From contig MEDJ01000019.1 of NCBI GenBank assembly GCA_001724025.1, positions 94,359 to 158,358 of the forward strand: 64,000 nucleotides of DNA, read 5' to 3'. Source of the stretch: Acidobacteria bacterium SCN 69-37 (lineage in GTDB: Bacteria > Acidobacteriota > Vicinamibacteria > Vicinamibacterales > SCN-69-37). Every line of letters begins with the position of its first letter. Position 1 is the stretch's first letter. Below are positions 1 to 64,000 of the stretch, piece by piece. The translations under genes were made by a program, and so were the position numbers. The notes beneath the pieces were generated by a model, which did not search any database, was not told the DNA's origin, and saw only the letters and a program-made list of their open reading frames with translations.

Positions 1-65
1 ATCATCCCGGTGATCGGCCTTGGCACGCGACGGAAAACGGTCACGAAGGTCATGGCTTCCTCCGA

Positions 66-1181
66 TCAGTGCGCGGCGGCCGGCGCGGGGAACCAGTGCC
101 GTGTTCGATTGCATACCGAACAGACCGACAACATCACCGGCACTTCGATGAGCACGCCGACCACGGTGGCGAGCGCCGCCCCGGACTCCGGTCCGAAGAG
201 CGCAATCGCCGTGGCCACGGCGAGCTCGAAGAAATTGCTGGCGCCAATGAGTGCGCCTGGCGCCGCGACGGCGTACTCGACCTTGAACAGGCGCATCAAT
301 CCGTACGTCAACGAGGAGTTGAAATAGACCTGGATCAGGATGGGCACCGCGATCAGTGCCACGTGGAGCGTCTTGGTCGTAATGTTCTCGGCCTGGAACG
401 CGAAGATCAGCACCAGCGTGGCGAGCAGGGCCGCCATGCTGACAGGGGCGAACCGCGGCAGGAGGACATTCTCGAACCACGCGCGGCCCTTCGTCCGTAT
501 GAACCAGCGCCTGAGCAACATGCCGGCCGTGAGCGGGACGACGATGAAGACCAGCACCGAGTAGAGCAGCACCTGGAAGGGGACGTGGAGCGAGGAGGCT
601 CCGCTGACGAGGAACGTCACGATCGGCGCGAACAGCACCAGCATCAGCAGGTCGTTGACCGACACCTGGACCAGCGTGTAGGCGGGATCGCCGTCGGTCA
701 GATAGCTCCAGACGAACACCATCGCCGTGCAGGGGGCGGCGGCGAGAATGATGCTGCCGGCGATGTACTGGTCGGCATCGGCGGGCAGAATCCACGGGCT
801 GAACACGTAGCGGAAGAACAGCCAGGCGATCGCGGCCATCGAGAACGGCTTCACCAGCCAGTTCACGAACAGCGTGACGAACAGACCGCGCGGGCGACGC
901 CCGACGTTGCGAATCGAGCCGAAGTCGACCTTCATCATCATCGGCGTGATCATCAGCCAGATGAGGATCGCGATCGGCACGTTGATCTGACTGCCCGCGC
1001 CGAACTCCAGGCCTCGCAGCCCCTGCATCATCGCCGGTACGGTCAGGCCCAGCCCCACGCCGACGGCCATGCACAGGCCCACCCAGAGACTCAGGTACCG
1101 CTCAAAGACGTTCAGCCGCTTCGGCGACGACACACGAGTGGTCGGTGCGGAAGACGGAATCGATGTAACGGCGTGATTCAT
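66..1181 (-). CDS. acr3: ACR3-family arsenite efflux permease
   Basis: Multi-TM ORF resembling ACR3 permeases (GAGSQINVPIAILIWLMITPMM, AAAPCTAMVFVW). Start trimmed to ATG 1181, just after the arsA stop at 1190. Last gene of the arsR-D-A-acr3 string. Confidence 0.9.
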   Translation of the reverse strand: MNHAVTSIPSSAPTTRVSSPKRLNVFERYLSLWVGLCMAVGVGLGLTVPAMMQGLRGLEFGAGSQINVPIAILIWLMITPMMMKVDFGSIRNVGRRPRGLFVTLFVNWLVKPFSMAAIAWLFFRYVFSPWILPADADQYIAGSIILAAAPCTAMVFVWSYLTDGDPAYTLVQVSVNDLLMLVLFAPIVTFLVSGASSLHVPFQVLLYSVLVFIVVPLTAGMLLRRWFIRTKGRAWFENVLLPRFAPVSMAALLATLVLIFAFQAENITTKTLHVALIAVPILIQVYFNSSLTYGLMRLFKVEYAVAAPGALIGASNFFELAVATAIALFGPESGAALATVVGVLIEVPVMLSVCSVCNRTRHWFPAPAAAH

Positions 1182-1189
1182 CGCCCACC

Positions 1190-2929
1190 TCACGCGCCAA
1201 CCGGATCCGCGGCGGGGACGTCGGCGTGCCACGGTTCGAGCGCGGCACGTGTCCCGTGGGCTGCCAGCTCGCCGAGATGAACGGCTTCATGCCTGCGTCG
1301 CGCACGCAGCACGGGGTCGGTCACCGCGAGCGGCGTCAGGCTCTGGTTGACTACCCACGCAAACGGTGTGATGTCGGCGCGTGCCAAGTCATGTTCGAGC
1401 TGCATCGCCTCGTGAATCGGCGTGGCCTCGGGCAGCGTGACGAGCAGGACCATCGTGAACTGCGGGTCTCGCAGGCGTGGCAGCAGCCGCTGCACCGCGT
1501 CCGGGGTCCCACTGGCCTTCCGCAATACCTCGCGGTGATACGCCTCGGCCGCGTCCAGCAGCAGCAACGTGTGGCCGGTCGGCGCCGTGTCGATGACGAC
1601 GAACTGGTCCTCACCCTGTGCGACGGTGTCAGCGAAAGCGCGGAAGACCGCGATCTCCTCGGTGCACGGCGAGCGCAGATCCTCCTCGAGCAGCGCACGG
1701 CCCTGCGCATCGAGTCCCTGGCCGGCTGTCGCGAGCACCTCCTCGGTGTAGCGCCGCGTCTCGGCAGCCGGATCGATGCGCGCGACGTGCAGCGTCGCAG
1801 GCCGTTCCCGGGCGGCTGCATCCACGTGCGCGGCGGGGTCGGTCGTGGTCAGCACCACGAGGCGGCCTGCGCGTGCCAACTGCGTGGCGATACGCACGGC
1901 AAGCGTCGTCTTGCCGACGCCGCCTTTCCCCATCGTCATCACCACACCCTTCCCGCGCGCCGCGATCTGCGCGACGAGCTCGTTCAGTGTCTCGCCGTGC
2001 TCAACAGGGTCCGCGGCGACTTCGACACGTGTGGGGCCTGGACTTCCGCCGGTTCCGATCTGCCGGAGCGCATCGACGCCGATCAGGCCGAACGGCAGGA
2101 GCGGTACATCGGTGCGCGGAAGGCTGCGGAGGCCGGCGGGCATGTCGTCGAGCGCCGCACGGCCGCGCGCCTCCAGGGCCGCGGCAATGGCATCGCCCGT
2201 GTTCGGCGCGTGGAAGACACCGTTGAGAATCAGCTGCACATTCCGAATCCCAAGCTGGTGGAGCTCGTTGCGCGTGCGTTCCGCCTCGGCGAGCGATGGC
2301 GCATCCGGACGCGCCACCAGGACGAGGGTTGTCTGTGTCTCATCGCGCAACGCCGCGTGTGAGGCGGCATAGAGCGACTGTTGCGCCTTGAGACCCGACA
2401 GCGGTCCGAGACACGACGTGCCGCCCACGTTGGTATCGATGAAGGTGGACCACGCCGCCGGCAACTCGAGGAGGCGGAGTGTGTGGCCAGTCGGCGCCGT
2501 GTCGAAGATCACGTGGTCGAAGGCCGACGTGGCGTTCGCGTCGCCGAGGAGTTTCGAGAACTCATCGAATGCGGCGATCTCGACGGTGCATGCGCCCGAC
2601 AACTGCTCTTCGATGCTGGTCACAGCGGCGGCTGGCAGCACCCCGCGATAGGGACCAACGACGCGCTCTCGATACGCACGTGCGGCCTGCTCTGGGTCGA
2701 TGTTGAGCGCGGACAAGCCAGGAACGCCCGGCAGGGCCTTCGGAACCGAGTCCAGCGTGACGCCGAGGACTTCGTCGAGATTCGAGGCCGGATCGGTTGA
2801 GACGAGCAGCACACGCGTGCCAGCATCCGCTAGGCGAATCGCGGTCGCGCAGGCGAGCGACGTCTTGCCGACCCCGCCCTTGCCGGTGAAGAACAGAATG
2901 CGCGTCGGGGCAAACGGTAAGGCACCCAT
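1190..2929 (-). CDS. arsA: Arsenite-stimulated ATPase ArsA (pseudo-dimeric)
   Basis: Two P-loops (GKGGVGKTS and GKGGVGKTT) and DTAPTGHTL in both halves. Start ATG 2929 overlaps the arsD stop (TAATG). Confidence 0.9.
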   Translation of the reverse strand: MGALPFAPTRILFFTGKGGVGKTSLACATAIRLADAGTRVLLVSTDPASNLDEVLGVTLDSVPKALPGVPGLSALNIDPEQAARAYRERVVGPYRGVLPAAAVTSIEEQLSGACTVEIAAFDEFSKLLGDANATSAFDHVIFDTAPTGHTLRLLELPAAWSTFIDTNVGGTSCLGPLSGLKAQQSLYAASHAALRDETQTTLVLVARPDAPSLAEAERTRNELHQLGIRNVQLILNGVFHAPNTGDAIAAALEARGRAALDDMPAGLRSLPRTDVPLLPFGLIGVDALRQIGTGGSPGPTRVEVAADPVEHGETLNELVAQIAARGKGVVMTMGKGGVGKTTLAVRIATQLARAGRLVVLTTTDPAAHVDAAARERPATLHVARIDPAAETRRYTEEVLATAGQGLDAQGRALLEEDLRSPCTEEIAVFRAFADTVAQGEDQFVVIDTAPTGHTLLLLDAAEAYHREVLRKASGTPDAVQRLLPRLRDPQFTMVLLVTLPEATPIHEAMQLEHDLARADITPFAWVVNQSLTPLAVTDPVLRARRRHEAVHLGELAAHGTRAALEPWHADVPAADPVGA

Positions 2930-3306
2930 TAGCAGCAACCCGATCCGGGCGTACAACACTCTTCCGACAGGCGAATCCGCGGCTTGGTCGGCGAGGCGCT
3001 CGCGGCGAGCCCGGCTGCGCGCGCCAGCGCCTCCCGTCGTGGATACGCGCCGTGGCCGAGCTCCTCACCATTGACGAGCACGATCGGCAGACACGTCGTG
3101 CCCTCGCGCTGCATGAGATCCAGCACATGCGTGTTCGAGACGAATGGCTGCGGATCCTGGGAAAGGTTGTGCCGCACGACGGTCACGCCCTGAGCGGTCA
3201 GCCACTCGACATCGGCCGCGAACGCGGCAAGCAGCGGATCCACACTTGGACCACACACCCCGGTCGAGCAACACATGGGCGGGTCGAAGACATCGATATG
3301 CGTCAT
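2929..3306 (-). CDS. arsD: Arsenic metallochaperone / operon regulator ArsD
   Basis: N-terminus MTHIDVFDPPMCCSTGVCG carries the ArsD-type Cys triad. The C-terminus is Cys-rich. It lies directly upstream of arsA. Confidence 0.9.
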   Translation of the reverse strand: MTHIDVFDPPMCCSTGVCGPSVDPLLAAFAADVEWLTAQGVTVVRHNLSQDPQPFVSNTHVLDLMQREGTTCLPIVLVNGEELGHGAYPRREALARAAGLAASASPTKPRIRLSEECCTPGSGCC

Positions 3307-3319
3307 ATGAAACCCCTTC

Positions 3320-3697
3320 CTACACGGCCTCGAGGAGTGCCTTCAACCGCTTCAACGCCGACGGGACGATGCAGTAGCCGACGCGCGGACCGTTCTCGTT
3401 CGCTTGAACGAGCCCGGCGCCACGCAGGATGCGGAGATGCTCCGACACCGTTGACTGCGCCAGCGGCAATTCGTCCACGATGTGACTGCACATCCGGGCC
3501 TCTTTCTTGGCGAGCATCCGCAGGATCCTCACCCGCGTGGGATGGGCAATCGCCTTGGCAAACGCGGCGAGCTCGTCGTCGGCGGCTGGTCCATCGACCG
3601 GAACGGTCAGCAGCTCCACGGTTTGCCCCTCGGGTGCGCAGCAGACCGGCTCGTCGGACTCGCAAGCCGGAGTGTTGGGAATGGTCTTGGTAGTCAT
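3320..3697 (-). CDS. arsR: ArsR/SmtB-family metalloregulator
   Basis: Winged-HTH signature AHPTRVRILRML...STVSEHLRILRGAGLV. N-terminal CC pair (EPVCCAPEG). First gene of the ars operon. Confidence 0.85.
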   Translation of the reverse strand: MTTKTIPNTPACESDEPVCCAPEGQTVELLTVPVDGPAADDELAAFAKAIAHPTRVRILRMLAKKEARMCSHIVDELPLAQSTVSEHLRILRGAGLVQANENGPRVGYCIVPSALKRLKALLEAV

Positions 3698-3718
3698 CGT
3701 TAATCGTCGATTAACGAT
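3696..3718. promoter_or_regulatory. Perfect 11-1-11 palindrome overlapping the arsR start codon (candidate ArsR operator)
   Basis: ATCGTTAATCG-T-CGATTAACGAT read directly from the sequence. The arsR ATG (3697-3695, minus strand) lies inside the left arm. Confidence 0.5.
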
Positions 3719-3785
3719 ATCACTGCCAAAGACCTGGCGTCAACTCCTGTAAGTCATTGATTGGATGAGGCGTTAGGGGCGGCCT

Positions 3786-4439
3786 TCAGCGGTGCTCGTT
3801 GGTAGGGGCAGTCCGGGGAGAGGGCTCGCTTCCTGCTCGCTCAGAAGGCTCCTGACAAGTGCCGCACTGATCCGTGCGGGCTTCGTAGCTGATGATGCCT
3901 CCACGTCGGTCGAGTGCGATTCGGCAACACTCGTCCAACGCCGTGCGCAGGTGCAATCGAGCACGCTGGACGCGGCTCTTCATCCCGGACACCGAGAGCC
4001 CAAACCTTTCGGCGGCTTCGACCTGGGTGACGCCCTCGAACTCGACGAGACGCAAAGCTTCCTGGTCAGCGGACCCCAGCGTGCTGATGAGAGGCTTCAA
4101 GCAGGCGCTGAGTTCCTGTAATGCGCTGCCGTCGGCATCGTCATCCGGCGCGTCCGCGATCTGCGGAGCGAAATCGACCGGCGCCCCCGCCGGCACCTCT
4201 CGCGTATGCGACGGTGCGCGGTAGTAGTCGGCGATGACTCGGCGGGTCGTCTGATAGACCCACGCGTGGAGCCGGTCCGAATCGCGAAGCGTCGGCAATG
4301 CGCGGTGCACCTGAAGGAACACCCGCTGCACGATGTCATCGACGTCGGCCGGCTGCCGAACGCGCCGGCCGACGAACCCACGAATATTGGCGCGCAGCTC
4401 AGTCCACACGCCTTCCGTGCTCAGCGACACGTCGGGCAT
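3786..4439 (-). CDS. ECF (sigma-70 family) sigma factor with Cys-rich C-terminal tail (SigZ-like)
   Basis: Region 2 (DDIVQRVFLQVHRALPTL...WVYQTTRRVIADYYR) and region 4 (ALRLVEFEGVTQVEAAERFGLSVSGMKSRVQRAR). The tail is ECCRIALD...QCGTCQ. It starts 7 nt after the arsM stop. Confidence 0.8.
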   Translation of the reverse strand: MPDVSLSTEGVWTELRANIRGFVGRRVRQPADVDDIVQRVFLQVHRALPTLRDSDRLHAWVYQTTRRVIADYYRAPSHTREVPAGAPVDFAPQIADAPDDDADGSALQELSACLKPLISTLGSADQEALRLVEFEGVTQVEAAERFGLSVSGMKSRVQRARLHLRTALDECCRIALDRRGGIISYEARTDQCGTCQEPSERAGSEPSPRTAPTNEHR

Positions 4440-4445
4440 TCTACG

Positions 4446-5249
4446 TCACCCGTTGCTCCCTGTTGCGCGGGGCTTGGTCGCCCGGATCAGCGCTGACGCC
4501 ACGAGCGTTTCGGCACCCGGCGACCAGCCTTGCACCAGCGCATCGCTGTTGGTCTTCAGATCCACGCGAATGCTCTCGAATCCGGCACCACGAAGCATCC
4601 CTTTGACGTCAGCGATGAGTGCGGCGCCGGAGACGCAACCTGCGTACGCGTCGAGATCGTTGCGGACCGCCGCTGGAATCTCCCTGAGCGCGACGATGTC
4701 GGAGATCGCCAAGCGCCCGCCTGGGGCGAGCACACGGTACGCCTCGCGGAAGACGGCTGGCTTGTCGGTTGACAGATTGATCACGCAGTTCGACATGATC
4801 ACGTCGACGGTCTCATCCGCCACTGGCAGGTGCTCGATCTCTCCGAGCCGGAACTCGACGTTGCGCAGGTCGGTCTTCAAAATGTTCCCACGCGCCTTCG
4901 TGATCATCTCGGGCGTCATATCCACGCCAATCACGGAGCCCGACGTACCTACCTGCCGGGCCGCGAGGAACGCATCGAAGCCGGCACCGCTTCCGAGGTC
5001 GAGGACTCGCTCGCCAGGCTGCAGTTCGGCGATAGCCTGCGGGTTGCCGCATCCCAGGCCCAGATCCGATCCTTCAGGGGCGCTCTGCCGTTCATCCTCC
5101 GAATAGCCGAGGGCACTCGAATTCGGCTGTTCGCCCGGGCCACAACAGCCCGAGGTGCCGCAGCAACCCGAGGTTCGCTGTTCTGATGCGATCCGCCCAT
5201 ACGTCTCTCGAACTGCAGCCTTTACCGTCTCGGTGTCCACGCTCGTCAT
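4446..5249 (-). CDS. arsM: Arsenite S-adenosylmethionine methyltransferase
   Basis: SAM motif [11 protein letters not shown] and N-terminal Cys pairs ([12 protein letters not shown]). NCVINL and GGRLAISD are typical of ArsM/UbiE-type enzymes. Start set at ATG 5249, which follows AGGAGG. Confidence 0.85.
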
Positions 5250-5434
5250 CACGTCCTCCTGGCGATCTCCGTCGCTCCTGCCTGTATAGACGGGGCCCCT
5301 TCCGAAAGGACGCACGGTCGTGCCCAATCGCCACATCCCTGCTCGACCGTTTGCGTCCCACAGCAAACCTCCCCGTCATACGGATCAGAACGCTGGTGAT
5401 CGACCTCGCCGGCCACAGCCAGGAGGCACTCAAG

Positions 5435-5653
5435 ATGGACACCACTCGGACACAAACGACAGATCGCGGGACGACCGACACGTCACTTGCAGCGAGAGGC
5501 ACTCCAAGCACCTGTTGCGGGGGATCCGCACCGTCAGGGGCGAATGCCTGCTGCGCGCTCGATGCGGACGTGAAGTCCGCGGGCGGCACGGGATGCGGCT
5601 GCGGGTCGGTTACGGCATCGCCGGCCGCCAAGAAGGCTGCGTGCTGCGGGTGA
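5435..5653 (+). CDS. Small (72 aa) vicinal-cysteine-rich protein, function unknown (possible As(III)/metal binder)
   Basis: AGGAGG lies 8 nt upstream of the ATG. Product is MDTTR...TCCGGSAPSGANACCALD...GCGCGS...AACCG. It is divergent from arsM, with a hairpin terminator downstream. No family recognised. Confidence 0.4.
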   Translation: MDTTRTQTTDRGTTDTSLAARGTPSTCCGGSAPSGANACCALDADVKSAGGTGCGCGSVTASPAAKKAACCG

Positions 5654-5769
5654 TGCCGTAGCGTGCAGTTGTCTCCGCGACGTCGATGCTGGCAAGGTTC
5701 TGAGGATTTCGCCGACGTGCCGAGTGGCTGATGGCGGCGGTTTGCTATGGTCGCCAGACATCAGAGAAC

Positions 5770-5806
5770 GGGCCTGAAATTGACGATTTCAGGCCCGTTT
5801 TCTGTT
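5770..5806 (+). terminator. Rho-independent terminator-like hairpin
   Basis: GGGCCTGAAAT-TGACG-ATTTCAGGCCC followed by GTTTTCTGTT. Confidence 0.55.
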
Positions 5807-5891
5807 GGTAGCTTGGTTGGCGTTGGCTGCCGATTGCTGCTCCTCGGACCGAGTTTGGGCACACTGCCGGACACACTGGAGCCGACGCCAC

Positions 5892-5912
5892 TGTGTGCCT
5901 ACTAAGCACACA
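5892..5912. promoter_or_regulatory. 7-7-7 inverted repeat upstream of brnT (candidate TA operator)
   Basis: TGTGTGC-CTACTAA-GCACACA, 20 nt upstream of the brnT GTG start. Confidence 0.3.
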
Positions 5913-5932
5913 TTGTGCTACGCTAGATCGCA

Positions 5933-6223
5933 GTGAAGTTCTTCGATTGGGATGATGCGAAGAACGCGAAGCTCAGGGCGGAGCGCGGCATCGGGTTTGA
6001 GGAGATCGTCTTCCACATCGAGCGTGGCGACGCGCTCGACATCCTGGAACACCCGAATCCCGACCGTTACGCCGGCCAGCGCATCTTCGTCGTCCGGCGC
6101 GAGGACTACGTGTACCTCGTGCCGTTCGTCGAGGATGAGCAGACGGTCTTCCTAAAGACGATAATCCCGAGCCGGAAGGCGACGAAGCAGTACCTCGGTG
6201 AGGAGTCCGACGATGAAGCTTGA
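5933..6223 (+). CDS. brnT: BrnT-family (DUF497) ribonuclease toxin
   Basis: FFDWDDAKNAKLRAERGIGFEE...VFLKTIIPSRKATKQY matches the BrnT pattern. GTG start. It overlaps the downstream antitoxin gene. Confidence 0.8.
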   Translation: MKFFDWDDAKNAKLRAERGIGFEEIVFHIERGDALDILEHPNPDRYAGQRIFVVRREDYVYLVPFVEDEQTVFLKTIIPSRKATKQYLGEESDDEA

Positions 6224-6479
6224 TGCCGACGAGAAGGAGTTGCTTGGCTCCGTCGAGCGTGGCGAATGGAAGTCCGCCAAGGGCGGCAAGCGCGAGCGCG
6301 CCCGGTACTCCCGTTACGCGAAGGCCACGTTCCGCAAGGATCGACGGCTGAACATCCGGTTGTCGAGCAAGGATCTGGAGGCGATCCAGAAGCGGGCGCT
6401 GGCAGAGGGCTTGCCGTATCAGACGTTGATCTCGAGCCTGCTACACAAGTACGCGTCGGGGCGCCTAAAGGAAGTCTGA
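6213..6479 (+). CDS. brnA: BrnA-type (CopG/RHH-like) antitoxin
   Basis: C-terminal RLNIRLSSKDLEAIQKRALAEGLPYQTLISSLLHKYASGRL. Start ATG 6213 overlaps the brnT 3' end. Confidence 0.7.
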   Translation: MKLDADEKELLGSVERGEWKSAKGGKRERARYSRYAKATFRKDRRLNIRLSSKDLEAIQKRALAEGLPYQTLISSLLHKYASGRLKEV

Positions 6480-6500
6480 CTTCACGGTGTCTGGGCTGTC

Positions 6501-8342
6501 TCAAGTGCCTCGTGCTTTCTCTTGGTCAACAGTGCCGGGCTCGTCGCGGCCTGTTCCACCATAGTCACCGTTTCGAAAGCGTTGCATCGCCGCTTCGGCT
6601 ATCACATCGAATCGCCCCTTAATAATGGCGCGGACGGCCTCAGTATTGAAGCGGTCGCCATTCGGCGCCATGAACTCCTCCAGCGAGATCATCCTCGACG
6701 GATGTGCCCGGTGGAACGACTTCAGGATCGAGTCCAGGCGCTCGCCTGTCACCTGAATCACAGCAGATAACCGATCGAGCGCGTCGGCTGTCATGACTGT
6801 GAGCGGCCACACTTTCGGATGGCCTACCTTCAGTCGTGGTTCCATGGAACGCAGGAAACGATCGGACAATACACGCATGACGGGACCGGCGTTGATGATC
6901 GGGTCCTGAACAACCAACACGGGATATATGTCCTCCACTGCGCGAAGGCCTCGAATGGAACTCTTCGCGGTTTGATTGAACCATACGGCCTCGATTCCGC
7001 TGCGGAGCTGATAGAGTCCTCCGTGCTTGACGTGCCCGAATTTCTGCGTCAGCCCCCTGAAGAACGCGGCTGGCTCCCCAGAGTACTTGTCGCCAGACTT
7101 GATGAATGTCCCCTTGCATTCGATCACGATGGCCGCGCCATCTCGAACAGCGACGGCATCCCAGAGCTCTTCGTTTGAAGATTCGTCGAGCGGGTTGGGG
7201 ACAAAGAACCAGTTTCTGGCCCGAAATATTTTGTCGAGACGGTCGAGGCAATAGGCCTCGAACGCGGACCCCCATGTACTGGTGAATTGCTTGCGACGCG
7301 CCATTGTGTCGAGCGCATTCATCACGCTCCAGAAGGCGTGCGCGCCGAGTCGCTCTACCAAGAGCGCGACGTCAATGCATAGCGCGTCTCCGTTGGGCAT
7401 GATCCAGAGCGGCGAGGCGCGGAACGGAGTCAAGTCGAACAGCGTCGTGCGGGAAAAACTCTCGATCTTGAGCCTGTCAGGCAGTTCGGCGAACGGCGTA
7501 CTAAGCGAGGCTAGCGCCTGAAGCAGCACTTCCTTCGATATCGTCTCGTGTGGCTGATCAGGGTTTAGATAGCCGCGTGACCGATCCGCCATCAGTTGCT
7601 TGAAGGTCACGGCAGACCAGAATGAGAACAGAAGGAAGCTGAGATCCAGCCAAGCTTCCATGCTGAACCCTGTTGTGAACAATGCGATGCGTTCGAGTCG
7701 TTCGAGATCCGCAGGATCCGCTGCGGCGGCCGGGAGCCTGCGGGTGAATAGGTCATGGACGCGAGGCCACGAAATCTCGATCGCTGGGGGATTTTCGGTC
7801 TCGTGCATTGGCCCCATCTGCGTTGCCAACCAGAGCGCAGTGGCTTTCTTGGACGGCGGCTCCTCGACACGGAACAGCCCATTCGTGAGAAACAACAAGT
7901 CGCCGATCACGTCGAAGTCGTCCCGCGTTTGAAGACGATTCCCGCCATCCGCGCGGCCCCAGGTGGCAACCAAACGAGTGACAAACAGGAGCTGCGTCCG
8001 ATGCAACAACGGTCGATTCAGCAGTGATGCGGCACCGAACTGTGCCTGAAGAGTGCGAAGCAACTTCTCGCTGATGACCTCGCGAATCAACCAGGTCTGC
8101 ACATCGCGAACCGGCTCGACGTTGTTGGTGAATTCCGTCTCGATCGTCGCGGACGACAGGAGCAGATTCAGAAACCCGAGAAAGTGCAGAGCCTCGTCGC
8201 GGTTCAACGTCGAGGCAAGCCCCGATAGCTCGGCGTAGTCGACGCTGCGACCGGGGAAGACCTCCTCCGGGGAAATGAAGGTTCTGATGATCTGCGGCAC
8301 GAAGTCACCTTGTTTCGTTCGACGATAGCCCGCACACTTCAA
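6501..8342 (-). CDS. Hypothetical 613-aa protein with PD-(D/E)xK-like motif in the C-terminal half
   Basis: Long ORF with no competing ORF. The motif string is GSAFEAY...ELWDAVAVRDGAAIVIECKG (E ... D ... E-x-K). No family recognised. It lies 95 nt downstream of the DUF6527 gene on the same strand. Confidence 0.55.
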   Translation of the reverse strand: MKCAGYRRTKQGDFVPQIIRTFISPEEVFPGRSVDYAELSGLASTLNRDEALHFLGFLNLLLSSATIETEFTNNVEPVRDVQTWLIREVISEKLLRTLQAQFGAASLLNRPLLHRTQLLFVTRLVATWGRADGGNRLQTRDDFDVIGDLLFLTNGLFRVEEPPSKKATALWLATQMGPMHETENPPAIEISWPRVHDLFTRRLPAAAADPADLERLERIALFTTGFSMEAWLDLSFLLFSFWSAVTFKQLMADRSRGYLNPDQPHETISKEVLLQALASLSTPFAELPDRLKIESFSRTTLFDLTPFRASPLWIMPNGDALCIDVALLVERLGAHAFWSVMNALDTMARRKQFTSTWGSAFEAYCLDRLDKIFRARNWFFVPNPLDESSNEELWDAVAVRDGAAIVIECKGTFIKSGDKYSGEPAAFFRGLTQKFGHVKHGGLYQLRSGIEAVWFNQTAKSSIRGLRAVEDIYPVLVVQDPIINAGPVMRVLSDRFLRSMEPRLKVGHPKVWPLTVMTADALDRLSAVIQVTGERLDSILKSFHRAHPSRMISLEEFMAPNGDRFNTEAVRAIIKGRFDVIAEAAMQRFRNGDYGGTGRDEPGTVDQEKARGT

Positions 8343-8437
8343 GGGAGTTTGGCACGGTAGCCCCTCTCAAGGACGGACCCAGAACAGATCCGCCGACGCT
8401 GTGGTCGTGACGAGCGCTCGTCGCTGCCGTTCGATTG

Positions 8438-8833
8438 CTAACCGGCAAAAAGTCGACTCAGCCACTTCCAGAGTCGCCGCCACCTGCCGACGGAGTAGGG
8501 TTTGGCGTAGTAGGAGCGACGCCGCTCCTGCTCCTGTGCGCGACCGGCGGCGATCTGTTCGGATGACCATGCCTCGCCCCAAACGACTTCGCCATTGCGG
8601 AACCAATAGTGCGAACGACAGCCTTGCTGCCAGTTGCCAACGGAAGGCCACAGGCTGGGTCCCTGGGGATCCTCTTCAACCGACCATTCCGTGGGTCCAA
8701 GTGGAGTGCGGATCTTTGCACCGCATCCGCACGCGCACAGATGCGCCGCCGTAAGGAACTCTTCGGAGACGTACAGAATGCCCGGCTGCAGCTCCTTGGG
8801 CATGTAGTGGACCCGCTGCAGGACGAACTTCAC
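8438..8833 (-). CDS. DUF6527-like Cys-rich (putative Zn-binding) protein
   Basis: CACGCGAKIRTPLGPTEW...PSVGNWQQGCRSHYWF matches my recollection of the DUF6527 pattern. The GTG start overlaps the E1 stop (GTGA). Confidence 0.7.
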   Translation of the reverse strand: MKFVLQRVHYMPKELQPGILYVSEEFLTAAHLCACGCGAKIRTPLGPTEWSVEEDPQGPSLWPSVGNWQQGCRSHYWFRNGEVVWGEAWSSEQIAAGRAQEQERRRSYYAKPYSVGRWRRLWKWLSRLFAG

Positions 8834-10017
8834 GGCAATTCCGATTCACTGCTGATTTTCATATCGCCGATGCCAAACAACAGATTGTAGAGGGGCGTTT
8901 CCTCGAAGTAGAAGCCGCGCAGCTGCTTGAACCTGATGACCGCAAGGCAGGCGTTGAGTGCATTCAGTTCAGCAATCTGAATGTTCGCCCGATAGACGTC
9001 GTCCGGCCGGTCGGCGAGATCGACCAACTGCTTGTCCCGAACGATCTGCGCATTGGCGGCGGAGAAATACGTAACGCGCACCATGCCATTCAGAGCGCCA
9101 CGTTTTCGGTTGAGGCCCATGCCGACATCGATGAAAGGGATCTTCTTCGCGATGAGAGCGTCGATGATCCCCGCGCGAGCAGAACCCTTGTCGACGCAGA
9201 CGAATGCGAACGTGACTCCGTCGAGGTCATCGGCTGATTGCGGATCGATGAATTTGGGCGCTGTTGACAGACCGTGACGAAAATTCTCATAGCGAGCCTG
9301 GTAAACGACACTCTTGTGCTTGCCGAACTCTGCTTCCTCGACGCGACCGGGAGAGCGAAATGCGTTATGCACGTAGTAGAAATCCAGATCGAACGAGCGA
9401 ATCTCGCGCACCGGAGTCTTGACGATGAAGTCCAGCACGTAGGCACCCGTGCCGCCGAGACCAATCACGGCGATGATGTCGTCCTTGAACCTCGCGACGA
9501 GATCCGTGATTTCCGCTCTGCTCGTCAGCGTGTCATGGAACCTAAAAATGCTATCGGGCGCCACCTGTTCAACCGAGCGAAACGTGTAGGGGTTGGCGCC
9601 GTGCCTTTCAATGGCTGGACCGGAAATAATGGCGACGTAACTCTCGATCTTGTCGAAGAAATCAGCAAATGCTCCGGTCGCCTTCGGTTTGTTGGAGAAG
9701 GACCGCTGAACGACCACGTCGTTACAGGCGTCGCTTAGAGTGACCTGACAAGTACCGCCGCCGAGATTCGGGATCGGATTCCCATCGAGACCGTGCGGCA
9801 CGGATCCGGCGAAGAAGACCTGATGGTCATCCTGCCTGACTCGATCCAGATCGAGGAACACGAGTTTCGCAACCAGAGCGCCAGTCTGAAGTGCGCCGGC
9901 CGCGTCGAGATACGGAATGTCGCGCACGACGAGATGGTTCGTGTCGAACGCGACCGCGTGGCCCTTTTCGACGAGCCGGCGGAGGTCGTCGTTACGACTG
10001 ACCAGTCTCTGAAACAT
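8830..10017 (-). CDS. ThiF/E1-like adenylyltransferase with ~170-aa N-terminal (possibly E2-like) extension
   Basis: Rossmann nucleotide loop IAVIGLGGTGAYVLDF. The N-terminal extension contains HQVFFAGSVPHGLDGNPIPNLGGGTCQ. It is translationally coupled to both neighbours. Confidence 0.8.
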   Translation of the reverse strand: MFQRLVSRNDDLRRLVEKGHAVAFDTNHLVVRDIPYLDAAGALQTGALVAKLVFLDLDRVRQDDHQVFFAGSVPHGLDGNPIPNLGGGTCQVTLSDACNDVVVQRSFSNKPKATGAFADFFDKIESYVAIISGPAIERHGANPYTFRSVEQVAPDSIFRFHDTLTSRAEITDLVARFKDDIIAVIGLGGTGAYVLDFIVKTPVREIRSFDLDFYYVHNAFRSPGRVEEAEFGKHKSVVYQARYENFRHGLSTAPKFIDPQSADDLDGVTFAFVCVDKGSARAGIIDALIAKKIPFIDVGMGLNRKRGALNGMVRVTYFSAANAQIVRDKQLVDLADRPDDVYRANIQIAELNALNACLAVIRFKQLRGFYFEETPLYNLLFGIGDMKISSESELP

Positions 10018-10243
10018 TGAAGATCATCCCGTCCTTCACCTTGACCGACCCGCCGGGCGAGAGGATGCCCTCCGGCTTGTTGCCGTGACCCCGGGTGTAC
10101 GTCACGGCGTACGTGATCTCCGGGTGCTGAGCGTAGTCAGGGACCTCCAGAGTGACGACCTCCGCGTAAGTGATCTCCTCCTTCGGCCACTCGTGCGGCG
10201 TGCCTTCCACAATGATCGTGACTGTCTTCTTGTCGGCTGCCAT
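9992..10243 (-). CDS. Multiubiquitin-type single beta-grasp (Ubl) protein
   Basis: KKTVTIIVEGTPHEW...VTYTRGHGNKPEGILSPGGSVKVKDGMIFNVSETGQS. Start set at ATG 10243, which follows AAGGGAGAA. The upstream ATG at 10270 would lie inside the operator. Confidence 0.7.
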   Translation of the reverse strand: MAADKKTVTIIVEGTPHEWPKEEITYAEVVTLEVPDYAQHPEITYAVTYTRGHGNKPEGILSPGGSVKVKDGMIFNVSETGQS

Positions 10244-10268
10244 GGGCTGTTCTCCCTTGAGATCCACC

Positions 10269-10315
10269 ATCGCATTTTTGCGATGTCTTTGTCAACGCAA
10301 TTTTGCGATATTCAG
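10269..10315 (-). promoter_or_regulatory. Promoter/operator element, copy A (twin of 26210-26255)
   Basis: Minus strand reads CTGAATATCGCAAAATTGCG-TTGACA-AAGAC-ATCGCAAAAATGCGAT. It contains two palindromes (CGCAA-AA-TTGCG and ATCGCA-AAAA-TGCGAT) around a TTGACA -35 box. It ends 26 nt before the Ubl start codon. Confidence 0.55.
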
Positions 10316-10405
10316 CTGGACCATTGAGCGGCCTGAGAGGCACACAGGTCTGTGGTGCGGGGCGGTGAATCGGCGACTCGGGCGCGGTGTAGGCCGCCTA
10401 TCCGT

Positions 10406-11539
10406 TTAGTTAAAGGCGGTGAGCACAGCACGCTCGGCTTCGGCTGGCGGGATTCTCTCCTGCTCGAGCATCCATGGCCCTGCCACGACCGCGTTCAAAG
10501 CCTCTCGCTCGACATCGGTCAGATGCGAGTGGCGGGCGGATGCGTCTCGTTGACCCGGTAACGCAAGATGCCTCCATCGACACCAGGCGGTGTGGTCCAT
10601 CAGCAGGCTTCGGACTTGCGGAAAGCTTGATCGGAGCCCCGAGAGAATGCCGTACCCGGCTTCATCGCAATCACCCCAATAGACGATCTGAGTCGACGCC
10701 ATCCAACGGCACGCCGGGAGTATCGATGCCGCCTTGCCTGACCCAAAGATGGCTAACGTGCGAGGGATCTCGGGCAGGCACAGAAACACGTCCCGATTCT
10801 CGACTACGAGTACACGCTCCGGGACCCATGAGATATTCGCAAAACTTGGCGCCGGCACGGAGCAATCATCGACTGGCCAGCCGACGCGTTCCCGAAGCCG
10901 CTGATCCAAGAAGCGAAAGCGAACCGGCGCCGGATCTGCCAAAAGGTGAAAGCGCTCGGCGAACGTCGCGCCCTCTACGTTGACGCGATCGCCCAGCACC
11001 ACATCGAGCAGCTCGCGAAGAATCCCGGCGTGTTCTTCAACGAACTTCGTCCCAGCTGGCAGCGGTATCTGGCGCGCGAAACACCGTGGCGTTGGATTGG
11101 CATCAAAGTATGCGCAGACAGCAACCAGAGCTGGCCACTCTTCAAGGTAGTCAACGATACGGTGCGCTCTCGCGCGCACCCATGGCTCCAGCGCCGGACA
11201 CGACTCCCGCGCTCTACGAACCGCGTCGTGGAACGCTTCAAACTCGCGCGAGCGGCCCAAAGCCGCCGCCATGTCATCGGCTGACCCAAATGTGATTCGC
11301 ATCGGCCAGCGTTGACGTCCCCACTTGCGCGTTTGAATTTCCTGCCATTCGATTTGCCATTCATGATGGGTCGCCGCCAACGCCTCGATGTCGCGCTTCA
11401 ATTCCGCAAAGTCGGCGGTGGTCCGGGGACGGCCGAACGGAATCTGCAGAGGAAACAGACTCTCGCCAGCTGCCTCCGCGCGCAGGACAGCTGGCCACCT
11501 GCTTAGCGCTCCTTCGAGAATATCTTCTGGCTTTAGCAT
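10406..11539 (-). CDS. jetD: Wadjet JetD (DUF3322 + Toprim/DUF2220 nuclease subunit)
   Basis: Toprim-like VLVVENRDVF and YWGDCDEAGYGIL. Last gene of the jetABCD order. Confidence 0.85.
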   Translation of the reverse strand: MLKPEDILEGALSRWPAVLRAEAAGESLFPLQIPFGRPRTTADFAELKRDIEALAATHHEWQIEWQEIQTRKWGRQRWPMRITFGSADDMAAALGRSREFEAFHDAVRRARESCPALEPWVRARAHRIVDYLEEWPALVAVCAYFDANPTPRCFARQIPLPAGTKFVEEHAGILRELLDVVLGDRVNVEGATFAERFHLLADPAPVRFRFLDQRLRERVGWPVDDCSVPAPSFANISWVPERVLVVENRDVFLCLPEIPRTLAIFGSGKAASILPACRWMASTQIVYWGDCDEAGYGILSGLRSSFPQVRSLLMDHTAWCRWRHLALPGQRDASARHSHLTDVEREALNAVVAGPWMLEQERIPPAEAERAVLTAFN

Positions 11540-11556
11540 GCAGACCTTGCGGGCCC

Positions 11557-14500
11557 TTAGGCAGGAGACGCTGGCGATGGCGGGGACTGCAACGCTTCTG
11601 ACTGCAGGCCGTTGGCTTCAGGTCCAGCCTCAACTTGCTCCCGAGTCAGCGCAATCAGCCGCGAACTGTTCCCTGACGGGTTCGAAGCCAAGTGAATCGT
11701 GCGAACAAACGGCACGGCGAGCTTCGCTTTCGCGTCGAATGGTCCGACGATGAGCAGCTGGAATCCAAGCTGAGAGAACAGCTGCATCGCGCGAGTGGAA
11801 TTCGATTCGTCCGTGCGCGAGAACGCTTCATCAATAACCACGAGGCGGAAGTTGGGAGCGTCCTGAGCAGCCGTGGACAGACCGTACTGCGCGGACAAAG
11901 CCGATGCGAGAATCGTGAAGGCGAGCTTCGCCTTTTGTCCTCCAGATTTGCCCGTCGTCGCGGCGTAGTAGTTGACCTCGACGTCGTCCGACCTACGCAA
12001 CTCTCGGACGCCAGCGGCAAACCATGTACGAACGTCCGTCACGCGTTGCGTCCCCTCAGGATCGCGTTGGAACTGTTCCAGGAGCAGGCGGACACGCTCG
12101 AAGATTCGCAGGCGCTCATCCGGTGCCGGCGCGATGCCATGTTCAAAACAGTCGCGCAAAGACCGGCGAAACTCAGCGACCTCATGTCCAGGGCGGCTCA
12201 CCAACCGCAGTTGGACGTATGTGTCGTCGGCGTAATCGATACCGCGTAGAGCCTCATTGATCTCCTCTATTCGGCCCTCGATCGCCTCCTGATGCTCCTC
12301 AAGACGGCGATTGAGCATCAACAGGTCACCTACGAGGTTTTCGTTCAGGTAGTGTTCGAACCGTTCCCTATGACGCGGTAGGTCTTCCTCCTCGATGCGA
12401 TGAAGTACGGCGGCGAAACTGTCGGCGTAGGCGCGGCCCACTTCAAGCGTTTGGCGGAAGTCAGGAAACTGACCTAGGAATTCGCTCATGCCCGCGACCA
12501 TCTTCTCGACGGCTTCGTTCACTCGACGCTGTTCATTGCTGATGCGCCCCTGCAGGCTCTGATGGGCGGAATGTGTGAGCTGATCGGCGTTCTCGAGTGT
12601 GAGGGGAGGCAGGCCTGCGGTGATATCGGCAAAGGCCGCCTCCAACCCGTCGTGATCGAAGCCGCTCAAGTCAGCAAGTTGCTGCTCACGGTCGGAGGTG
12701 CGACGTTGACAAGCTTCCAGCCGGTCGCGCACACGTCCGAGTTCCCCGTCGCGTTCACGCAGGTCATCCTCCCCGGCCTGGATGGCAGTATCAATATTCC
12801 GCAACCGTTCCTGGAGAGCTCGAAGTTCTTTCGAGCTCCGCTCTAAGAGGTCTTGCTCGGTCCGTAACCGCATGACCTCGTGGAGCCAGTGCTCAGGATC
12901 TATCTCAATAAAATCACGGATCGCCAACAGCTCGCGGGCGGCGCTCGCACGTTCCCGCGCTGCGCCCGCGCTCCGACCTGCCGCTGTGGCGGCGTTGGCT
13001 TCGGCTAGGGCTCGTTCTTCCGCTTCGCGAATCTGAAGGCGGAGGGCGGCGATCTTGCGGTCCGTCGACCAGCCGAGAATTCTGGCACTGTAATCGTCGA
13101 CGCGCCTGCCATCATCCTTGACATGCCGAGTGCCTTCACGAATTAGGCCCTCGCGCGTGAGACCGCGGTCCACGCCTTCGAGTTCCACAATTGACGCGCA
13201 ACATCGATGATTAAATCGGCGCACTAGCTCATTCGCCACCCATAGATGCAGCGGATGGTCTATCCGAAATTCAAGCCGCCCCGGCACGCGATCGTTCGAC
13301 AAGCTCGGTGGTCCGACATGTTGATCCGGCACACGATGAAAGGTGAGACGCAGGCCGAGCAGCGTGGAGTTCACGAACTGGGCCGCCGGCCTGTACAAAT
13401 GTTCAGGGACCAAGAGGGACAACCCAAAGCCGCGAAGTAGGCGTTCAATCGCGCCGGTCCAATCCTCGTACGTGTTTCGAACCTCTATCAGCTCACCCGC
13501 GAAAGGCATCGCCTCAGTGCCCACCCCGACTACCTGCGCGATGCGGGCACGAACTGCCAGAAACTCTCGAGGAATATTCACGCGATGGCGTTCGACACTT
13601 TCGAGTTCGGCGGCCTTTTCAACGCGTACCTCAAGTGCCAATTCCTGAGCGTGTCGTCTGGCGGCACGCAGCTCGTCCGCCTCGCTCGCCGCGACGCTTT
13701 CCACGCGCTCGCGTTCCTCCCATCCAACGCGAGCACCGACGAAAGCTGCGGCGTCAGCCAATGAAGAAATCGCGGCAAGCAGCTGCGCCGCAGGTTCGAC
13801 ACGCGTGCGGCGATGCTGCGCGTTCAGTCGCGCTTGTTCGGCGTGGTGCAGTTCGCGCTCGATGGCTTGGAGGCGCGGCCCAACGTCAGTCTGTGCGATA
13901 GCGGCATTGACATCGTCGCGTTCACGTCGGTGGTCGGCTAGACGCGAAGCGACCATTGCGCGCGCGGCCTCTGACGATGCGACCACGGTCGCGAGTTCAA
14001 TGGCATGGGCTCGAAGCAGTGCCAAGTGGCGGCTCGCGAAGTAGGGGATTGCAAGCTCCTGCAGCTGTCTCCAGACCTCGATCCGCTGCTCACCGTCGGA
14101 GATGCGACGACCGCGTTCGGCTACGGGACCGAGTAGGGCAATCTGACGTTCAGCGCGCTCGATCGCTGCCCAGCAATCGAGGAGCGTCCTGTAATGGGGC
14201 TGGACGGTATCGCGGATAAACGAGAATGTGTCAGCGGCCGGCAACATGAACTGCCGAACGAATGCGTCGATGTCGCTGACCTCCTTCATGCCGATCGCCC
14301 GGTTGAACACTTCAAGCGCCTTGTCGCCTGGAATATGCAGCAGACTGCGCATCCTTTCCGCGTAGGCGGCGAAGCTGTCCTCGACCTGCCAACCATTACG
14401 GCGGGCCGCCCGTCGGATTTCACTCGTGTTGGTATGTCCTTCGATCAGGTCGCTCAAACTTCGGCGACCTTGCGCCACCGCGTAAACCTCGCGAACCTGC

Positions 14501-14940
14501 TCTTCGTGCTCCCAAAGGACCTGTGCAAGCGTCGCTGAAAGCTGACGCTGACCGTCCGTGAACACCGCCGCGATTGCGCTGAGGGCCCCGGCCTCGCGAA
14601 GATGCTGCGTCGTAGGAGCAGTTGAATCGACGGTGCTGGAGCTCGCCCAAGCGCCTCGAACATACGAACGCCGCGTGCGATCGCGCCCGCCTGGGCGACG
14701 ACCGTCGCCGGACGCATCGTTGTAGTTCAGGATCCGGGGTGGTACGAGCAACGTTCGTAACGCATCGATGGCGGTGGACTTTCCTGAGCCATTGTCGCCG
14801 ACGAGCAAAGCCCAGCCACCACGCGGCTCAAGCGTCTGCGCTTGGCCATGGAAGGTCCCCCAATTCCACAGTTCCAGCCGCTCCAGTCGAAAGCCGGACT
14901 CCATGTGGGGACGAGTGTCCTCAAACTCCTCGTTCGACAT
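11557..14940 (-). CDS. jetC: Wadjet JetC (SMC/MukB-like ATPase)
   Basis: 1127 aa. N-terminal FRLERLELWNWGTFHG...LLVGDNGSGKST, a long coiled-coil middle, and C-terminal KLAFTILASAL...LVVIDEAF (signature motif and Walker B). An alternative start at ATG 14904 would remove the 20-nt overlap with jetB. Confidence 0.85.
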   Translation of the reverse strand: MSNEEFEDTRPHMESGFRLERLELWNWGTFHGQAQTLEPRGGWALLVGDNGSGKSTAIDALRTLLVPPRILNYNDASGDGRRPGGRDRTRRSYVRGAWASSSTVDSTAPTTQHLREAGALSAIAAVFTDGQRQLSATLAQVLWEHEEQVREVYAVAQGRRSLSDLIEGHTNTSEIRRAARRNGWQVEDSFAAYAERMRSLLHIPGDKALEVFNRAIGMKEVSDIDAFVRQFMLPAADTFSFIRDTVQPHYRTLLDCWAAIERAERQIALLGPVAERGRRISDGEQRIEVWRQLQELAIPYFASRHLALLRAHAIELATVVASSEAARAMVASRLADHRRERDDVNAAIAQTDVGPRLQAIERELHHAEQARLNAQHRRTRVEPAAQLLAAISSLADAAAFVGARVGWEERERVESVAASEADELRAARRHAQELALEVRVEKAAELESVERHRVNIPREFLAVRARIAQVVGVGTEAMPFAGELIEVRNTYEDWTGAIERLLRGFGLSLLVPEHLYRPAAQFVNSTLLGLRLTFHRVPDQHVGPPSLSNDRVPGRLEFRIDHPLHLWVANELVRRFNHRCCASIVELEGVDRGLTREGLIREGTRHVKDDGRRVDDYSARILGWSTDRKIAALRLQIREAEERALAEANAATAAGRSAGAARERASAARELLAIRDFIEIDPEHWLHEVMRLRTEQDLLERSSKELRALQERLRNIDTAIQAGEDDLRERDGELGRVRDRLEACQRRTSDREQQLADLSGFDHDGLEAAFADITAGLPPLTLENADQLTHSAHQSLQGRISNEQRRVNEAVEKMVAGMSEFLGQFPDFRQTLEVGRAYADSFAAVLHRIEEEDLPRHRERFEHYLNENLVGDLLMLNRRLEEHQEAIEGRIEEINEALRGIDYADDTYVQLRLVSRPGHEVAEFRRSLRDCFEHGIAPAPDERLRIFERVRLLLEQFQRDPEGTQRVTDVRTWFAAGVRELRRSDDVEVNYYAATTGKSGGQKAKLAFTILASALSAQYGLSTAAQDAPNFRLVVIDEAFSRTDESNSTRAMQLFSQLGFQLLIVGPFDAKAKLAVPFVRTIHLASNPSGNSSRLIALTREQVEAGPEANGLQSEALQSPPSPASPA

Positions 14941-15499
14941 GATTCGTGAGCCGGCTTCTCACTTCCTCCAGTTCCGCGGGGCCGAAACGAGCTTTCAGGA
15001 TTCGCATTACCTCGAAGGTCTCTGCCTCCGGGGGTCCAAAGGCTCTCAGAAACGCCAACTCCTCGAGGCGGCCGATGGCAGTATCGATTCTCCTGATATC
15101 TCGAATCTGGTTATTCGTTTCACGCACGAACTGGCTGACCAGCTCACGCAGTTGCTGCCGCGTCAGAACCAGCCTAGTTGAGTCTCCGGCGGACGCATCG
15201 AAACGGGCCAGTTCTTCGCGCAAGCAGACCAGGAGCAGAGTAGCCGTGTATCCGAGTGACTGTCGGCGGCCGATTCGCGGCACCGACTCCCCACCCTCGA
15301 CTTCGATTTGGCGCAAGAATGCATAGCCCTCAGCTTCATCGACTACGACCTCCTGCCCAATCTGCCGAAAGTAGTGCGCGATTGCGTCACGCTCTCCTCG
15401 CAGCGCCTCCCACAGCGACTCATCTTCTCGGTAGATTGGTTCGAGTAGTAGTCGGGCCAAGACAAACGAGCGCGACGCGAACAGTGAGTGTGTATCCAT
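14921..15499 (-). CDS. jetB: Wadjet JetB (DUF4194, kleisin-associated)
   Basis: 192 aa, located between jetA and jetC. Sequence LLLEPIYREDESLWEALRGERDAIAHYFRQIG...YTATLLLVCLRE is typical of DUF4194. Confidence 0.8.
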   Translation of the reverse strand: MDTHSLFASRSFVLARLLLEPIYREDESLWEALRGERDAIAHYFRQIGQEVVVDEAEGYAFLRQIEVEGGESVPRIGRRQSLGYTATLLLVCLREELARFDASAGDSTRLVLTRQQLRELVSQFVRETNNQIRDIRRIDTAIGRLEELAFLRAFGPPEAETFEVMRILKARFGPAELEEVRSRLTNHVERGV

Positions 15500-15507
15500 G
15501 AGTAGCC

Positions 15508-16968
15508 CTACTGCGCACGTGTAAACAGGACTTCAGGCACCCGCCACAGCTCGTCCAAACCGGCTCCAGTCACGATCTGCACCTCGGCAAACTGGTCACC
15601 CGGGACGTAGTGTTGCGCATCCTGCATGGCGACGACGAGATAGCCCACAACTTCCAGGATGCCTTCGCGCGGTGGGAATCGTTGGAGAACCTGCGACAGC
15701 AGAACGGACTCTGTGGCTACGAGGCATGAACGCACTTGCTCGCGAAGCCTGGTCAGATTCAAATCCACCAACGCACGAAAGCGGTTCACCATTTCCCAAT
15801 CCAGTCCCTGAGCGGCAAATGTGAGGTCGTCTGTAACCTGACCCGCTGCGTCGGGCTGCCAGAACGGTCGACTGAACGTGGTAAACGCTTCCGGCGGCCC
15901 AGCAAGATTGAAGAAATCATCCTCAGGCGGCGGCGAAGCGCGACAGACGAGCGCTAACCGCTGCGTCTCTCGTATTAACTCACGAAGACGCCTATCCTCG
16001 CCTGTGGCTGCACTCTCAAGCGCTCGTCGCAACGTCGCCGCCATTCGCTCGTTCGAGCGCACGACCCGCTCTCCTTCGACCAGCAGTCGGCTTGAGAGTC
16101 GGTCGAGGAGCCGATTGGCTCGTAACCCTTCGTCGATCGCGTCCATCCGGTACACTTGACGCGTCAACTCTCGCCATCGTTGTTGCCGTTCGGGCGACGA
16201 CAGCAAGTTCCAGAACGCGTAGAAGCTTTGACCTTGAGACGAATCCTTCAGCGCGGCGTGAGTGTCAAGAAGCTGACCGACAATGCGGCCCTTTGTGGCC
16301 CCAGGCTTGGTCTGAGCCTCCGCTAGTGCCCGCGCGACGTCCTTGAAGTTCTCCTCAAGCTGCCGAAAGTCGCCGGCGAGTCCGCGTGCCAGATCAAGGG
16401 CGTTCGCGAATCGTTCAGTCAACTGAACGGCCGTATAGGCCTCGGCAGTGTGAGTCTGTTCGATGGAGTCGATCTGCGCCTGTAGGGCAGCCTGCTGCGC
16501 GCGTAAAGCTGCCACGCGTCGGCTTGCATCGGGCGTCGAGAACAAGACGATCTCTTCGAGTTGACGGAAGATCAGCTCCAGTCGAGATTCGGCACCGACA
16601 AACGGCCGCGCCTGTAAGTCCTCTAACCACTGCATCGCGCGCTCTGCGGCCGTGGTGAGCTCGAAGACAGGTTCCTCTGCTTCATTGCTATATAGCTTCT
16701 TGAGGAGCAGTTGCTCGTTGCCGCACCAGGCGGCCAGGTATTCGGCTGCGGTCTGAGCGTACGCACCTGGCCTTTGAGCACGAGCCTCGTCGAGAAAATT
16801 GTCCAAGCGAGCGCGGAGGTGCGATTCCGGGACGGCTATTGCGTGATGCTCTTTGAAGGCTCGGTGGAGGAAGGTTAGCGTGAGCGCAGCATTCGGACTC
16901 CGCAGCAGCCGGACCGCGGCATGGTCCATCAGTCTTTGCGTCTCGATAAAATCCCACGCTGTGTTCAT
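15508..16968 (-). CDS. jetA: Wadjet JetA (DUF3375, kleisin-like)
   Basis: 486 aa. N-terminal AAVRLLRSPNAALTLTFLHRAFKE... fits the DUF3375 pattern. It lies at the head of the jetABCD order. Confidence 0.85.
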   Translation of the reverse strand: MNTAWDFIETQRLMDHAAVRLLRSPNAALTLTFLHRAFKEHHAIAVPESHLRARLDNFLDEARAQRPGAYAQTAAEYLAAWCGNEQLLLKKLYSNEAEEPVFELTTAAERAMQWLEDLQARPFVGAESRLELIFRQLEEIVLFSTPDASRRVAALRAQQAALQAQIDSIEQTHTAEAYTAVQLTERFANALDLARGLAGDFRQLEENFKDVARALAEAQTKPGATKGRIVGQLLDTHAALKDSSQGQSFYAFWNLLSSPERQQRWRELTRQVYRMDAIDEGLRANRLLDRLSSRLLVEGERVVRSNERMAATLRRALESAATGEDRRLRELIRETQRLALVCRASPPPEDDFFNLAGPPEAFTTFSRPFWQPDAAGQVTDDLTFAAQGLDWEMVNRFRALVDLNLTRLREQVRSCLVATESVLLSQVLQRFPPREGILEVVGYLVVAMQDAQHYVPGDQFAEVQIVTGAGLDELWRVPEVLFTRAQ

Positions 16969-16986
16969 AGAGCCACGTTGAAACAG

Positions 16987-19900
16987 TTAGCCAACTCGCG
17001 CGACCTGCCATCGCGATTGCCCCAGACCCTTCTCGACTTCTATGCAGCCAGGCAAGCGTTCGGTCAGGTCACGGATATGCGTAATGATGCCGACCATCCT
17101 TCCGCCGCTCCTGAGCGATTCGATCGCGTCCGTGACGATTTCAAGCGCTTCAACGTCCAACGTGCCGAACCCTTCGTCGATGAAGAGGCTGTCGATTTGA
17201 ACGGCACCGGCCGTCCGCAGAATTTCTTCACTCAATTGCAGCGCCAGCGACAACGATGCCAAGAAGGTCTCACCTCCACTAAGGGTTTCGGCGCGTCGAC
17301 GCTCACCGCCGTTGTCGTGATCGATCGCGTAGAAGGCGCCGTCATCCCATTGCAGGGTGTAGCGGTTCGTCCATTCCTTCATCCGTACGGACGCACCGTC
17401 GACAAGGCCGCGGAAGGCCTCTTCGAGTAGATATCGCTGGAAGCCGTCATTCTTCAGGTCACGCGCCAACTGCTCCGAGAGCGCAGAACGACCCTCGAGC
17501 GCGGCCTTCTCCTTGCGGAGCGCGACCGCACGCTCGACCTGAACAACCAGCCGCTCCACGTCTTGGCGAGAGCGTGTAAGCGTCTCCAGCGTCGCGTGGT
17601 GTGACTGCGCTGCACGCTGCGCTTGCTGTCCTGCCTCGCGGTGGTCCTGCTCCGTGACATACCGTCCCGCGAGCGCGTTCTCCAATTCGAGCACCCGGAC
17701 CTCGACCTGGTGACGTTCCGTTTCGTAGCCTCGGATCGACGCATCGAGCCGTTGTTGGGCCTCAGCCGGCAGAACTGCAGCACGTGTCACAGTCGGATCC
17801 GCGAATCCGCTGTCAACAAGGGCCTTGGAGGCCTCCGCATTGGCGCGATCGGCCTCCGCTTGCCGCTCCGTCATTCTTTGTTCCGCGCCACGTTCGGTTG
17901 CAATCGCCCGCTCCAACGACCGCTTGGCCGCTTCCAGCGCTTCCTGAGCCTTGCGCTCGGACGTCTCAAGGTTGGCCACTTGTTTGACCAGTTGTTCCCG
18001 TTCGCCGGCAGGATCGGAGCTCTTCGTGACCCCCACTATTCGCGATGTGATCTGGGATCCCTCCTCCTCAAGTTGACTCAATCGGGAACGTAACTCCTCG
18101 GTGCGCGCGAGGAGGTGTTGAACAGCGGTGGCAGCTTGATCCTGCCGATGCCTGGCCTGTTGCCGCGCCAGATCCGCCCGGTTGATGCGCTCGCCAGCCG
18201 CCTCGAATTGCTGCTTCAACGCTGCACAACTGTCGCCCTCAGTCGAAATCGCTTCGAACACCTCGGCCGAGAGGATCACCGCGCGTTGAGAGGCTGCGAC
18301 AACGCCAGCCACCTTCTTGGAAGCCTTCGCGATCCCCTTCTCGATTTCCTGCAGGTCAGCCGTGCGCTCCTCCGCCACTTCACGGCGCTCCTTGGCCTGG
18401 GATACCGCGCCGGCCGCAGTCTCTCGGGATTGCTCGAGCGCACGATTCGCTTTCGATTCTGCGCGTTTCGCCTGTTCTACTGCATCTTCGCGGTCCTCGA
18501 GCTCGGGCGCCCGAAGTCGCCGCGGCAGCCGCTCGATAACGTGTTCACACACGGGACAAGGCTCACCTTGCTCCAGCGTCGGGCGAAGAGCCGCGGCATG
18601 ATTCGCGTTGCGCGCTTGTTGAAGTGCAGCTTCGGCCTTGATGACTTGCTCGTGCGCGCGATCGAATGCCACCTTGTGTTTCTCGACAGACGCGGCGGCG
18701 TCCTTCACGGCGAGTTCCGCCTCGGTCGCTTTGTTCGCTGCGACTGTTGCTTGTCGTTTCGCAGCCGTCAGCCGGTGATGGAACTCACGGCCTCGGATGG
18801 CGTCCGCAACAACCTCTTGAAGCGCACGGTACCTGTCGGCGTCATAACCGATAGTCTTTCTTGCCGTCCTCGCGTCAGCAAGTTCACGCTCGGCGGCGGT
18901 GCTTGTCGATTCGGCCTTTCGCTGCTCCGCCACCGCTGCTTTGTGGTCCTTCGTAACGGTGGCGATCGATGAGTTCGTCGACTGGGCTTCGTTAGCAACC
19001 TTCTTCTGCCGCTCGATTACCCCGCGGAGCTCATCGAGAGCTTGAATTCGCTTGCGAAGTCCGGCAATCGCTGTGAGTTCACGTTGCGCGTGTTCATGGG
19101 AGGTCGATTGGCGCCCTAAATCGGACTGAGCGGACTCTGTTTGGGTGTGTGCTTGGCGAAGCTCTCGCTGAGCGCCCGCGACCCGAGCGTTCGCATCGTC
19201 CAGCGTTTCAAGACGCGGAATCACCAATGCGGCCCGGCGCGCTCTATCGAGCCGGTCGCGATCTGCGGAGACTTGCTCGCGCTGCGAATCGAGTTGCTTG
19301 AGCCGAGCGCGGTTTGAAGCGAGTTCGGTCGACTGAACGAAGCGCGCTTGAATCTCCTGCAGCTGCTGTGCAGCCGTTTCCGAGGCGGTCTTCGCGAGCG
19401 CTTCTTGGCCGCTTGCCTCGTCGAACTTGCCGCGTGCCGCTTCGAGATTCTCGGAGGTCGAATCGGCATAGTCCTGATCGAGGCGTTCACGCATGAGCCG
19501 CAGTTGTTGTTGCTGCTGACGCGACTCCTGCTCGGCTTGCAGCCGCATTCGCTCATACACATCGAGCTTCAGCAGCTCGCGGAGAATCTTGCCGCGTTCG
19601 CCAGGATCACTGTGCAAGAACCTGTCGAATTCACCCTGAGGTAGAAGGACCGTTTGGATGAACGTCTCGTACTGCAAGCCAGTGAGGGCGGCGATCTGTT
19701 CGTCCGCGTCGCGAACCTTGTCGGCAAGCAGCCGTGTGTTGCCGTTCGTGATCTCTTCGAGAATCACGGAGGCCGCCTTTTTACGTCGCAGCGCACGGCC
19801 GACGCGGAATTGCCGATCACCGACGACGAATTCCAGCCGGACCGCCATGCGGTCTCGCCCTAGCGACACGGCGTCAGAGATACCTTGCTTCCCCAGGCGA

Positions 19901-20064
19901 GGCACGTACCCATAGAGCGCGAACGTGATCGCGTCGAGGATGCTCGACTTTCCGGCTCCGGTCGGGCCCGAGATCGCAAAGAGGGAGAGCGCGCCGAAGT
20001 CGAGTACATCCTGTGCGTCGCGAAAGCACGTGAACCCCTCGACGTAAAGGCTGCTGGGGCGCAT
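16987..20064 (-). CDS. sbcC: Rad50/SbcC-family ATPase with zinc hook
   Basis: N-terminal FAISGPTGAGKSS, a ~700-aa coiled coil with a central CPVCEH hook, and C-terminal LSGGETFLASLSLAL...LFIDEGFGTLD. Confidence 0.85.
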   Translation of the reverse strand: MRPSSLYVEGFTCFRDAQDVLDFGALSLFAISGPTGAGKSSILDAITFALYGYVPRLGKQGISDAVSLGRDRMAVRLEFVVGDRQFRVGRALRRKKAASVILEEITNGNTRLLADKVRDADEQIAALTGLQYETFIQTVLLPQGEFDRFLHSDPGERGKILRELLKLDVYERMRLQAEQESRQQQQQLRLMRERLDQDYADSTSENLEAARGKFDEASGQEALAKTASETAAQQLQEIQARFVQSTELASNRARLKQLDSQREQVSADRDRLDRARRAALVIPRLETLDDANARVAGAQRELRQAHTQTESAQSDLGRQSTSHEHAQRELTAIAGLRKRIQALDELRGVIERQKKVANEAQSTNSSIATVTKDHKAAVAEQRKAESTSTAAERELADARTARKTIGYDADRYRALQEVVADAIRGREFHHRLTAAKRQATVAANKATEAELAVKDAAASVEKHKVAFDRAHEQVIKAEAALQQARNANHAAALRPTLEQGEPCPVCEHVIERLPRRLRAPELEDREDAVEQAKRAESKANRALEQSRETAAGAVSQAKERREVAEERTADLQEIEKGIAKASKKVAGVVAASQRAVILSAEVFEAISTEGDSCAALKQQFEAAGERINRADLARQQARHRQDQAATAVQHLLARTEELRSRLSQLEEEGSQITSRIVGVTKSSDPAGEREQLVKQVANLETSERKAQEALEAAKRSLERAIATERGAEQRMTERQAEADRANAEASKALVDSGFADPTVTRAAVLPAEAQQRLDASIRGYETERHQVEVRVLELENALAGRYVTEQDHREAGQQAQRAAQSHHATLETLTRSRQDVERLVVQVERAVALRKEKAALEGRSALSEQLARDLKNDGFQRYLLEEAFRGLVDGASVRMKEWTNRYTLQWDDGAFYAIDHDNGGERRRAETLSGGETFLASLSLALQLSEEILRTAGAVQIDSLFIDEGFGTLDVEALEIVTDAIESLRSGGRMVGIITHIRDLTERLPGCIEVEKGLGQSRWQVARVG

Positions 20065-20066
20065 CG

Positions 20067-21224
20067 CTATTCCTTCACGACCAGGTCACGGAGGTCATCG
20101 AATGCGGTCAGGAGTTGCGCCTCTGCCTCGCGCCGGTGTTCCTTTCGGTGATATGCCGCGTAGAGCTCCCGAGGGGGAGCGCCGGGTGCTGGACGGTCAA
20201 TGTCCGGTGCCTGCTCGTCTCGTGGCAGGTCCGCGTTCACCACGACTGCATTTGGCAGCAGTTGGCGCACTTTGCGAGCAATATCCGGATCACGGGCGGG
20301 CAGTAGCACCTTTACACGGAGGTGACCACTCGACCGATGACGTTCAGCGTCCCTTTCAATCTCCTCCAGCGTCCCCGACACATCGTTCAGCGGCACGCCA
20401 CCCTGATAAGGAATCGCCTCGATTCGGACAGGCAGGTGCGATGCGGCCTCGAGCAGGAGAAACTGCTTGATCTCGCCCACCTCACCGAAGTCGAGCTGGA
20501 GTGGGGAACCTGCGTAGAACGTCGGCGCAGCTGCTTCGACTTTCTGGTGCCGGTGAATATGACCGAGGGCTACATACTGCGCCGTGGCTGGAATCGCCTG
20601 AGGCATCATTGCCCACTCCTCACCGATGTGGACCCTTCGTTCCGATCCCGCAAGAATCGCATTCGCCAAGTGTGTGTGCGCGACTATCAGCCTGATGGCG
20701 TCAGGTCGGAATCCTCCAGCGAGGTGCTCCAGAATGCGCTGCATGCCATCCGCGTACTCTTGAGCCGCAATGCTGGCATCGGCGGTCACGTCAATGGCCG
20801 ATACGAGTCGGCCGACTGATGCAAACGGAACGGCGGCAATCTGTGCACGTTCTCCACTAGACGACTCGATCTCGATCAGTCCTCCGTCTTCACGGCGCCG
20901 CGGCAGGCCCACCGATCGAACCCCCACCAACTCCGCCAATGTGCCCCAGGCCTCCATCCGGGCAGGGTGGTCGTGATTGCCCGCGATCACTACACTGTGT
21001 ACGCCAGACGATCCAATCCGGCGGAAGAAGCTGAACACCATCCGCTCGGCTTCAGCCGACGGTCCGGCGCTATCAAACACATCGCCGGACATCAACAGCA
21101 GATCTACGCGCTCGCGAACCAGGAAATCTGCAAGATTGTCGAGAACAGCACCAAGTTCGGGAAGCCGATTCACGCTCTTCCAGAGCCGGCCAGCATGCCA
21201 ATCGCTCGTATGAACAATCCGCAC
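20067..21224 (-). CDS. sbcD: Mre11/SbcD-family nuclease
   Basis: Calcineurin-like motifs VHTSDWHAG, SGDVFD, IAGNHD and GHIH. GTG start at 21224, 2 nt after the herA stop, preferred over the upstream ATG at 21299. Confidence 0.85.
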   Translation of the reverse strand: MRIVHTSDWHAGRLWKSVNRLPELGAVLDNLADFLVRERVDLLLMSGDVFDSAGPSAEAERMVFSFFRRIGSSGVHSVVIAGNHDHPARMEAWGTLAELVGVRSVGLPRRREDGGLIEIESSSGERAQIAAVPFASVGRLVSAIDVTADASIAAQEYADGMQRILEHLAGGFRPDAIRLIVAHTHLANAILAGSERRVHIGEEWAMMPQAIPATAQYVALGHIHRHQKVEAAAPTFYAGSPLQLDFGEVGEIKQFLLLEAASHLPVRIEAIPYQGGVPLNDVSGTLEEIERDAERHRSSGHLRVKVLLPARDPDIARKVRQLLPNAVVVNADLPRDEQAPDIDRPAPGAPPRELYAAYHRKEHRREAEAQLLTAFDDLRDLVVKE

Positions 21225-21226
21225 GG

Positions 21227-22951
21227 CTATCCCATCCTCTCGAACGGATCGTGCGCATCGACGGTTGCGGCGACCTCGCTTTTCCTGGTCGCCCAGCACG
21301 GAAACGGGAACCGCAACAGGATCGCCATCGGGATCTCCGGCTGCGACACAATCATCGAACCGGGTTGAAGCATCGCGGCCCGTTTGCGCCCGACCGTGGT
21401 GAGAAAGCCATACTCGCCCCGGTCCGCTTCGGCTGCGTCCAGTCTTCCCACTACCTTAATGGCGGCGTTCGCCACGATTCTGCGCTCGACCTCGCTCGCC
21501 GTCTGCTGGGCGCCCAGAAGAGACACGCCGAGCGAGCGGCCACGTTCCGCGATGTCAAGGAGCACATCTCGAATAGGGCTCCACCCTTCGCGTGGCGCGT
21601 ACTTGTTCAACTCGTCGAGCACGACGAACACAAGGGGCTTCGCGCCGCCCTGCTGTTCCTTCTGCTCCATCATTCGCTTGAGCAGTACGCCCACGACAAA
21701 CATCTGTGCCGTCGAGTGCAGGGTGTGAATGTCTACGACCGTCACCTGTTGCCCGCTCCAATCGATCTGTTTACCGCGAGCGGAGGAGTCACCACTCACA
21801 AGATGACCCATGTGCTCGGCCGCCGCGTGGAGGCGCCGCCTAAACGCGTCAAGCGTTCCGCCCGCGACTGGAGCGCCTGCCATCATCGCGTCTAGCGCCG
21901 GTGTGTCGAAGAGCTCCACCAGGTCATCAAAACTGCAGATCCTGGTACCGCTGAGCGTTATCGCGGCCTCGGTTTCGTCACCTTCACGCGAGGCTCGTTC
22001 GAGTTCTCGTTCCACCCGGGTGATTACGAAATGGAACTGGGCCCGAACGTCATGAGCGCCGGCGAACGCAAAGCGCAGGAACCGATTGCGAGCAAACTCA
22101 CGGATCGTCCAGACGTACGGGTTCACGCCGTTTTGTCGACTGCCAGTGTCCGGGACCGGCGTCGAGCTGCCTCGACGGGCGGGCGCGAAGAACGACACGC
22201 TCTGAAAGGGCCCTGACGGAAGTCCAAGCGCTTCATACTCAGTCTGGTCTTCCGGTCGCAGACGCACATTCGCCTTGTCGAGCCACAGGAGATCCTCGCC
22301 CTTGACGTTGAAGATCAAGGCCTTCGCATTCGCCGCATCGATCCCGAGCGCTCCTGAATGAAAGAGCGAGTAGATCAGGAACGTCGCATAGCTCGTCTTC
22401 GTCGCGACGCCGGACACTCCGCTAATAGAAGCGTGCGCACCCCGCGTGCCGTCCAAGAACTCCAAGTTCGCGAAGATCGATTCGCCGGCTCGGGTCAGTC
22501 CGATCGGCACCGTGTGCTCCATCTGATCGAAGTAGAGCGCCCGCCGAAACGCTTCACCACGAACAACCGCTACCGCGTCACCGGGGGCGGGTGGGACAAA
22601 GATTTCTGGGTCGACGCGAGTCACCTGTACGTGGGCCGCGTACGACACTTCCACCGGGAGCGTTCCAGCCGCGACTCTGAAGGCGTCGGTGTCGAACTGG
22701 TTGCCCTCGAATTTCTTCCGGACGATGTCAACGATTCCATAGAAGGAGACGCGCGTGCCGTCCGGGGTCACCGTTTCGACGACGATAAGGTCGTCGAGCT
22801 GGACCATCTGACCCTCACCAACACCGATCCAAAACTCGAGCGGGGTCGCATCCATTGAGCCAAGGACAAGACCGACTGGCTTGATTAGGCGTTCAGAACT
22901 GTCTACGCGGCCCGGTTGAGGCGACGGTACCGCAATTGAAGCATCAGGCAC
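21227..22951 (-). CDS. herA: HerA-like (DUF87/FtsK-HerA superfamily) ATPase
   Basis: N-terminal barrel-like VGLVLGSMDATPLEFWIGV, Walker B VFVVLDELNKYAP, and DIAERGRSLGVSLLGAQQTASEV. The P-loop is atypical (GVSGVATKTS). The GTG start at 22951 (overlapping the nurA stop) was chosen and is uncertain. Confidence 0.75.
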   Translation of the reverse strand: MPDASIAVPSPQPGRVDSSERLIKPVGLVLGSMDATPLEFWIGVGEGQMVQLDDLIVVETVTPDGTRVSFYGIVDIVRKKFEGNQFDTDAFRVAAGTLPVEVSYAAHVQVTRVDPEIFVPPAPGDAVAVVRGEAFRRALYFDQMEHTVPIGLTRAGESIFANLEFLDGTRGAHASISGVSGVATKTSYATFLIYSLFHSGALGIDAANAKALIFNVKGEDLLWLDKANVRLRPEDQTEYEALGLPSGPFQSVSFFAPARRGSSTPVPDTGSRQNGVNPYVWTIREFARNRFLRFAFAGAHDVRAQFHFVITRVERELERASREGDETEAAITLSGTRICSFDDLVELFDTPALDAMMAGAPVAGGTLDAFRRRLHAAAEHMGHLVSGDSSARGKQIDWSGQQVTVVDIHTLHSTAQMFVVGVLLKRMMEQKEQQGGAKPLVFVVLDELNKYAPREGWSPIRDVLLDIAERGRSLGVSLLGAQQTASEVERRIVANAAIKVVGRLDAAEADRGEYGFLTTVGRKRAAMLQPGSMIVSQPEIPMAILLRFPFPCWATRKSEVAATVDAHDPFERMG

Positions 22952-23927
22952 GAACGGTCTCCCGCAGAATAAGTTCGGCAAGACGACGTCGAATGACGCG
23001 CGGATCGCCGAGCTGATGACGAAGATGCATTTCGAGCGCACCGATAGGTAGCAGGTTCTGTGGAGCCCGCGGATCACGACCGCGATTTGGCACAAACCGT
23101 GGCAGGACAACCGTCACCGCATCCGCCAACGCGCGCGCGGTCTCGAAACCAACAACGTCGGCAATTTCGAGCCGCGCAAGACCGGTTAGATCCCCGTCGA
23201 TCGGGAGCCGCAATGCCAGGCGCACGAACCACGAGAATCGTCCGAATCGCGCGCCTCCTCGAATATGAAACACTGGGGAACGAGCGCCAAGCGGCAGGTT
23301 TGCCAGCGTTCGGAGTTGAACATTCCCTACGTAAATCTTGAAGAATCGCTTGACGAACCCAAGGGCCTGACCACGCGACGCCTCTCCAAACGTCAGGGGG
23401 CCATCTGCAACGACGAGAGTGGCTCCATCCGCCGCGCATGTGCGAGCCAGTAGCGCCTCCGCTGCCCGCATCGCTTCGAACACCACCAGCGGCGGACCAT
23501 CTGCGTCGTCACGAGGTGAGCTTGAAGGCTGGTAAGTCAGCGCTGCGCCGAGATCGAGCGGCCGAGGAAGACATTCGCCGCTACCGAGGACCGCAATGTG
23601 GCCGATTTCTTCTTGACCGCACGCTGCTCGCCCATCCGCAACCCGGACCGCTCCGACACCGTAGCTTCCGATTACGCCGTGAATCAGGCGGTCATCGCGG
23701 CGAACCAGAAGTCGTGCCTCTACCCGACGAACTCCATCTATAAAGACAATCGTCGCTGGGAGGTGGCCAGTCACCGGCAAGACTGGCGTCCACGCGTCGG
23801 ACTGCTGTTCAACTGAAAGATCAACTTCTTCCGCTGGCTCAAGAGAGCCTGCCTCGATTGACAATTCGCCGGAGTACTCCGCTTCCCAAGGGTCCAGGCG
23901 CACGTCAAAGGTTCCGAAGAGCCCCAT
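22944..23927 (-). CDS. nurA: NurA-like nuclease
   Basis: Acidic motifs IVFIDGVRR and LVVADGPLTF, and position immediately upstream of herA. Start ATG 23927 follows AAGGGAG. The call rests on weak motifs plus context. Confidence 0.6.
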   Translation of the reverse strand: MGLFGTFDVRLDPWEAEYSGELSIEAGSLEPAEEVDLSVEQQSDAWTPVLPVTGHLPATIVFIDGVRRVEARLLVRRDDRLIHGVIGSYGVGAVRVADGRAACGQEEIGHIAVLGSGECLPRPLDLGAALTYQPSSSPRDDADGPPLVVFEAMRAAEALLARTCAADGATLVVADGPLTFGEASRGQALGFVKRFFKIYVGNVQLRTLANLPLGARSPVFHIRGGARFGRFSWFVRLALRLPIDGDLTGLARLEIADVVGFETARALADAVTVVLPRFVPNRGRDPRAPQNLLPIGALEMHLRHQLGDPRVIRRRLAELILRETVRA

Positions 23928-23944
23928 CAACGCAACTCGCTCCC

Positions 23945-24214
23945 TTACGCAGCTGTTCCCACAATGCGAATTCCAGCGCGGACTTGCCCGGCGCGCCCGC
24001 CGAGATCCACGACGACATGCCAATGGCCAATCGAAGGCGGACGCATTTGGACAGGCGACTTCGTCGCCCACCCTCCGTAGTACGTGAAACGGCCACCGTT
24101 TCGATACGATGAGAATGCGAGATCATCCAGCAGCATGACATTCGCTTGACCATCGAGCGTTACGACGACGACGTTGTCGGGGCCACCATTGAAATCCGTG
24201 TGAAGAAAGTTCAT
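23945..24214 (-). CDS. DUF1883-like small protein
   Basis: 89 aa. Sequence ANVMLLDDLAFSSYRNGGRFTYYGGWATKSPVQMRPPSIGHWHVVVD matches my recollection of DUF1883. Its ATG overlaps the ImmA stop (ATGA). Confidence 0.55.
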   Translation of the reverse strand: MNFLHTDFNGGPDNVVVVTLDGQANVMLLDDLAFSSYRNGGRFTYYGGWATKSPVQMRPPSIGHWHVVVDLGGRAGQVRAGIRIVGTAA

Positions 24215-25137
24215 TCCTCACCTCCTTCGAACCCAGTGATCTGAATACGGCGATGCGGAATCACGACTCGAGTTTCGGTGACTCGTCGCTCCTCCACGAA
24301 GAGTGTCAGGAGATAGTGCTGATTGTTGAATGACCACGCACGCACTTCATGGCGATCACTCCTGGCATCAACCAAACCGAGACGAAATTCGGCAACCTTT
24401 CCGCCCTTCTTGTAGCTCGCATGGCTATCGACGGCCACACGAAGTGACTCGGCGGAACTGTCTGGAAACAGTCTGGAGAACCGTTCGGACGGAACGAAGT
24501 GGCGCCATCGATGTTCCTGGTCATCGGGTTGCTGCGCCCACAGCGGCGTGCTGACCAGCATCGCCATCGCCAGATCTGGCCCTTGTTCGACGTAACGCCT
24601 TAGCGTCGTAGTCAGGGATGCTCGGTAACGCTTCGCGAGTGACTTGACGGATTCGATCGTCGGCACCACATCCCGTGCGTCCTTTGTGAATCGGTCGCCG
24701 AGGAACAACAGCCGACCAGCCGCGTAGTTGGCCTCGGCCTCCAGATCCGCCTGATAGGCGGGATCGAGCGTCTGAGCGGTGTCCCCGAAGAAGAACGGTT
24801 TGTGCCATGGGAGCAGCCGATGCCCAGTCTCGTGGCATGAGGCCCACGGATGCTTGATTCTCGGTAACTCCTGATCGATACAGATGCGGTTCTCGTCAAA
24901 GAGAAGCACGGCTTGCAGACGGACCTTGTTGATGATGTCGACGAGTTTGTGGCCCTGGATGCGAAGCTTGTGTTTGGCGCGATCAAGAAAACCTGGATTG
25001 GCCAGGTCGTAGTAATCGCGATGGAGTTGAACGTGCTGGAGCAGCTGTTCCACGGAGAGCGGAGGCTCTGTGAGACCGGCGTCCCGCAGCGTCGCCGCAG
25101 CAATCCGTTCGATTTCCGCGCGTGTCGCTCGGTCCAT
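24211..25137 (-). CDS. ImmA/IrrE-family zinc metallopeptidase
   Basis: HExxH motif in WASCHETGHRLLPWH, with a downstream EANYAAGRLLF segment typical of the DUF955/ImmA fold. It follows an XRE gene. Confidence 0.8.
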   Translation of the reverse strand: MDRATRAEIERIAAATLRDAGLTEPPLSVEQLLQHVQLHRDYYDLANPGFLDRAKHKLRIQGHKLVDIINKVRLQAVLLFDENRICIDQELPRIKHPWASCHETGHRLLPWHKPFFFGDTAQTLDPAYQADLEAEANYAAGRLLFLGDRFTKDARDVVPTIESVKSLAKRYRASLTTTLRRYVEQGPDLAMAMLVSTPLWAQQPDDQEHRWRHFVPSERFSRLFPDSSAESLRVAVDSHASYKKGGKVAEFRLGLVDARSDRHEVRAWSFNNQHYLLTLFVEERRVTETRVVIPHRRIQITGFEGGEE

Positions 25138-25154
25138 AGCTACTCACTGCGCTG

Positions 25155-25820
25155 TTAGCGATCTGATCGAAGAAACCCAACAAACTCATCCAACACGCGC
25201 TGTTCTTCCTTCGTCAACTTTGAAAAGGAGTTTGACTGTGCCGCGAACCGTGCGGCGTGTTGTCGCAAGTCTTCTGGCACCTCACGGATGGCGCCGGCGA
25301 GAACTGCCAGCTTTCGGTCAGGCACCCCGAAGAACTCACTGAGGCGGTGCAGTGTCAACGGTGATGGACGATACGCGGGACTTCGCTCGAGAGCCACGAG
25401 CTCAGTGCGATCGATCTTGGTCTTCTCCGCAAGGTCATCGATCGACAATCCGCGAGACCGGCGAAGCATCTGGACGACGCGGTGAAATGCCTCGCGAATC
25501 TCCAATTCCTCGGGCTCGCGGGCGGTCATGACGACCGTGAGCTTCTGATTGAGCGCTGTCGCAATCCGTTCCAGCACCGAAAGAGACCGCCCCTCGTAGT
25601 CGGCGTCTTCGAGACGACTGATCACGGACTGCGTTGTCCCGATGAGTTCGGCTAGTTGCTGCTGTGAGAGGCCCGCTGCATTCCTCATCTCGTGAATCAA
25701 GCGGGCCACTTCAGCATTGACTCGTTCTTCTTGAAGCGCAGCCTTGCGCTCTGGATCATCCTTCACGTACCGACCGTGAAGGATCCTGACCGCATCCCGC
25801 GTCTTGTCCTTCTTGGTCAT
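25155..25820 (-). CDS. XRE-family regulator with two HTH modules
   Basis: HTH 1 is LSQQQLAELIGTTQSVISRLE and HTH 2 is LSIDDLAEKTKIDRTELVALE. It lies between the toxin-like gene and the ImmA gene. Confidence 0.8.
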   Translation of the reverse strand: MTKKDKTRDAVRILHGRYVKDDPERKAALQEERVNAEVARLIHEMRNAAGLSQQQLAELIGTTQSVISRLEDADYEGRSLSVLERIATALNQKLTVVMTAREPEELEIREAFHRVVQMLRRSRGLSIDDLAEKTKIDRTELVALERSPAYRPSPLTLHRLSEFFGVPDRKLAVLAGAIREVPEDLRQHAARFAAQSNSFSKLTKEEQRVLDEFVGFLRSDR

Positions 25821-25823
25821 CGT

Positions 25824-26186
25824 TCACTCCTCATAGGTATGTCGCTTGGGGTTTTGAATGAACCGAGTTCTGTTACCGACCGCGCGATCGATCTCAGCCG
25901 GCGGAACGACGTCCTCCTTGGTACATCCGTGGCTCAAGATCGCGCGACCTTCATGGAAGAAATAGAGAATCCGGTGATGCACGTTGCCATGTCGCACCCG
26001 CAGTTCATAGATGTCATCGCGCAAATAATCCGCTTCTGGACGTCTCAATTCGTGTCCGCGTTCCGCGAGCCGTTCGATGCGAACGGTACACTTGTCGCGA
26101 GCCTTGACTTGGAGAGCGTCCATCCACGCCAGTAGCGGCGATGAACCATCCTCGGCGGCAAAGATCACAACCTCCGTCTGGGGCAC
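25824..26186 (-). CDS. Gp49/HigB-like (RelE/ParE superfamily) toxin-like protein
   Basis: 120 aa. Sequence LRVRHGNVHHRILYFFHEGRAILSHGCTKE is typical of the phage Gp49 (DUF891) family. GTG start. Confidence 0.7.
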   Translation of the reverse strand: MPQTEVVIFAAEDGSSPLLAWMDALQVKARDKCTVRIERLAERGHELRRPEADYLRDDIYELRVRHGNVHHRILYFFHEGRAILSHGCTKEDVVPPAEIDRAVGNRTRFIQNPKRHTYEE

Positions 26187-26209
26187 TCGGGCATTCCTCG
26201 CTGCAAACT

Positions 26210-26255
26210 ATCGCATTTTTGCTATGTGTTGTCAACTCAATTTTGCGATACTGAG
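26210..26255 (-). promoter_or_regulatory. Promoter/operator element, copy B (twin of 10269-10315)
   Basis: Minus strand reads CTCAGTATCGCAAAATTGAG-TTGACA-ACAC-ATAGCAAAAATGCGAT, then AGT completes a GATAGT -10-like hexamer 17 nt after TTGACA. It ends 24 nt before the GTG start of the toxin-like gene. Confidence 0.55.
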
Positions 26256-26516
26256 CCCTCATGGCTGGCGACTCCGCCACCTTCAGCGGTTGAGTTCCAC
26301 TTGGAAGCCTCAATCGGATTCTGAAGCTTGGCTGTAGACCGGCTCGAATTCTGGCGGGTCGCGGATCTCCGATCACATTCCTGAGATCGCGCAGGCTATC
26401 TTCGTCTCGCACAGGGCACTCGATCTCCCCATCGTGCTGAAAGAAGGCCTTCAAGCTGTGGCATTGCATGTGAACCGGAACATAGCGCCGGCCTCTCACC
26501 AGCTCCCAGGAGCCCT

Positions 26517-26897
26517 ATGTCACCGCGCGGAAAGCCCGCTGGTAGCCGACGTCTATCCGCAGCGGACTCTTCGAGAACGCCCATCGAAAGGGGCGGCTCC
26601 CGCAGGGCCGACAGCGCTACGCGTCGTTGGCGTCGGGATACCCGGCCGAAGTTGTTTCGCGCTGCGGTCTCCGTGACGAAGGGAATCCGATGGACACGCC
26701 CGCTGATCGAGGCCACCCTCGAGGAGCTGTACGTCGACGACCACTTCGAGGAGTTGCTCGGGCGGGCTCCAGGCGACCTTCGGTCCGCTCAGTACGCCCA
26801 GGCGATCGCCGTGGCTTTGATACTCCGACACAGCTGGCACCCGGACGATCTCGCCTGCATGCTCAAACGTCTCAAGCTTCGCGTCGGTGACGCGTGA
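26517..26897 (+). CDS. Hypothetical protein, paralogue of 46730-47173
   Basis: WTRPLIEATLEELYVDDHFEELLG...SAQYAQAIAVALILRHSWHPDDL aligns with WTRRLVNTLLDELHVTDEFDRLVG...SQYPRLIAIALLLRHSWSLYDL. The true start is uncertain. Confidence 0.4.
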   Translation: MSPRGKPAGSRRLSAADSSRTPIERGGSRRADSATRRWRRDTRPKLFRAAVSVTKGIRWTRPLIEATLEELYVDDHFEELLGRAPGDLRSAQYAQAIAVALILRHSWHPDDLACMLKRLKLRVGDA

Positions 26898-27182
26898 GTG
26901 CCGGCGCACCTCCCGCCGAAGGGCGTGTAATGTTCACGGCCACCTGTTCACTCGGGCAGGTAGAACTTTCCCAGTGCCAAGGAGCGCCCGCCTCTTCCGT
27001 GTCGGTAGCTCTACCCGCAAGCGACTGAACCCGCGAGAGTTCGCGGCGGCTCTGCCGTTAGAAGCCGCTGGGCACGTGATCTGCACTAGTCCAGCCGCCA
27101 TTTCTTCCTCTTCAGCTGACGCTCAACTGGCTATCCGTCTGCTTCTATAGCCCATCAGCAATGCGTTAGCTTGCATGTCTAT

Positions 27183-27225
27183 GTACTGCACTGTCCTGTA
27201 CTGCTAGTACGCAGATTCTGCGTAC
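27183..27225. repeat. GTACTGC(A/T) direct repeats plus 9-1-9 palindrome GTACGCAGA-T-TCTGCGTAC
   Basis: GTACTGCA lies at 27183, GTACTGCTAG at 27198-27207, and the palindrome at 27207-27225. All sit at the 3' end of the 27225-27563 gene. Confidence 0.45.
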
Positions 27226-27563
27226 TACTTCTTCCCCTGGTTGTCTTCGTCGCGATTGTTGCGACGCGGTTTCGCCCACCGAGCCTGCGCAGCCTTCCGC
27301 AGTGCCTCGCTACGCTCCTCGGGGCTCACGTTGCGCCATCGGGCTGCTCCCAGTCCGACAGCCTGCCTTTTTATTGGCGATGGCGACAGTTTTCGGCTGG
27401 CGATGTCGAGCATCTCCAGCGCGAGATCGAGAAGCACCTCCGGCGGCAGTCCGGTCTGTCGCATGATGCGCCGTAGCGTCATCGTTCGTCTGACGCCCAG
27501 ACACGATGCGAGTTCCAACGAAACATGTCCGCCTGCCGGGGAGCTGGCTTTTGTTGTTGACAT
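27225..27563 (-). CDS. Small basic hypothetical protein (possible DNA-binding regulator of the transfer region)
   Basis: 112 aa. HTH-like MTLRRIMRQTGLPPEVLLDLA and a basic tail SPEERSEALRKAAQARWAKPRR. It is divergent from virB2 and flanked by GTACTGCTAG copies. Confidence 0.45.
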   Translation of the reverse strand: MSTTKASSPAGGHVSLELASCLGVRRTMTLRRIMRQTGLPPEVLLDLALEMLDIASRKLSPSPIKRQAVGLGAARWRNVSPEERSEALRKAAQARWAKPRRNNRDEDNQGKK

Positions 27564-27573
27564 GCGTAAGCTC

Positions 27574-27594
27574 GTACTGCTAGATCAATTCTAG
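27574..27594. promoter_or_regulatory. Second GTACTGCTAG copy fused to palindrome CTAGA-TCAAT-TCTAG in the divergent promoter region
   Basis: Read directly from the sequence. It lies between the start of the 27225-27563 gene (minus strand) and virB2 (plus strand). Confidence 0.4.
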
Positions 27595-27624
27595 TTCCGA
27601 CGACACCAGCGCGGGAGGTTCTCG

Positions 27625-27918
27625 ATGCCCTGCGACCACGTAGTCAGAGTGATTCGACGCGTGAGTGCGATGGTGTTCACGGCTCTCCTTCTCCTGCCCA
27701 CACTGGCATTCGCCCAGTCTCCTTGGGAGCGCGCCGCGAGCAATCTCGAACGCACGTTCACAGGCCCCTTGGCGCGCTCGCTCGCGCTCGTGGCCATCGT
27801 CATCGGTGGACTGATGTTCATGTTCGGAGAGGGCGGCGCGAAACGCCAGATCTCCGGCATCGTGTTCGGCGGCGGACTCGCGCTCTTCGCGGCGCAGTTC
27901 CTCGTCTGGTTGTTCTGA
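27625..27918 (+). CDS. virB2: VirB2/TrbC-family pilin
   Basis: Signal peptide ...LPTLAFAQSPW, then two hydrophobic helices (LALVAIVIGGLMFMFGEG and GIVFGGGLALFAAQFLVWLF). GGGAGG RBS. Confidence 0.75.
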   Translation: MPCDHVVRVIRRVSAMVFTALLLLPTLAFAQSPWERAASNLERTFTGPLARSLALVAIVIGGLMFMFGEGGAKRQISGIVFGGGLALFAAQFLVWLF

Positions 27919-27948
27919 AACGTCCGTAAGGTTTGCGGAGGTGCGGGC

Positions 27949-28245
27949 ATGCCTGATCGCCCGACGTACCGGCCCGTGTACAAGGCGCTGCATCGTCCCC
28001 TGACGATCTGGGGCGTGGACAGGCGTCTGTTCTTCCTGTCACTGCTGCTCGGGGCGGCGACGTTCAACCTGTTCTACTCGTTCCTCGCCGGCCTGCTCAT
28101 GGCCGGCGGGTTGTACGGGTTTGCCCTGTGGGCGACGGCTCGCGACCCGGAGATGCTCCGGATTCTACTCGCTTCGTCGAAGGCGCGGAGACGATACGAC
28201 CCCGGAAAGCACGATCGCGTGGACGTGGAGGTGACGCCGTGGTGA
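27949..28245 (+). CDS. virB3: VirB3-family protein
   Basis: 98 aa. Sequence YKALHRPLTIWGVDRRLFFLSLLLGAATF is typical of VirB3. It lies directly upstream of virB4. Confidence 0.75.
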   Translation: MPDRPTYRPVYKALHRPLTIWGVDRRLFFLSLLLGAATFNLFYSFLAGLLMAGGLYGFALWATARDPEMLRILLASSKARRRYDPGKHDRVDVEVTPW

Positions 28246-30662
28246 GCGTTGGGCGCATCCTCCGCGACTACCGCGACGCAGGGAGCGTGAACAACCTCCT
28301 GGCGCTGTGGGGGTTCGTCGACGACTCGACGTTCCTGACGAAGGCCGGTCACGTCGGCGTCGTCTATCGCCTTCGCGGCGTCGACTACGAAGGCCTGTCG
28401 CATCCGCAGCGACAAGCGCTCGTGCATCGCTTTGAGGCGGCGCTTCGACTGCTCGATGAGCACTGCCGCGTCTACCAGTACCTGCTCAAACGCACGGTCA
28501 GCCCGTTCGTCGCCGCGCAATGCGACGCGCCGGTCGCAAACGAGGCGATTCAGCGTCGAGCGACGTACCTGAATGGCCGGCGACAGGACCTGTACGACTT
28601 GTCCCTGTACATCGTGCTGCTCTACGAAGCACCGCATGTCGTCAGACGACGGACGGAATTGCGCCAGTTCTGGCAGGCGCCGCGGGAGGCACTCCGCGCC
28701 TGGCTCTCGACGGACCAGACACTCCAGCTTCTTGAATCGGAACTCGATAGAGCCATCGGGACGCTTCACCACAAGGCGCAGGCATTCGAGGTTCAGATCG
28801 GGGAGTTCGGTCCCGCGCGGCTCGAGAAGGCAGAAGCGTTCCGGTTCCTGCGTGAGCTCTTGAACTACTCCCCGGCCATCGTCGACTCGGCGCGGCTCGC
28901 GTACGACACACACCTCGACTACTTCGTGTCGGATTCGGCCGTCGATTGCCACCGCGATCACCTCGTCGTCGGTGACCGGATCGTCAAAGTGCTCTCGATG
29001 AAGGAGCCACCGAGTCAGACGTTCGCGTTCCTGCTGCAGGACCTGCACGAGATTCCGGGGGAGTTCATCGCCTGCCTCGAGTGGCAGCGGATCCCGAGCG
29101 ACCGCATGCGCCGCGACGTGCAAAGCCGCCGACGCCACTTCTTCAACAAGCGAGTCTCGATCGTGAACTACGTGTCGCCGGAGACGCGGCCCGAGGAAAT
29201 GCTGGTCGACGACTCGGCGAGCACCACGGTGAGGCAGTTGGGCGACGCCCTGACGGAGCTGGAGGTCAACGGTCACTTCTTCGGCCAGTGCTCGCTCGCC
29301 CTGGTACTGCACAGCACCGACGCCCGCGCGCTCCAGCATCAGACGGCCGAGGCGATGAAAGCGATGGCCGTCCATGACGGCAGCCTCTTCGAGGAGACGT
29401 ACAACCTGCTGAACGCCTGGTTGAGCATCGTGCCAGGCAATGGCGCGCACAACCTTCGACGCCTCGCGCTCCTCGAAACGAACATTGCCGATCTCAGCTT
29501 CTTGTTCACGCTCGACCACGGCGACGCCGTGAGCCCCCACCTGGGCAAGGAAGCCCTGGCGGTATTCGAAACACCGCATCGAACGCCGTATGCGTTCAAC
29601 CTCCATGTGCAGGACGTCGGCCACACGCTGGTCCTCGGCGCGACCGGTAGCGGCAAGAGCTTCGCACTCAACTTCCTGATCACGCACGCGCAGAAGTACG
29701 CCCCGCTGACCGTGGTGCTGGACATCGGACACAGCTACCGGAAGCTCGCGACCCTCCTCGGTGGGCGCTACCTGGAACTCGGCCTGCGTCACGGGGTCAC
29801 GATCAATCCGTTCGCACTGAAGCCAACGCCCGAGCACCTCCACTTCCTGCATGCGTTCGTCCGCGTGCTGCTCGAGGGCGATGACGGGTATCGAATCAGC
29901 GATCTCGAGGATCGCGAGATCTACGAGGCGGTCGAGAACCTCTACGTGCTGGACCCGAGCCAACGGCGATTGTTCACGTTCGCGAACCTGTTGCCGCGAG
30001 CGCTGGCCGCACGGCTGCACAAGTGGGTCGGAGAAGGCCGCTATGCCAGTCTGTTCGACAACATCGAGGACACCCTGACGGTGGAGCGATTCCAGGTCTT
30101 CGACCTCGAAGCGATGCGGGCGTTCCCTGCGCTCCTCGAGCCGCTGCTGTTCTACGTCCTGCACCGGGTCGTCGCTCGTATTCAGGAACCGAGCGAAGCG
30201 GCTGCCTTCAAGGTGTGCGTCCTCGATGAGGCGTGGCGCTTCATCCAACACCCGACACTGCGCGCGTACGTGCAGGAAGGGTTGAAGACCTGGCGGAAGC
30301 ACAACGCCGCTATGATTCTGGCGACGCAGACCGTTGACGACTTCGCGTCGGCCGATCTGCTGCGCACGATCGTCGAAAGCTGCCCAACGAAACTGCTGTT
30401 GGCGAATCCGGCGGTGGATCGCCGGCACTACGCCGAACTGTTCCAGCTCAACGAGATGGAACTGGACCTGCTGACAGGATTGATCCCGCGTCAGCAGATT
30501 CTGCTCAAGCGTCCGGACCTGGCTAAAGTCCTCACTTTGGCAGTAGACCCCAAGAGCTACTGGATCTACACCAACACTCCCATCGACAACGCACGGGTCG
30601 CCGAGACGTTTCGCGAGTACGGCTTCGAGGCGGGTCTGGACCGCCTCGCAGCCTCTGCGTGA
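28242..30662 (+). CDS. virB4: VirB4/TrbE-family T4SS ATPase
   Basis: Walker A LVLGATGSGKSF and Walker B FKVCVLDEAWRF, followed by AAMILATQTVDD. The GTG start overlaps the virB3 stop (GTGA). Confidence 0.9.
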   Translation: MSVGRILRDYRDAGSVNNLLALWGFVDDSTFLTKAGHVGVVYRLRGVDYEGLSHPQRQALVHRFEAALRLLDEHCRVYQYLLKRTVSPFVAAQCDAPVANEAIQRRATYLNGRRQDLYDLSLYIVLLYEAPHVVRRRTELRQFWQAPREALRAWLSTDQTLQLLESELDRAIGTLHHKAQAFEVQIGEFGPARLEKAEAFRFLRELLNYSPAIVDSARLAYDTHLDYFVSDSAVDCHRDHLVVGDRIVKVLSMKEPPSQTFAFLLQDLHEIPGEFIACLEWQRIPSDRMRRDVQSRRRHFFNKRVSIVNYVSPETRPEEMLVDDSASTTVRQLGDALTELEVNGHFFGQCSLALVLHSTDARALQHQTAEAMKAMAVHDGSLFEETYNLLNAWLSIVPGNGAHNLRRLALLETNIADLSFLFTLDHGDAVSPHLGKEALAVFETPHRTPYAFNLHVQDVGHTLVLGATGSGKSFALNFLITHAQKYAPLTVVLDIGHSYRKLATLLGGRYLELGLRHGVTINPFALKPTPEHLHFLHAFVRVLLEGDDGYRISDLEDREIYEAVENLYVLDPSQRRLFTFANLLPRALAARLHKWVGEGRYASLFDNIEDTLTVERFQVFDLEAMRAFPALLEPLLFYVLHRVVARIQEPSEAAAFKVCVLDEAWRFIQHPTLRAYVQEGLKTWRKHNAAMILATQTVDDFASADLLRTIVESCPTKLLLANPAVDRRHYAELFQLNEMELDLLTGLIPRQQILLKRPDLAKVLTLAVDPKSYWIYTNTPIDNARVAETFREYGFEAGLDRLAASA

Positions 30663-30680
30663 ATTCATGGGAGGTGTTGC

Positions 30681-31481
30681 ATGCTCGCTCGTAGCCTTGG
30701 TCCCGCGTTGGCACTCGCATTCGTCGCGTCACTACCAGTCCCCGCGTCCGCGCAGGCCAACGGAACGCAGGCCAACGGCACCGGCATCCGCGAGGTGTCG
30801 GCGACCGGCAGAAGCCTGATTACGCTTCAAACGCGGGTGCGCTACACCACGATGGTGCTCCTCCCGGATGGCGAGGAGATCCTGGACGTCATCTGTGGCG
30901 ACCGGGACTTCTGGGTCATCACCGCAACGCACAACATCGCGCACGTGAAGCCCGCAAAAGAAGGCGCCGCCACAAACATGAACCTCGTGACGGCCAGCGG
31001 CGCGGTCTACTCGTTCCTGCTCACCGAGAAGGGCGGCACCGGCATGCCCGACCTCAAGGTGTACGTGAACGCTGATCCGAGCGCGCCGCAGGGCAAGCCG
31101 AAGTACTACACCGCGGCACAGCTCGAAGAGCTGCGGAGCGAATTGGAGGAGGCCAGGGCTGCAACTGATGCCGCCAACCGGCGGACGACGGAGGCGCTGG
31201 CCGCTTATCAGCAGGAGTATCCCGGCAAGCTGCAGTTCGTTTACGGCGCCCCGAAGTACGAGCGGCCGTTCCTGGTGCGCTCGATCTGGCACGACGGCCA
31301 GTTCACGTACATCAAGGCCGACGCCACTGAGCTGCCAGCGCTCTACGAGATCAAGGACGGGAAGCCTGGGCTCCTGAACTTCCAGGTTCAGAACGGCACG
31401 TACGTCGTTCCGAAGGTGCTCGACCGCGGCTATCTGTCACTCGGCAAGGAACGTTTCGAGTTCCTTCAGCAGGGTCGGTGA
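30681..31481 (+). CDS. virB9: VirB9/TrbG-family outer-membrane channel subunit
   Basis: Signal peptide, then ILDVICGDRDFWVITATHNIAHVKPAKEGAATNMNLVTASGAVYSFLL (VirB9 N-domain pattern). Confidence 0.7.
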   Translation: MLARSLGPALALAFVASLPVPASAQANGTQANGTGIREVSATGRSLITLQTRVRYTTMVLLPDGEEILDVICGDRDFWVITATHNIAHVKPAKEGAATNMNLVTASGAVYSFLLTEKGGTGMPDLKVYVNADPSAPQGKPKYYTAAQLEELRSELEEARAATDAANRRTTEALAAYQQEYPGKLQFVYGAPKYERPFLVRSIWHDGQFTYIKADATELPALYEIKDGKPGLLNFQVQNGTYVVPKVLDRGYLSLGKERFEFLQQGR

Positions 31482-31484
31482 GTC

Positions 31485-32765
31485 ATGAGTGACACTCCCT
31501 CGATCTCCAGCGCACAGCCAGACCCGGTGCCGCCTGCCGTGACCGATCGTCGGCCGGTGCCTCGCGGTGTCCTGCCGCGCGGCGTGCAAACGTGGATCAT
31601 GGCCGGAGTGGCGGTCGTGATGCTGGCGATCATGTTGATCGTCGGTCGTCCAGACCCGCCGCCTCGCCCTGCACAAACCGCCGCCCCCGCGCAGGCGCCG
31701 AGCGCTGATCGCGTGCGCGACTATCAGGACCGCCTGCGTCTGCTCGAGGCTCAGGCACTCCGTGAAGCGCAGACAGCAGGAGTGACGCAGCCGGATCCGG
31801 CTCCGTACGCCGCCGACACAGGAGCACCTCCACCGCAGGATCCGATTGCCGAAGAGCGGAAGCGCCGTGAGTACGAAAGCCTCTTCGCGAGCAACGTCGT
31901 CCTCAGCCGGCGCCCCGAAAGCGAACGACCCGATCAGGGGCGGACCGACTCAATGCCCGGCGCCGCTGCCGCGCAGACAGGCTCACCGAGTCCGTCTGTC
32001 GAAGAAGTGGCTGACGCAGTTGTGCGAGCCACTACTAGGACCGCCGGGGCGTTCGGCACCGGAGCGCCCGCTGCTCAGACCGCCGTGACACCGGCGGCCA
32101 GCGAATCACGGCCGCTGGATCCGGCGCAGCGGCACACGCCCGACTACACACCGCCGATCAGCGCCGCCGGACCACTTTATCGCGTGCTCGAAGGCACGAT
32201 CATCGACACCGTTCTCACCAATCGGCTGGACGGCGCGATGGCCGCGCCCGTGAACTGCTTGGTCACCAACGCTCTCTATTCCCACACGGGCCGACAAGTC
32301 CTCGTGCCGGCCGGCGCCAGGATTCTGGGCGAGACGAAGCCGGTGCAGGCCTTCGGCGAGACGCGCCTCGCTGTGTCGTTTCATCGGTTGCTCATGCCGG
32401 ACGGTCGCAGCTACCGCCTCGATCAGTTCATGGGCCTCAACCAGATCGGCGACGCCGGACTGCGCGACAAAGTCAACCACCACTTTCTGTCGACGTTCGG
32501 CGCGGCTGCCGCCGTTGGCTTGATCAGCGGTCTTTCGCAGTACTTGGGCAGCGCCGGACTCGGAAGCGGCGATGGGGACCGAACGATTGTCATCGCTGGC
32601 GGCGTGGGTGACGCGACTTCTCAGGCCGCAATGCAAGTCATGAATCGCTTTCTCAATCGGCTGCCGACGATCACGATTCGCGAGGGACATCGGGTGAAGG
32701 TGTACCTCACGAGCGACATCGAGCTGCCGTCGTATACCGCTGCCGTCGCTTCAGGACGGTTCTGA
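31485..32765 (+). CDS. virB10: VirB10/TrbI-family protein
   Basis: An N-terminal TM segment, a Pro-rich linker, then VLEGTIIDTVLTNRLDG...VLVPAGARILGE...RLAVSFHRLLMPDGRSY. Confidence 0.8.
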   Translation: MSDTPSISSAQPDPVPPAVTDRRPVPRGVLPRGVQTWIMAGVAVVMLAIMLIVGRPDPPPRPAQTAAPAQAPSADRVRDYQDRLRLLEAQALREAQTAGVTQPDPAPYAADTGAPPPQDPIAEERKRREYESLFASNVVLSRRPESERPDQGRTDSMPGAAAAQTGSPSPSVEEVADAVVRATTRTAGAFGTGAPAAQTAVTPAASESRPLDPAQRHTPDYTPPISAAGPLYRVLEGTIIDTVLTNRLDGAMAAPVNCLVTNALYSHTGRQVLVPAGARILGETKPVQAFGETRLAVSFHRLLMPDGRSYRLDQFMGLNQIGDAGLRDKVNHHFLSTFGAAAAVGLISGLSQYLGSAGLGSGDGDRTIVIAGGVGDATSQAAMQVMNRFLNRLPTITIREGHRVKVYLTSDIELPSYTAAVASGRF

Positions 32766-32778
32766 ACGGGAGGGACTC

Positions 32779-33555
32779 ATGTTTCGCCGACTTCTGTTGC
32801 TCGTCACCGCGCTGTGCACGATCGCGGCGCCCGTTCATGCGCAGTTCGTCGTCATCGATCCCGCGAACCTTGTCCAGACGACGTTAATCGCGTACCGCGT
32901 GCAACAGCACTACACCGAGTTGCGGGCGCAGTACCTGACCGTGCTCCGAATGGCGCAGAGGCTCGGAAGCCTCGATCGCTTTCGGACTCCTCCAATTGCA
33001 CTGACCTCGCACGATCCGTCTCGATGGGACTTCGGTCGCCCGTGGATTCAGGCACTCAACAGCGGCGATCCAACCGGCTCGGCGTACTTCTCAACCGCGT
33101 TGCCGCTTCTTCGCCCGACGAACACACCTCCGACGCTGAGCGCAGCGGCCAGACAGATGCTGCAGCGGCAGTACGCCACCGTCGAGATCACCGATTCCGT
33201 AGCGACGATGGGCGGCCACCAGGTCGCTTTGGCACGCGGCTACCACGGCCAGCTTCAGAACGCTGTGGAATCCCTTCAGAACGATGTTCTGAACCCGGGC
33301 TCGCAGTACCACGAGATGACGGCCATCCTCGACAAGATCGCGGCTGGCGAACTGCTCGGCCGGCGGCAGGACATGCTCTCGAACCAGCTCCTGTCACACG
33401 CCCTCGAGCAGCTACTCGCACGGGGCAAGCGGCTGCGAGACACCGAAGCCGCAACTATCAACATGCAACTCGTGACGTGGCGTGATGGGCGCGCCGCCAA
33501 CGACGCGTTCGCCGCCGGTACCGGCGATGCGCTTCGGACATGGCGTCAGCCGTAG
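32779..33555 (+). CDS. TrbJ/VirB5-like protein, copy 1
   Basis: Signal peptide ending AQFVVIDPANLVQTTL. The protein is predicted helical. It is a paralogue of the next gene. Confidence 0.5.
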   Translation: MFRRLLLLVTALCTIAAPVHAQFVVIDPANLVQTTLIAYRVQQHYTELRAQYLTVLRMAQRLGSLDRFRTPPIALTSHDPSRWDFGRPWIQALNSGDPTGSAYFSTALPLLRPTNTPPTLSAAARQMLQRQYATVEITDSVATMGGHQVALARGYHGQLQNAVESLQNDVLNPGSQYHEMTAILDKIAAGELLGRRQDMLSNQLLSHALEQLLARGKRLRDTEAATINMQLVTWRDGRAANDAFAAGTGDALRTWRQP

Positions 33556-33581
33556 CCATCGCTCAAGGAATGGGGGACATC

Positions 33582-34364
33582 ATGCGACGACTTCTCCTCG
33601 GGCTGCTGATGGTCGCCTTAGCTGCACAACCGACGCGTGCGCAGCTGTCGGTCTACGACCCGGCGAACACGGCACGCAACACGATCTCGGCCATCTATCA
33701 GGAGTACCTACTCCAAACGGAGCAGGCGCAGCACGCGAAGCTCTGGGCGATGGCGCGGCGCCTTAGCGCCTTTGCCGATCTCCGTCGTTACGCCCTTCTG
33801 GATGTGCCGCGCTGGCGAACACATGGAGGAGATTTCCTTTACGCGAGTGGCTTCAACGACGCCCTCATCTTCGGGGACCCGCGAGGGGCGGCGTACCTCG
33901 CCGTCAGCCACCCGGTACTGAGTGCGCGGGCGGCTCTCGGACGGCTCACGCCGACGGCGCAGCGGGCGATGGACAGCCGGCTGGCGACAGTGGAGATGGC
34001 CGACGCCGTGGCGATGTCAGCCATCAACGACACGGGGTCGCTGCGCCTGAACGGGCGCCGGCAGGAACTGCAGGCGATCGACGCGCTGGAGGCGCAGGTC
34101 ATCGACCCGTCGCTCGAACAGAGCGCAACGGCGGTGCTCGACAAAATCAGTGGATCAATTCTGCTCGGAACCCGACAGCGTCAGGCGCGCAGCCAGCTGC
34201 TGACAGCCTTCGTCGAGCAGCTCCTGGTCGACTCGAAGCGAGCGCGCGACGTCGATGCGACGGCGATCAACATGCAGCTCGTGACGTGGCGCGACAGCCG
34301 AGCGGCAAACGCCGCGTTCGTGGCCGGCACAGGGGACGCGCTGCGTACGTGGAGACAACCGTAG
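33582..34364 (+). CDS. TrbJ/VirB5-like protein, copy 2
   Basis: Signal peptide ending AQLSVYDPANTARNT. Its C-terminal 32 aa are nearly identical to copy 1 (INMQLVTWRD.RAAN.AF.AGTGDALRTWRQP). Confidence 0.5.
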   Translation: MRRLLLGLLMVALAAQPTRAQLSVYDPANTARNTISAIYQEYLLQTEQAQHAKLWAMARRLSAFADLRRYALLDVPRWRTHGGDFLYASGFNDALIFGDPRGAAYLAVSHPVLSARAALGRLTPTAQRAMDSRLATVEMADAVAMSAINDTGSLRLNGRRQELQAIDALEAQVIDPSLEQSATAVLDKISGSILLGTRQRQARSQLLTAFVEQLLVDSKRARDVDATAINMQLVTWRDSRAANAAFVAGTGDALRTWRQP

Positions 34365-34382
34365 AAAGTCCGGAGGCCCGTC

Positions 34383-35216
34383 GTGCAGCTCAATCTCTTG
34401 CCCACAATTCAGCAGGCAATCGCGAACCTCCTGACAGTGTATGAGCCCGAGTTCCTGCGCTTCGGGTACAGCCTCTTCCTGTCATTCGCGACCATCCTGA
34501 TCGTGTGGCAGGGCGTCAAGATGATGTTCTCGCACGACAACCTCGGGGACTCGATGTTCGACTTCGCGAAGCTCTTGATGCTGATCTCGTTCGGCTACGC
34601 CTTCATCGCGTTCTACGAGGCGCCGATTCCAGGCATCGGGGTGTCATTCAGCAACCTCATCACGGACCAGACGGGGTACTTCCAGAGCGTTCTGGAGGCG
34701 CGTGCCTTCGACAACATCTACCGCCACTTCGACGAGTTGTCGGACCATTTTCTCCAGCCCGATGCGTGGTCGATTCTGGCGAACCTGATCTACTGGGCGA
34801 TGCTCCTACTCATTGCTTTGGCCAAGGGACTGTCGCTCGCCGTCATCGCCTTCGGGCTGATCGCGAGCGCGGTGTGCGGACTCCTGGGGCCGATTTTCGT
34901 GCCGTTCTTCATCGTGCCCAAGCTGGAGTGGCTCTTCTGGGGCTGGTTGAAATCGTTCATCCAGTACTCGTTTGTCCCGGTGGTCGCCATCGCGTTCCTG
35001 ATGATCTTCGAGCAATTCGTCTTCCGCTATGTGACGACGCTCCCGCCAACGATCACGTCAGCGGAGTACGGCGTGTATGGCCTTCAGGCGGTCGCCGTCG
35101 TGGTGACCTTCTGTATCGGGATCGCGCTTGTCCCCTCGCTGACGAGTTCGATCTTCTCCGGGCAGGGCGGCCAGAGCATCCTCTCCTCTGTTCCGCGCCT
35201 AATCCGCATGCGTTGA
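34383..35216 (+). CDS. virB6: VirB6/TrbL-like polytopic membrane protein
   Basis: 277 aa with at least 5 hydrophobic helices. It follows the VirB5-like genes. GTG start. Confidence 0.6.
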   Translation: MQLNLLPTIQQAIANLLTVYEPEFLRFGYSLFLSFATILIVWQGVKMMFSHDNLGDSMFDFAKLLMLISFGYAFIAFYEAPIPGIGVSFSNLITDQTGYFQSVLEARAFDNIYRHFDELSDHFLQPDAWSILANLIYWAMLLLIALAKGLSLAVIAFGLIASAVCGLLGPIFVPFFIVPKLEWLFWGWLKSFIQYSFVPVVAIAFLMIFEQFVFRYVTTLPPTITSAEYGVYGLQAVAVVVTFCIGIALVPSLTSSIFSGQGGQSILSSVPRLIRMR

Positions 35217-35227
35217 AGGAACACGTT

Positions 35228-35404
35228 ATGCCACGCCGATTCCAGACGCCCGTTCCAGACCATTTGCGCGAGCCTCACGAGGTCAATGTGCCAGGTCTGT
35301 GGAACGTCTACATCCTCGGTATCGGCATCGCCATCCTCTTGGGCCTTGTCGGCGGATCGCTGTGGATCGCGTGGCGACTTCTGGCTGCCCGCTTCTTCGA
35401 GTGA
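35228..35404 (+). CDS. Small single-pass membrane protein
   Basis: 58 aa with TM segment LWNVYILGIGIAILLGLVGGSLWIAW. It fits exactly between virB6 and virB8. Confidence 0.35.
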   Translation: MPRRFQTPVPDHLREPHEVNVPGLWNVYILGIGIAILLGLVGGSLWIAWRLLAARFFE

Positions 35405-35414
35405 GGGGTGCATC

Positions 35415-36125
35415 ATGAGCGCGACCACGGCGGACCTGAATCCCAAGACGCTCGAGGGCGCCAAGCGCCAGTTCGTGGAGTTGTACGGGTCCGCGCTGGT
35501 CACGAACACGTACCTCCGAATCGCGCTGGCACTCGTCTCCCTGGTGGCCGTCGGGCTGGTCGGACTCAACGTCTACACCGTGTCGCGGTACTCGCAGGTC
35601 AAGCCGCTGGTCATCCGGATCGACGACGTCGGCAGGGCCGAGGCGGTGCAGTACGACGCGACGAGCTACCAGCCGCAACCGCCTGAACTCCGGTACTTCC
35701 TCACGCAGTTCATCGTGAAGCACTTCAGCCGGCTGCGCGCCACAGTTCAGCGCGAGTACCCCGATTCTCTCCTTTTCCTGGAGCCGGGCCTGGCGGACGC
35801 CACCATCGCTCAGAACGAACAGAGCCGGGCCATCGAGACGTTCATGACGAACCCGTCCGCCGACGAAGTGGACATCGTTGTTCAGAACGTCAGCCTGACC
35901 GAGTTGGCGCAAGCGCCGCACAAAGCCTCCGTCAGCTTCCAGAAGCTTCTGTACGCTCCGGGAACGCGCCAGGAGCGCGCCCGCCAGACCTTCATCGCGC
36001 AGATCGATTTCACCTTGAGGGACCGGGTGCCCAACGAGTTCGTTCGCGTCAATCCGCTCGGCCTTCAGATCTCGTACTTCCGCGTAGATCAGGCGTTCGA
36101 GGAGGGGCAGGCCAATGGTCGCTAA
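35415..36125 (+). CDS. virB8: VirB8-family protein
   Basis: N-terminal TM segment (LRIALALVSLVAVGLVGL), then an NTF2-like region LVIRIDDVGRAEAV...RYFLTQFIVKHFS. Confidence 0.7.
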   Translation: MSATTADLNPKTLEGAKRQFVELYGSALVTNTYLRIALALVSLVAVGLVGLNVYTVSRYSQVKPLVIRIDDVGRAEAVQYDATSYQPQPPELRYFLTQFIVKHFSRLRATVQREYPDSLLFLEPGLADATIAQNEQSRAIETFMTNPSADEVDIVVQNVSLTELAQAPHKASVSFQKLLYAPGTRQERARQTFIAQIDFTLRDRVPNEFVRVNPLGLQISYFRVDQAFEEGQANGR

Positions 36126-36405
36126 CGTCGCCTTCCTCGCAGCCCTGACAACCTTCCTGGTGGTCGCGTGGCTTGCCGGCGAGCTGTCGTTTCTTGCGCC
36201 TTTCAAGGCGGGGATCTTTCGCAATCACGGAGTCACGATCGGCGTGACGATCCTGGTCCTCTTTCTGAATCTGTTCGCCGCGTACTACGGCATCGCACGC
36301 TGGCTTTTCCTGCGCGACGCCGGGCGCAAGCTGGCACACATGGACCAGCAGCTCGGGTCGCGAGACGCCGTCTTGAGCGACCTCCACAAGGAATTCAAGC
36401 CATAG
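36115..36405 (+). CDS. Small membrane protein
   Basis: 96 aa with two hydrophobic helices. It overlaps the virB8 3' end. Confidence 0.4.
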   Translation: MVANVAFLAALTTFLVVAWLAGELSFLAPFKAGIFRNHGVTIGVTILVLFLNLFAAYYGIARWLFLRDAGRKLAHMDQQLGSRDAVLSDLHKEFKP

Positions 36406-36415
36406 GAAATGACGC

Positions 36416-37339
36416 ATGTGGCGCGACATTGACCCTCGTGACGAGGAGCGTGACCGGCCCGACTTGGGTCGAGGAAGTACCGCGCGTGCCGACGAGTCGA
36501 CATCCAAGAGCGATGAGCCTCGAGACGCCCTGACACGAGATCTGGACCTGCCGCGCGGCTCCACGCGCCGCCCTGTGAGGGACCGGGATCGCATGATCAA
36601 TCTGCGCGAGTCCGAAGTCCGAATGCTGGCTACTGCCGGCGCGTTTCGCGTTGTAGTTGCCTCCGACCTTCGCGATCAACGCGGCTGTCCCGCACAGGCC
36701 CGCAACGGCGAGTTGAGAGCCCTCCGCGACGCTGGCCTCGTGGAGACAAGACCCTACCTCCTCGGCCGAGACCGGGCGACGCTAGTGACATTGACGGAGC
36801 GCGGTCGCGAACTGTTGGAGCGGCATCGCAAGACCGACCGCGACGGCACAGCGCAGACCTACTACGCCGGCTTCGTGAAGCCGCGAGAACTGTCTCACGA
36901 CGCACAGCTCTATCGGGCCTACGAACGGTCGGCCGAGCGGCTCAAAGACAAAGGCGCATCGGTCACACGAGTCGTTCTCGACTACGAGCTGAAGCGGGAC
37001 TACCAGCGGTTCCTGCACGATCTGAAGCGCGAGCGCCGCGGGCAGGAACAGGACGCCGATCGCCACGCCGCCGACGTTGCGGAGTGGGCTGCCAGCCGAG
37101 AGCTTCCGGTGGTGGACGGCCACGTCCATTTTCCCGACGTTCGCATTGAGTACGAACGGCCCAACGGCGAACGGAAGGTCGAGGACGTCGAGGTCGTGAC
37201 GCCCCACTACCGCGGCGCCTACGCCGCGGCGAAGGGGCGGACCGGCTTCAGCTCCTATCGCATCAGCACCGGTCTCGGAGGCCGCGGCGGGCGGTCCGGA
37301 CGCAGTCCCAACCCGCGCATCTTCGAGGAGTTCTTGTGA
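36416..37339 (+). CDS. Hypothetical wHTH protein, possibly replication-relaxation-like
   Basis: MLATAGAFRVVVASDL...LRALRDAGLVE looks like a winged helix. H-V-H occurs in VVDGHVHFPD. The family assignment is tentative. Confidence 0.4.
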   Translation: MWRDIDPRDEERDRPDLGRGSTARADESTSKSDEPRDALTRDLDLPRGSTRRPVRDRDRMINLRESEVRMLATAGAFRVVVASDLRDQRGCPAQARNGELRALRDAGLVETRPYLLGRDRATLVTLTERGRELLERHRKTDRDGTAQTYYAGFVKPRELSHDAQLYRAYERSAERLKDKGASVTRVVLDYELKRDYQRFLHDLKRERRGQEQDADRHAADVAEWAASRELPVVDGHVHFPDVRIEYERPNGERKVEDVEVVTPHYRGAYAAAKGRTGFSSYRISTGLGGRGGRSGRSPNPRIFEEFL

Positions 37340-38337
37340 CCCACGAAGAGCGCGTCAAGCGCGTGGCAGGCTTTGGCTTCACACATCGACAGGCTGCCTT
37401 TCTAGTCGAGGTGATGCTCCATTCCGGCTTCTTTCTTGGCCGGCAGTACTGCACGTTTGCCCGGATCGTACGCGGGCAGAAATTGGTCGACTTTCTCCAG
37501 AAGCTGACCAGCCGCAAGCTGGCGACACCCTACTTGTGTGGCCACAGCAAGGCTCGGGTCTACCACCTGCACCACGCCGCGCTGTACGAGGCGATCGAGC
37601 AGCGAGACGTCCGGTTTCGCAAGCGGATGGCGGCAGGGCAGGCGCTGGAACGCCTGATGATCCTTGACCATGTGATCACACATCGGGAGTTTCGCTGGCT
37701 CGGATCCGAACAGGACAAGGTCGCCCATTTCCTGACCACGACTTCACTTGAGCGGGACGCATTGCCGCGACTGGCCTTCGGCGTCAGACCCAACGTCACC
37801 ATCCGACACTTCCCGGACAAGCTGCCGATTGGTGTCTCGCCTGATGGCCGAATGCACACGTTCCTGTATCTGCTCGTGAACCCGGTGCCGTACGACTTCC
37901 GGGTATTCCTCCGCCGCCACGCAGAGTTGCTTCGGGCCTTGCCTGCGTGGTCGATCCGCCTCCTTGTGCCTGTCGACCAAACGGACCGGGACGGCTGGGC
38001 GCAGCACCTGGCGGACGACTATGAGGGTGTGTTCAGGCAGGAACTCGCTTCGCCGCTCGATACCGTGACCGCGAACGAACTCCGCTGGTTTTGGGAGGCG
38101 CAGACCCTTGGCTCAGGAGTCGCCGAGGAGAAGCGGATGCGCCGTGCCCGGCGCATCTTCGGGACACCTCGCTTTCGTGGGCTGCGCCGTGCGTTGGAAC
38201 TCGATGGATCCCGTGCCGTTGATGTCGCGATGTCGAGGAGTCTGGCCGACGCCATCGAGCGGAATGAAGGCAGGTTTGAACGCCATGAGATGCGCCGTCA
38301 GTACCTTCGTCTCTCACATCTGGTCGGTACGGCCTGA
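37336..38337 (+). CDS. Hypothetical protein (second wHTH-like protein, function unknown)
   Basis: FTHRQAAFLVEVMLHSGFFLGRQY...KLVDFLQKL looks like a winged helix. H-L-H-H occurs in RVYHLHHAALY. It overlaps the upstream gene by 4 nt. Confidence 0.4.
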   Translation: MTHEERVKRVAGFGFTHRQAAFLVEVMLHSGFFLGRQYCTFARIVRGQKLVDFLQKLTSRKLATPYLCGHSKARVYHLHHAALYEAIEQRDVRFRKRMAAGQALERLMILDHVITHREFRWLGSEQDKVAHFLTTTSLERDALPRLAFGVRPNVTIRHFPDKLPIGVSPDGRMHTFLYLLVNPVPYDFRVFLRRHAELLRALPAWSIRLLVPVDQTDRDGWAQHLADDYEGVFRQELASPLDTVTANELRWFWEAQTLGSGVAEEKRMRRARRIFGTPRFRGLRRALELDGSRAVDVAMSRSLADAIERNEGRFERHEMRRQYLRLSHLVGTA

Positions 38338-38346
38338 CCGGACTCG

Positions 38347-38405
38347 AGGGGAACGGGAAGGGGAACACAGGGGGGAACAGTACCCGCGCGCGAGGTGTTC
38401 CCCCC
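38347..38405. repeat. Three GGGGAAC direct repeats at 13-nt spacing plus an inverted copy forming a 10-bp stem
   Basis: GGGGAAC occurs at 38347, 38360 and 38373. GGGGGGAACA (38371-38380) pairs with TGTTCCCCCC (38396-38405). Confidence 0.5.
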
Positions 38406-38572
38406 TCGCGATAAATGGACTCGCCGGTTCTGCTGCTTCCTGGTCCGACGGTGCCGGTGAAGCGTCCACGGCGAAGTCGTTGCCCCGCTGCTGGTTGCGG
38501 TCGTCACGAACGGGCGGCGGTTTCTGCCGCCCGCTGGCTGCCGGCAGCCGAGCGCGGCGATCAAGTAGGAAG

Positions 38573-38650
38573 CCGTGGCGTGAGCGACCACGCGTTTGCA
38601 CCGATCGCGCTGCCAAGCCTGCGGCCAGCGCGTGGTCGCTCACGCCACGG
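38573..38650. repeat. Perfect 22-bp inverted repeat with 34-nt spacer (oriT candidate)
   Basis: CCGTGGCGTGAGCGACCACGCG (38573-38594) pairs with CGCGTGGTCGCTCACGCCACGG (38629-38650). It lies in a 460-nt non-coding gap upstream of an RHH-like gene and virD4. Confidence 0.5.
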
Positions 38651-38800
38651 CAGCCCGTGACTGTCGAGGTTCATCTGCAGCGAGATCCGCAGGTGGTCAC
38701 CACCGCGGAAACGTCACTGCATCTTGCCGCGATTCTGCCGCGCCCAGTGCCGTGGAACCAGCGGGCGATCTGTTCGCGTTAGCCCCGTGTAGGAGGAACC

Positions 38801-39118
38801 ATGCCGCTCATCAAACCGCGCACTCGTGGCAAGCAGTTGGTCCGTCGGATGGTCAGGCTCGATCGCGAAACGAACGAGACGCTGTTTGCCTATGCGCACT
38901 TCCTCGGTGAGTCCACCGACTACGTGCTCAATGAGGTCATCGACACCGTCCTGGCCAAGGACAAAGAGTTTCAGGCCTGGCGTGCTGAGCACACCGCCTC
39001 GTTCGTGCCACCGTCGCCAGCCGGTCAACCCCTGAAGAAGCGCCGGAGCAGACGCCGCACCGAATCGCCGCCCGCCGCGGCCGACGCTGCAGCCGAACCA
39101 TCCGTGACGCACGCCTGA
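38801..39118 (+). CDS. Small RHH-like protein (possible relaxosome accessory factor)
   Basis: RRMVRLDRETNETLFAYAHFLGESTDYVLNEVIDTVL has a beta-alpha-alpha look. It lies immediately upstream of the coupling-protein gene. Confidence 0.4.
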   Translation: MPLIKPRTRGKQLVRRMVRLDRETNETLFAYAHFLGESTDYVLNEVIDTVLAKDKEFQAWRAEHTASFVPPSPAGQPLKKRRSRRRTESPPAAADAAAEPSVTHA

Positions 39119-39119
39119 C

Positions 39120-41135
39120 GTGCGGGCAGGAAAGGCACGAGCCGTGAGCCGGATGATTCTCGAACAACGAGCGCTGGTCGCGATGCTGATCGCGATGGGT
39201 GTGGGCACGGTGGGTGTCCACGCCTATCCGGTCGATCGCGCCAACGTGTACCTGCAGATCATCGAGTTGCGGAATCCCACCGCATTCCTGGTGTTGGTGT
39301 ATGGGTACGCGGCGCTGTGGTTCACGACGCCGTTCTTCGCCGCGTCCGTCCTTGGTTCCCTGACGGCCATCGTCGCGTACCGCCGGCCGGCGAAATCTAA
39401 ACAACGCGCCCTTCCTGCGTACATCGCACCCGAACGGCGGCCGTCGCCCACGTTGGTACTTGGCGAGAGCCATTTTGAGACAACAACAGGACGTGCGCCC
39501 GCGCCGACGTGGCTCACGATTCCCCAGCGTGGCCTCTACACGGGGGTGATGGTAGTTGGCGCCGTTGGAACCGGCAAAACGTCCGCGTGCATGTACCCGT
39601 ACACCGACCAGCTTCTGCGCTGGAGAGCGGATGATCCTCAGCGCAAGATCGGAGGGCTCGTCCTCGAAGTGAAGGGCGACTTCTGCCAGCAGGTCCGCGG
39701 CATGCTGTCGCGTGCCGGGCGCGCCTCGGACTACACCGAGATTCGGCTCGGTGGCGACATCTGCTACAACCCGCTCCATAACGATCTCGATCCCTACGCG
39801 GTCGCGTACGCCATCGCGACGCTCGTCAACAACCTGTTTGGCAAGTCGAAGGAGCCGTTCTGGCAGCAGGCGTACACCGACCTGCTCAAGTTCGTCATCC
39901 TCTTGCGGCGTCTTGCCGATGGGTACACCACGTTCGCAGAGGTCTATCGCTACATCCTCACGGACGGCCTGATCGACGGCGAGATCTCGAAGCTGAAAGC
40001 CACGCTGAAAGAACCGCCGGAAGTGATCGTGGTGCCGCTGACGAACTACGAGCTCCAGGATCTGGCGAACTCGGCGTGGAGAGACTGGTTCTCGGATGGA
40101 CCCGATCACATGGCTCGCCAATACAGCGGCGACCTCGAAGGATACCTGGCCGATCGGAAGATCCCATTTGAGGTTCGCCGCGCGCAGGGAACCGCATGGC
40201 TGGATCGCAAACACCAACTCGAAGCCGTTGACCGATGGTTCACGCACAGCTGGAAGAAGCTGGACAACCGCCTGCGTTCGTCGATCACCGAGGGCATCGT
40301 GGTCTTCCTCTCGCTCTTCGATGACAACCCGGCCGTCCACCGGACGTTCTGCCCGCCGCGAAGCGCCTACGCCAGTCCGCCGAAACCGGGCGAACCGAGG
40401 CCGTTGCCTCCGCTTCAGGAACTCCTTGAATCGGGTCATGTACTGGCGCTGAACTTCCCGGTGGGCCTGAACCCCGGACTCGCGCGCGCCGTAGGCGTCA
40501 TGCTGAAGCTGGACTTCCAGCGCGCGGTCATCCAGCGCATCCCGAAGATCACGGCGCACCCTGAGCGGACCTGGCGCGATCTGCTGTTCGTGTGCGACGA
40601 GTACCACGCGTTCGCGACGGTCGGCGAAACCGACCCGACCGGCGACGAGCGCACCTTCGCGTTGTCACGGCAGGCACGGCTCATTCCCATCGTCGCGACT
40701 CAGAGCGTCAGTTCGCTGCGTTCCGCGCTGCCCGGTGACGAGAGTTGGCGCACGTTGCTCCAGTGCTTCCGCACGAAGTTGTTCCTCGCTACCAGCGATG
40801 AGTTCACGGCGCGCGCCGCGGCGGATCTATGCGGTCGGCGCGACCGTCTCAAGGCCCACTACACGCTGTCCGAAGGCGGCCAAGGCGCACACATCTCCTT
40901 GCTGACGGGCAGGGCAACCGCCGCAAGGCAAACGGTGAGCGCGAGCAAGAGCTACGCGCCGCATCACGAGTACATCTTCTCGCCGCGCGTCTTCACCGAG
41001 TTGCAGAACGGGCAGGCCATCGCGTTGCCGTACGACGGTCTCAATCCGATGCGTCCGCAGTTCTGCTACCTGAAACCGCACTACCTTGACGTCCAGACCA
41101 GCTACTTCGACCAGGTGGCGCGAGGGCAGTTGTGA
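39120..41135 (+). CDS. virD4: VirD4/TraG-family type IV coupling protein
   Basis: N-terminal TM helices, Walker A VVGAVGTGKTSACMYP, and Walker B LLFVCDEYHAF followed by IVATQSVSSL. The start could be GTG 39120 or ATG 39153. Confidence 0.85.
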   Translation: MRAGKARAVSRMILEQRALVAMLIAMGVGTVGVHAYPVDRANVYLQIIELRNPTAFLVLVYGYAALWFTTPFFAASVLGSLTAIVAYRRPAKSKQRALPAYIAPERRPSPTLVLGESHFETTTGRAPAPTWLTIPQRGLYTGVMVVGAVGTGKTSACMYPYTDQLLRWRADDPQRKIGGLVLEVKGDFCQQVRGMLSRAGRASDYTEIRLGGDICYNPLHNDLDPYAVAYAIATLVNNLFGKSKEPFWQQAYTDLLKFVILLRRLADGYTTFAEVYRYILTDGLIDGEISKLKATLKEPPEVIVVPLTNYELQDLANSAWRDWFSDGPDHMARQYSGDLEGYLADRKIPFEVRRAQGTAWLDRKHQLEAVDRWFTHSWKKLDNRLRSSITEGIVVFLSLFDDNPAVHRTFCPPRSAYASPPKPGEPRPLPPLQELLESGHVLALNFPVGLNPGLARAVGVMLKLDFQRAVIQRIPKITAHPERTWRDLLFVCDEYHAFATVGETDPTGDERTFALSRQARLIPIVATQSVSSLRSALPGDESWRTLLQCFRTKLFLATSDEFTARAAADLCGRRDRLKAHYTLSEGGQGAHISLLTGRATAARQTVSASKSYAPHHEYIFSPRVFTELQNGQAIALPYDGLNPMRPQFCYLKPHYLDVQTSYFDQVARGQL

Positions 41136-42133
41136 GCAGCCTGGACCGGATTCTGCCGTTCCTGAAACCAATCGAGGATCTCCTCTGCGATCCGACGATC
41201 ACCGAGGTCATGGTCAATGACGGCGGCCGGCGCATCTTCGTTGAGCGCGACGGCACCATCGAGGCGGTCCAGGACCGAACCCTCGAGACGCGGAACCTTA
41301 CGGTCGCGATCAAGAACATCGCGCGGGCCTGCGGTGACGAGATCTCTGACGCGCAGCCGCTCCTGGATGCGCGCCTCGAGGACGGCTCCCGCGTGGCGGC
41401 GATGTTTCCGCCTTGTGCGGTGGCGGGTCCGGTCCTGACGATCCGGAAGTTCACGCGGCGCTACAGCCTCGACGACCTCGTAGCGGTCGGGTCGCTGACT
41501 GCTGAAACCGCAACGGAACTAACCGGCGCGATTGCGACTGAGCAGAACGTCCTGTTCTCCGGCGGTACCGGCACCGGTAAGACCACGCTGCTCAACGCGC
41601 TCGCGGCGCACATTCCCGATCACGATCGGATCGTCCTGATCGAGGAGACCGCAGAGATTCATCTGAACAAACCGAATGTTGTTCGACTCGAGGCACGGCG
41701 TGCACAGCCGGCGCTTGGCCAGGAGGCGCCGCTACCTCCCGTCACGATTGCCGACCTGCTTCGTGCGGCCCTGAGGCATCGACCTGACCGCATTCTAGTT
41801 GGTGAGGTCCGTGGCGCGGAAGCGTTCGACCTGCTGCAGGCGCTGAACACCGGGCACCTCGGCAGTCTCAGCACGATCCACGCGAATTCCGCGGAACAGG
41901 CCCTCACACGTCTGGTGCACTGTGTGCTGACCGCAAACGTGGGGCTGCCGCACCGCAGTATCCGAGAAGCCATCGGACTGGCGATTCACCTTGTCGTGCA
42001 CATCGGGAGAATGGGCGGACACCGGCGCGTTACACAAGTCGCGGCATTGCGCGGTTACGACGTTCAAAGCGATCGGTTCCTGCTCGAATCGCGGCTTCTG
42101 GAACATCCAGTGCCGCAGGGAGCCTTGTCATGA
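41132..42133 (+). CDS. virB11: VirB11/TrbB-family secretion ATPase
   Basis: Walker A FSGGTGTGKTTLLNAL, Walker B RIVLIEETAEI, and the His-box region TGHLGSLSTIHANS. Confidence 0.85.
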   Translation: MSSLDRILPFLKPIEDLLCDPTITEVMVNDGGRRIFVERDGTIEAVQDRTLETRNLTVAIKNIARACGDEISDAQPLLDARLEDGSRVAAMFPPCAVAGPVLTIRKFTRRYSLDDLVAVGSLTAETATELTGAIATEQNVLFSGGTGTGKTTLLNALAAHIPDHDRIVLIEETAEIHLNKPNVVRLEARRAQPALGQEAPLPPVTIADLLRAALRHRPDRILVGEVRGAEAFDLLQALNTGHLGSLSTIHANSAEQALTRLVHCVLTANVGLPHRSIREAIGLAIHLVVHIGRMGGHRRVTQVAALRGYDVQSDRFLLESRLLEHPVPQGALS

Positions 42134-42609
42134 GGGTACGAATTCGACATTGGGTGGCCTTGCTTCTGTTCCTTCCGCTGGGCGCGTGCGGCGGTGGCGG
42201 CTCCGCGCCGACCTCGCCGTCGCCGGCGCAGTCGTTCCTCGCCGGAACATGGCGAGGCACCATGACGATCCAGCCGGATCCCACGGGTGCCCAGCCTGGT
42301 GCTCCGGTCACCGGCGCCGTGACGTTCACCTTCGAGGTGGTTCCGCAGACGAACCTCCAGTCCTTCCGCACCACCATTCGCTCGGAGAACGGCTGGCTTC
42401 CAATCACCCTGACCTCATCGACATCGATGATTCCTGGCAACACGCCGCCAGCGCAGATCAGCACCCAAGGCGAGTACAACTCTCCGCGCGGATGCCGCGG
42501 GACATTCGGGAGTTTCGCGACCGCCGAAGCCCGCAGCATTCAGGGCAGCATCACCGGAGTCGATTGCCCCGTGCCGTTCACGGGTTCGGTCGCCCTCACA
42601 AAGGAGTGA
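42130..42609 (+). CDS. Lipoprotein, function unknown
   Basis: Lipobox LLFLPLGAC followed by a Gly/Ser/Pro linker. Confidence 0.55.
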   Translation: MRVRIRHWVALLLFLPLGACGGGGSAPTSPSPAQSFLAGTWRGTMTIQPDPTGAQPGAPVTGAVTFTFEVVPQTNLQSFRTTIRSENGWLPITLTSSTSMIPGNTPPAQISTQGEYNSPRGCRGTFGSFATAEARSIQGSITGVDCPVPFTGSVALTKE

Positions 42610-42613
42610 CGAC

Positions 42614-43510
42614 GTGGTAGCGATCGACCGGAGCGCGCCAGGTCGCTTCTTGCGAGCGGCGTTTGCTCCGAACGACTCGGTAGGCGTACTCCTCAAGACC
42701 TATCGCACAGGTCAGGTGATTCAGCGCATCGTGCCTGTCACAACAGCGGCTGGCGACCGCTTTCAGGCATGGCTCCGTTATCTGAACTCACACGGCTGGA
42801 ATGTGTACGTCAGCGTGAACGCCTATCGGCCGGGCCGATCGCGCGCGCGCTCGGCCGTCGCCCAGGTGCGGCATCTGTTCCTCGAGGAGGACGTCGACGG
42901 TCCAGGGCTGCTCGCCGCCCTGTCGACACGACCGGATCTGCCACCGCCTTCGTACGTGCTGCATTCGTCACCTGGCAGGCTGCACGTGCTGTGGCGCGTG
43001 CGGGACATCGCGCCCCCGGGAGTCGAGTTGCTGCAGAAGCAGCTCGCGCGGGAACTGCTGACAGATCGAGCGGCAACTTCGAGCGCGCAGACCACAAGAT
43101 TGCCGGGATTCTTCAATCACAAGCGGAATCCATCGAGTCCAGTCGGCATTGAGTACCTCCGTTGGCGAGATGTCTTCTGCGCGGAGGATCTGCCAGAGGT
43201 CAGTGCCGCAACACCTACGCGAGTTGCGACAACGACTCGTCGTTCTGTGATGGCCTCCGGTCCGGTGGAACGCGCGCGCGCATTTCTCCAGCGCGTCGGT
43301 CCCGCGGTGTCAGGTCAATGCGGCGATCTGCTGACGTTTCGCGTGTGCTGTCGACTCGTGCGGGGATTCGGTCTCTCGGATGACGAGGCTGTGCGGGTGC
43401 TCAGCGAGTGGAACGCGCGATGCGAGCCGCCGTGGTCAGAACGCGAGCTGCGACAGAAGATTGCGAACGCGAGGAGGTACGGGCGTGAGCCTCAGGGTGG
43501 CCTCTTGTGA
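42614..43510 (+). CDS. RepB-family / plasmid-type DNA primase
   Basis: NVYVSVNAY, HLFLEEDVDG and YVLHSSPGRLHVLWRV fit the RepB-primase pattern. The C-terminal region looks PriCT-like. GTG start. Confidence 0.6.
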   Translation: MVAIDRSAPGRFLRAAFAPNDSVGVLLKTYRTGQVIQRIVPVTTAAGDRFQAWLRYLNSHGWNVYVSVNAYRPGRSRARSAVAQVRHLFLEEDVDGPGLLAALSTRPDLPPPSYVLHSSPGRLHVLWRVRDIAPPGVELLQKQLARELLTDRAATSSAQTTRLPGFFNHKRNPSSPVGIEYLRWRDVFCAEDLPEVSAATPTRVATTTRRSVMASGPVERARAFLQRVGPAVSGQCGDLLTFRVCCRLVRGFGLSDDEAVRVLSEWNARCEPPWSERELRQKIANARRYGREPQGGLL

Positions 43511-43546
43511 AGTCACCTCATGCGTATGCTCGTATCTCGGCAATGA

Positions 43547-43594
43547 AGAATTGGCAATTCTCCTATTGACATCGAAGGCGCATGGTTGTATTGA
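43547..43594 (+). promoter_or_regulatory. Candidate sigma-70 promoter with an upstream 7-1-7 palindrome
   Basis: Palindrome AGAATTG-G-CAATTCT (43547-43561), then TTGACA (43566-43571), 17 nt of spacer, and TATTGA (43589-43594). Confidence 0.35.
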
Positions 43595-43725
43595 TGGATC
43601 TTCCCGTCACCACGCACGCGCTCCCAGGGCCGTGCGTCCCACCCCTGTTCGACGGCGTCCTCAGGACCTGCTCGAACCAGCCACTGCCAAGCGGTCTCAG
43701 GCCCACGGCAGTCTTGGAGACAACC

Positions 43726-44049
43726 ATGTCCAAGTCAAAAGGCGAAGTCGTCGTGTCTGTGTCGATCATCCCGAATCAGCAGGGATCTCCCGCAGGGAAG
43801 CTTGCTGACGCGGAGGTGATGTTCGAAGCCGCATCCGGCCCGCTCAGCGGGATGAAGTTGATCGGCTTCGCAGTGTGGGAACGTCGCGATGGGGGAAGAA
43901 ACGTGACGTTCCCGGCCCGACAGTACTCCGTGAACGGAGAACGTCGGAGCTTCGCACTGTTGCGTCCCGCGAACGGGGACGCCAGCGCGCAGGAGGCGAT
44001 TAGGCAGTGCATCCTCGACGCGTACCAGCGCTCGGAGGCTCACACCTGA
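43726..44049 (+). CDS. SpoVG-like small protein, copy 1 (family call tentative)
   Basis: GKLADAEVMF...GMKLIGFAVWERRDGGRNVTFPARQYSVNGERRSFALLRP. GGAGA RBS. It is a paralogue of 48302-48607. Confidence 0.5.
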   Translation: MSKSKGEVVVSVSIIPNQQGSPAGKLADAEVMFEAASGPLSGMKLIGFAVWERRDGGRNVTFPARQYSVNGERRSFALLRPANGDASAQEAIRQCILDAYQRSEAHT

Positions 44050-44169
44050 TCGACCAGAAGGTTCCCAGGCGGTGCGGGCTCAGCCCCGCCGCCTGGGGCC
44101 GCGGTTCTCTCCCGATGGAATGTTGTTTCGTCGGCTGCGCAGCCGACGTCTCGCGGAAAGGACGCAGTT

Positions 44170-45336
44170 ATGGAGACCGTGACGCGCTTTGTCGACAGGC
44201 AATCTGGCTCGCTCTCGGCGGCTTCGACGCCGGGCGCTGATGCCGCGCGCACGCTCTCCGCGACCGCAGGCTATCTGCTGTCTGAAGACGGCAGGAAGGC
44301 GTCACTTCTCTCGGGCGGCGACGGCCGGTCGGTCCAGCAGATCACGCTGCAGGTTCCGGCGAATCGCCTCCACCTCGTATCCGTCGACCGGCAAGGCGTG
44401 GCGCGGCTCAAGCTCAGGCCGCGATTCGAGATGGATGCCACGGGCATCGTTCGTATCGACACCGCGCCGATGTACGACGCGCCCCCGACCGTCGACGAGT
44501 TGTATCGCGCGGCGGCGAAGAACCACGAACTCGAGGCCGTCTACCACGCTCAACGCACGACGCTGAAGGCCAAGAGAACGGATGACGACCGTGTGCGGAG
44601 ACAGAGCCTCGCCGAGACGTTCTTCGCCGACAAGGGTCTGCGTGCAGCCTCCCATCCACCGCCGACTCCGAAGACGTGCTACGTGATCACCGAGCGCGGA
44701 GGAGTGCTGTTCGACGTGTCGACTGACCAAGGTCTGGCCAAGGATGTCCCTCCGGAAGCGCATCGGCGATTTCGTGCCGACCAACGCGCCTACCAGGAGA
44801 AGGTCCGACAGGATCAGATCGCTCAGGCGGCGTTGCACGAAGAGAAGAAGCGGTTCATTGCCGAGTGGATCAGCGTCAACGGAACCGAGGAAGAGAAGGC
44901 GCGGCACGCATCCGGAGTTCTGCCGATGGCCGAAGCCATCGCGCGAATCAGTGGCCAGGTCTTCGCGGCCATCGACACCATGCCCATTTACGTGCACGAC
45001 GGCGCGCAGCGGCTTCAGAGGTTCATCCGGCAGTTCACGGGTTCAGCGGACGTTACCGTCACCCCTGCCGACGTCGTCGCCCGCAGCGCCCACGCCATCA
45101 TGGCGTCGGCCGACGAATGGGCAGCCATCCGAGAGATTCAGGAACGGCTGCCCGAGGCCCACGCAGTGCTCCGTCATCATCTGCTGTTGTCGCGCCGACA
45201 CCAGGGAGTGCCGAGCCTTGTCATCATCGGCGCCCTCGTAACCCTGAAGCACGGGCCGTTCGTGCTACGCCGCGAGTACATCGTGTCCGACAAGCAGTCG
45301 GCTGCTGCTTCTACCACGGAGGTGGATCGCAACTGA
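44170..45336 (+). CDS. Hypothetical protein (388 aa)
   Basis: Long ORF with normal amino-acid composition. No motif recognised. Confidence 0.5.
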   Translation: METVTRFVDRQSGSLSAASTPGADAARTLSATAGYLLSEDGRKASLLSGGDGRSVQQITLQVPANRLHLVSVDRQGVARLKLRPRFEMDATGIVRIDTAPMYDAPPTVDELYRAAAKNHELEAVYHAQRTTLKAKRTDDDRVRRQSLAETFFADKGLRAASHPPPTPKTCYVITERGGVLFDVSTDQGLAKDVPPEAHRRFRADQRAYQEKVRQDQIAQAALHEEKKRFIAEWISVNGTEEEKARHASGVLPMAEAIARISGQVFAAIDTMPIYVHDGAQRLQRFIRQFTGSADVTVTPADVVARSAHAIMASADEWAAIREIQERLPEAHAVLRHHLLLSRRHQGVPSLVIIGALVTLKHGPFVLRREYIVSDKQSAAASTTEVDRN

Positions 45337-45471
45337 GAACGGATTGGTCCCCTTCGCCAGGGGATCACAACTCTCTCTCGCTGTGGTCGTCCTGACCACC
45401 CCCTCACGCCGCCCGGCGTGAGGCTTCGTTCCACCTCGTCGCCCTCAGGGCACGCAGAAAGGAGCAGTCCA

Positions 45472-46578
45472 ATGAACGGAATAGGTGTGTCTGCTGTCAA
45501 CGCGTACACGGCTCACCGGGAATGGGCGTCACGCCCGCCGGATGAACGGTACGGCAGTGTTCACGCGCTCTACGAGTCGGCTCGCGCACGGCGCATCCGC
45601 ACCGAAGAGCGCACCATCGAGACCGTCGCCGTCAGGACAGAAGCGGTGGCAGCTGACGCGCTCGCGCTACGCGACACGTCCGGTCGCCCGGCCGCCCTCA
45701 CGAACTGGAGCTTCGAGCAGCTCGCCGGCATAGCCGGGGCGCCGCCGAAGTACCTCCGAACGCTGCCCGCCGTAATCGCCTCGGACGCGATCAACTACGG
45801 GCTGCACCGTCAACGTCGTGAGCAGCATCAGCTGCTCCTCGATCGCGACGATCCGTGGACCGTGCACGCCGTCACCTCCCCGAGGTACGCGCGTGTGCAC
45901 CATGACGAGCTGACCGCACGGGTGCTCGACCTCATGGCCCAGCATTCGGCCTGGTCCTTGCCACTCGGCTATACGGACGGCGTATTCGGCGCTGAACGGG
46001 TTCCGTCCGGCGCCTACCTGGGAGATCGAGACATGTTCCTGTTCCTCGTGGATGGCAACCGCGATCTCGACGACCCCACTGACACGTCGCATGCTGGTTT
46101 GTTCCGCGGATTCATTCTCCGGAACAGCGACGTCGGTGCCGCCGCCCTCACCCTGGATGTGTTCTTGTTCCGCGCGGTATGCGGCAACCACATCATCTGG
46201 GGCTTCCAGCACGTGGTCGGCTTCCGGCGCCGGCACGTGGGAGTGTCGATTCAGGACGAGTGGACCGCCTCTCTCGAGAGTGTCCGCTCAGCCCTGGATG
46301 CGGACGTCGCCGACGATCGCCTCGTGCTCCTGCGGGCACAGTCCCAGGAACTCGGGTCGGATCGTGCGGCGGTGATCGATACGGCGGTGCAGCGACTGGA
46401 GCTGTCGCGAAAGCACGCCGATGAGGCGTACACGCTCGCGGAGACGTTCGAGTCGAATCCTCGATCCGTCTGGGGCTACGTGCAAGGGCTCACGCGTTTG
46501 AGTCAGCGCACACCCTGGCAGGACGGGCGCTTCAATCTCGATCGCGCCGCAAGCCGCCTCTTGACCACGGTCCACTAG
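45472..46578 (+). CDS. DUF932-family protein (typical of ICE/plasmid leading regions)
   Basis: TAHREWASRPPDERYGSVHALYE...FRAVCGNHIIWG matches my recollection of DUF932. Start ATG 45472 follows GAAAGGAG. Confidence 0.65.
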   Translation: MNGIGVSAVNAYTAHREWASRPPDERYGSVHALYESARARRIRTEERTIETVAVRTEAVAADALALRDTSGRPAALTNWSFEQLAGIAGAPPKYLRTLPAVIASDAINYGLHRQRREQHQLLLDRDDPWTVHAVTSPRYARVHHDELTARVLDLMAQHSAWSLPLGYTDGVFGAERVPSGAYLGDRDMFLFLVDGNRDLDDPTDTSHAGLFRGFILRNSDVGAAALTLDVFLFRAVCGNHIIWGFQHVVGFRRRHVGVSIQDEWTASLESVRSALDADVADDRLVLLRAQSQELGSDRAAVIDTAVQRLELSRKHADEAYTLAETFESNPRSVWGYVQGLTRLSQRTPWQDGRFNLDRAASRLLTTVH

Positions 46579-46729
46579 GCCAGGTCATTCGCCGTTCGGG
46601 TTCAGCCCGCGGCACCCAACCACGCAACAGCGGACGCTGGCGCCACGCCACGTCCATCACCCGCCCCTCGCGACAGACCGTCGCGCAAGGTGGCCGCCTT
46701 CGCTCCCAGAGCCAGGCGCTCTGCCGGAG

Positions 46730-47173
46730 GTGTCTGCCATGCGCGACGGATCCGCCCGCCAACGAGTCACGAAACCACAGCCACGCACCTGGACGCCGGA
46801 GCGCGTCGAGGCTCGACACTGGAGAGTGCGTCACCGCCTCGCTGTCCTACAAGAGATGGCGGAGGACGCACACGATCTCCCGTGGACGCGTCGGCTCGTC
46901 AACACCCTCCTCGACGAACTCCACGTCACTGACGAATTCGATCGACTCGTCGGTCCTGTCTCCCGCGTGCCCGTCAGCCAGTACCCACGGCTGATCGCTA
47001 TCGCGCTGCTGCTGCGCCACAGCTGGTCGCTCTACGACCTGTCTCGCACAGGGCATCGCATCGGGCTCGGGTGCGGTCCGCTCCAAGCAGAACTCAACAC
47101 CAACGGCTGCGATTGCGCACGGCGACGGCGTCGTGCGTCCCGGGCGGCGCTCTCAGGGCCACGCCCGCACTGA
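46730..47173 (+). CDS. Hypothetical protein, paralogue of 26517-26897
   Basis: Shares a conserved core with 26517-26897 (see that entry). The start could be GTG 46730 or ATG 46739. Confidence 0.4.
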   Translation: MSAMRDGSARQRVTKPQPRTWTPERVEARHWRVRHRLAVLQEMAEDAHDLPWTRRLVNTLLDELHVTDEFDRLVGPVSRVPVSQYPRLIAIALLLRHSWSLYDLSRTGHRIGLGCGPLQAELNTNGCDCARRRRRASRAALSGPRPH

Positions 47174-47182
47174 AAGGAGTTC

Positions 47183-47692
47183 GTGATGACTGCTTCCGTC
47201 CTTTCATCGGCCTCGCCGCGCGGCCACCGCGTGCGCGAACTCGTCGTCGGCTACCGCTCGCTGCGCAACAGCGACGGCCGCGTCGTCGATGTGCCCGCCG
47301 TGGCGCTTAACAACCCGCGGAACGCGGCGGCCGTCCTTGGTCCGCTGGTCGCCGATCAGGCCGTCGAGGTCTTCGGCGTCGCCTGTCTCTCCACCAAGCA
47401 TCGCCTCCTCACCTGGCATGTGCTCTCGCGCGGCACGCGCGACAGCACGCCGGTGTCCCTGCCGGACGTCTTCCTGCCCGCGTGTCTCACACCGGGCGCG
47501 ACCGGCGTGATGGTCGTCCACAACCATCCGAGCGGCGATCCCACCCCGAGTCCCGACGATGCGCGGCTCACGCTCCGCCTGTGTGCCGCCGCCGACGTGC
47601 TCGATATCGCGCTGCTCGATCACCTGATCGTCGGCGACGAAGGCCGCTACTTCAGCTTCCACGAGAGCGGTCAGTTCACGAAGAGGACGTAA
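47183..47692 (+). CDS. radC: RadC-like JAB/MPN domain protein
   Basis: JAMM motif VVHNHPSGDPTPSPDD followed by LLDHLIVGD. Confidence 0.85.
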   Translation: MMTASVLSSASPRGHRVRELVVGYRSLRNSDGRVVDVPAVALNNPRNAAAVLGPLVADQAVEVFGVACLSTKHRLLTWHVLSRGTRDSTPVSLPDVFLPACLTPGATGVMVVHNHPSGDPTPSPDDARLTLRLCAAADVLDIALLDHLIVGDEGRYFSFHESGQFTKRT

Positions 47693-47869
47693 CCCATGCC
47701 CGCCGCTTCGACCTTCGCATTCTGTGGAAGTCCTCAGCCGCGTCAAGGCTTCGCTCGCTGCGCTCGCCGCTCTGAGAGGCAACAGCGCCGCGGCCTTGAC
47801 TCGGCCTCGGTACTTCCCACGGAGGGCATCTATCGAAGCGGCGGGGGATCTCGAAGAAAGGAGAACCCC

Positions 47870-48238
47870 ATGAACGAACGGTCGCTCACACCCAACATCA
47901 CGGTGACGATCGGCCACCACTCGCGAATCTATTTCGCGTTCGTCACGACGGCACCGATCGAGCTCGACTCGCCGGCAACCGTCACGCTGCACGCGGCGAC
48001 GTTCGCAGACGTCGTCAGCTTCACAGCGGAGCCGATCACGCTCGATCACGCTCGCGCCCGAATACCGGCGCGCTTGGTGCTGATCGACGCGATGGAGCTC
48101 GCGTGGCAACGAGCCAAGTACCGCGGTCATCAGCACCCGTTGCTGGCGGCGGATCCCGGGCTCGTCGGCCTCAACACGCTCCAGCACTGGCTCTGGCAAC
48201 GGCTTCAGGCCACGCCATCCAGCCAGGTCGCTGCATGA
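47870..48238 (+). CDS. Hypothetical protein (122 aa)
   Basis: AAAGGAGA RBS 6 nt upstream of the ATG. No motif recognised. Confidence 0.4.
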   Translation: MNERSLTPNITVTIGHHSRIYFAFVTTAPIELDSPATVTLHAATFADVVSFTAEPITLDHARARIPARLVLIDAMELAWQRAKYRGHQHPLLAADPGLVGLNTLQHWLWQRLQATPSSQVAA

Positions 48239-48301
48239 CTCGCACACACACGTTCGCGTCAACCGCTCGCCGAGGAGGCGAGCTTCTCAGGAGGTTCAAT
48301 C

Positions 48302-48607
48302 ATGGTCGTCAAGATCGTTCCGAACGACAAAGCCAACCCGCCCGGCAAACTCGCCGATGCCGAGCTGCACTTCAACGACGGCGTGCTCGACGGCTTGAAG
48401 CTGATCGGATTCGCCGTGTGGGAGCGCCGCAGCGGCAGTGGCCGCAACGTCACGTTCCCGGCGCGTCAGTACTCCGTGAATGGTGAGCGCCGCAGCTTCG
48501 CGCTGCTGCGGCCCATCGCGGACGCGGCGTCACAGGAACGTGTGCGTGATCTCGTGCTGCAGGCGTACGCCGAGTACGAGGAGACCGCAACTGAGGCCGC
48601 TTCATAG
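48302..48607 (+). CDS. SpoVG-like small protein, copy 2
   Basis: GKLADAELHF...GLKLIGFAVWERRSGSGRNVTFPARQYSVNGERRSFALLRP. Confidence 0.5.
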   Translation: MVVKIVPNDKANPPGKLADAELHFNDGVLDGLKLIGFAVWERRSGSGRNVTFPARQYSVNGERRSFALLRPIADAASQERVRDLVLQAYAEYEETATEAAS

Positions 48608-48609
48608 CG

Positions 48610-48864
48610 GTGCAAGGCAAGGTTCTGGACGTCCTCCTTCGGGAGGGCGTCCAGGACAACACGAATGTTGTGGGCGTCGTCATGGAACAGCCGAAGATGT
48701 CTGAGCCGGAGCATGACCCGATTCCGCTCGACCTCTGCCGCGAGTTGCTCGCAGGCGAAGCTGAAAGCCTGTCCGATGAGGAAGTCGAACTGATTCGACA
48801 ACACGCCGATGCCATGGCCCACTTGTTGATCGAGATCGCGGTTCAGGGGCAGTCGGAAGGCTAG
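48610..48864 (+). CDS. Small acidic hypothetical protein upstream of the recombinase (possible directionality factor)
   Basis: ORF only. The start is ambiguous (GTG 48610 or internal ATGs). No motif recognised. Confidence 0.3.
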   Translation: MQGKVLDVLLREGVQDNTNVVGVVMEQPKMSEPEHDPIPLDLCRELLAGEAESLSDEEVELIRQHADAMAHLLIEIAVQGQSEG

Positions 48865-48868
48865 ACGC

Positions 48869-50440
48869 ATGCACGGCACCGAGGCCTTGCGGGAGCTCGA
48901 GAGTGGGTCTAAGCTGCCGTTGATGGTCGGCGCAATCATCTACGTCCGCGTGAGCACGAAGGAGCAGACCGAGAACTTGAGTCTGCCCACGCAGCTTCGC
49001 GCGTGCGAAGAATACTGTCGCCGACAGGGCTACGAGATTCTCGAGCAGTTCAGGGAAGAAGGCGAGAGCGCGAAGACTGCCGACCGACCTCAACTGCAGC
49101 GGCTCCTCAAGTACTGCCGGACAAACAAGGGCAGGGTTCACTTCGTTGTCGTCTTCAACCTCACGCGGTTCGCGCGCGAAAAATACGACCACTTCGCGCT
49201 GCGGTCGCATCTGAAATCGCTCGGCATCTCGTTGCGATCGGCGACCGAGCCCATTGACGACACGTCTACGGGAAAGTTGATGGAGGGCGTCCTGGCGTCC
49301 TTCGCGCAATTCGACAACGACGTGCGATCGGATCGCACACGTGCAGGGATGAAGGCCGCTTTGGAACTGGGCCGCTGGACATTCCTCGCTCCTATCGGCT
49401 ACGTCAACGTTCCAAGGACGTACGGAAAGAGCCTGATCCCAGACCCCGAGCGAGCTTCGGTTGTCCAGCAAATCTTCCGAGACTTCGCCACCGGACGATT
49501 CACGAAACAAGAGCTGTTGAACGAAATGACCCGCCGAGGGCTGAAGACGCGAAAGGGCCTGCCTGTCAGCGCCCAGGCGTTCAGCACCATGCTGCAGAAC
49601 AAGCTGTACGTCGGCATCGTGGATGCACCCGGCTACGGTATCGTCGGAAAGCGTGGCGATTTCGATGCTCTGATTCCGGACGACGTGTTCTATCGAGTTC
49701 AGGCGATCCTGGCTGGACGAGTGCACACAACGGGCCCATACAATCGACGTCGGCCTGAGTTCCCATTGCGGGCGTTCATCAAGTGCGCTGCCTGCGGACG
49801 CGGCGTCACCGCAAGCTGGTCAAAGGGACGCAGTGCTCGTTACGCGTACTACCACTGCCTGCCGCCTTGCCGGTCGGTCAACATCACAAAGGCAAAGCTC
49901 GAGGGGCTGTTCGTGGACGAGTTGGAGCGATTCCAGCCGACGCCGGGATACATGAGGCTACTCAAGGAATCAGTGCTGCGCGTGTGGCACGATCGCAAGG
50001 CGGTCGTCAAGACCGAGGTGGCGGGCGCCGAGCATCGAGCCAAGGCGATCCAGCAGAAACTTGACCGCCTGGATGACGCGTTCATCTACAAGGAGTCGAT
50101 TGACCTTGGCACGTACGAACGGCAACGCGACCGACTCCGCGAAGAACTGACCCTGGTCGAGATTGACCGGCACGGCTCGAAGGTCGAGGAGTTTGACGTC
50201 GAGGGCATCCTGAACTTTGCAGAGCGAGTGCTACCGCGGGCCGCGGACCTGTGGATTCAAGCGTCGTTGGAGCAGCGCCAGAGACTTCAGCGCCTGTTCT
50301 TCCCGGAAGGCGTGGCGTTCAGCGGAAAATCCTTCGATCGAACCGTCGTAACGTCTTCTCTCTTTGAGTACTTAAGGCCGCTTGATGGGCCGCAGGAAAA
50401 TTTGGTGGACCTGACCGGGATCGAACCGGTGACCTCATGA
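48869..50440 (+). CDS. Large serine recombinase
   Basis: Resolvase catalytic N-domain (IIYVRVSTKEQ...SLPTQ), a recombinase domain, the zinc ribbon CAACGRGVTASW...YYHC, and a coiled-coil tail. The last 38 nt overlap tRNA-Ala. Confidence 0.9.
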   Translation: MHGTEALRELESGSKLPLMVGAIIYVRVSTKEQTENLSLPTQLRACEEYCRRQGYEILEQFREEGESAKTADRPQLQRLLKYCRTNKGRVHFVVVFNLTRFAREKYDHFALRSHLKSLGISLRSATEPIDDTSTGKLMEGVLASFAQFDNDVRSDRTRAGMKAALELGRWTFLAPIGYVNVPRTYGKSLIPDPERASVVQQIFRDFATGRFTKQELLNEMTRRGLKTRKGLPVSAQAFSTMLQNKLYVGIVDAPGYGIVGKRGDFDALIPDDVFYRVQAILAGRVHTTGPYNRRRPEFPLRAFIKCAACGRGVTASWSKGRSARYAYYHCLPPCRSVNITKAKLEGLFVDELERFQPTPGYMRLLKESVLRVWHDRKAVVKTEVAGAEHRAKAIQQKLDRLDDAFIYKESIDLGTYERQRDRLREELTLVEIDRHGSKVEEFDVEGILNFAERVLPRAADLWIQASLEQRQRLQRLFFPEGVAFSGKSFDRTVVTSSLFEYLRPLDGPQENLVDLTGIEPVTS

Positions 50441-50478
50441 ATGCCATTCATGCGCGCTCCCAGCTGCGCCACAGGCCC
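50403..50478 (-). tRNA. tRNA-Ala (anticodon GGC), CCA encoded
   Basis: Hand-folded cloverleaf: GGGCCTG/TG/GCGC-AGCTGGGA-GCGC/G/CATGA-ATGGCAT-TCATG/AGGTC/ACCGG-TTCGATC-CCGGT/CAGGTCC/ACCA. The G3:U70 alanine identity pair is present. Confidence 0.9.
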
Positions 50479-50689
50479 ACGCGTCGGACGCGAGAACACC
50501 GAAGTATACGGCTGTCGATGCGTTTCGTCAAAGTCTCCGGCCAGGCCTCCCGTCCGCTCGAGACGGATCCGCGGTTTTCGGCCGCAATCCCGCCGGGCGA
50601 CCTTGACTTGACCGGAGGTCCGTGCCTAGACTGGCCACGGTTACATCGCAACTGGTCCGGAGCACAGGCTCCCCGTCAAAGGAACAATC

Positions 50690-50896
50690 ATGCCCAGTGG
50701 CACGATTGCACGTTTGTTGATCGATAAGGGTTTTGGGTTCATCCGCGACGAAGGTGGTGTGGAGCATTTCTTCCACCGATCGGCGGTACGTGGGGCAGTC
50801 TTCGAACTGCTCCGTGAAGGACAGCGCGTCGAGTTCATCAACGAGGACTCGCCGAAGGGACCGCGCGCGGCTGACGTGCGCCTCCTCGACAGCTGA
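50690..50896 (+). CDS. Cold-shock domain protein
   Basis: 68 aa. RNP-1-like KGFGFI and RNP-2-like HFFH motifs. Confidence 0.9.
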   Translation: MPSGTIARLLIDKGFGFIRDEGGVEHFFHRSAVRGAVFELLREGQRVEFINEDSPKGPRAADVRLLDS

Positions 50897-51088
50897 GATC
50901 CCCCGGGCGGAGGACGCATCGTCCTCCGCGTGGTCAGCCTCGGGTTCCCCACGGCGCAGGTCGCCTTCGCACACCCCCGGAGAGATCCGTCCGCCCGTCA
51001 GATCGTGACGTTCGACGGTCCTCTGGCGTCGGTGCAGGCGCTCGTCCGTAGTCGCGCTCCCCAGCGTCTGTTGCAGGAGGGAGATGCC

Positions 51089-51280
51089 ATGTCGCTGCAG
51101 GACATCAAGGACAAACTCGAGATCGGGCTCAAGCCGGACGCGCCCTACCGCCCCGCCAACCAGCCGGAATCCGAACAGCCACACCCGCCCCATCCGGCGG
51201 GCACGGACCCGGATCCGACCCGGACACCGCCGGTGCCCCCGGCAGAGTCCGCCGGCGACCGGCCGGAGGATCCGACCTAA
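51089..51280 (+). CDS. Small Pro-rich hypothetical protein
   Basis: AGGAGGGA RBS. Product is MSLQDIKDKLEIGLKPD... Composition is biased, so it could be spurious. Confidence 0.3.
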   Translation: MSLQDIKDKLEIGLKPDAPYRPANQPESEQPHPPHPAGTDPDPTRTPPVPPAESAGDRPEDPT

Positions 51281-51981
51281 CCCGCGACCGCGGACAACGC
51301 CGCCAGGCGCTCGGCGATCGGCTCGAGCTCTTCGAGTGTCTCGACGACGACCTCGGCGCCGGTGGCTGCCAGGGCCTCTGCTGAGTACTCGCCCGTCGCG
51401 ACCGCCACAGCGGTCGCCCCGTGCGCGTGCGCGCAGTCCACGTCGAGCGGCGTGTCACCGATCACCACGACACCCGCCGCCTCGATGCCACACGCCCGTG
51501 CGCGCGCGATGGCCACCGGCACCAGGGCCCGGCGATCGGCGTGCGCGTCGCCAAATGCGCCGAAGCGGAACCGTCGCCACAGGTCGACGTGCCCGAGTTT
51601 GAGGGCCGCGCCCTCCTCGAAATTTCCCGTCAGCAGACCGAGCGCAAACGACGGGTGCGCCTCGAGCGCGTCGAGCGCTCGCTGCACACCCGGCAGGACC
51701 TCCACGCCCGGTGCCGGCACCTGCCGCAGCGCGCGGGCGAGTTCCGTCAGGTACGACTCACGCAGCGGGCCGACGAGGTCCTCGGTCAGAACCTGGTCCC
51801 AGCGTCCGAAGACCTCCTCGAGGATGGCGCGATCGGTCCGCCCCGAAACCGGCACGCCGTCGAGCGCCCCCGATCGCCCGTGCAGGCGCGCGAACGCCTC
51901 GTTCATGCCACGTACACCGGCCCCGCCGGACCGAATGAGCGTGCCGTCGATGTCGAACAGGACGAGTACCGCCGGTGTCAT
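51277..51981 (-). CDS. HAD-superfamily hydrolase (phosphoglycolate-phosphatase-like)
   Basis: Motif I VLFDIDGTL and motif IV VVIGDTPLD. Confidence 0.75.
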   Translation of the reverse strand: MTPAVLVLFDIDGTLIRSGGAGVRGMNEAFARLHGRSGALDGVPVSGRTDRAILEEVFGRWDQVLTEDLVGPLRESYLTELARALRQVPAPGVEVLPGVQRALDALEAHPSFALGLLTGNFEEGAALKLGHVDLWRRFRFGAFGDAHADRRALVPVAIARARACGIEAAGVVVIGDTPLDVDCAHAHGATAVAVATGEYSAEALAATGAEVVVETLEELEPIAERLAALSAVAG

Positions 51982-51995
51982 CGCATCTGCCCCGC

Positions 51996-52823
51996 TCATC
52001 GTCCATCCCCGAGATGGGCCACCAGGCGCGTGAACGCCGTGGGCGGCAGGCCAACGTGGCCCAGCGCCGCGTCCCTGGCGCTGCCCGCCCCGTGAAAATC
52101 CGATCCGCCCGTCACCAGCAGGCCGTGTCGATCGGCCATCGTCTGGTACCGCACGACATCGGCCACCGCGTGATCCGGGTGGTAGACCTCGATCGCCCCG
52201 AGCCCCGCCTCGATCATCGGCGCGATCAGGTGATCGCGCTGCAACTTGCCCGGGTGCGCGATGGACGACAGGCCGCCCGACGCGCGCAGCCGCGCGACGA
52301 CCTCGGCCGGCTCGGGCCCGATGCGCGGCAGGAACGCGGGACGGCCCTCGGCAAGATACCGATCGAACGCGTCGGCCAGATCCGCCGCATGGCCGGCTGC
52401 CACGAGCAGCGCCGCAACAGCGGGACGTCCGACAGATCGGCCCGACGTCGCAGGCGTGGCCAGGAGCGACGTCACGTCGACCGGCGCACCGAGCTGCGCG
52501 AGCCGATCGCCTATCGCCGCCACCCGATCGAGCCGCCGCTCGCGCTGTACGCGGAGAAAATGACCCAGGGTGGAATCGGTGATGTCGATGCCGTAGCCGA
52601 GAATGTGCACGTCGACATCCTCAGCCACGGCCGTCATTTCGATGCCGGCGACAAACGTGAGACCGGCACGGGTCGCCGCGTCGCGCGCGGCCGGAATCCC
52701 TGCCACCGTATCGTGGTCGGTCACGGCCATGGCCACGCAGCCAACACGCGCGGCTGCGGCGACGAGCGCCTCCGGGCTCAGCTGTCCGTCGGAGGCGGTC
52801 GTGTGCAGATGGAGATCGATCAC
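51996..52823 (-). CDS. PHP-domain metal-dependent phosphoesterase
   Basis: MIDLHLHTTASDGQ, AVTDHDT and GGSDFHG. Confidence 0.8.
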   Translation of the reverse strand: MIDLHLHTTASDGQLSPEALVAAAARVGCVAMAVTDHDTVAGIPAARDAATRAGLTFVAGIEMTAVAEDVDVHILGYGIDITDSTLGHFLRVQRERRLDRVAAIGDRLAQLGAPVDVTSLLATPATSGRSVGRPAVAALLVAAGHAADLADAFDRYLAEGRPAFLPRIGPEPAEVVARLRASGGLSSIAHPGKLQRDHLIAPMIEAGLGAIEVYHPDHAVADVVRYQTMADRHGLLVTGGSDFHGAGSARDAALGHVGLPPTAFTRLVAHLGDGR

Positions 52824-53851
52824 CGCGACGACTTCCGCGCGCCGCCCGTCTTGCCGCGCGGCTTCGCGGCCCCGTCCACGCCCCTGGGTGAAGCGACGGA
52901 TCGGCTGCGCGGCCGTTTCGCCGCCTGCCGCGCGACGAGCGCGCGGAATTCACGGACCAGCAGATCGAAGTGATCGCGCTCCTCGTCGGCAAACTCGAGG
53001 AAGATCCGCCGCCCTTCCGACTCTTCGAAGCGCTCGCCGTACTGCTTGAAGAACCTGTGCGATGCGCGCTCGCAGCGGATGCCGATGCGCAGCGCCTCGC
53101 GATCGCCCACGCCCGGAGCCGCCAGTTCCTCGACGCCGGCCGAGAACAGGCCGTTCGAGGCGCTCTTGAAGAAGAGGAACGCGGGCTGCGCCTCGAGCTG
53201 CGGCTCGGCGTCCGTCAATTCCTTGTACCGGGCCTCGAGCGTGGCCAGATGCTCGCGCTCCTCGGCCGCCAGCCGCTCGAATACCCGCTTGCCCCGCGGA
53301 TCGCGCGCCAGGCGTGAGGCCCGCGTATAGAACGCCAGGCCGCTGCGTTCGGTGGCAATAGCGACGCGCAGCGCGTCGCGCGCGAACACCTTCTCGAGCG
53401 GCAGGCGCGGCACCGACGACGGCAGGCCCGTCTGGCACTGCTCACACGTGCCGTAGATCTGGAGCACGCTCTCGGACGGGGTGAAGCGTCGCGCGTTCGC
53501 GACGTCCTCGATGATGGCCTCGATGTCCGAGCTGAGGAACTCGAACGACTGCTGGCACGACTTGCAAATCAGGTGGAAGTGCCGCGGGTGCCGGTACGAG
53601 TGCTCGAACCGGTACTTGCCGTCGCCGAAGTCCACGCGACGGGCGATGCCGGCCTCGACCATCCACTGGAGCGTGCGATAGATCGTGGCCCGGCTGATGC
53701 GTGCGTCCTCGGACCGGATCAGCGAAACGAGATCATCGGCCCCGAGGTGCCCGCTCTGACGCAGGAACACGTCGACGATGAAGTCACGCTTACCGGAGCG
53801 GCGACCGCCGGCCGGCCGATGGTTCTCGATGAATTGCGACGGCGACAACAT
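52820..53851 (-). CDS. Fur-family regulator fused to a ferritin/rubrerythrin-like domain
   Basis: The N-terminal half has SRATIYRTLQWMVEAG...HFHLICKSC...GTCEQC. The C-terminal half has AIATERSGLAFY...AAEEREHL...IRCERASHRFF...ADEERDHF (ExxH pairs). Confidence 0.7.
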   Translation of the reverse strand: MLSPSQFIENHRPAGGRRSGKRDFIVDVFLRQSGHLGADDLVSLIRSEDARISRATIYRTLQWMVEAGIARRVDFGDGKYRFEHSYRHPRHFHLICKSCQQSFEFLSSDIEAIIEDVANARRFTPSESVLQIYGTCEQCQTGLPSSVPRLPLEKVFARDALRVAIATERSGLAFYTRASRLARDPRGKRVFERLAAEEREHLATLEARYKELTDAEPQLEAQPAFLFFKSASNGLFSAGVEELAAPGVGDREALRIGIRCERASHRFFKQYGERFEESEGRRIFLEFADEERDHFDLLVREFRALVARQAAKRPRSRSVASPRGVDGAAKPRGKTGGARKSSR

Positions 53852-53939
53852 GAGCGCACCAGTCCCGTGCGTCCCGTCGGACGCACCCACAACAGTCGGG
53901 CACGCGGGGCCGCCCGCCCGTTCCGTGTCGATTGATCAG

Positions 53940-54269
53940 CTACGCACTGAACGACGAGCCGCACCCGCAGGTCGACTTCGCGTTCGGATTCTTGATGGTG
54001 AAGCCGCCGCCCATGTTGTTGTCGACGAAGTCGACCTCGGCGCCATTCAGATAGCGCAGGCTGATGGGATCGATGAGCAGCTTGACGCCGTGCACCTCGA
54101 AGACCTGATCCGAGTCGGCGTCCCCTTCCCCTTCATCGATCATCAGGCCGTACTGGAAGCCCGAGCACCCGCCGCCCTGCACGAACACCCGCAGACCAGC
54201 GCCCACCTTCGCCTCTTCGGTCAGCAGCTCGTTGATCTTCTCCGCCGCAGTCTCGGTTACGTTGATCAT
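53940..54269 (-). CDS. iscA: Iron-sulfur cluster insertion protein (IscA/ErpA/HesB family)
   Basis: 109 aa. Sequence VFVQGGGCSGFQY...STCGCGSSF. Confidence 0.85.
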   Translation of the reverse strand: MINVTETAAEKINELLTEEAKVGAGLRVFVQGGGCSGFQYGLMIDEGEGDADSDQVFEVHGVKLLIDPISLRYLNGAEVDFVDNNMGGGFTIKNPNAKSTCGCGSSFSA

Positions 54270-54369
54270 GCCCTCGATTATACGGGACCACCGGGCTCCC
54301 ACGACCTCCGCCACTTTTTCGTTATGCTGTGGGCACTGGGCGGCCTCAGCCCTGCCCGGCCCGACACTT

Positions 54370-55989
54370 ATGACACTCGACCAGCTCCTCTCCGACCACA
54401 CAGTCAATCGCGTCGCGTCCCGGATCTGGGCGCGGGATCCGGCCGTGTTCGTGGGGGCCGATGCCGCCCCGGCCGTCACCGCCGCCATCCGGAACCGCCT
54501 GGGCTGGCTCGATGCCCCCGCCGCCATGCCGGCCCGGGCGGCCGAAATCGAGGCCTTCCGCCAGCGAGCCGCCGAGGATGGACTGACCGACATCTACCTG
54601 CTCGGCATGGGCGGCAGCAGTTTGTGCGCCGAGGTCCTGCGCGACGTCCTGGGCGTGCCGGGCCACCCCAACCGGCTGGTCGTGCTCGACACGACCGACG
54701 AACTGGCCATCCAGCGGGTCGCGACGTCCCTCGTGCCGGCGCGCGCCCTGTTCCTCGTGGCCAGCAAGAGCGGCTCCACGCTGGAGGTCACCTCGCTCGA
54801 GCGGTATTTCTGGGGCCTGATGTCGGCGGCGGTCGAGAACCCCGGCCGCCATTTCGCCGCCATCACCGATCCGGACACCTCGCTGGTAGCCCACGCGACG
54901 GCACACGACTATCGTCACGTCTTCATCAACCCGGCCGACATCGGCGGTCGCTACTCGGCCCTGTCGCTCTTCGGCCTGGTGCCCGCCGCCCTGCTGGGGG
55001 TCTCCGGGGCCACGCTGCTCGCCCCGGCGCTCGAGATGGCCGACGCGTGCCAGCTCGATTCGCCGGCCAATCCCGGCCTGCGCCTTGGCGTGTTCATGGG
55101 CACGCAGGCGGCAGCCGGCCGCGACAAGCTGACGTTCTTCGGCTCACCGGCCCTCGCGCCGCTGGGCGCCTGGATCGAACAACTGGTCGCCGAAAGCACC
55201 GGCAAGCTCGGTCGCGGCATCCTGCCCGTCGTCGGGGAACCCGCCGCCCCGCCCGAGCGGTTCGGCGCCGATCGCGCGTTCGTCGTCGTCACGACGCCGG
55301 GTGATACGACGCCGGAACGGTTCGCCGACAGCCTCGAGGCCGCCGGTCACCCGGTCTTCCGCATCGAAACGCAGCCGGTGGCGCTGGGTGCCGAGTTCTT
55401 CCGGTGGGAGTTCGCCACCGCGGTCGCCGGGGCCGTCCTGGGACTCAACCCGTTCGACGAGCCGGATGTCCGCAGCGCCAAGGCGCGCACGCAGGCCCAG
55501 CTCGATATCCGCCGCGAGAGCGGCGCGTTCCGGCTCGATCCGCCGCTCGATGCGGGGTCGCTCTATGCGCGGCGTGACCATGCCGGCGGCGCGCGCGCGG
55601 GCGCACCTGGCAGCTACGTCGCCATCCTCGACTACCTGCCCGCGGATCCGGCGCGGACCGACGCCATCAACCGGCTGCGCGGGTCGCTGCGCGCACGGCT
55701 CGGTGTGGCCACCACGCACGGCGTCGGCCCGCGGTATCTCCACTCGACGGGGCAGTACCACAAGGGCGGACCGAACACGGGCCTCTTCGTCCTCGTGACG
55801 TCCGATGACGCCAGCGCCACGCCGGTGCCGGGCACCGAGTACACCTTCAGCACGCTCAAACAGGCGCAGGCGCTCGGCGATTTCGATGCGCTCGTGGCGG
55901 GTGGCCGCACCGTCATCCACTGCCACTTCCAGACCCACGCCGCCGATGTCCTGACACGACTCGAGCACGTGCTGGCAAGCCTGGCCTGA
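54370..55989 (+). CDS. pgi: Glucose-6-phosphate isomerase-like (SIS-domain) protein
   Basis: [16 protein letters not shown] and [12 protein letters not shown] are SIS motifs of the PGI type seen in transaldolase/PGI proteins. Start chosen at MTLDQL. Confidence 0.6.
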
Positions 55990-55993
55990 CGCG

Positions 55994-56659
55994 ATGCCTG
56001 TCGGCCGGCTCGCGGCGTGCGCGGTGCTGTTCGTCGCCTCGATCCTCCCGGTCGACGCGCAACGCCCGACGACGCACGGCCGGCTGTTCCCGCCCGAGGA
56101 TCTCGGCATCCTCGAGAGTCCGGATCGAGACGAGTGGCAGCAGCCCGAGCGCATCATGGACGCGCTCCGGATCGCGGACGGATCGCGCGTCGCCGACATC
56201 GGCGCGGGTGGCGGGTGGTTCACCATCCGCCTCGCCGCGCGCGTGGGCCCGAACGGCACGGTCTACGCGCAGGACGTCCAGCGGCAGATGATCGACTCGA
56301 TCCGCCAGCGCGTGGCCAACCTCGGCCTTGCCAACGTGGAGACCATCCTCGGCACGGTCGACGACCCACACCTGCCGCCGGCACTCGACGCCGTGCTCGT
56401 CGTCGATGCCTATCCGCAGTTCGGCGAACGGCGGGAGCAGCGCGTGCCGGTGCTGCGCCGCCTCGCCGAGGCCCTGGCCCCGCACGGCCGCCTCGGCATC
56501 GTCGACTTCAAGCTCGACGGCGTGGGCGGCCCCGGGCCGCCGATCGACGAACGCCTCGATCCAGCCGTGGTCCGTGACGAGGCCGAGCAGGTGGGCCTGC
56601 GGCTGCTGCGCGAGGAAACGTTCCTCCGCTATCAGTACCTGCTCGTGTTCGGGCGCTGA
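55994..56659 (+). CDS. Class I SAM-dependent methyltransferase (secreted or periplasmic?)
   Basis: N-terminal signal-like segment. Motif [13 protein letters not shown]. Confidence 0.75.
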
Positions 56660-56693
56660 TGGCGCACGGGTGAGGATGAGGTCGCAACGATCC

Positions 56694-57482
56694 ATGAAGA
56701 CAGCCTTGACGATTGCAGGAAGCGACTCGAGCGGCGGGGCCGGCATCCAGGCCGATCTCAAGACCTTCGCCGCGCACGGCGTGTTCGGTGCAAGCGCCAT
56801 CACGGCCCTGACCGCGCAGAACACGACGGGGGTGCGGGCCGTTCTGCCCATCCCCATCGACATGGTGGTCGCGCAGATCGACGCGGTGATGAGCGACATC
56901 GGCGCCGATGCCGTGAAGCTCGGCATGCTGGCGAACGCGGACATCGCCCGGGCCGTGGCCGACGCGATCACCCGATGGGAGATGCGCGCGGTCGTGCTCG
57001 ACACGGTGATGGTGGCCAAGGGCGGCGCACGCCTGCTCGACGATGACGCGATCACCGTGGTGCGGCAGCGGCTCGTGCCGCAGGCCGCGGTGGTCACGGC
57101 CAACATTCCCGAGGCCGAGGTCCTGACGGGGTTGTCGCTGCGTTCGGTTGCCGATCTGCGTCGCGCGGCGCGCGCGCTCGTCGACGCCGGCGCCGCGACG
57201 GCCGTGGTCAAGGGCGGTCACCTCGACGGTCCGGCCATCGACGTGTTCGACGACGGCACGACAGCGATCGAGCTCGAGCAGGCGCGGATCCCGACGCCGC
57301 ACACGCACGGCACGGGGTGCACGCTGGCCGCGGCCATCGCGGCGCACCTGGCCCTGGGGCAGTCTGCGTCCGAGGCGGTGGCGGCGGCCAAGCGCTACGT
57401 CACGCGCGCGATCGCACGCGCACCGGGCCTCGGTCGCGGCCATGGTCCGCTGGGCTGGGGCGAGGCCCTCGTCGACCGCTGA
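56694..57482 (+). CDS. thiD: Hydroxymethylpyrimidine/phosphomethylpyrimidine kinase
   Basis: [22 protein letters not shown]...AVKLGML...[10 protein letters not shown]. The start could be ATG 56694 or 56676. Confidence 0.85.
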
Positions 57483-57558
57483 TCGGCATCGGGTGGCATC
57501 TCGAGTGCTCCCGCAGGCCGGCACGCACCAGCACGACGAGGCGCAGTACACTGATTCG

Positions 57559-58053
57559 ATGGCCGTGCCGTTGTTCGTCGTGACGCCGGCGCGGCTGGCC
57601 CTCGAACCGCTGGTTGCGCAAGTCGAGATCACCGGGCGCCTCGACGGCGAGGGCTGCGGGGCCGTGTGCACGTTCATCGGCGTGGTGCGCAGGTCACACG
57701 CGGGCCGGACCGTCAGGTACCTCGAATACGAAGCGCACGCGACGCTGGCCGTCAGGACCTTCGAGCGTATCGCGCACGAGGCGGTCGAACGCTGGCCGCA
57801 GGCCACGCTGGCGATCCACCATCGGGTTGGACGACTGGCCGTCGGCGAGACCAGCGTGCTCGTGGCCGCGGCAGCGGCGCACCGGGACGAGGCGTTCCGC
57901 GTGTGCCGGTACGGCATCGAGCGCGTCAAGCAGATCGCCCCGGTCTGGAAGCGGGAAGTCTGCGAGGACGGCGCGCATTGGATCGAGGGGCCCGTCGCCG
58001 ATCCCGCCAACGATGACCTGCGACGTCAGGCCCTGGTGCGTGCGTGCGCGTGA
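57559..58053 (+). CDS. moaE: Molybdopterin synthase catalytic subunit
   Basis: GAVCTFIGVVR...LEYEAH...IAPVWKRE is the MoaE pattern. Confidence 0.85.
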   Translation: MAVPLFVVTPARLALEPLVAQVEITGRLDGEGCGAVCTFIGVVRRSHAGRTVRYLEYEAHATLAVRTFERIAHEAVERWPQATLAIHHRVGRLAVGETSVLVAAAAAHRDEAFRVCRYGIERVKQIAPVWKREVCEDGAHWIEGPVADPANDDLRRQALVRACA

Positions 58054-58304
58054 CGGTGCAATACTTTGCTCGACTGCGCGACCTGGCCGGCTGCGGCACG
58101 TGGACGTGCGACCTGCCGGACCGTGCCACGGTCGGCGACGCCTGGCGCGCCGGGGTCGAGCGGTTTCCGGCCACGGCCGCGCTCGGTGACAGTCTGTCGT
58201 GTGCGGTCAACGCCGACTTCAGCCGCATGGACGCCCCGATACACGACGGCGATGAAGTCGCTTTTCTCCCCCCGGTGTCCGGCGGGGCCTGGACAGAGCC
58301 ATGA
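58044..58304 (+). CDS. moaD: MoaD/ThiS-family sulfur carrier with a 5-aa extension after Gly-Gly
   Basis: [14 protein letters not shown]...[19 protein letters not shown]. It overlaps moaE (10 nt) and prfA (ATGA). Confidence 0.75.
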
Positions 58305-59398
58305 CCCCGCAGGTGTTCGACAAGCTCAGGACGATTGCCTCCCGCTATGACGAGCTCACGCAACTGGTGAGCGATCCGGCGGTGCAGGCCGACGCGGCGG
58401 CGTACCGCACGCACTCGAAAGCCATCGCCGACACGCAGGATCTCGTCGACTGCTTTCGCGATTACCAGCAGCAGGAGCGGGCCCTGGCCGACGCGCGCGA
58501 AATGGCGGCCGGTGAGGACCCGGAACTGCGGGCGCTGGCGGCCGACGAGATCGGCGTGCTCGAAGCGCAACTGATCGCCCTCGAAGATCGGCTGCGCGTG
58601 CTGCTGATCCCGAAGGATCCGAACGACGACCGCAACGTCGTGATGGAAATCCGCGCGGGCACCGGTGGCGACGAGGCCGCCCTGTTTGCCGGCGACCTGT
58701 TCCGGATGTACACGCGATTCGCCGAGCGGCAGAGCTGGAAGGTGGAGGTCATGTCCTCCAGCGAGACCGGCGTGGGCGGCTTCAAGGAAGTGGTGGCCGC
58801 CATCGAAGGCAAGGGCGTCTACCGCCGGCTCAAGCAGGAGAGCGGCGTGCACCGCGTCCAGCGCGTCCCCGTCACCGAGGCCAGCGGACGCATTCACACG
58901 TCGACGGCCACGGTCGCCGTGCTGCCGGAGGCCGAGGAAGTCGACGTGCAGATCGACGCGAAGGATCTCCGCATCGACACGTTCTGCTCGAGCGGTCCCG
59001 GCGGTCAGAGCGTCAACACGACCTACTCCGCCGTCCGCATCACGCACCTCCCCACGGGCATCGTCGTCTCGCAGCAGGACGAGAAGTCGCAGATCAAGAA
59101 TCGCCAGAAGGCGATGAAGGTGCTGCGATCGAAGCTGTACGAGATGGAGATGCGCAAGCAGCAGGACGCCATCGCGAAGGAGCGGCGCGGCCAGGTGGGA
59201 TCGGGCGACAGGTCCGAGAAGATCCGGACCTACAACTTCAAGGAGAACCGGATCACCGACCACCGCATCAACTTCACGATGCACCAGCTGGCCGACGCCC
59301 TGGATGGCGATCTCGAGGAGCTGATCGCGGAGCTCGAGGCGCGCGCGCAGTCCGAGAAGCTGCAGCTGGCGACGGAAACCGAGCCGGCCGCGTCGTAG
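58301..59398 (+). CDS. prfA: Peptide chain release factor 1
   Basis: The PVT tripeptide ([14 protein letters not shown]) and the GGQ motif ([11 protein letters not shown]). Confidence 0.95.
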
Positions 59399-59402
59399 TC
59401 CG

Positions 59403-60272
59403 ATGACGATTGCCGCGTGCGTCCATCGCGCCGTCGCGGTACTCGTCGACGCGGGCTTCGCTCCCGACGCCGCCAGGATCGACGTGGCGGTCCTCGGCCG
59501 GCACCTGCTGGGCTGGGACACGGCCGCATGGCTGACGCGGCAGCGCGACGACGCCCCGGCTGCCTGGGGCGAAGCCTTGATGCCGCTCGTCGTACGCCGC
59601 GCCTCCGGCGAGCCGGTGGCCTATCTCACCGGCACGCGCGAGTTCTACGGCCGCGCATTCACTGTCACCCCCGACGTCCTGATTCCCCGGCCCGAGACCG
59701 AACAGATCGTGGACCTCGCCCTGGTCCGGATCGGCGAGACGGCCGCGGCTGACGCGCCCGTCACGGTCGTCGACGTCGGTACGGGCAGTGGCTGCCTGGC
59801 CGTGACGCTTGCGGCCGAACGTCCGCACCTCCGGGTCATCGCGACTGACACTTCGACGGCCGCGCTGCACGTGGCGGCCGGCAATGCCGCGCGTCACGAC
59901 GTCGCCGATCGCGTGGCGTACACGCATGGATCGCTCACCGCGGGCACGGCAGGCGCCCGCCTGATCGTCTCGAACCCGCCGTACATTCCCCTGACCGATC
60001 GCGATCGCCTGATGCGCGACGTCCGCGACTTCGAACCGGCTACTGCGCTCTTCGGCGGCGCCGACGGTCTCGACGTCATTCGCGCCCTGGCGCCCGACGC
60101 GTTTCGCGCGCTCGGCGGGGGCGGCACGCTGCTGATCGAGGTCGGCGCAGGTCAGGCGTCGGCCGTCGGCCGTCTGCTGGCCGACAACGGGTTCACCGGG
60201 CTGGCCACACACGCGGATCTGGCCGGAATTCCGCGGATCGTCGAGGGTCGGACACCGGCGACGTCCGTATAA
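59403..60272 (+). CDS. prmC: Release-factor glutamine N5-methyltransferase
   Basis: VVDVGTGSGCLA and the NPPY motif (IVSNPPYIP). It lies downstream of prfA. Confidence 0.9.
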   Translation: MTIAACVHRAVAVLVDAGFAPDAARIDVAVLGRHLLGWDTAAWLTRQRDDAPAAWGEALMPLVVRRASGEPVAYLTGTREFYGRAFTVTPDVLIPRPETEQIVDLALVRIGETAAADAPVTVVDVGTGSGCLAVTLAAERPHLRVIATDTSTAALHVAAGNAARHDVADRVAYTHGSLTAGTAGARLIVSNPPYIPLTDRDRLMRDVRDFEPATALFGGADGLDVIRALAPDAFRALGGGGTLLIEVGAGQASAVGRLLADNGFTGLATHADLAGIPRIVEGRTPATSV

Positions 60273-60279
60273 TCAGCGC

Positions 60280-60621
60280 ATGGACTGCCTGTTCTGCCGC
60301 ATTGTCGCCGGTGAGATCCCGGCCGCCAGGGTATTCGAGAACGATCGCGTGGTGGCGTTCGACGACATCGCGCCCATCGCCCCGATGCACGTCCTCGTCG
60401 TGCCGCGCACGCACATCGCCACGCTCAACGACGTGACGCCGGACCACGATGCGCTGATTGGCGAGATGCTGCGCGCCGCCGCGACGATTGCCGCCGAGCG
60501 CGGCTATGCCGAGCGTGGGTTCCGGACGGTCTTCAACTGCCAGGCCGGCGCCGGCCAGTCCGTCTTCCACATCCATCTGCACGTCATCGGGGGACGGCCG
60601 CTCGCCTGGCCGCCGGGCTGA
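60280..60621 (+). CDS. HIT-family (histidine triad) protein
   Basis: CLFCRI...APMHVLVVPR...VFHIHLHVIGG. Confidence 0.9.
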   Translation: MDCLFCRIVAGEIPAARVFENDRVVAFDDIAPIAPMHVLVVPRTHIATLNDVTPDHDALIGEMLRAAATIAAERGYAERGFRTVFNCQAGAGQSVFHIHLHVIGGRPLAWPPG

Positions 60622-60641
60622 CGCACGCGCGGTGGCGGCGT

Positions 60642-61328
60642 TCAGAACAGGACGTCCGTCAATTCGCGCAGCGAGGTGATGACCGGGACGTCATCGCGTG
60701 GGACGGCAGCGGGACCGTTCCTCGCGAGCAGCACGCCGCGCATGCCGGTCCCGATGGCCCCTGCCACATCGTGCGTGAAGCTGTCGCCCACCATCACGGC
60801 GTGGGCAGCCTCGACGCCGACCTGCTCGAGAGCTTCCCGGAAGATCCGCGGATCGGGCTTCATCACGCCCAGCGCCGACGACGAGACAGCGGCCGCGAGC
60901 AGGCCGTCGAGCGCGAAATGCGACTGGAACGACCGCAGGCAGCGGTGGGAGTTGGTGATGATGCCCAGCCGGACGCCGCGCGCGATCAACTCGCCCAGCG
61001 TCTCCCGGACGTCGTCATAAAGATCGAAGTGCGCGGGATCGGCCCAGGCGTCGTAGAGTTCGCGGGCCACCGTCTCGACCGCCGGCGACTCGCCGCCCAT
61101 CAACTCGATGATCCGGGCGGTGTACCGCACGAACACCTCGCCGTCGTAGGTGTGTCCGGCCGCCTCGAGGACCGTGGCGGCGCCGGCGACGGCGGCCTCG
61201 AAACGGGCCGGATCGACGGTAATTCCGTGCTGCGCGCAACTGTCGGCGTAGCCAGGGCCCTGGAATCGGCGACCCGGGTGGATCAACGTGAAGTCGACGT
61301 CGAAGAAGACCGCCTCGGTCGGGCTCAC
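60642..61328 (-). CDS. HAD-superfamily hydrolase
   Basis: Motif I VFFDVDFTL and motif IV VMVGDSFTHD. The GTG start at 61328 is preferred because the ATG at 61364 would overlap the divergent ileS start. Confidence 0.7.
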   Translation of the reverse strand: MSPTEAVFFDVDFTLIHPGRRFQGPGYADSCAQHGITVDPARFEAAVAGAATVLEAAGHTYDGEVFVRYTARIIELMGGESPAVETVARELYDAWADPAHFDLYDDVRETLGELIARGVRLGIITNSHRCLRSFQSHFALDGLLAAAVSSSALGVMKPDPRIFREALEQVGVEAAHAVMVGDSFTHDVAGAIGTGMRGVLLARNGPAAVPRDDVPVITSLRELTDVLF

Positions 61329-61362
61329 CCGGTCGATTATAGAATGAGGGTTTCGGCCGACC

Positions 61363-64000
61363 ATGTCCGACTGGAAAGACACACTCAACCTCCCCCGCAC
61401 CGACTTCCCCATGAAGGCGAACCTTCCGGCTGCCGAGCCGGTGGCCATCCGCCAGTGGGAGGCCCTCGACCTCTATCGGCGCATCCGCGAAGCCCGGCAG
61501 GGCCGCCCGAAGTTCGTCCTGCACGACGGCCCCCCCTACGCCAACGGACAGATTCACATCGGTCACGCGCTGAACAAGGTCCTGAAGGACATCATCGTGA
61601 AGTCGCGGACGATGGGCGGGTACGACGCGCCGTACGTCCCGGGGTGGGACTGCCACGGCCTGCCGATCGAGCTCAACGTCGAGAAGGAACTGGGCCCGGC
61701 GGCCAAGGATCAGTCCCCGGTCGAGTTCCGCCGCGCCTGCCGGGCGTATGCCGGACGTTTCGTCGACTCGCAGCGCGAGGACTTCAAACGCCTCGGCATC
61801 GTGGGCGACTGGGCGGATCCGTACCTGACGATGACGCCGGCCTACCAGGCGCAGATCGTGCGCGCCCTGGCGCGGTTCGTCAGCCGCGGCCTGGTCTACA
61901 AGGGCAAGAAACCCGTGCACTGGTGCCTGCGCGACAGGACGGCCCTGGCCGAAGCCGAGGTCGAATACGACACGCACCGCTCGCCGTCGATCTACGTCGA
62001 GTTCGACCTGACGGCCGAGGCCACGGCGCAACTGGCCAGCCGCGTGCCGGCCCTTGCTGGCCGTGCGCTCTCCGTTCTCATCTGGACGACGACCCCGTGG
62101 ACGATCCCGGCCAACCTGGGCATCGCGTTCCACCCGGACTTCACCTACGCGGGCTACGACATCGACGGTCGCATCGTCATCATCGCCGAGCGCATGGCCG
62201 AGAGCGTCTCGGCGGGCACGGGCCGGACGTTCGCCGCGCCGATCGCGTCGTTCCCGGGCACGACGCTCGAGCACCTGACGTTCAAGCACCCGCTGTACGA
62301 CAGGACGTCGCTCGGGGTCCTGGCGCCGTACGTGACGCTCGAGCAGGGCACGGGCGCGGTACACACGGCGCCCGGACACGGCGCCGAGGACTTCGTGACC
62401 GGCGTGAAATACGGGCTCGACGTGTACGCGCCCATCGGCAGGGACGGTCGTTTCCTGTCCGATGTCGGCATCGTCGCGGGCCTGAAGATCTTCGACGCCA
62501 ATCCGGTCGTGCAGGCTGCGCTGGCCGAGCGCGGCCGTCTGTTCGCGCACGGCGAGGTCGAACACTCCTATCCTCACTGCTGGCGCTGCCATCAGCCGGT
62601 CATCTTCATGGCCACGCCGCAGTGGTTCATCAGCATGGACGGTCTGCGCGAGAGCGCCCTGAGCGAGAGCAACGGCGTCCAGTGGCACCCGGACTGGGGC
62701 CGCGAGCGCATGACGGGCATGTTCGTGAACCGGCCCGACTGGTGCATTTCCCGCCAGCGCGCCTGGGGCGTCCCGATCCCGGCCGTCGCGTGTACGGGGT
62801 GCGGACACTCGATGCTGACGCCGGCCATCCTCGATCGCACCGCCGCGGTCTTCGAGGCGTCGTCGGCCGACGCGTGGTACGAAGCGCCGCTCGACGCTTT
62901 CGTTCCCGAGGGTCTCCGCTGCGAGTCGTGCGGCGGTACGACGTTCGAGCGTGAGCGCGACATCCTCGACGTGTGGTTCGACTCGGGCTGCAGCCACGAA
63001 GCCGTGCTGGCGAAGCGGCCGGCGCTGCAGTGGCCCGCGGACCTGTACCTCGAGGGCACCGATCAGTACCGTGGCTGGTTCCAGTCGTCGATGCTGGTCG
63101 CGCTCGGGACGCGCGACAAGGCGCCCTACCACGCGGTGCTCACGCACGGCTTCGTCGTCGACGAGCGTGGCCGGAAAATGTCGAAGTCGCTCGGCAACAC
63201 GGTCGTGCCCCAGCAGGTCATCCAGGAGCACGGCGCCGAGGTCCTGCGCCTTTGGGTCTCGATGGTCGACTACCGCGACGAAGTACGGCTCGGCAAGGCC
63301 GTCCTCGCGCGCACGGTCGAGGCGTATCGCAAGATGCGCAACACCTTCCGGTACCTCCTGTCGAACCTGTACGACTTCGATCCCGCACGCGACATGGTTG
63401 CGCCGGCGGATCTGATCGAGGTCGACCGCTTCGCGCTCTCGCGGCTCGCGGGCCTGGCACGGGACGTCGAACAGGCGTATCTCGCGTACGACTTCCAGAG
63501 CATCTTCCACGCGGTCAACGAGTTCGTCACCGTCGACGTGAGCGCGTTCCACGCCGACGTGTCCAAGGATCGGCTGTACACTCTGCGCGCCGACTCGCCC
63601 GAACGGCGGTCGGCCCAGACCGCGTGCTACGTCATCGCCGACACGCTGGCGCGGCTCCTCGCCCCAATCCTCTCGGTGACGGCCGACGACGTCTGGCGGG
63701 CGCTGCCGGGCAGCCGGGAACCGTCGGTGCACCTCGCGCTGTTCCCCGCCGATCTGGATCGCTGGATCGACACGGCCCTGGAAGAGCGGTGGCGCCAGTT
63801 GCGGGCGATTCGCGATGTCGTCAACCAGGCGCTCGAAGGCGCTCGACAGCGCAAGGAGATCGGCAGCGCCCTGGCCGCGCACGTCACGGTGCGCGCCTCC
63901 GGTGATCGCGCGGCCCTGCTCGATCAGTACCGGGCTGATCTGCCGATGCTCTTCATCACGTCCGGCGTGACCCTTGAATCCTCGACCGGCGACCTCGAGG
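61363..64000 (+). CDS. ileS: Isoleucyl-tRNA synthetase (3' end beyond the window)
   Basis: Translated by hand: [21 protein letters not shown]...[16 protein letters not shown] (HIGH motif) and [10 protein letters not shown] near 63170. It is absent from the ORF track because it has no stop in the window. Confidence 0.95.

Follow-up and report, generated by a model that had tools for sequence, protein, structure and literature searches.

The minus-strand operon bubA-bubBD-bubE in the 64,000-nucleotide stretch of DNA analysed here (the window) is an unexceptional example of a Type II Bub operon (formerly 6E.2/DUF6527). We are highly confident that the locus is best explained as a Type II Bub operon in which a ubiquitin-like protein (Ubl) would be conjugated by oxyester chemistry, BubE would act as the protease and a CapH-like protein would provide regulation. 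The operon consists of three overlapping ORFs, encoding a Multi_ubiq Ubl, a fusion of DUF6791 and ThiF domains, and a DUF6527 protein:

bubA, 9992..10243, minus strand: 83-aa ubiquitin-like protein with a single β-grasp domain (Ubl_1 type), ending ...ETGQS; Pfam Multi_ubiq 2.3e-18
bubBD, 8830..10017, minus strand: 395-aa protein with an E2-like domain at about residues 1-165 (DUF6791 3.8e-40) and an E1 adenylation domain at about residues 170-395 (ThiF 3.1e-08)
bubE, 8438..8833, minus strand: 131-aa predicted serine protease; Pfam DUF6527 4.5e-24

Gene content and identity of the operon

The gene set and gene order, read from ORFs and Pfam domains, are those of the published definition of the Type II operon bubA-bubBD-bubE (Ye et al., bioRxiv 10.1101/2024.11.21.623953). 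All of the sequence-level features that define the type are found here, comprising Ser108, His65 and Lys110 of the E2-like domain, Arg221, Tyr342, and the C4 zinc site and Ser64/His75 pair of BubE. The arrangement recurs widely: bubA lies just upstream of bubBD on the same strand in 78 of 80 related loci from many phyla, and bubE lies directly downstream of bubBD, again in 78 of the 80. The bubA TAA (9992-9994) falls 26 nt within the bubBD ORF, an overlap present in 60/78 related loci, and four bases, GTGA, are common to the bubBD TGA and the bubE GTG. An RBS (AGGGAGA) stands 7 nt upstream of the bubA ATG.

Much of this architecture had been described in a first-pass annotation made by a model from the sequence alone. 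Its three overlapping minus-strand ORFs, with the 26-nt and GTGA overlaps, were confirmed on the sequence, and the motifs that it quoted (GLGGTGAYVLDF, GGGTC and CACGCG...GCRSHYW) are all present. Its domain calls (β-grasp Ubl, E2-like/E1 fusion, DUF6527) were right: profile HMM searches matched Multi_ubiq, ThiF and DUF6527, and identified the N terminus of the fusion as DUF6791. The annotation was also correct that a JAB gene is absent, as Pfam and PADLOC scans found no JAB/JAMM gene among the neighbours scanned. Its statement that the mechanism is uncharacterised has been overtaken, because Bub enzymology, covering the E1, E2 and peptidase chemistry of Type II systems, was published in 2024-2026. 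PF20137 is now named 'BubE' in precomputed Pfam annotation.

PADLOC 2.0 (2023) was unable to classify the cassette because it has no Bub models and returned only weak E1-E2 matches on BubBD (E of at least 3.4e-04), confined to the beginning of ThiF and to the preceding linker. A downstream 613-aa ORF (6501..8342) was considered as a fourth Bub gene and rejected, since it is absent in 80/80 related loci.

Predicted conjugation and deconjugation chemistry

BubBD scores 631 bits against NCBIfam NF004803 (cut-off 419) and carries the key residues His65, Ser108, Lys110, G186xGGxG, Asp210, Arg221, Lys235, Asp276 and Tyr342. Across 127 homologues, His65, Arg221 and the crossover-loop Tyr342 are each present in all 127, Ser108 in 126 and Lys110 in 112; GxGGxG, Asp210, Lys235 and Asp276 are also conserved. 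Arg221, Tyr342 and Ser108 are the window counterparts of R219, Y342 and S106 in E. coli BubBD, in which the R219A, Y342F and S106A substitutions abolish conjugation (Ye et al., bioRxiv 10.1101/2024.11.21.623953). His65 and Lys110 agree with the 'lysine+histidine' pair published for Type II E2 sites.

These alignments bear on a canonical thioester cascade, in which C90 (of GGGTC) or C98 would serve as the E2 nucleophile and BubA would be trimmed to an internal Gly by some protease. The window copy does have C90, C98 and Gly81, and the first-pass annotation had placed the E2 cysteine in GGGTC. However, the C90 position is variable among the 127 homologues (N, G, E, A or P), and C98 sits inside an insertion found in about 3% of them and missing from 97%; neither BubBD domain holds a conserved Cys. 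Many BubA proteins carry D, N or V at the position of Gly81, two residues before the end, but 77 of 78 loci keep a terminal Ser, within a T-x-x-S motif directly ahead of the stop codon. Furthermore, E. coli BubA, which ends in ...TDKS where the window protein ends in ...TGQS, was conjugated in vitro without processing (Ye et al., bioRxiv 10.1101/2024.11.21.623953). A thioester cascade is largely refuted by this conservation, and we consider it very improbable for the window copy.

On this evidence the directly encoded terminal Ser is the native, conserved end of Type II BubA. The suggestion that an internal Gly must be exposed does not fit this pattern, nor does it fit active E. coli BubA (PDB 9cd2), which also ends in Ser and whose third β-grasp domain is matched by window BubA at E=7.8e-06. 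For construct design, C-terminal tags or the 'GG' assumption would probably inactivate Type II BubA.

The AlphaFold2 model of BubBD (pLDDT 89.7) has Citrobacter BubCD structures as its best PDB matches (E ~1e-13), with ThiF and MoeB also among the structural matches. A BubBD profile run against PDB sequences retrieved BubCD at 1e-10; a direct phmmer search of PDB sequences with BubBD found TcdA only, such that BubCD was reached only by profile. The isolated N-terminal domain was also modelled well (pLDDT 88.6, pTM 0.81). Foldseek comparison of this domain, which is predicted to adopt an E2 fold, against the PDB gave nothing significant: the best match was the E2 Atg10 (E=0.076), several other E2s followed at E 0.3-1.1, among them Atg3, UBE2H and a UBC at 0.5-1.1, and Type I BubB chains were absent among the matches listed.

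A ThiF-like E1 domain and structural matches to ThiF and MoeB would also be expected if the locus were a sulfur-carrier or biosynthetic system akin to ThiS/ThiF or MoaD/MoeB, with adenylation and thiocarboxylation of BubA feeding the synthesis of a cofactor or natural product. We give this reading hardly any credence. BubA has no Gly-Gly terminus, a rhodanese domain and a conserved Cys are absent, and BubA always occurs with an E2-like domain and a protease dedicated to it. The genes neighbouring Bub cassettes are not biosynthetic; they comprise defence-operon regulators, integrases, and genes for conjugation and abortive infection.

BubE, in turn, has a C4 zinc site (C33, C35, C37, C72), a Ser64/His75 dyad and a C-terminal tail rich in Trp, Arg and Leu. 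C33, C35, C37 and S64 occur in 80/80 BubE sequences, and C72 and H75 in 79/80. Published work describes DUF6527 (BubE) as a Ser-His protease that clears BubA conjugates and needs both the zinc cysteines and the dyad for peptidase activity; the published activity in vitro is very weak. By analogy with these enzymes, BubE is the predicted deconjugating peptidase of the cassette. The earlier view that the locus has no deubiquitinase gene is therefore superseded, since the peptidase is the DUF6527 protein itself, with dyad and zinc site intact here.

Ye et al. demonstrated the steps of the Bub cycle with homologues from E. coli and Citrobacter, and these steps are transferred here to the window copy from proteins that are ~35-40% identical. 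BubBD, a predicted dimer, would adenylate BubA at the carboxylate of its C-terminal Ser83, using ATP and the ThiF-type domain, without prior processing of BubA. BubA would then form an oxyester on the crossover-loop Tyr342, next an oxyester on Ser108 in the E2-like part of the fusion, helped by Lys110 and His65, and finally be linked to a lysine of a target. BubE, as a zinc-stabilized Ser64/His75 protease, would cut BubA conjugates and so limit or reset the pathway, in this way filling the role of the JAB peptidase in Bil and CBASS systems.

Proposed regulation and genomic setting

Two operator pairs, one at bubA and one 16 kb away at a CapH/CapP-type regulator operon, connect the cassette to a candidate transcriptional switch:

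Operator pair, 10269..10309, minus strand: two 16-bp palindromic sites (ATCGCAAAATTGCGTT, ATCGCAAAAATGCGAT) flanking and overlapping the -35 hexamer TTGACA (10290-10295) of the putative bubA promoter
Second operator pair, 26210..26249, minus strand: the same sites, again set around a TTGACA hexamer, ahead of the regulator operon
Gp49/HigB-like small protein, 25824..26186, minus strand: first gene of the regulator operon; Pfam Gp49 1.1e-15
CapH-like repressor, 25155..25820, minus strand: 221 aa with two XRE-type HTH domains; HTH_3 8.6e-20 (two matched stretches); PADLOC capH 1.5e-15
CapP-like ImmA/IrrE (M78) metallopeptidase, 24211..25137, minus strand: 308 aa with an HExxH motif; Peptidase_M78 2.1e-04, just under the gathering score; PADLOC capP 1.3e-15

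The window contains 5 matches to the operator ATCGCAAAAATGCGAT where 0.33 would be expected, and 0/100 shuffles reached 5. The pair at bubA is conserved with identical spacing in two related contigs, L082 and L086, and L082 has an equivalent pair upstream of its Gp49 gene. These observations bear out the first-pass suggestion of an operator common to the cassette and the neighbouring operon. When sought in 86 loci, the operator was present in L082 and L086 only, indicating that it belongs to the regulator of a sub-lineage and is not a general Bub feature. The putative bubA promoter was missed by a strict sigma-70 scan, its -10 being weak, and the assignment therefore rests on the inter-operator TTGACA and on conservation.

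Given that the operators are shared, the CapH-like protein likely binds both pairs. Encoded 16 kb off, it would repress bubA and its own promoter; DNA damage would then lead the CapP-like protease to cleave the repressor, releasing both promoters. An M78 (CapP-type) peptidase is the largest ORF within ~1.5 kb upstream of bubA in 39/75 loci. The homologue closest to the window's CapP (9.2e-50) adjoins bubA in locus L007; this locus was set aside as a promoter comparison, its promoter region being unrelated to that of the window.

The cassette is cargo of a defence island beside type IV secretion genes, a position that it shares with an SbcCD-like module and Wadjet. Immediately upstream of it is Wadjet JetABCD (10406..16968), in line with the defence-island setting first proposed for the cassette. 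SbcC-(Wadjet)-Bub synteny is also seen in L082 and L086, and at least three independent contigs combine a Bub cassette with SbcCD-like and Wadjet modules.

This setting leaves room for a role other than anti-phage defence. The Bub operon could be a DNA-damage or stress module, or could serve the mobile element, for instance through modification of proteins of the host or the element once induced, together with the co-regulated SbcCD-like and Wadjet modules. We regard such a role as possible but unlikely. It is consistent with a literature in which phage protection has yet to be shown for any Bub operon, with the operator common to a DNA-damage-responsive CapH/CapP-type regulator operon, with the adjoining T4SS genes and with the synteny in L082 and L086; however, Wadjet, abortive-infection genes and CapH/CapP are equally typical of defence islands.

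A more specific proposal, which we offer as speculation and think rather improbable, is that one CapH/CapP-type DNA-damage switch co-induces at least three modules (HerA/SbcCD-like, type I Wadjet and Bub) on a conjugative element through the duplicated operator, and that the Bub target is a component or substrate of these DNA-handling systems or of incoming DNA-associated proteins. If true, co-induction would be the first functional handle on the purpose of Bub. The operator common to the distant CapH/CapP-like operon hints at a setting for the target search, namely DNA damage or foreign DNA.

Comparison with known systems

The Bil (bacterial ISG15-like) system BilABCD is, like the Type II Bub operon in the window, a Ubl/E2/E1 conjugation system of defence islands. 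Bil has a separate Cys-dependent E2 (BilB), a JAB peptidase (BilC) and an IAD-AAD-CYS E1 (BilD), all absent from the cassette, which has no JAB domain or conserved Cys and has only one adenylation domain, fused with its E2-like domain. Type II CBASS Cap2/Cap3 shares with the cassette an E2-E1 fusion and a dedicated deconjugating peptidase. Cap2, however, relies on catalytic cysteines, and the protein that it conjugates is a CD-NTase, not a Ubl; Cap3 is a JAB peptidase. Neither a CD-NTase nor a JAB gene is among the scanned neighbours of the cassette. From ThiS/ThiF and MoaD/MoeB systems the locus is set apart by the terminal Ser of BubA and by neighbours that are regulators, mobile-element genes and defence genes.

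Bub proteins themselves are represented in the PDB by crystal structures of Type I Citrobacter BubCD, BubA and BubB proteins and of E. coli Type II BubA. Type I Bub (6E.1), exemplified by Citrobacter BubAB, BubCD and BubE (PDB 9ea4, 9ea5, 9ea8, 9eae and 9eav), provides the closest solved structure to the window BubBD model in its E1 domain. Both types have a BubE protease and oxyester chemistry through Tyr and Ser. Unlike the cassette, Type I joins its Ubl with the E2 in one protein and its E1 with a JAB peptidase in another, and the Ubl ends in Gly after JAB cleavage, whereas window BubA has a terminal Ser. The Type I E2 site consists of His and Asp, the Type II site of Lys and His.

The nearest system overall is the Type II Bub operon of E. 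coli ZDHYS365 (Ye, Gong, Chambers and Corbett; BubA PDB 9cd2), which has the identical three genes in the same order and is likewise without JAB. The two have in common the catalytic E2 Ser, the crossover-loop Tyr, the adenylation Arg, the BubE zinc site and Ser-His dyad, and the BubA terminal Ser; they are also alike in a mobile-element setting and in an association, putative for the window operon, with a CapH/CapP-type regulator. Window BubA has one β-grasp domain (83 aa) rather than the three of E. coli BubA. The CapH/CapP-like regulator, adjacent in E. coli, lies 16 kb off in the window, where it has two HTH domains, is preceded by a Gp49-like gene and has its operator duplicated at the Bub promoter. 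The locus adds no new chemistry and stands as a compact Bub example with an 83-aa single-domain Ubl.

Operon architecture and family assignment

The ubiquitin-like cassette of the window is a Type II Bub operon, a typical member of a family with its enzymology worked out. The positions, lengths and overlaps of three minus-strand ORFs read by the first-pass annotation were borne out, and Pfam matched each of its domain calls:

9992..10243, minus strand: bubA, ubiquitin-like protein, 83 aa (Multi_ubiq, 2.3e-18)
8830..10017, minus strand: bubBD, E2-like–E1 fusion, 395 aa (DUF6791, 3.8e-40; ThiF, 3.1e-08)
8438..8833, minus strand: bubE, 131 aa (DUF6527, 4.5e-24)

The bubA stop codon falls 26 nt within the bubBD ORF, and the end of bubBD and start of bubE have the four bases GTGA in common. 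Ahead of the 83-aa bubA start lies a ribosome-binding site, AGGGAGA, and gene calls in two related contigs, L082 and L086, give the same 83-aa product. The bubBD fusion belongs to NCBIfam NF004803 (631 bits; cut-off 419), an 'equivalog' family of hypothetical proteins, and PF20137 is already labelled 'BubE' in the contig database's precomputed Pfam annotation. A full-text literature search on DUF6527 led to two Corbett laboratory preprints, in which Bub (bacterial ubiquitination-like) is the new name for the '6E/DUF6527' operons that comparative genomics had predicted before, and a JAB peptidase is 'typically' absent from Type II operons. In a 2026 EMBO J paper the work is cited as already in print (Gong et al. 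2025; Ye et al. 2026).

Scanning one genome per species yielded 80 Bub loci spanning Acidobacteriota, Chloroflexota, Bacteroidota, Pseudomonadota, Verrucomicrobiota, Bacillota and other phyla, with bubA just upstream of bubBD on the same strand in 78 and bubE directly downstream in 78. In 75 loci we examined the largest ORF lying up to about 1.5 kb upstream of bubA: it encoded an M78 (ImmA/IrrE, CapP-type) peptidase in 39, and XRE-type HTH proteins (13 matching HTH_3), WYL proteins (3) or kinases (2) elsewhere. These regulator counts agree with a published census of 544 operons (CapH+CapP 31%, CapW 8%, CapK+CapS 59/544). Downstream genes shared no theme, including integrases, type IV secretion (T4SS) coupling proteins and AbiEii, and none indicated biosynthesis. 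A sulfur-carrier role, under which homologues were expected mainly in sulfur-transfer contexts, is thus ruled out by the neighbours of the related loci.

Conserved residues of BubA, BubBD and BubE

The window BubA is minimal, a single β-grasp domain, a point particular to this lineage. Its gene ends as follows:

9992-9997, minus strand: bubA 3′ end, terminal Ser and stop codon

The last residue is Ser in 77 of 78 related loci and Ala in one, and across L001–L080 Type II BubA ends in T-x-x-S (T-[GDNV]-[QKER]-S) immediately before the stop. In contrast to the terminal Gly of Type I BubA and ubiquitin, Type II BubA has a nearly invariant terminal Ser, whose conservation we found no mention of in the Bub preprint text or supplement. 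E. coli BubA, ending ...VTQTDKS, is conjugated in vitro by BubBD without processing (Ye et al., bioRxiv 10.1101/2024.11.21.623953). The missing Gly-Gly is therefore unproblematic, and the terminal Ser is the predicted native end, ready to activate. Exposure of an internal Gly, previously raised as one option, is not needed: the −3 Gly is commonly replaced by D, N or V among the 78 loci.

Among 1.84 billion representative proteins searched, 1490 were BubBD relatives at E ≤ 0.001, of which 126 full-length sequences (mostly 34–56% identical) were aligned with the window protein.

Conservation of BubBD residues in the 127-sequence alignment
His65: 127/127
Ser108: 126/127
Lys110: 112/127
Arg221: 127/127
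Tyr342: 127/127
G186xGGxG, Asp210, Lys235: conserved

Ser108, Arg221 and Tyr342 are the counterparts of E. coli S106, R219 and Y342, and S106A, R219A and Y342F each abolish conjugation (Ye et al., bioRxiv 10.1101/2024.11.21.623953). His65 and Lys110 fit the 'lysine+histidine' pair that the Corbett laboratory preprints place next to the E2 serine of Type II systems. The E2 cysteine proposed earlier, C90, fails because other members carry N, G, E, A or P at its position. C98 was also rejected, as it sits within an insertion present in about 3% of relatives. The full AlphaFold2 model (pLDDT 89.7) has five Citrobacter BubCD entries as its top PDB matches (E about 1e-13), ahead of UBA5, ThiF, MoeB, MccB and Cap2; BubCD also ranks first by sequence profile (1e-10). 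The isolated N-terminal domain (pLDDT 88.6, pTM 0.81) is modelled as helices, a β-meander and a long helix. Foldseek against the PDB gave it no significant match, the best being the autophagy E2 Atg10 (E = 0.076), followed by Atg3, UBE2H and a UBC at non-significant E of 0.5–1.1.

All 80 BubE sequences have C33, C35 and C37, and 79 have C72, the four forming a predicted C4 zinc site; Ser64 is found in 80 and His75 in 79. Their Citrobacter counterparts are C57/C59/C61/C99, S92 and H102, and S92 and H102 are needed for peptidase activity and in-cell removal of BubA conjugates (Corbett laboratory preprints). The Trp/Arg/Leu-rich C-terminal tail agrees with the hydrophobic extension that the preprints describe for BubE proteins. 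Since these residues are retained, the cassette is predicted to encode its own deconjugating enzyme, BubE. The first-pass annotation was right about the missing JAB gene, as none turned up among the neighbours scanned with Pfam and PADLOC, and mistaken in concluding that there is no deubiquitinase.

A duplicated operator and the surrounding island

The operator previously seen to be shared with a neighbouring defence operon occurs as two pairs of identical spacing, with five matches in the window against 0.33 expected, and the reported adjacency to Wadjet holds:

10269-10309: palindrome ATCGCAAAAATGCGAT and a 2-mismatch copy, flanking a TTGACA hexamer upstream of bubA
26210-26249: second operator pair
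25824-26186, minus strand: Gp49/HigB-like gene (toxin family), first in the operon after this operator
25155-25820, minus strand: CapH-like repressor, 221 aa, two HTH domains (PADLOC capH, 1.5e-15)
Following gene: CapP-like HExxH peptidase, 308 aa (PADLOC capP, 1.3e-15; Pfam M78, 2.1e-04)
Following gene, ahead of the HerA/SbcCD-like module: DUF1883 gene
16987-24071, minus strand: four-gene module between the regulator genes and Wadjet, comprising a 375-aa protein with no matches, a HerA-like ATPase (PADLOC mad8, 1.5e-13; HerA, 1e-06), an SbcD-like phosphoesterase and a 1025-aa SbcC/Rad50-like ATPase (LmuB, 2e-23)
10406..16968: type I Wadjet JetABCD, immediately upstream of bubA
6501-8342, minus strand: 613-aa ORF directly downstream of bubE
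66-5366, minus strand: apparent arsenic-resistance cluster left of the island, judged from translations alone
28128-42133, plus strand: type IV secretion/conjugation genes right of the island

The regulator operon and SbcCD-like genes are followed by Wadjet and then Bub, on one strand throughout. The conjugation set has VirB4/TrbE-, CagX/VirB9-, TrbI/VirB10-, TrbL/VirB6-, TraG/TrwB coupling-protein- and VirB11-like ATPase genes, so an integrative conjugative element or plasmid probably carries the defence island as cargo. On the other side, translations of the arsenic cluster read as an ACR3-type permease, a two-domain ArsA ATPase, ArsD, ArsR, an ECF sigma factor and an ArsM-like methyltransferase. 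For the 613-aa ORF, Pfam and PADLOC gave no match, and NCBIfam gave only a weak one, below threshold, to the anti-phage GapS1 family (1.2e-07; 31 bits, cut-off 320). It is missing from all 80 related Bub loci and is thus a separate cargo gene, not part of the cassette. By eye, it contains a PD-(D/E)xK-like 'D...IECK' motif.

L082, whose BubBD is 85% identical, has both operator pairs, the same regulator operon and the four-gene module, with Bub directly after and without Wadjet. Just upstream of its bubA operator (L082 9540-9620) persists a short stretch like the last ~50 nt of the window jetD (10406-10480), which suggests deletion of Wadjet from an ancestral SbcCD–Wadjet–Bub arrangement. L086 (85% identical) retains SbcC–JetABCD–Bub with the operator pair. 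In the equally close L081, L083 and L084, a short capH and capP pair adjoins bubA, divergently transcribed, and the window-type operator is absent. We infer that the bubA promoter and the promoter of the regulator operon are both under the control of the distant CapH-like repressor. The duplicated operator would thereby link Bub with a distant CapH/CapP-like switch and with the SbcCD-like and Wadjet modules, an arrangement particular to this lineage.

The four-gene module, similar in layout to NurA–HerA–Mre11–Rad50, may represent a defence module not yet described and controlled by the same switch. Whereas relatives with an adjacent regulator carry a single-HTH CapH of 108–120 aa, the CapH-like protein of the window has two HTH domains in 221 aa, and with Gp49 it may form a toxin–antitoxin/CapH hybrid.

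Follow-up and report, generated by a model that had tools for sequence, protein, structure and literature searches.

A duplicated promoter-operator element upstream of a Wadjet gene train and a Type II Bub operon in an acidobacterial genome and its linkage to Gp49-XRE regulator modules

Gene content and probable mobile setting of the locus

The window analysed here is a stretch of 64,000 nucleotides from Acidobacteria bacterium SCN 69-37; the source of the contig is a bioreactor metagenome. Two copies of a short element, referred to as A and B, lie in this window, and the minus strand is the coding strand for all genes neighbouring them. Copy B heads a train of 12 genes on the same strand with gaps of at most 18 nt, and copy A precedes a second group of genes. 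The features are given below in the direction of transcription.

26207-26255, minus strand: copy B, putative autoregulated promoter-operator of the regulator/Wadjet operon
25824-26186, minus strand: Gp49/HigB-like toxin of the RelE superfamily (Pfam PF05973, E = 1.1e-15), first gene of the train
25155-25820, minus strand: double-HTH XRE protein (Pfam HTH_3 twice; PADLOC capH, E = 1.5e-15), proposed operator binder
24211-25137, minus strand: ImmA/IrrE/CapP-like Zn metallopeptidase (PADLOC capP, E = 1.3e-15; HETGH motif), third gene
23945-24214, minus strand: DUF1883 protein (Pfam PF08980, E = 2.5e-23), fourth gene of the module
16987-23927, minus strand: four tightly coupled genes, encoding a 327-aa unknown protein and the HerA-, SbcD- and SbcC-like proteins
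21227-22951, minus strand: HerA-like ATPase
20067-21224, minus strand: SbcD-like nuclease
16987-20064, minus strand: SbcC/Rad50-like ATPase
10406-16968, minus strand: Type I Wadjet operon jetABCD, in the order jetA, jetB, jetC, jetD
15508-16968, minus strand: jetA (PADLOC JetA1, 1.9e-110)
14921-15499, minus strand: jetB (PADLOC JetB1, 1.6e-48)
11557-14940, minus strand: jetC (PADLOC JetC1, 6.5e-278)
10406-11539, minus strand: jetD (PADLOC JetD1, 1.6e-98)
10266-10315, minus strand: copy A, second promoter-operator
8438-10243, minus strand: Type II Bub operon following copy A (NCBIfam PRK06153, E = 9e-190)
9992-10243, minus strand: BubA, a Multi_ubiq Ubl (Pfam Multi_ubiq, 2.3e-18)
8830-10017, minus strand: BubBD, an E2-E1 fusion (Pfam DUF6791 and ThiF)
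8438-8833, minus strand: BubE, a DUF6527 protease (Pfam DUF6527, 4.5e-24)
6501-8300, minus strand: 599-aa protein following BubE (NCBIfam GapS1, E = 1.1e-7, far below the cut-off)

The regulator genes are thus the first genes of a strand-continuous operon and share the strand of the cargo. A first-pass annotation of this DNA had described the train as reaching from ImmA to Wadjet. Its beginning has to be moved, as the Gp49 toxin gene comes first and ImmA third, and before the Wadjet genes the train also includes those for the HerA-, SbcD- and SbcC-like proteins. The repressor proposed there, the XRE protein, is retained, but the regulatory set is fuller than XRE with ImmA and consists of a HigBA-like pair, the ImmA/CapP-like peptidase and DUF1883.

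The XRE gene begins 3 nt after Gp49, so that a RelE-superfamily toxin stands first and an antitoxin-like HTH protein second, which is the order of HigBA-type modules. No match in the PDB was obtained for Gp49. The N-terminal half of the XRE protein is HigA-like, its closest solved structures being HigA3 of Mycobacterium tuberculosis (6LTY, 1.8e-5) and HigA (6AF3). A second XRE-type HTH (Pfam HTH_3/HTH_19, residues 107-171) makes up the C-terminal half, and no C-terminal domain of the CapH type can be recognised; the match to the PADLOC capH profile spans residues 40-116 and covers the HTH only. For the peptidase the PADLOC capP match spans residues 84-214, the Pfam Peptidase_M78 score of 21.5 bits is just below the cut-off, and no sequence similarity to the solved CapP/IrrE structures was detectable, even at E = 10. 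Adjacent genes for an HTH repressor and an M78-type Zn-peptidase match the CapH/CapP family profiles of PADLOC.

With regard to the cargo, no relatives of the SbcC-like protein were found in species-representative genomes. The Bub operon of the window does not include a JAB peptidase, fits the definition of a Type II Bub operon (PMC11601596) and has 80 syntenic relatives. The gene for the 599-aa protein is probably the last one transcribed from copy A; the protein was found in none of the 80 other Bub loci.

Upstream of copy B, and divergent from it, lie genes of a type IV secretion system (TrbC, VirB3, VirB4, CagX, TrbI, TrbL and VirB8). A tRNA-Ala gene (50403-50478) coincides exactly with a jump in GC content from ~62% to ~70%. 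Together with the secretion genes this makes the whole region look like cargo of an integrative conjugative element. A direct repeat of the 3' end of the tRNA-Ala gene, sought as an att site delimiting the element, was not found at a length above 12 nt, and no operator is located near the secretion genes in the window.

Anatomy of the two element copies

The two strings quoted in the first-pass annotation were found exactly at 10269-10315 and 26210-26255. On the minus strand copy A reads TATCGCAAAATTGCGTTGACAAAGACATCGCAAAAATGCGATGGT and copy B, with a gap at the indel, TATCGCAAAATTGAGTTGAC-AACACATAGCAAAAATGCGATAGT. Compared over 45 nt, the copies are identical at 40/45 positions, the differences being 4 substitutions and 1 indel, in accordance with the earlier description of near-identical copies with one indel and a few substitutions. 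The likeness breaks off sharply at both ends and the flanks are unrelated, which confirms that this is not the duplication of a larger block.

The promoter parts that had been named before, TTGACA, two palindromes and a -10-like hexamer at a distance of 17-18 nt, could all be read in both copies. In each of them TTGACA is followed after a spacer of 17 nt (copy B) or 18 nt (copy A) by TGCGAT(A/G)GT, which is the geometry of a sigma-70-type promoter, and the orientation is that of the downstream gene. Two 16-bp inverted repeats of the form ATCGCA-N4-TGCGAT, named O1 and O2, are embedded in each copy. O1 has the form ATCGCAAAATTG(C/A)GTT and shares its final two bases with the -35 hexamer. A short variable spacer separates the -35 hexamer from O2, which has the form AT(C/A)GCAAAAATGCGAT and whose right half provides the TG of the extended -10 and also the GAT with which the -10 hexamer GAT(A/G)GT begins. 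The positions of these parts are as follows.

26234-26249, minus strand: copy B, O1, ATCGCAAAATTGAGTT
26230-26235, minus strand: copy B, -35 hexamer TTGACA
26210-26225, minus strand: copy B, O2, ATAGCAAAAATGCGAT
ending at 26207, minus strand: copy B, extended -10, TGCGATAGT
10294-10309, minus strand: copy A, O1, ATCGCAAAATTGCGTT
10290-10295, minus strand: copy A, -35 hexamer TTGACA
10269-10284, minus strand: copy A, O2, ATCGCAAAAATGCGAT, a perfect palindrome
10266-10271, minus strand: copy A, -10 hexamer GATGGT, with TG at 10273-10274

A promoter scan called copy B with 10/12 matches and a TG extension (TG-n-GATAGT). Copy A (TG-n-GATGGT) was not called, because GATGGT agrees with the consensus at 3/6 positions and is the weaker -10. 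The operators of copy A correspond to the consensus, and those of copy B carry one substitution each. Within every operator 10 bp separate the centres of the half-sites, as is usual for sites of an HTH dimer. O1 and O2 are 24 bp apart in copy B and 25 bp in copy A, measured between starts or centres, that is about 2.3 helical turns, so cooperative binding on the same face of the DNA is not obvious.

From the end of the -10 it is 22 nt to the ATG of BubA (10243), which is preceded by the ribosome binding site GGGAGAA, and 20 nt to the GTG (26186) behind copy B. Counted from the ends of the originally quoted strings the distances to the start codon are 25 nt for copy A and 23 nt for copy B. Copy A lies 90 nt past the stop codon of JetD. 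The stretch between JetD and copy A shows no significant terminator structure (fold z-score -0.88), and read-through from copy B may therefore also feed the Bub operon.

A 20-mer of the element, searched with up to 3 mismatches, has two sites in the 64 kb, which are copies A and B; the expectation from shuffled sequence is 0.00. For the 16-bp palindrome ATCGCAAAAWTGCGAT the same tolerance of up to 3 mismatches gave 7 strand-wise matches in the 64 kb compared to 0.71 expected. Six of the seven are the four operator sites, two per copy, with both strands counted, and the seventh, at position 59100, is a chance-level site. A weak third site with 2 mismatches at 26372-26387 was also discarded, since matches of this kind occur at a background rate of ~1 per 10 kb. 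In the window and a flank of 6 kb, about 70 kb altogether, no further copies of the element could be identified beyond these two.

Distribution of the element in other genomes and metagenomes

A genome search with the XRE protein as the sole query gave 11 loci (61-84% identity) from Acidobacteriota, Planctomycetota, Methylomirabilota and Gemmatimonadota; single loci of the comparison sets are referred to by L numbers. In eight of them the two-site promoter is found just upstream of Gp49, and L011 is a ninth with a divergent form of it. L005 begins inside Gp49, and L001 has no motif in the stretch that was read. A search for the motif in other genomes had been suggested in the first-pass annotation and was made in the reverse direction with a DNA pattern covering both operators and the -35 box. 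All 14 matches in genomes lie directly upstream of Gp49-XRE and 48 of the 54 matches in metagenomes upstream of Gp49 or XRE; viral contigs gave no match. The operator thus accompanies XRE homologues of 60-97% identity in 62/68 independent occurrences from several phyla, and all 68 external occurrences are in promoter position and in the orientation of the downstream genes.

These numbers bear on the view that the element is a dispersed repeat of the REP or MITE kind, or a terminator, which happens to be present in two intergenic regions. A terminator scan indeed flags the O2 palindrome with a T-run on the plus strand (10268-10285). The flagged hairpin is however antisense to every neighbouring gene, and its RNA fold is not significant. 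A dispersed repeat had been named before as the finding that would speak against a regulatory role; with two copies in about 70 kb and external occurrences that are without exception co-oriented promoters it is not borne out, and we give this explanation hardly any credence.

A conservation profile was computed from 58 unique instances of the element. The hexamers are conserved. Those O1 positions that were left free by the search pattern reach 1.1-1.8 bits, the free half-site base of O2 1.5 bits and the central 4 nt of O2 0.8-1.3 bits. The flanks mostly have 0-0.3 bits, with a maximum of 1.0 at the two bases next to the element and of 0.5 in the flank on the downstream side. As to the protein, the recognition helix TTQSVISRLED of XRE is invariant in 57 unique homologues (60-97% identity), and so are the ATCGCA half-sites. 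In L140 a variant helix, TTQSAVSRLED, is paired with variant operators, a single and anecdotal case.

Given the linkage of operator and XRE in 62/68 occurrences and the invariant helix, the protein encoded at 25155-25820, which had been put forward as the most economical choice of repressor, is by far the best candidate as judged from sequence. It is assigned as the operator binder because the two occur together, which is equally true of Gp49. The toxin may serve as a co-repressor or be a released effector, and another factor could in principle bind the operator.

The composition of the related modules varies. Single-HTH homologues of the XRE protein (about 100 aa) have the same operator as the double-HTH proteins, which points to the first HTH as the reader. 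ImmA is found solely alongside double-HTH XRE proteins (31/39 loci compared to 0/12 single-HTH loci). DUF1883 always follows ImmA (16 related loci) and is absent from ImmA-less modules with the same operator. The linkage and these distributions suggest that the ancestral unit was a HigBA-like pair with an autoregulated promoter, and that one clade gained the C-terminal HTH, the ImmA/CapP-like peptidase and DUF1883. Going by this evidence the element is the native, predicted autoregulated promoter of a mobile module of a Gp49/HigB-like toxin and an XRE/HigA-like (CapH-like) repressor, to which the peptidase and DUF1883 appear to have been added in one subclade that is present here.

It is conceivable that the repressor is a complex of Gp49 and XRE showing conditional cooperativity, or another protein of the module such as DUF1883, and that ImmA has no role in induction. 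The HigA-like N-terminal half of the XRE protein fits such a complex, as HigBA complexes autoregulate (PMC11980606), and the operator is present with ImmA-less modules as well. Gp49 lies between the operator and XRE in the relatives; in two exceptions, L145 and L160, the operator stands straight before XRE and Gp49 was not detected, which speaks against a need for the toxin. DUF1883 in turn is missing where modules without ImmA have this operator. A Gp49-XRE complex would moreover refine control by XRE rather than replace it. All in all we consider this variant unlikely, and XRE is kept as the proposed repressor.

In the remaining six of the 54 metagenome matches the element has the same place as copy A, 88-90 nt behind a jetD homologue. 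In L110, L128 and L148, where JetA is 97% and JetD 87% identical to the proteins of the window, the element is followed by the genes for a metallo-beta-lactamase-fold protein and a membrane protein. L127 and L153 (JetD 68% identical to that of the window) have a 45-nt element which is identical to that of L146, and in both an IS630-type transposase is inserted just past the promoter. In L146 the element is followed by a Multi_ubiq / Prok-E2_E / Prok-JAB / ThiF cassette (Ubl-E2-JAB-E1). These six matches are decisive for the question of whether copy A is functional or a scar.

An alignment of three lineages of the element indicates that the 3' end of jetD is kept and that the intergenic stretch of ~90 nt has diverged. 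The 45-nt promoter-operator forms a conserved island in it, with intact half-sites and a varying spacer between -35 and O2; the downstream leaders and the cargo are unrelated. Intact half-sites in diverged surroundings argue for purifying selection on the operators behind JetD and against a recent neutral duplication. Copy A is therefore best described, from the sequence comparison, as a putative regulated cargo socket that seems to be inherited, conserved and selected and that is occupied by other cargo in sibling elements.

Copy A might instead be a working promoter in which the palindromes are mere baggage, and which is constitutive or controlled otherwise, so that no shared regulon would exist. 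Copy A is 94% identical to the Gp49 promoter of L116 over 53 nt, 11 of them additional bases on the upstream side, and this exceeds its match to copy B. This indicates that the socket derived from a Gp49-type promoter, and it would fit a fairly recent promoter capture; in addition, none of the 80 other Bub loci needs the operator. The baggage explanation is nevertheless difficult to reconcile with half-sites that stay intact behind JetD in three lineages with JetD proteins 68-87% identical, while divergence is seen in the 90 nt of upstream DNA, in the -35/O2 spacer and in the leader behind the element, a pattern of purifying selection on the operators. The consensus operators of copy A are a further argument against it. 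We think that there is little chance of this explanation being correct and favour the selected, regulated socket.

The element could also be mainly a recombination junction for the exchange of cassettes, with promoter activity as a secondary property. The socket behind JetD indeed stands before three unrelated cargos (Type II Bub, Ubl-E2-JAB-E1 and MBL-fold), homology stops within a few bases of the -10, and the window belongs to a conjugative element. On the other hand, 62/68 occurrences are ordinary autoregulated toxin-antitoxin promoters with invariant cargo at the junction, and binding of RNA polymerase and of HTH dimers fully explains the anatomy. There is no linked recombinase, and a homology of ~45 bp is short for RecA-dependent exchange. 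A function primarily in recombination is therefore improbable, and the element continues to be treated as a promoter-operator.

Both copies are on a single contig in the window only, the sibling elements being split across contigs. L118, with Gp49 96% and XRE 97% identical to those of the window, comes from the soil metagenome Ga0306920, as does L148, and the two are probably the two ends of one sibling element with both copies.

No operator was found upstream of BubA in the 80 other Type II Bub loci; the sole candidate, at position 7400 of L072, falls within a response-regulator gene and is put down to chance. L039 shows an alternative arrangement in which Gp49-XRE-ImmA is directly upstream of Bub. 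Its own promoter is off the contig, and no ATCGCA operator lies between ImmA and BubA. The relatives of JetA (16 loci) all belong to stand-alone jetABCD operons without module or operator. Behind JetD in L166 there is an isolated site that has no TTGACA and was rejected as a chance match. The lack of the operator in the 80 Bub loci and in the related stand-alone Wadjet operons indicates that the arrangement with two promoters is specific to this family of elements.

Predicted joint control and comparison with known systems

Both copies are likely to be XRE-controlled promoters which form one regulon. That the Wadjet train and the Bub operon would be governed together by a shared XRE protein is well supported by the operators and their linkage. 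XRE dimers are expected to bind O1 and O2 via the N-terminal HTH. Bound dimers would cover the -35 box at O1 and the spacer and extended -10 at O2, and would thereby occlude RNA polymerase. At copy B this would keep the toxin, XRE, ImmA, DUF1883, the HerA/SbcCD-like set and type I Wadjet switched off, and at copy A the Type II Bub operon and the 599-aa protein. The cargo promoter is predicted to be held off more tightly, since the operators of copy A are of the consensus form and each of those of copy B deviates by one substitution. By analogy to CapH/CapP, DdrO/IrrE and ImmR/ImmA, a signal of damage or infection would cause the ImmA peptidase to cleave XRE. Cleavage would lead to joint derepression of both operons and might set the toxin free. 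Those parts of the first-pass interpretation that could be tested in silico all held, and we infer binding and repression.

A more extended reading combines a hybrid toxin-antitoxin and damage switch with a socket for exchange. One cleavage of the ImmA type would derepress the Wadjet super-operon and the Bub operon and free a HigB-like RNase toxin, and conjugative elements would repeatedly swap the cargo behind JetD (Bub, Ubl-E2-JAB-E1, MBL-fold) under the same master switch. Taken as a whole this reading is tentative, and we would rather not expect all of it to be true.

CapH and CapP are known to repress adjacent immune operons until DNA damage occurs (Lau et al. 2022, bioRxiv 10.1101/2022.04.27.489752). 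The genes for both adjoin 168 of 544 Bub operons, and the pair also associates with Wadjet (Ye et al., PMC11601596). The module of the window resembles this system in the combination of an XRE-type HTH repressor with an M78/ImmA-type Zn-peptidase beside defence operons. It differs in comprising four genes, with a HigB-like toxin first and DUF1883 last. It is co-directional and predicted to be co-transcribed with its cargo, whereas CapH/CapP is divergent, and a second HTH is found where CapH has an oligomerisation domain. The published CapH site of E. coli MS115-1 comprises 22 bp located upstream of the -35 box, in contrast to palindromes within the promoter, and here the whole promoter-operator is duplicated at a separate operon 16 kb away. 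Due to the co-direction, the second HTH, the HigA-like N-terminal half, the peptidase without similarity to the CapP/IrrE structures, and the presence of toxin and DUF1883, the module is no clean member of the CapH/CapP group. The association of CapH/CapP with Bub and with Wadjet has thus been published already. What the present comparison would add is a defined operator found across phyla, an apparent hybrid between toxin-antitoxin and CapHP-like regulators, and a conserved socket with seemingly exchangeable cargo.

HigA and HigBA autoregulate via palindromes in their promoter (PMC11980606). HigBA modules such as HigBA3 of M. tuberculosis share with the module described here a toxin gene of the Gp49 family in first position and an antitoxin-like HTH protein, which is nearest to HigA3/HigA. 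In both cases palindromic operators overlap the module's own promoter, here with conservation across phyla. Different from HigBA, a peptidase and DUF1883 are added and the antitoxin is of double length. Furthermore ~14 kb of defence genes are predicted to be on the same transcript, and the operator recurs at a second promoter.

The XRE repressors DdrO, of the DdrO/IrrE system controlling the radiation-desiccation regulon of Deinococcus, and ImmR, of the ImmR/ImmA system of ICEBs1, are switched off by an M78 peptidase when DNA is damaged, which is the likeness to the mechanism proposed here. As in the DdrO regulon one palindromic motif is present at several promoters, and as in the case of ImmR/ImmA the system is carried on a conjugative element. 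In contrast to both, two promoters on a mobile element would control anti-phage systems and not DNA repair or the transfer of the element.

To our knowledge it is largely unknown how defence islands are switched on jointly, and the published regulators we are aware of, CapW/BrxR, CapH/CapP and CapK/CapS, are described as controlling one neighbouring operon each. In the window a single mobile repressor module appears to govern Wadjet and HerA/SbcCD-like genes as well as the Bub pathway, which are mechanistically unrelated. This offers a natural system for asking about the co-induction of Bub and Wadjet. The operator ATCGCA-N4-TGCGAT is a precise and testable proposal for a widespread and uncharacterised clade of XRE proteins, and the module may represent an evolutionary bridge between HigBA toxin-antitoxin modules and immune regulators of the CapH/CapP type.

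The CapK/CapS system (PMC13373217) is similar in that its repressor binds palindromes in its own promoter and in that of a Bub operon. The protein families, a kinase plus a STAS-wHTH protein, are unrelated to those of the module described here. The two promoters of CapK/CapS are adjacent, whereas here another defence operon is placed in between, and its sites differ in half-site spacing, whereas here the promoter is duplicated.

The regulatory module and its operator

The Gp49-XRE-ImmA genes, which code for a HigB-like toxin, the proposed repressor and an M78-type peptidase, are followed by a further small gene:

23945-24214, minus strand, DUF1883 protein of 89 aa, its start overlapping the ImmA stop codon

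Among the related loci from our genome and metagenome searches, a DUF1883 gene lies 3' of ImmA in every one with enough room (L002, L003, L004, L007, L008, L108, L112, L117, L120, L124, L134, L137 and L140), and the regulatory module therefore comprises four genes. Two metagenome contigs, L145 and L160, have the XRE gene directly after the operator and no detectable Gp49 toxin; the module in these two may be a derived form that lacks the toxin.

In L039, a deltaproteobacterial MAG (positions 1-4000), a Type II Bub operon is found immediately 3' of Gp49-XRE-ImmA (XRE 55%, ImmA 46%). The gap between ImmA and BubA of that locus contains a perfect 16-bp palindrome, ATGAATTCGAATTCAT, at about 2103-2118, which differs from the ATCGCA operator (ATCGCA-N4-TGCGAT) despite an identical XRE recognition helix.

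Within copy A of the promoter-operator element, a terminator-like score was obtained at 10268-10285 on the plus strand, where the O2 palindrome is followed by a T-rich run. The signal is antisense to all local genes and is probably a side effect of the operator sequence.

The Wadjet super-operon and the genes beyond it

The type I Wadjet genes are preceded by four genes on the same strand:

10406-23927, minus strand, 327-aa protein of unknown function, HerA-like ATPase, SbcD-like nuclease, SbcC/Rad50/LmuB-like ATPase and jetABCD, with gaps of at most 18 nt

All of them are translationally coupled and constitute a single super-operon. The same fusion of Wadjet with the four genes is present in the related loci L127, L153 and L148; a stand-alone arrangement is seen in 16 related Wadjet operons from reference genomes.

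In L127 and L153 an inserted gene separates the Ubl-E2-JAB-E1 cargo from the promoter that follows JetD:

L127, about 12150-13333, IS630-family transposase gene
L153, 10648-11736, IS630-family transposase gene

The uninterrupted arrangement of promoter and Ubl-E2-JAB-E1 genes is found in L146, which stems from the same metagenome as L127.

On the copy A side, one more gene lies 3' of BubE on the same strand:

6501-8300, minus strand, 599-aa protein

This protein was not found in the 80 other Bub loci examined, and its GapS1-like match is weak (E = 1e-7, far under the cut-off). It may be an additional defence gene on the copy A transcript.

Conjugation genes and wider surroundings

Upstream of copy B and divergent from it, genes for T4SS/conjugation proteins (TrbC, VirB3, VirB4, CagX, TrbI, TrbL and VirB8) occupy 27600-36500. 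A tRNA-Ala at 50403-50478 marks the exact point where the GC content rises from about 62% to about 70%. The region thus resembles an integrative conjugative element that carries the defence genes as cargo. Within the window, an att repeat was not detected.

The far side of the Bub cassette is adjoined by a BrnT/BrnA toxin-antitoxin pair (5933-6479, plus strand), past which the stretch 1-4440 encodes an ECF sigma factor together with a cluster for arsenic resistance (ArsR, ArsD, ArsA, Acr3 and ArsC).

Follow-up and report, generated by a model that had tools for sequence, protein, structure and literature searches.

The twelve-gene block analyzed here is carried by an integrative conjugative element, and our results are best explained by a modular cargo island, probably under common regulation, and not by a single twelve-gene machine, a reading to which we give a probability of roughly 0.55. 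That is, the twelve genes form three separable modules with probably shared regulation: a regulatory head, a DNA-end resection module and a Wadjet module. The gene identities, the modularity, the duplication and conservation of the operator, the predicted peptidase fold and the variability of the cargo were established in this analysis. What is new here is a duplicated, conserved operator cassette, found at the head promoter and before a Bub operon.

The gene train and its modules

In the window, by which we mean the whole stretch of 64,000 nucleotides, twelve minus-strand open reading frames run head-to-tail from 26186 to 10406. The layout reported in the initial annotation was reproduced exactly, with junctions of +3, +17, -4, +17, -8, +2, +2, +18, +8, -20 and +17 nt, and all its gene identities were upheld (Gp49/HigB-like toxin, XRE protein with two HTH domains, M78 peptidase, DUF1883, NurA, HerA, SbcD, SbcC and type I JetABCD). 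The features are as follows.

25824-26186, minus strand: Gp49/HigB-like (RelE/ParE-type) toxin-like gene, first in the head; 120 aa, GTG start; PF05973, 1.1e-15
25155-25820, minus strand: XRE-family repressor, two HTH domains; 221 aa; HTH_3 (PF01381), 8.6e-20; PADLOC capH, 1.5e-15
24211-25137, minus strand: M78 (ImmA/IrrE/CapP-type) zinc metallopeptidase; 308 aa; PADLOC capP, 1.3e-15
23945-24214, minus strand: DUF1883 small beta-rich protein; 89 aa; PF08980, 2.5e-23; PDB 2b1y, 1.7e-8
22944-23927, minus strand: NurA nuclease; 327 aa; PDB 7f6d_H (D. radiodurans NurA), 2.8e-21; motifs FIDG and ADGPL
21227-22951, minus strand: HerA hexameric ATPase/translocase; 574 aa, GTG start, 8-nt overlap with nurA; PDB 7f6d_B, 1.2e-148
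20067-21224, minus strand: SbcD/Mre11 nuclease; 385 aa; TIGR00619, 170.6 bits against a cut-off of 77.65
16987-20064, minus strand: SbcC/Rad50 ATPase with zinc hook; 1025 aa; AAA_23, 6.6e-25; SbcC_Walker_B
16969-16986, minus strand: sbcC-jetA junction (18 nt), the seam between the resection and Wadjet modules
15508-16968, minus strand: JetA, type I Wadjet kleisin-like (DUF3375); PF11855, 2.5e-95; PADLOC JetA1, 1.9e-110
14921-15499, minus strand: JetB (DUF4194, MukE-like); PF13835, 1.6e-34; PADLOC JetB1, 1.6e-48
11557-14940, minus strand: JetC, SMC-type ATPase; PADLOC JetC1, 6.5e-278; Walker A GDNGSGKST, Walker B VVIDEAF
10406-11539, minus strand: JetD, Toprim nuclease subunit; DUF3322, 3.9e-39; JetD_C, 5.8e-36; PADLOC JetD1, 1.6e-98; motifs VVENRD and GDCDEAG

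The co-directional array continues past jetD with bubA, bubBD, bubE and two further minus-strand genes, 17 genes in total. The antisense frame at 28074-30668 is an example of a long spurious open reading frame in high-GC DNA.

In the head, the Gp49 gene preceded the XRE gene in 14 of 14 head-bearing loci besides the window. The XRE protein, whose HTH_3 stretches cover residues 42-94 and 119-171, is a CapH/DdrO/ImmR-like partner of the peptidase and a putative HigA-like antitoxin. All the expected residues of the M78 peptidase (H102-E103-x-x-H106 and E135) were found; across 46 homologues H102, H106 and E135 were invariant and E103 was nearly so. The AlphaFold model (pLDDT 84.9) matched PprI/IrrE (8sln and 3dte, 8e-10) and CapP (7t5t, 3.5e-7) best among PDB folds, over about 290 columns, and the spacing of H102/E103/H106/E135 is the same as that of H96/E97/H100/E129 in CapP. 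The predicted fold is thus IrrE/PprI/CapP-like. DUF1883 may be either a head accessory or the leading cargo gene; it follows the head in the window clade and in L038-L042 and L066, and is missing from the CBASS-linked L062. This domain is known also as a fusion to TIR domains.

The head was also found before other cargo. As the same three-gene unit (M78 48-86% identical) it precedes a type III CBASS in L062, a TIR gene in L063, and DUF1883 with a Metallophos protein and an AAA_27 ATPase, a different Mre11/Rad50-like pair without Jet, in L038 and L040. Judged by sequence, the Gp49-XRE-M78 head is a portable switch cassette of the IrrE/PprI/CapP type, with or without DUF1883.

The resection proteins all preserve their catalytic motifs and lengths. 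HerA has Walker A GVATKTS and Walker B VVLDE; SbcD has the phosphoesterase motifs DWH, GDVFD, GNHD, AHTH and GHIH; SbcC has GPTGAGKS, a CPVC hook at residue 503, LSGGE and LFIDEGFG, and matched TIGR00618 over its full length (5e-86), yet under the cut-off of the model. In some populations sbcC is inactivated by an IS256-family insertion. The four-gene cluster had been described as classically archaeal, and this did not hold. In 22 of 23 bacterial genome loci HerA was linked to SbcD/SbcC, and neither the head nor Jet lay close by; the order nurA-herA-sbcD-sbcC was contiguous in 18 of the 23. The cluster is not specifically archaeal, because it occurs commonly as an operon on the chromosomes of Acidobacteriota, Chloroflexota, Actinomycetota, Myxococcota and others. 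NurA of the window is 35-52% identical to NurA of these operons, and HerA is 77% identical to its nearest chromosome-type homologues, of which those named are Vicinamibacterales. The mobile copies of SbcC cluster tightly in one clade, being at least 65% identical, and are only about 38% identical to chromosomal SbcC. We read the resection module as a mobilised form of a chromosomal operon of the Acidobacteriota type, set straight behind the head.

Promoter/operator cassettes and the proposed switch

Consensus scanning of the minus strand found a single strong promoter for the block, 5' of gene 1, as had been proposed. It is a sigma-70-like site (TTGACA-17-GATAGT with TG, 26235-26207); a weak 9/12 match lies within herA (21909-21882). 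The scan used the sigma-70 consensus and the host is a high-GC, non-model organism, so internal promoters may escape it. No terminator-like hairpin was found at any of the junctions of the train. We infer that the train is co-transcribed, and in the window lineage transcription of JetABCD most likely comes from the head promoter by read-through. The promoter scan and a motif search defined the head cassette P1, and the 162-nt spacer between jetD and bubA contains its second copy, P2. The Bub genes were identified with Pfam.

26207-26249, minus strand: P1, promoter/operator cassette of the head
26249-26234, minus strand: P1 operator O1, ATCGCAAAATTGAGTT
26235-26230, minus strand: P1 -35, TTGACA
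26225-26210, minus strand: P1 operator O2, ATAGCAAAAATGCGAT
26212-26207, minus strand: P1 -10, GATAGT
10266-10309, minus strand: P2, near-identical copy of the head cassette between jetD and bubA, outside the block of the initial annotation
10309-10294, minus strand: P2 operator O1'
10295-10290, minus strand: P2 -35, TTGACA
10284-10269, minus strand: P2 operator O2'
10271-10266, minus strand: P2 -10, GATGGT
8438-10243, minus strand: type II Bub operon behind P2
9992-10243, minus strand: bubA (Multi_ubiq)
8830-10017, minus strand: bubBD (DUF6791 and ThiF)
8438-8833, minus strand: bubE (DUF6527)

The putative operators are palindromes of the form ATCGCA-N4-TGCGAT, two per cassette, which overlap the -35 and the -10. 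The motif had 4 matches in the window against 0.05 expected. In 13 other loci a P1-type cassette was kept 5' of the head wherever this could be observed, and a P2-type cassette also comes after the final cargo gene, which is sbcC in L028 and jetD in L030, L032 and L037. Altogether, the motif was kept in 18 promoter copies with 16 distinct sequences (14 copies in a first set and 4 more in a second), while the flanks diverge. The proposed control of the block by a protease/repressor switch is supported by these conserved operators on the sole strong promoter, together with the predicted IrrE/PprI/CapP-like fold of the peptidase. Since a near-identical promoter/operator copy precedes the Bub operon after jetD, one repressor probably controls two transcription units with three defence-type modules.

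We propose that the switch works as follows. The XRE repressor would occupy the ATCGCA-N4-TGCGAT sites, that is, the two palindromes that overlap its own -35 and -10. If the M78 peptidase behaves like CapP and PprI, it would be activated by single-stranded DNA arising from DNA damage or infection; it would then cleave the repressor and so open the head promoter. The induced NurA-HerA-SbcD-SbcC would then degrade free DNA ends, such as those of phage genomes, broken DNA or linearised plasmids; the resection would yield more single-stranded DNA and could reinforce the switch. JetABCD fills a swappable slot after sbcC, and P2 would let the repressor of the head control the type II Bub operon as well.

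Relatives and alternative explanations

The head followed by NurA-HerA-SbcDC and then by Jet was found in the window and in L029, L030/31, L032, L060, L036, L037 and L061. The slot after sbcC is occupied by the same Bub genes, directly, in L028, and by GajA/GajB (Gabija) in L059; in these two, the sequence enters different cargo past the first 15 nt or so after sbcC. In the SbcC tree the Bub-linked copy is nested beside a Jet-linked one with 90% identity. The DUF1883-nurA spacer was 17, 38 or about 155-165 nt. For sbcC-jetA, the window and L029 share a spacer of 18 nt; it is shorter (7 nt) in L030 and L060 and much longer (126-131 nt) in L036, L037 and L061. The relatives are nearly all metagenome contigs, many related by descent, and the counts are therefore not independent events.

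The initial annotation had treated Wadjet and resection as one unit of a composition not previously described. We found no defence system of this composition in PADLOC or the literature, and the sbcC-jetA adjacency does recur, on independent metagenome contigs whose SbcC identity goes as low as 67%; an obligate twelve-gene unit, on the other hand, is contradicted by the replacement of Jet with Bub or Gabija. JetABCD also stands alone: none of its 14 nearest loci, L049 included, has resection genes or the head within 10 kb. L049 carries its Jet beside the same virB4-B3-B2 genes that lie near the window block.

The strongest form of the one-unit idea, namely that NurA-HerA-SbcD-SbcC is a dedicated finisher which destroys DNA linearised by JetABCD, seems unlikely to us. 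On this idea a co-expressed resection machine would remove the linear product, and the element would therefore be independent of RecBCD/AddAB of the recipient. In agreement with it, JetABCD only linearises plasmids, and RecBCD added in vitro eliminates the product (10.1101/2022.10.04.510915). Four lineages, with SbcC at 97%, at 89-92% and, in two of them, at 67% identity, retain the adjacency, mostly with a tight junction of 7-18 nt. The combination recurs independently on a plasmid of Streptomyces sp. BB1-1-1, with an XRE-ImmA fusion and type II JetABCD 565 nt from the divergent resection genes. The recurrences within the clade, however, may trace to one fusion event, and the exchange of cargo and the stand-alone Jet loci described above argue against a dedicated partnership. 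Further, no Jet lies near the 22 chromosomal resection operons or near two cyanobacterial plasmid copies, and the head fronts a different Mre11/Rad50-like pair without it. The sbcC-jetA linkage is old (67% SbcC identity) and recurs with type II Wadjet, which argues for something beyond neutral neighbourhood.

The block might instead be damage-inducible repair cargo, in which self-regulated resection of double-strand breaks aids the host or the element as with Deinococcus PprI/DdrO, and the defence neighbours are incidental; we consider this doubtful. The resection genes resemble housekeeping repair genes exactly, in HerA identity as well as in motifs and lengths, and a defence role can therefore be read only from their context. 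Moreover, HerA matched no anti-phage HerA family beyond a weak local hit, the two cyanobacterial plasmid copies have no defence neighbours, and structurally the peptidase is closest to PprI/IrrE, the controllers of repair genes (PMC10904395). Against this, the same head family precedes CBASS and TIR genes, the slot after sbcC had no occupants other than Wadjet, Gabija or Bub among the contigs seen, a toxin-like gene and the elsewhere TIR-fused DUF1883 belong to the head, and the disruption of sbcC by IS256-family elements is more typical of dispensable cargo. We infer a defence rather than a repair role for the resection module.

Chance juxtaposition by mis-assembly could be suspected in metagenome-derived, high-GC DNA prone to long spurious frames, but such a chimera is effectively refuted, since gene order and junctions are repeated in independent ENA, JGI and Logan assemblies at 67-99% identity and every protein has a strong family match.

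Comparison with known systems

The head of the cargo island resembles CapH/CapP, IrrE/PprI-DdrO and ImmA-ImmR in that an XRE-type repressor adjoins an M78 HExxH peptidase. With CapP it shares identical zinc-ligand spacing and a predicted three-domain fold, which also matches PprI/IrrE. With CapH/CapP-type switches it shares palindromic operators in the promoter and relatives before CBASS and Bub operons; CapH/CapP respond to single-stranded DNA and DNA damage, and are associated with CBASS, DISARM and Wadjet. Canonical CapH/CapP, however, lie on the strand opposite to the cargo, and CapH is a single-HTH repressor, whereas the window head is co-directional and its 221-aa XRE protein has two HTH domains. 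The head also lacks the cysteine-switch loop, always opens with a Gp49/HigB-like toxin gene, and has a second operator/promoter cassette that would drive a separate operon. [quoted passage not shown] Here bubA-bubBD-bubE is immediately downstream of the block, but the regulators are 16 kb upstream with eight cargo genes between, linked by the duplicated promoter/operator only.

The Wadjet module agrees with type I Wadjet (JetABCD/MksBEFG/EptABCD) in its four subunits, canonical order, jetB/jetC overlap and intact ATPase and Toprim motifs, and JetA is 67-83% identical to stand-alone systems of Acidobacteriota and other phyla. It differs in that jetA begins 18 nt after sbcC without a recognisable promoter of its own. 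If excised, the element would be a circle well under the Wadjet size limit of about 100 kb. The resection proteins are homologous to bacterial HerA-NurA (Deinococcus/Thermus; 7f6d, 1e-148 and 3e-21) with SbcCD and to archaeal nurA-herA-mre11-rad50, and their order is that of the 18 bacterial chromosomal loci; the window copy, by contrast, is on a conjugative element, behind a protease/repressor/toxin head and DUF1883, and flanked by defence genes.

The nearest parallel to the whole block is on the Streptomyces sp. BB1-1-1 plasmid (NZ_CP134205.1, 409.7-428.2 kb), where a mobile replicon carries, side by side, a complete Wadjet, HerA-SbcD-SbcC-NurA, an XRE/M78 regulator and a small unknown gene. 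This locus differs from the window in having a type II Wadjet, XRE and ImmA fused into one regulator, and a divergently oriented resection operon in the order HerA-SbcD-SbcC-NurA, whose HerA shares only 49.5% identity; its replicon is a linear plasmid, a form that evades Wadjet. Because this plasmid independently pairs XRE-ImmA and Wadjet with the resection genes, cooperation of the two modules, while unproven, stays plausible.

The twelve-gene block and its conjugative setting

Twelve minus-strand ORFs run from 26186 to 10406, exactly as the initial annotation had described, and the junctions between them (+3, +17, -4, +17, -8, +2, +2, +18, +8, -20 and +17 nt) were all reproduced. Family or structure matches were found for all twelve genes under the identities it had named, and they are listed below.

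Family and structure matches of the block genes, in gene order
Gene 1, Gp49/HigB-like: PF05973, 1.1e-15
Gene 2, XRE with two HTH domains: PADLOC capH, 1.5e-15
Gene 3, M78 peptidase: PADLOC capP, 1.3e-15
Gene 4, DUF1883: PF08980, 2.5e-23
Gene 5, NurA: PDB 7f6d_H (D. radiodurans NurA), 2.8e-21
Gene 6, HerA: PDB 7f6d_B (D. radiodurans HerA), 1.2e-148
SbcD: above the NCBIfam TIGR00619 cut-off
SbcC: full-length TIGR00618 (sbcC-type) match, below the cut-off; CPVC zinc hook
JetA, JetB, JetC, JetD: PADLOC type I models, 1.9e-110, 1.6e-48, 6.5e-278, 1.6e-98

The first three genes, with or without the DUF1883 gene, are called the head. In it, a gene of predicted RelE/ParE fold (Gp49) lies directly 5' of the XRE gene with a 3-nt gap, which is the HigB/Gp49-HigA-type arrangement. 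The four genes that follow DUF1883 form, by gene content, an end-resection complex, for which 5'-3' end resection is predicted. The nurA and herA genes overlap by 8 nt, and their products had no Pfam match. We located the phosphoesterase motif set of SbcD, Walker A/B of HerA, and Walker A/B, the signature and the CxxC zinc hook of SbcC. PADLOC also matched HerA and SbcC to mad8 and mad3 of MADS, and SbcC to LmuB; these matches were rejected as generic ATPase similarity. The last four genes are those of type I Wadjet, contiguous and in this order: JetA (DUF3375), JetB (DUF4194), JetC (SMC-like ATPase) and JetD (DUF3322 with a C-terminal Toprim domain). The Walker motifs of JetC and the Toprim E and DxD of JetD are present, and both ATP-dependent cleavage of small circular DNA and plasmid restriction are predicted from membership of this type.

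A consensus scan of 9.5-27.5 kb gave one good minus-strand sigma-70-like site (TTGACA-17-GATAGT, extended TG, 26235..26207), directly 5' of gene 1, in agreement with the promoter-like element noted there earlier. The same scan gave no terminator-like hairpin at the gene junctions and one weak promoter match within herA, and the initial observation is confirmed. The co-directional array continues beyond jetD. After a 162-nt spacer come five further minus-strand genes, of which three form a complete Bub operon with its own copy of the promoter/operator of the head.

9992-10243, minus, bubA
8830-10017, minus, bubBD
8438-8833, minus, bubE

The operon (8438-10243) has the type II (6E/DUF6527) gene set defined in PMC11601596, namely a BubA Ubl (Multi_ubiq, 2.9e-18), a BubBD E2-E1 fusion (DUF6791, 3.8e-40, and ThiF, 3.1e-8) and BubE (DUF6527, 4.5e-24). 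The two co-directional genes after bubE (6106-8342, minus) encode proteins of 613 and 132 aa. The former resembles the anti-phage GapS1 family only weakly (NCBIfam 1.2e-7, well short of the cut-off), and no family match was found for the latter; the pair may be a further defence candidate.

A type IV secretion operon on the plus strand diverges from the block and also contains virB3, VirB9, VirB10 and VirB6 homologues and virB11. It is followed by a RepB-type primase gene and a gene for a large serine recombinase that overlaps a tRNA gene.

27625-27918, plus, virB2
28128-30662, plus, virB4
39120-41135, plus, coupling protein
48869-50440, large serine recombinase
50403-50478, tRNA-Ala(GGC), overlapped by the recombinase gene

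The backbone of the element thus occupies about 26.5-50.5 kb of the window. The G+C content is about 0.60 over about 6-50 kb and higher on both sides: 0.64-0.69 in the initial 5 kb, 0.67-0.73 past 51 kb. From the secretion operon, the primase, the recombinase at tRNA-Ala and the G+C shift, it follows that the block is cargo of an integrative conjugative element. No direct tRNA-Ala repeat of at least 14 nt marking its left end was found, an Rfam scan gave the tRNA only, and a megablast search of PLSDB plasmids with the entire 15.8-kb block gave no match.

Two minus-strand ORFs, 27591-28067 (158 aa) and 28074-30668 (864 aa), are spurious high-GC frames antisense to virB2, virB3 and virB4. They were ruled out by Pfam and by the called genes of L030, a related contig, and they even yield tblastn "homologues" at related loci. 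A 126-aa plus-strand ORF between the head promoter and virB2 (26517-26897) is conserved at 49% in L030 and had no family match.

Recurrence and exchange of the modules

We compared loci related to SbcC, HerA, JetA and the M78 peptidase. Nearly all relatives are metagenome contigs, many of them linked by descent, and the counts below are not independent.

Close homologues of SbcC number 13 (at least 65% identical); below these, identity falls to about 39%.

Cargo after sbcC in related contigs
L029 (SbcC 97%): jetABC, then contig end
L061, L036, L037 (89-92%): spacer of 126-131 nt, then jetA to jetD
L030/L031, L032, L060 (67%): jetABCD
L028 (85%): bubA-bubBD-bubE directly after sbcC
L059 (80%): 109-aa gene, then GajA and GajB (PADLOC 3e-70, 2e-54)

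As shown in the list, the adjacency of sbcC and jetA, whose recurrence had been put forward as a check, is also present in L029, L061, L036, L037, L030/L031, L032 and L060. L030 has the full 12-gene order and adjoins virB2/virB3. Every contig that extends far enough upstream (L024, L028, L029 and L030) has the same head before nurA. All share about 15 nt directly downstream of the sbcC stop codon, and beyond this point the sequences diverge into the respective cargo. In a neighbour-joining tree of SbcC, the Bub-linked copy lies beside a Jet-linked one at 90% identity, and the Gabija-linked copy lies in another subclade. These positions indicate that the linkage to Jet is old, yet was lost or replaced at least twice. 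The sbcC-jetA spacers of 126-131 nt (L036, L037, L061), sought as remnants of a jetA promoter, and the DUF1883-nurA spacers of about 155-165 nt (L024, L028) matched neither the Jet-only loci nor any other sequence. In two soil metagenome contigs, L033 (2721-4037) and L034 (3688-5004), an IS256/Mutator-family transposase gene splits sbcC at about codon 720; the shortened protein of such an interrupted gene is database cluster P0132 (721 aa).

The search with JetA gave 16 genome loci. The 14 closest (67-83% identical) carry jetABCD, or what remains of it on the contig, without SbcC, HerA or the head. In L049, jetABCD alone adjoins the same virB4-B3-B2 genes; here a related element carries it in this same cargo slot.

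The resection genes also occur by themselves. With each GTDB species represented by one genome, a search with HerA gave 23 loci in Acidobacteriota, Myxococcota, Planctomycetia, Bradymonadales, Chloroflexota and Actinomycetota. NurA-HerA-SbcD-SbcC stood in the same contiguous order in 18 of them, and HerA was linked to SbcD/SbcC in 22. The premise that this cluster is archaeal and that bacteria mostly carry sbcCD alone thus fails for the bacterial phyla scanned. At none of the 23 loci did head or Jet genes lie within 10 kb. The closest chromosome-type HerA copies, of which those named are Vicinamibacterales, share 77% identity with that of the block, and two cyanobacterial plasmids carry the same four genes without Jet or ImmA. 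A pure repair role of the resection module is one of two serious alternatives to the reading given below, and we regard it as unlikely.

The M78 protein has 193 database relatives, and their contigs show the three-gene core before several cargoes.

Cargo after the head in related contigs
L062 (M78 86% identical): type III CBASS (Trip13-like AAA, Cap8, HORMA, SMODS, SAVED)
L063: TIR gene
L064, L065: IS insertions
L041, L066: DUF1883 only

Gp49-XRE-M78-DUF1883 without NurA or HerA was found in five genomes (Terriglobia, Methylomirabilota, Acidiferrales) at 69-84% identity. A profile search of genome contigs with the M78 alignment gave nothing beyond these five loci, and IMG/VR viral contigs contained no relatives of the M78 profile or of HerA. 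As judged from its gene neighbourhoods, the head is a portable switch. In L038 (11687-16449) and L040 (11648-19625), the head and DUF1883 are followed by genes for an Mre11-like phosphoesterase (421 aa) and an AAA_27 SMC-like ATPase (1166 aa); a Sir2+HerA system lies downstream in L040. This SbcE/SbcF-like pair has no PADLOC model. That the head is joined to two unrelated Mre11/Rad50-type modules suggests a specific affinity between the switch and end-processing nucleases.

In L064 (6576-10839) a head whose M78 is 86% identical is fused or disrupted by an IS200-type Y1 transposase and lies co-directional with, and 5' of, virB2 and virB3. This position raises the possibility that the switch may also regulate transfer genes in some elements. 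In ICEBs1 the transfer genes are regulated by ImmR/ImmA.

The reading as a single obligate 12-gene defence system is contradicted by these data, because the three parts do not always co-occur: Bub replaces Jet in L028 and Gabija does so in L059, L043-L056 carry Jet only, and other cargo lies behind the head in L038, L040, L062 and L063.

One locus of a different kind joins Wadjet to resection genes. On a linear plasmid of Streptomyces sp. BB1-1-1 (NZ_CP134205.1, 409.7-430.6 kb; L067/L070), six co-directional genes encode an XRE-ImmA fusion (PF06114, 1e-17), a 179-aa protein and a complete type II Wadjet (DUF2397, DUF2398, TIGR02680, DUF3323/DUF2399). In the opposite direction, across a 565-nt intergenic region, lie HerA (49.5% identical), SbcD, SbcC, NurA (29%, 5e-31) and an HA-domain helicase. 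The Wadjet type, the gene order and the phylum all differ from those of the window. This single case is the best evidence that the association is more than inherited linkage. No Wadjet was found near the other actinobacterial resection operons (L015, L017, L023, L069), and no inverted repeats in the ImmA-HerA intergenic region. Linear plasmid topology has been reported to evade Wadjet (10.1101/2022.10.04.510915).

A duplicated promoter/operator and its possible meaning

The promoter of the head (P1, 26207-26249) reads ATCGCAAAATTGAG-TTGACA-ACAC-ATAGCAAAAATGCGATAGT. It contains two 16-bp palindromes, ATCGCA-N4-TGCGAT, of which one overlaps the -35 element and the other the -10 element. A nearly identical copy (P2), ATCGCAAAATTGCG-TTGACA-AAGAC-ATCGCAAAAATGCGATGGT, lies at 10309-10266 between the jetD stop codon and bubA. 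The window has four copies of the operator motif, where chance would give 0.05, and no further copy was found elsewhere in it, e.g., before the 613-aa gene, even when 3 mismatches were allowed.

The paired palindromes over -35 and -10 are kept in 18 promoter copies. The upstream cassette is retained before the head, with divergent flanks, in L024, L028, L030, L038-L042, L062, L064, L065 and L066. The downstream cassette lies after sbcC and before bubA in L028 and after jetD in L030, L032 and L037; in L037 (7530-8133) it precedes a metallo-beta-lactamase-fold gene in place of Bub. An IS630-type (DDE_3) transposase gene directly follows it in L030 and L032. Two copies of one promoter, putatively under repressor control, thus flank the block of 12 genes, or of 8 genes in L028. 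Most likely, to judge from these conserved operators, the head repressor controls the block as well as the operon after it, which agrees with the published association of 31% of Bub operons with CapH+CapP (PMC11601596).

We therefore favor the reading that the region is a modular island with shared regulation, with a probability of roughly 0.55. We infer repressor binding, induction and read-through. On this reading, ssDNA or DNA damage, by which CapP and PprI have been shown to be activated, would activate the M78 peptidase, and the active peptidase would cleave the two-HTH repressor and open both promoters. Transcription of the toxin-like gene and the resection genes would then start at P1 and read through into Wadjet, and P2 would drive Bub. 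By degrading free DNA ends, the resection complex would yield extra ssDNA, a possible positive feedback.

The other serious alternative is that the resection complex and Wadjet cooperate as one super-system. Such cooperation is mechanistically sensible because Wadjet does no more than linearise circles of at most about 100 kb, whose linear product is removed by RecBCD in vitro (10.1101/2022.10.04.510915), but it is not required by the comparative data, and we hold it to be improbable. A bolder form joins it to the switch: the mobile resection module would be a defence effector induced together with Wadjet by an ssDNA-activated protease/repressor/toxin switch, destroying what Wadjet linearises and feeding ssDNA back to the protease, and the same repressor would release Bub. 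This is doubtful. If it is true, one damage signal would fire a three-layer immune regulon on a conjugative element.

The individual parts of the modular island are of known kinds. What is new is the mobile, switch-controlled form of the resection operon, its pairing with Wadjet, which recurs but is facultative, and the duplicated operator that would tie several modules to one repressor. The annotators had known of no described system with this composition, and the searches agree: we found no paper on NurA-HerA-SbcCD as a defence system or on NurA, HerA and Wadjet in combination, and PADLOC has no model for the resection operon. These findings correct the view of the nurA-herA-mre11-rad50 cluster as an archaeal speciality and suggest that defence islands can carry, as mobile cargo under switch control, a double-strand-break resection machine of housekeeping type. 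They also offer a testable answer to the question of what finishes DNA merely linearised by Wadjet, for which the Streptomyces plasmid is a second, independent locus. If the regulatory reading is true, this is a case, defined at the sequence level, in which a single damage-sensing repressor/protease pair controls several immune modules via duplicated operators. Coordinated defence has been proposed for CapH/CapP and, to our knowledge, has never been mapped to specific promoters.

Comparison with known repressor/peptidase switches

The HExxH plus E residues of the M78 protein (H102/E103/H106/E135) are conserved. An AlphaFold model from the single sequence was unusable (pLDDT 33.6), and the model from an alignment of 46 database homologues reached a pLDDT of 84.9. 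The best PDB folds for the latter (Foldseek, about 290 columns) were Deinococcus PprI/IrrE (8sln, 3dte; E 8e-10), an M. tuberculosis regulator and Thauera CapP (7t5t, 3.5e-7). The modelled protein has the CapP-type three-domain architecture of peptidase, linker and GAF-like domain.

As in CapH/CapP, the XRE gene adjoins the M78 peptidase gene, and the spacing of the Zn ligands equals that of CapP. The differences are as follows. The canonical regulator pair lies upstream of the regulated operon on the opposite strand (Lau et al. 2022), whereas head and cargo point the same way both in the window and in all relatives. The M78 protein has no Cys in the loop after HExxH and thus no cysteine switch; its sole conserved Cys, C101, directly before H102, is invariant in six close homologues and not among the 46. 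Such a loop is present in 33% of CBASS-linked CapP, and the family does not require it (Lau et al. 2022). Moreover, the head repressor, unlike CapH, has two HTH domains, and the toxin-like gene is always the first gene of the head.
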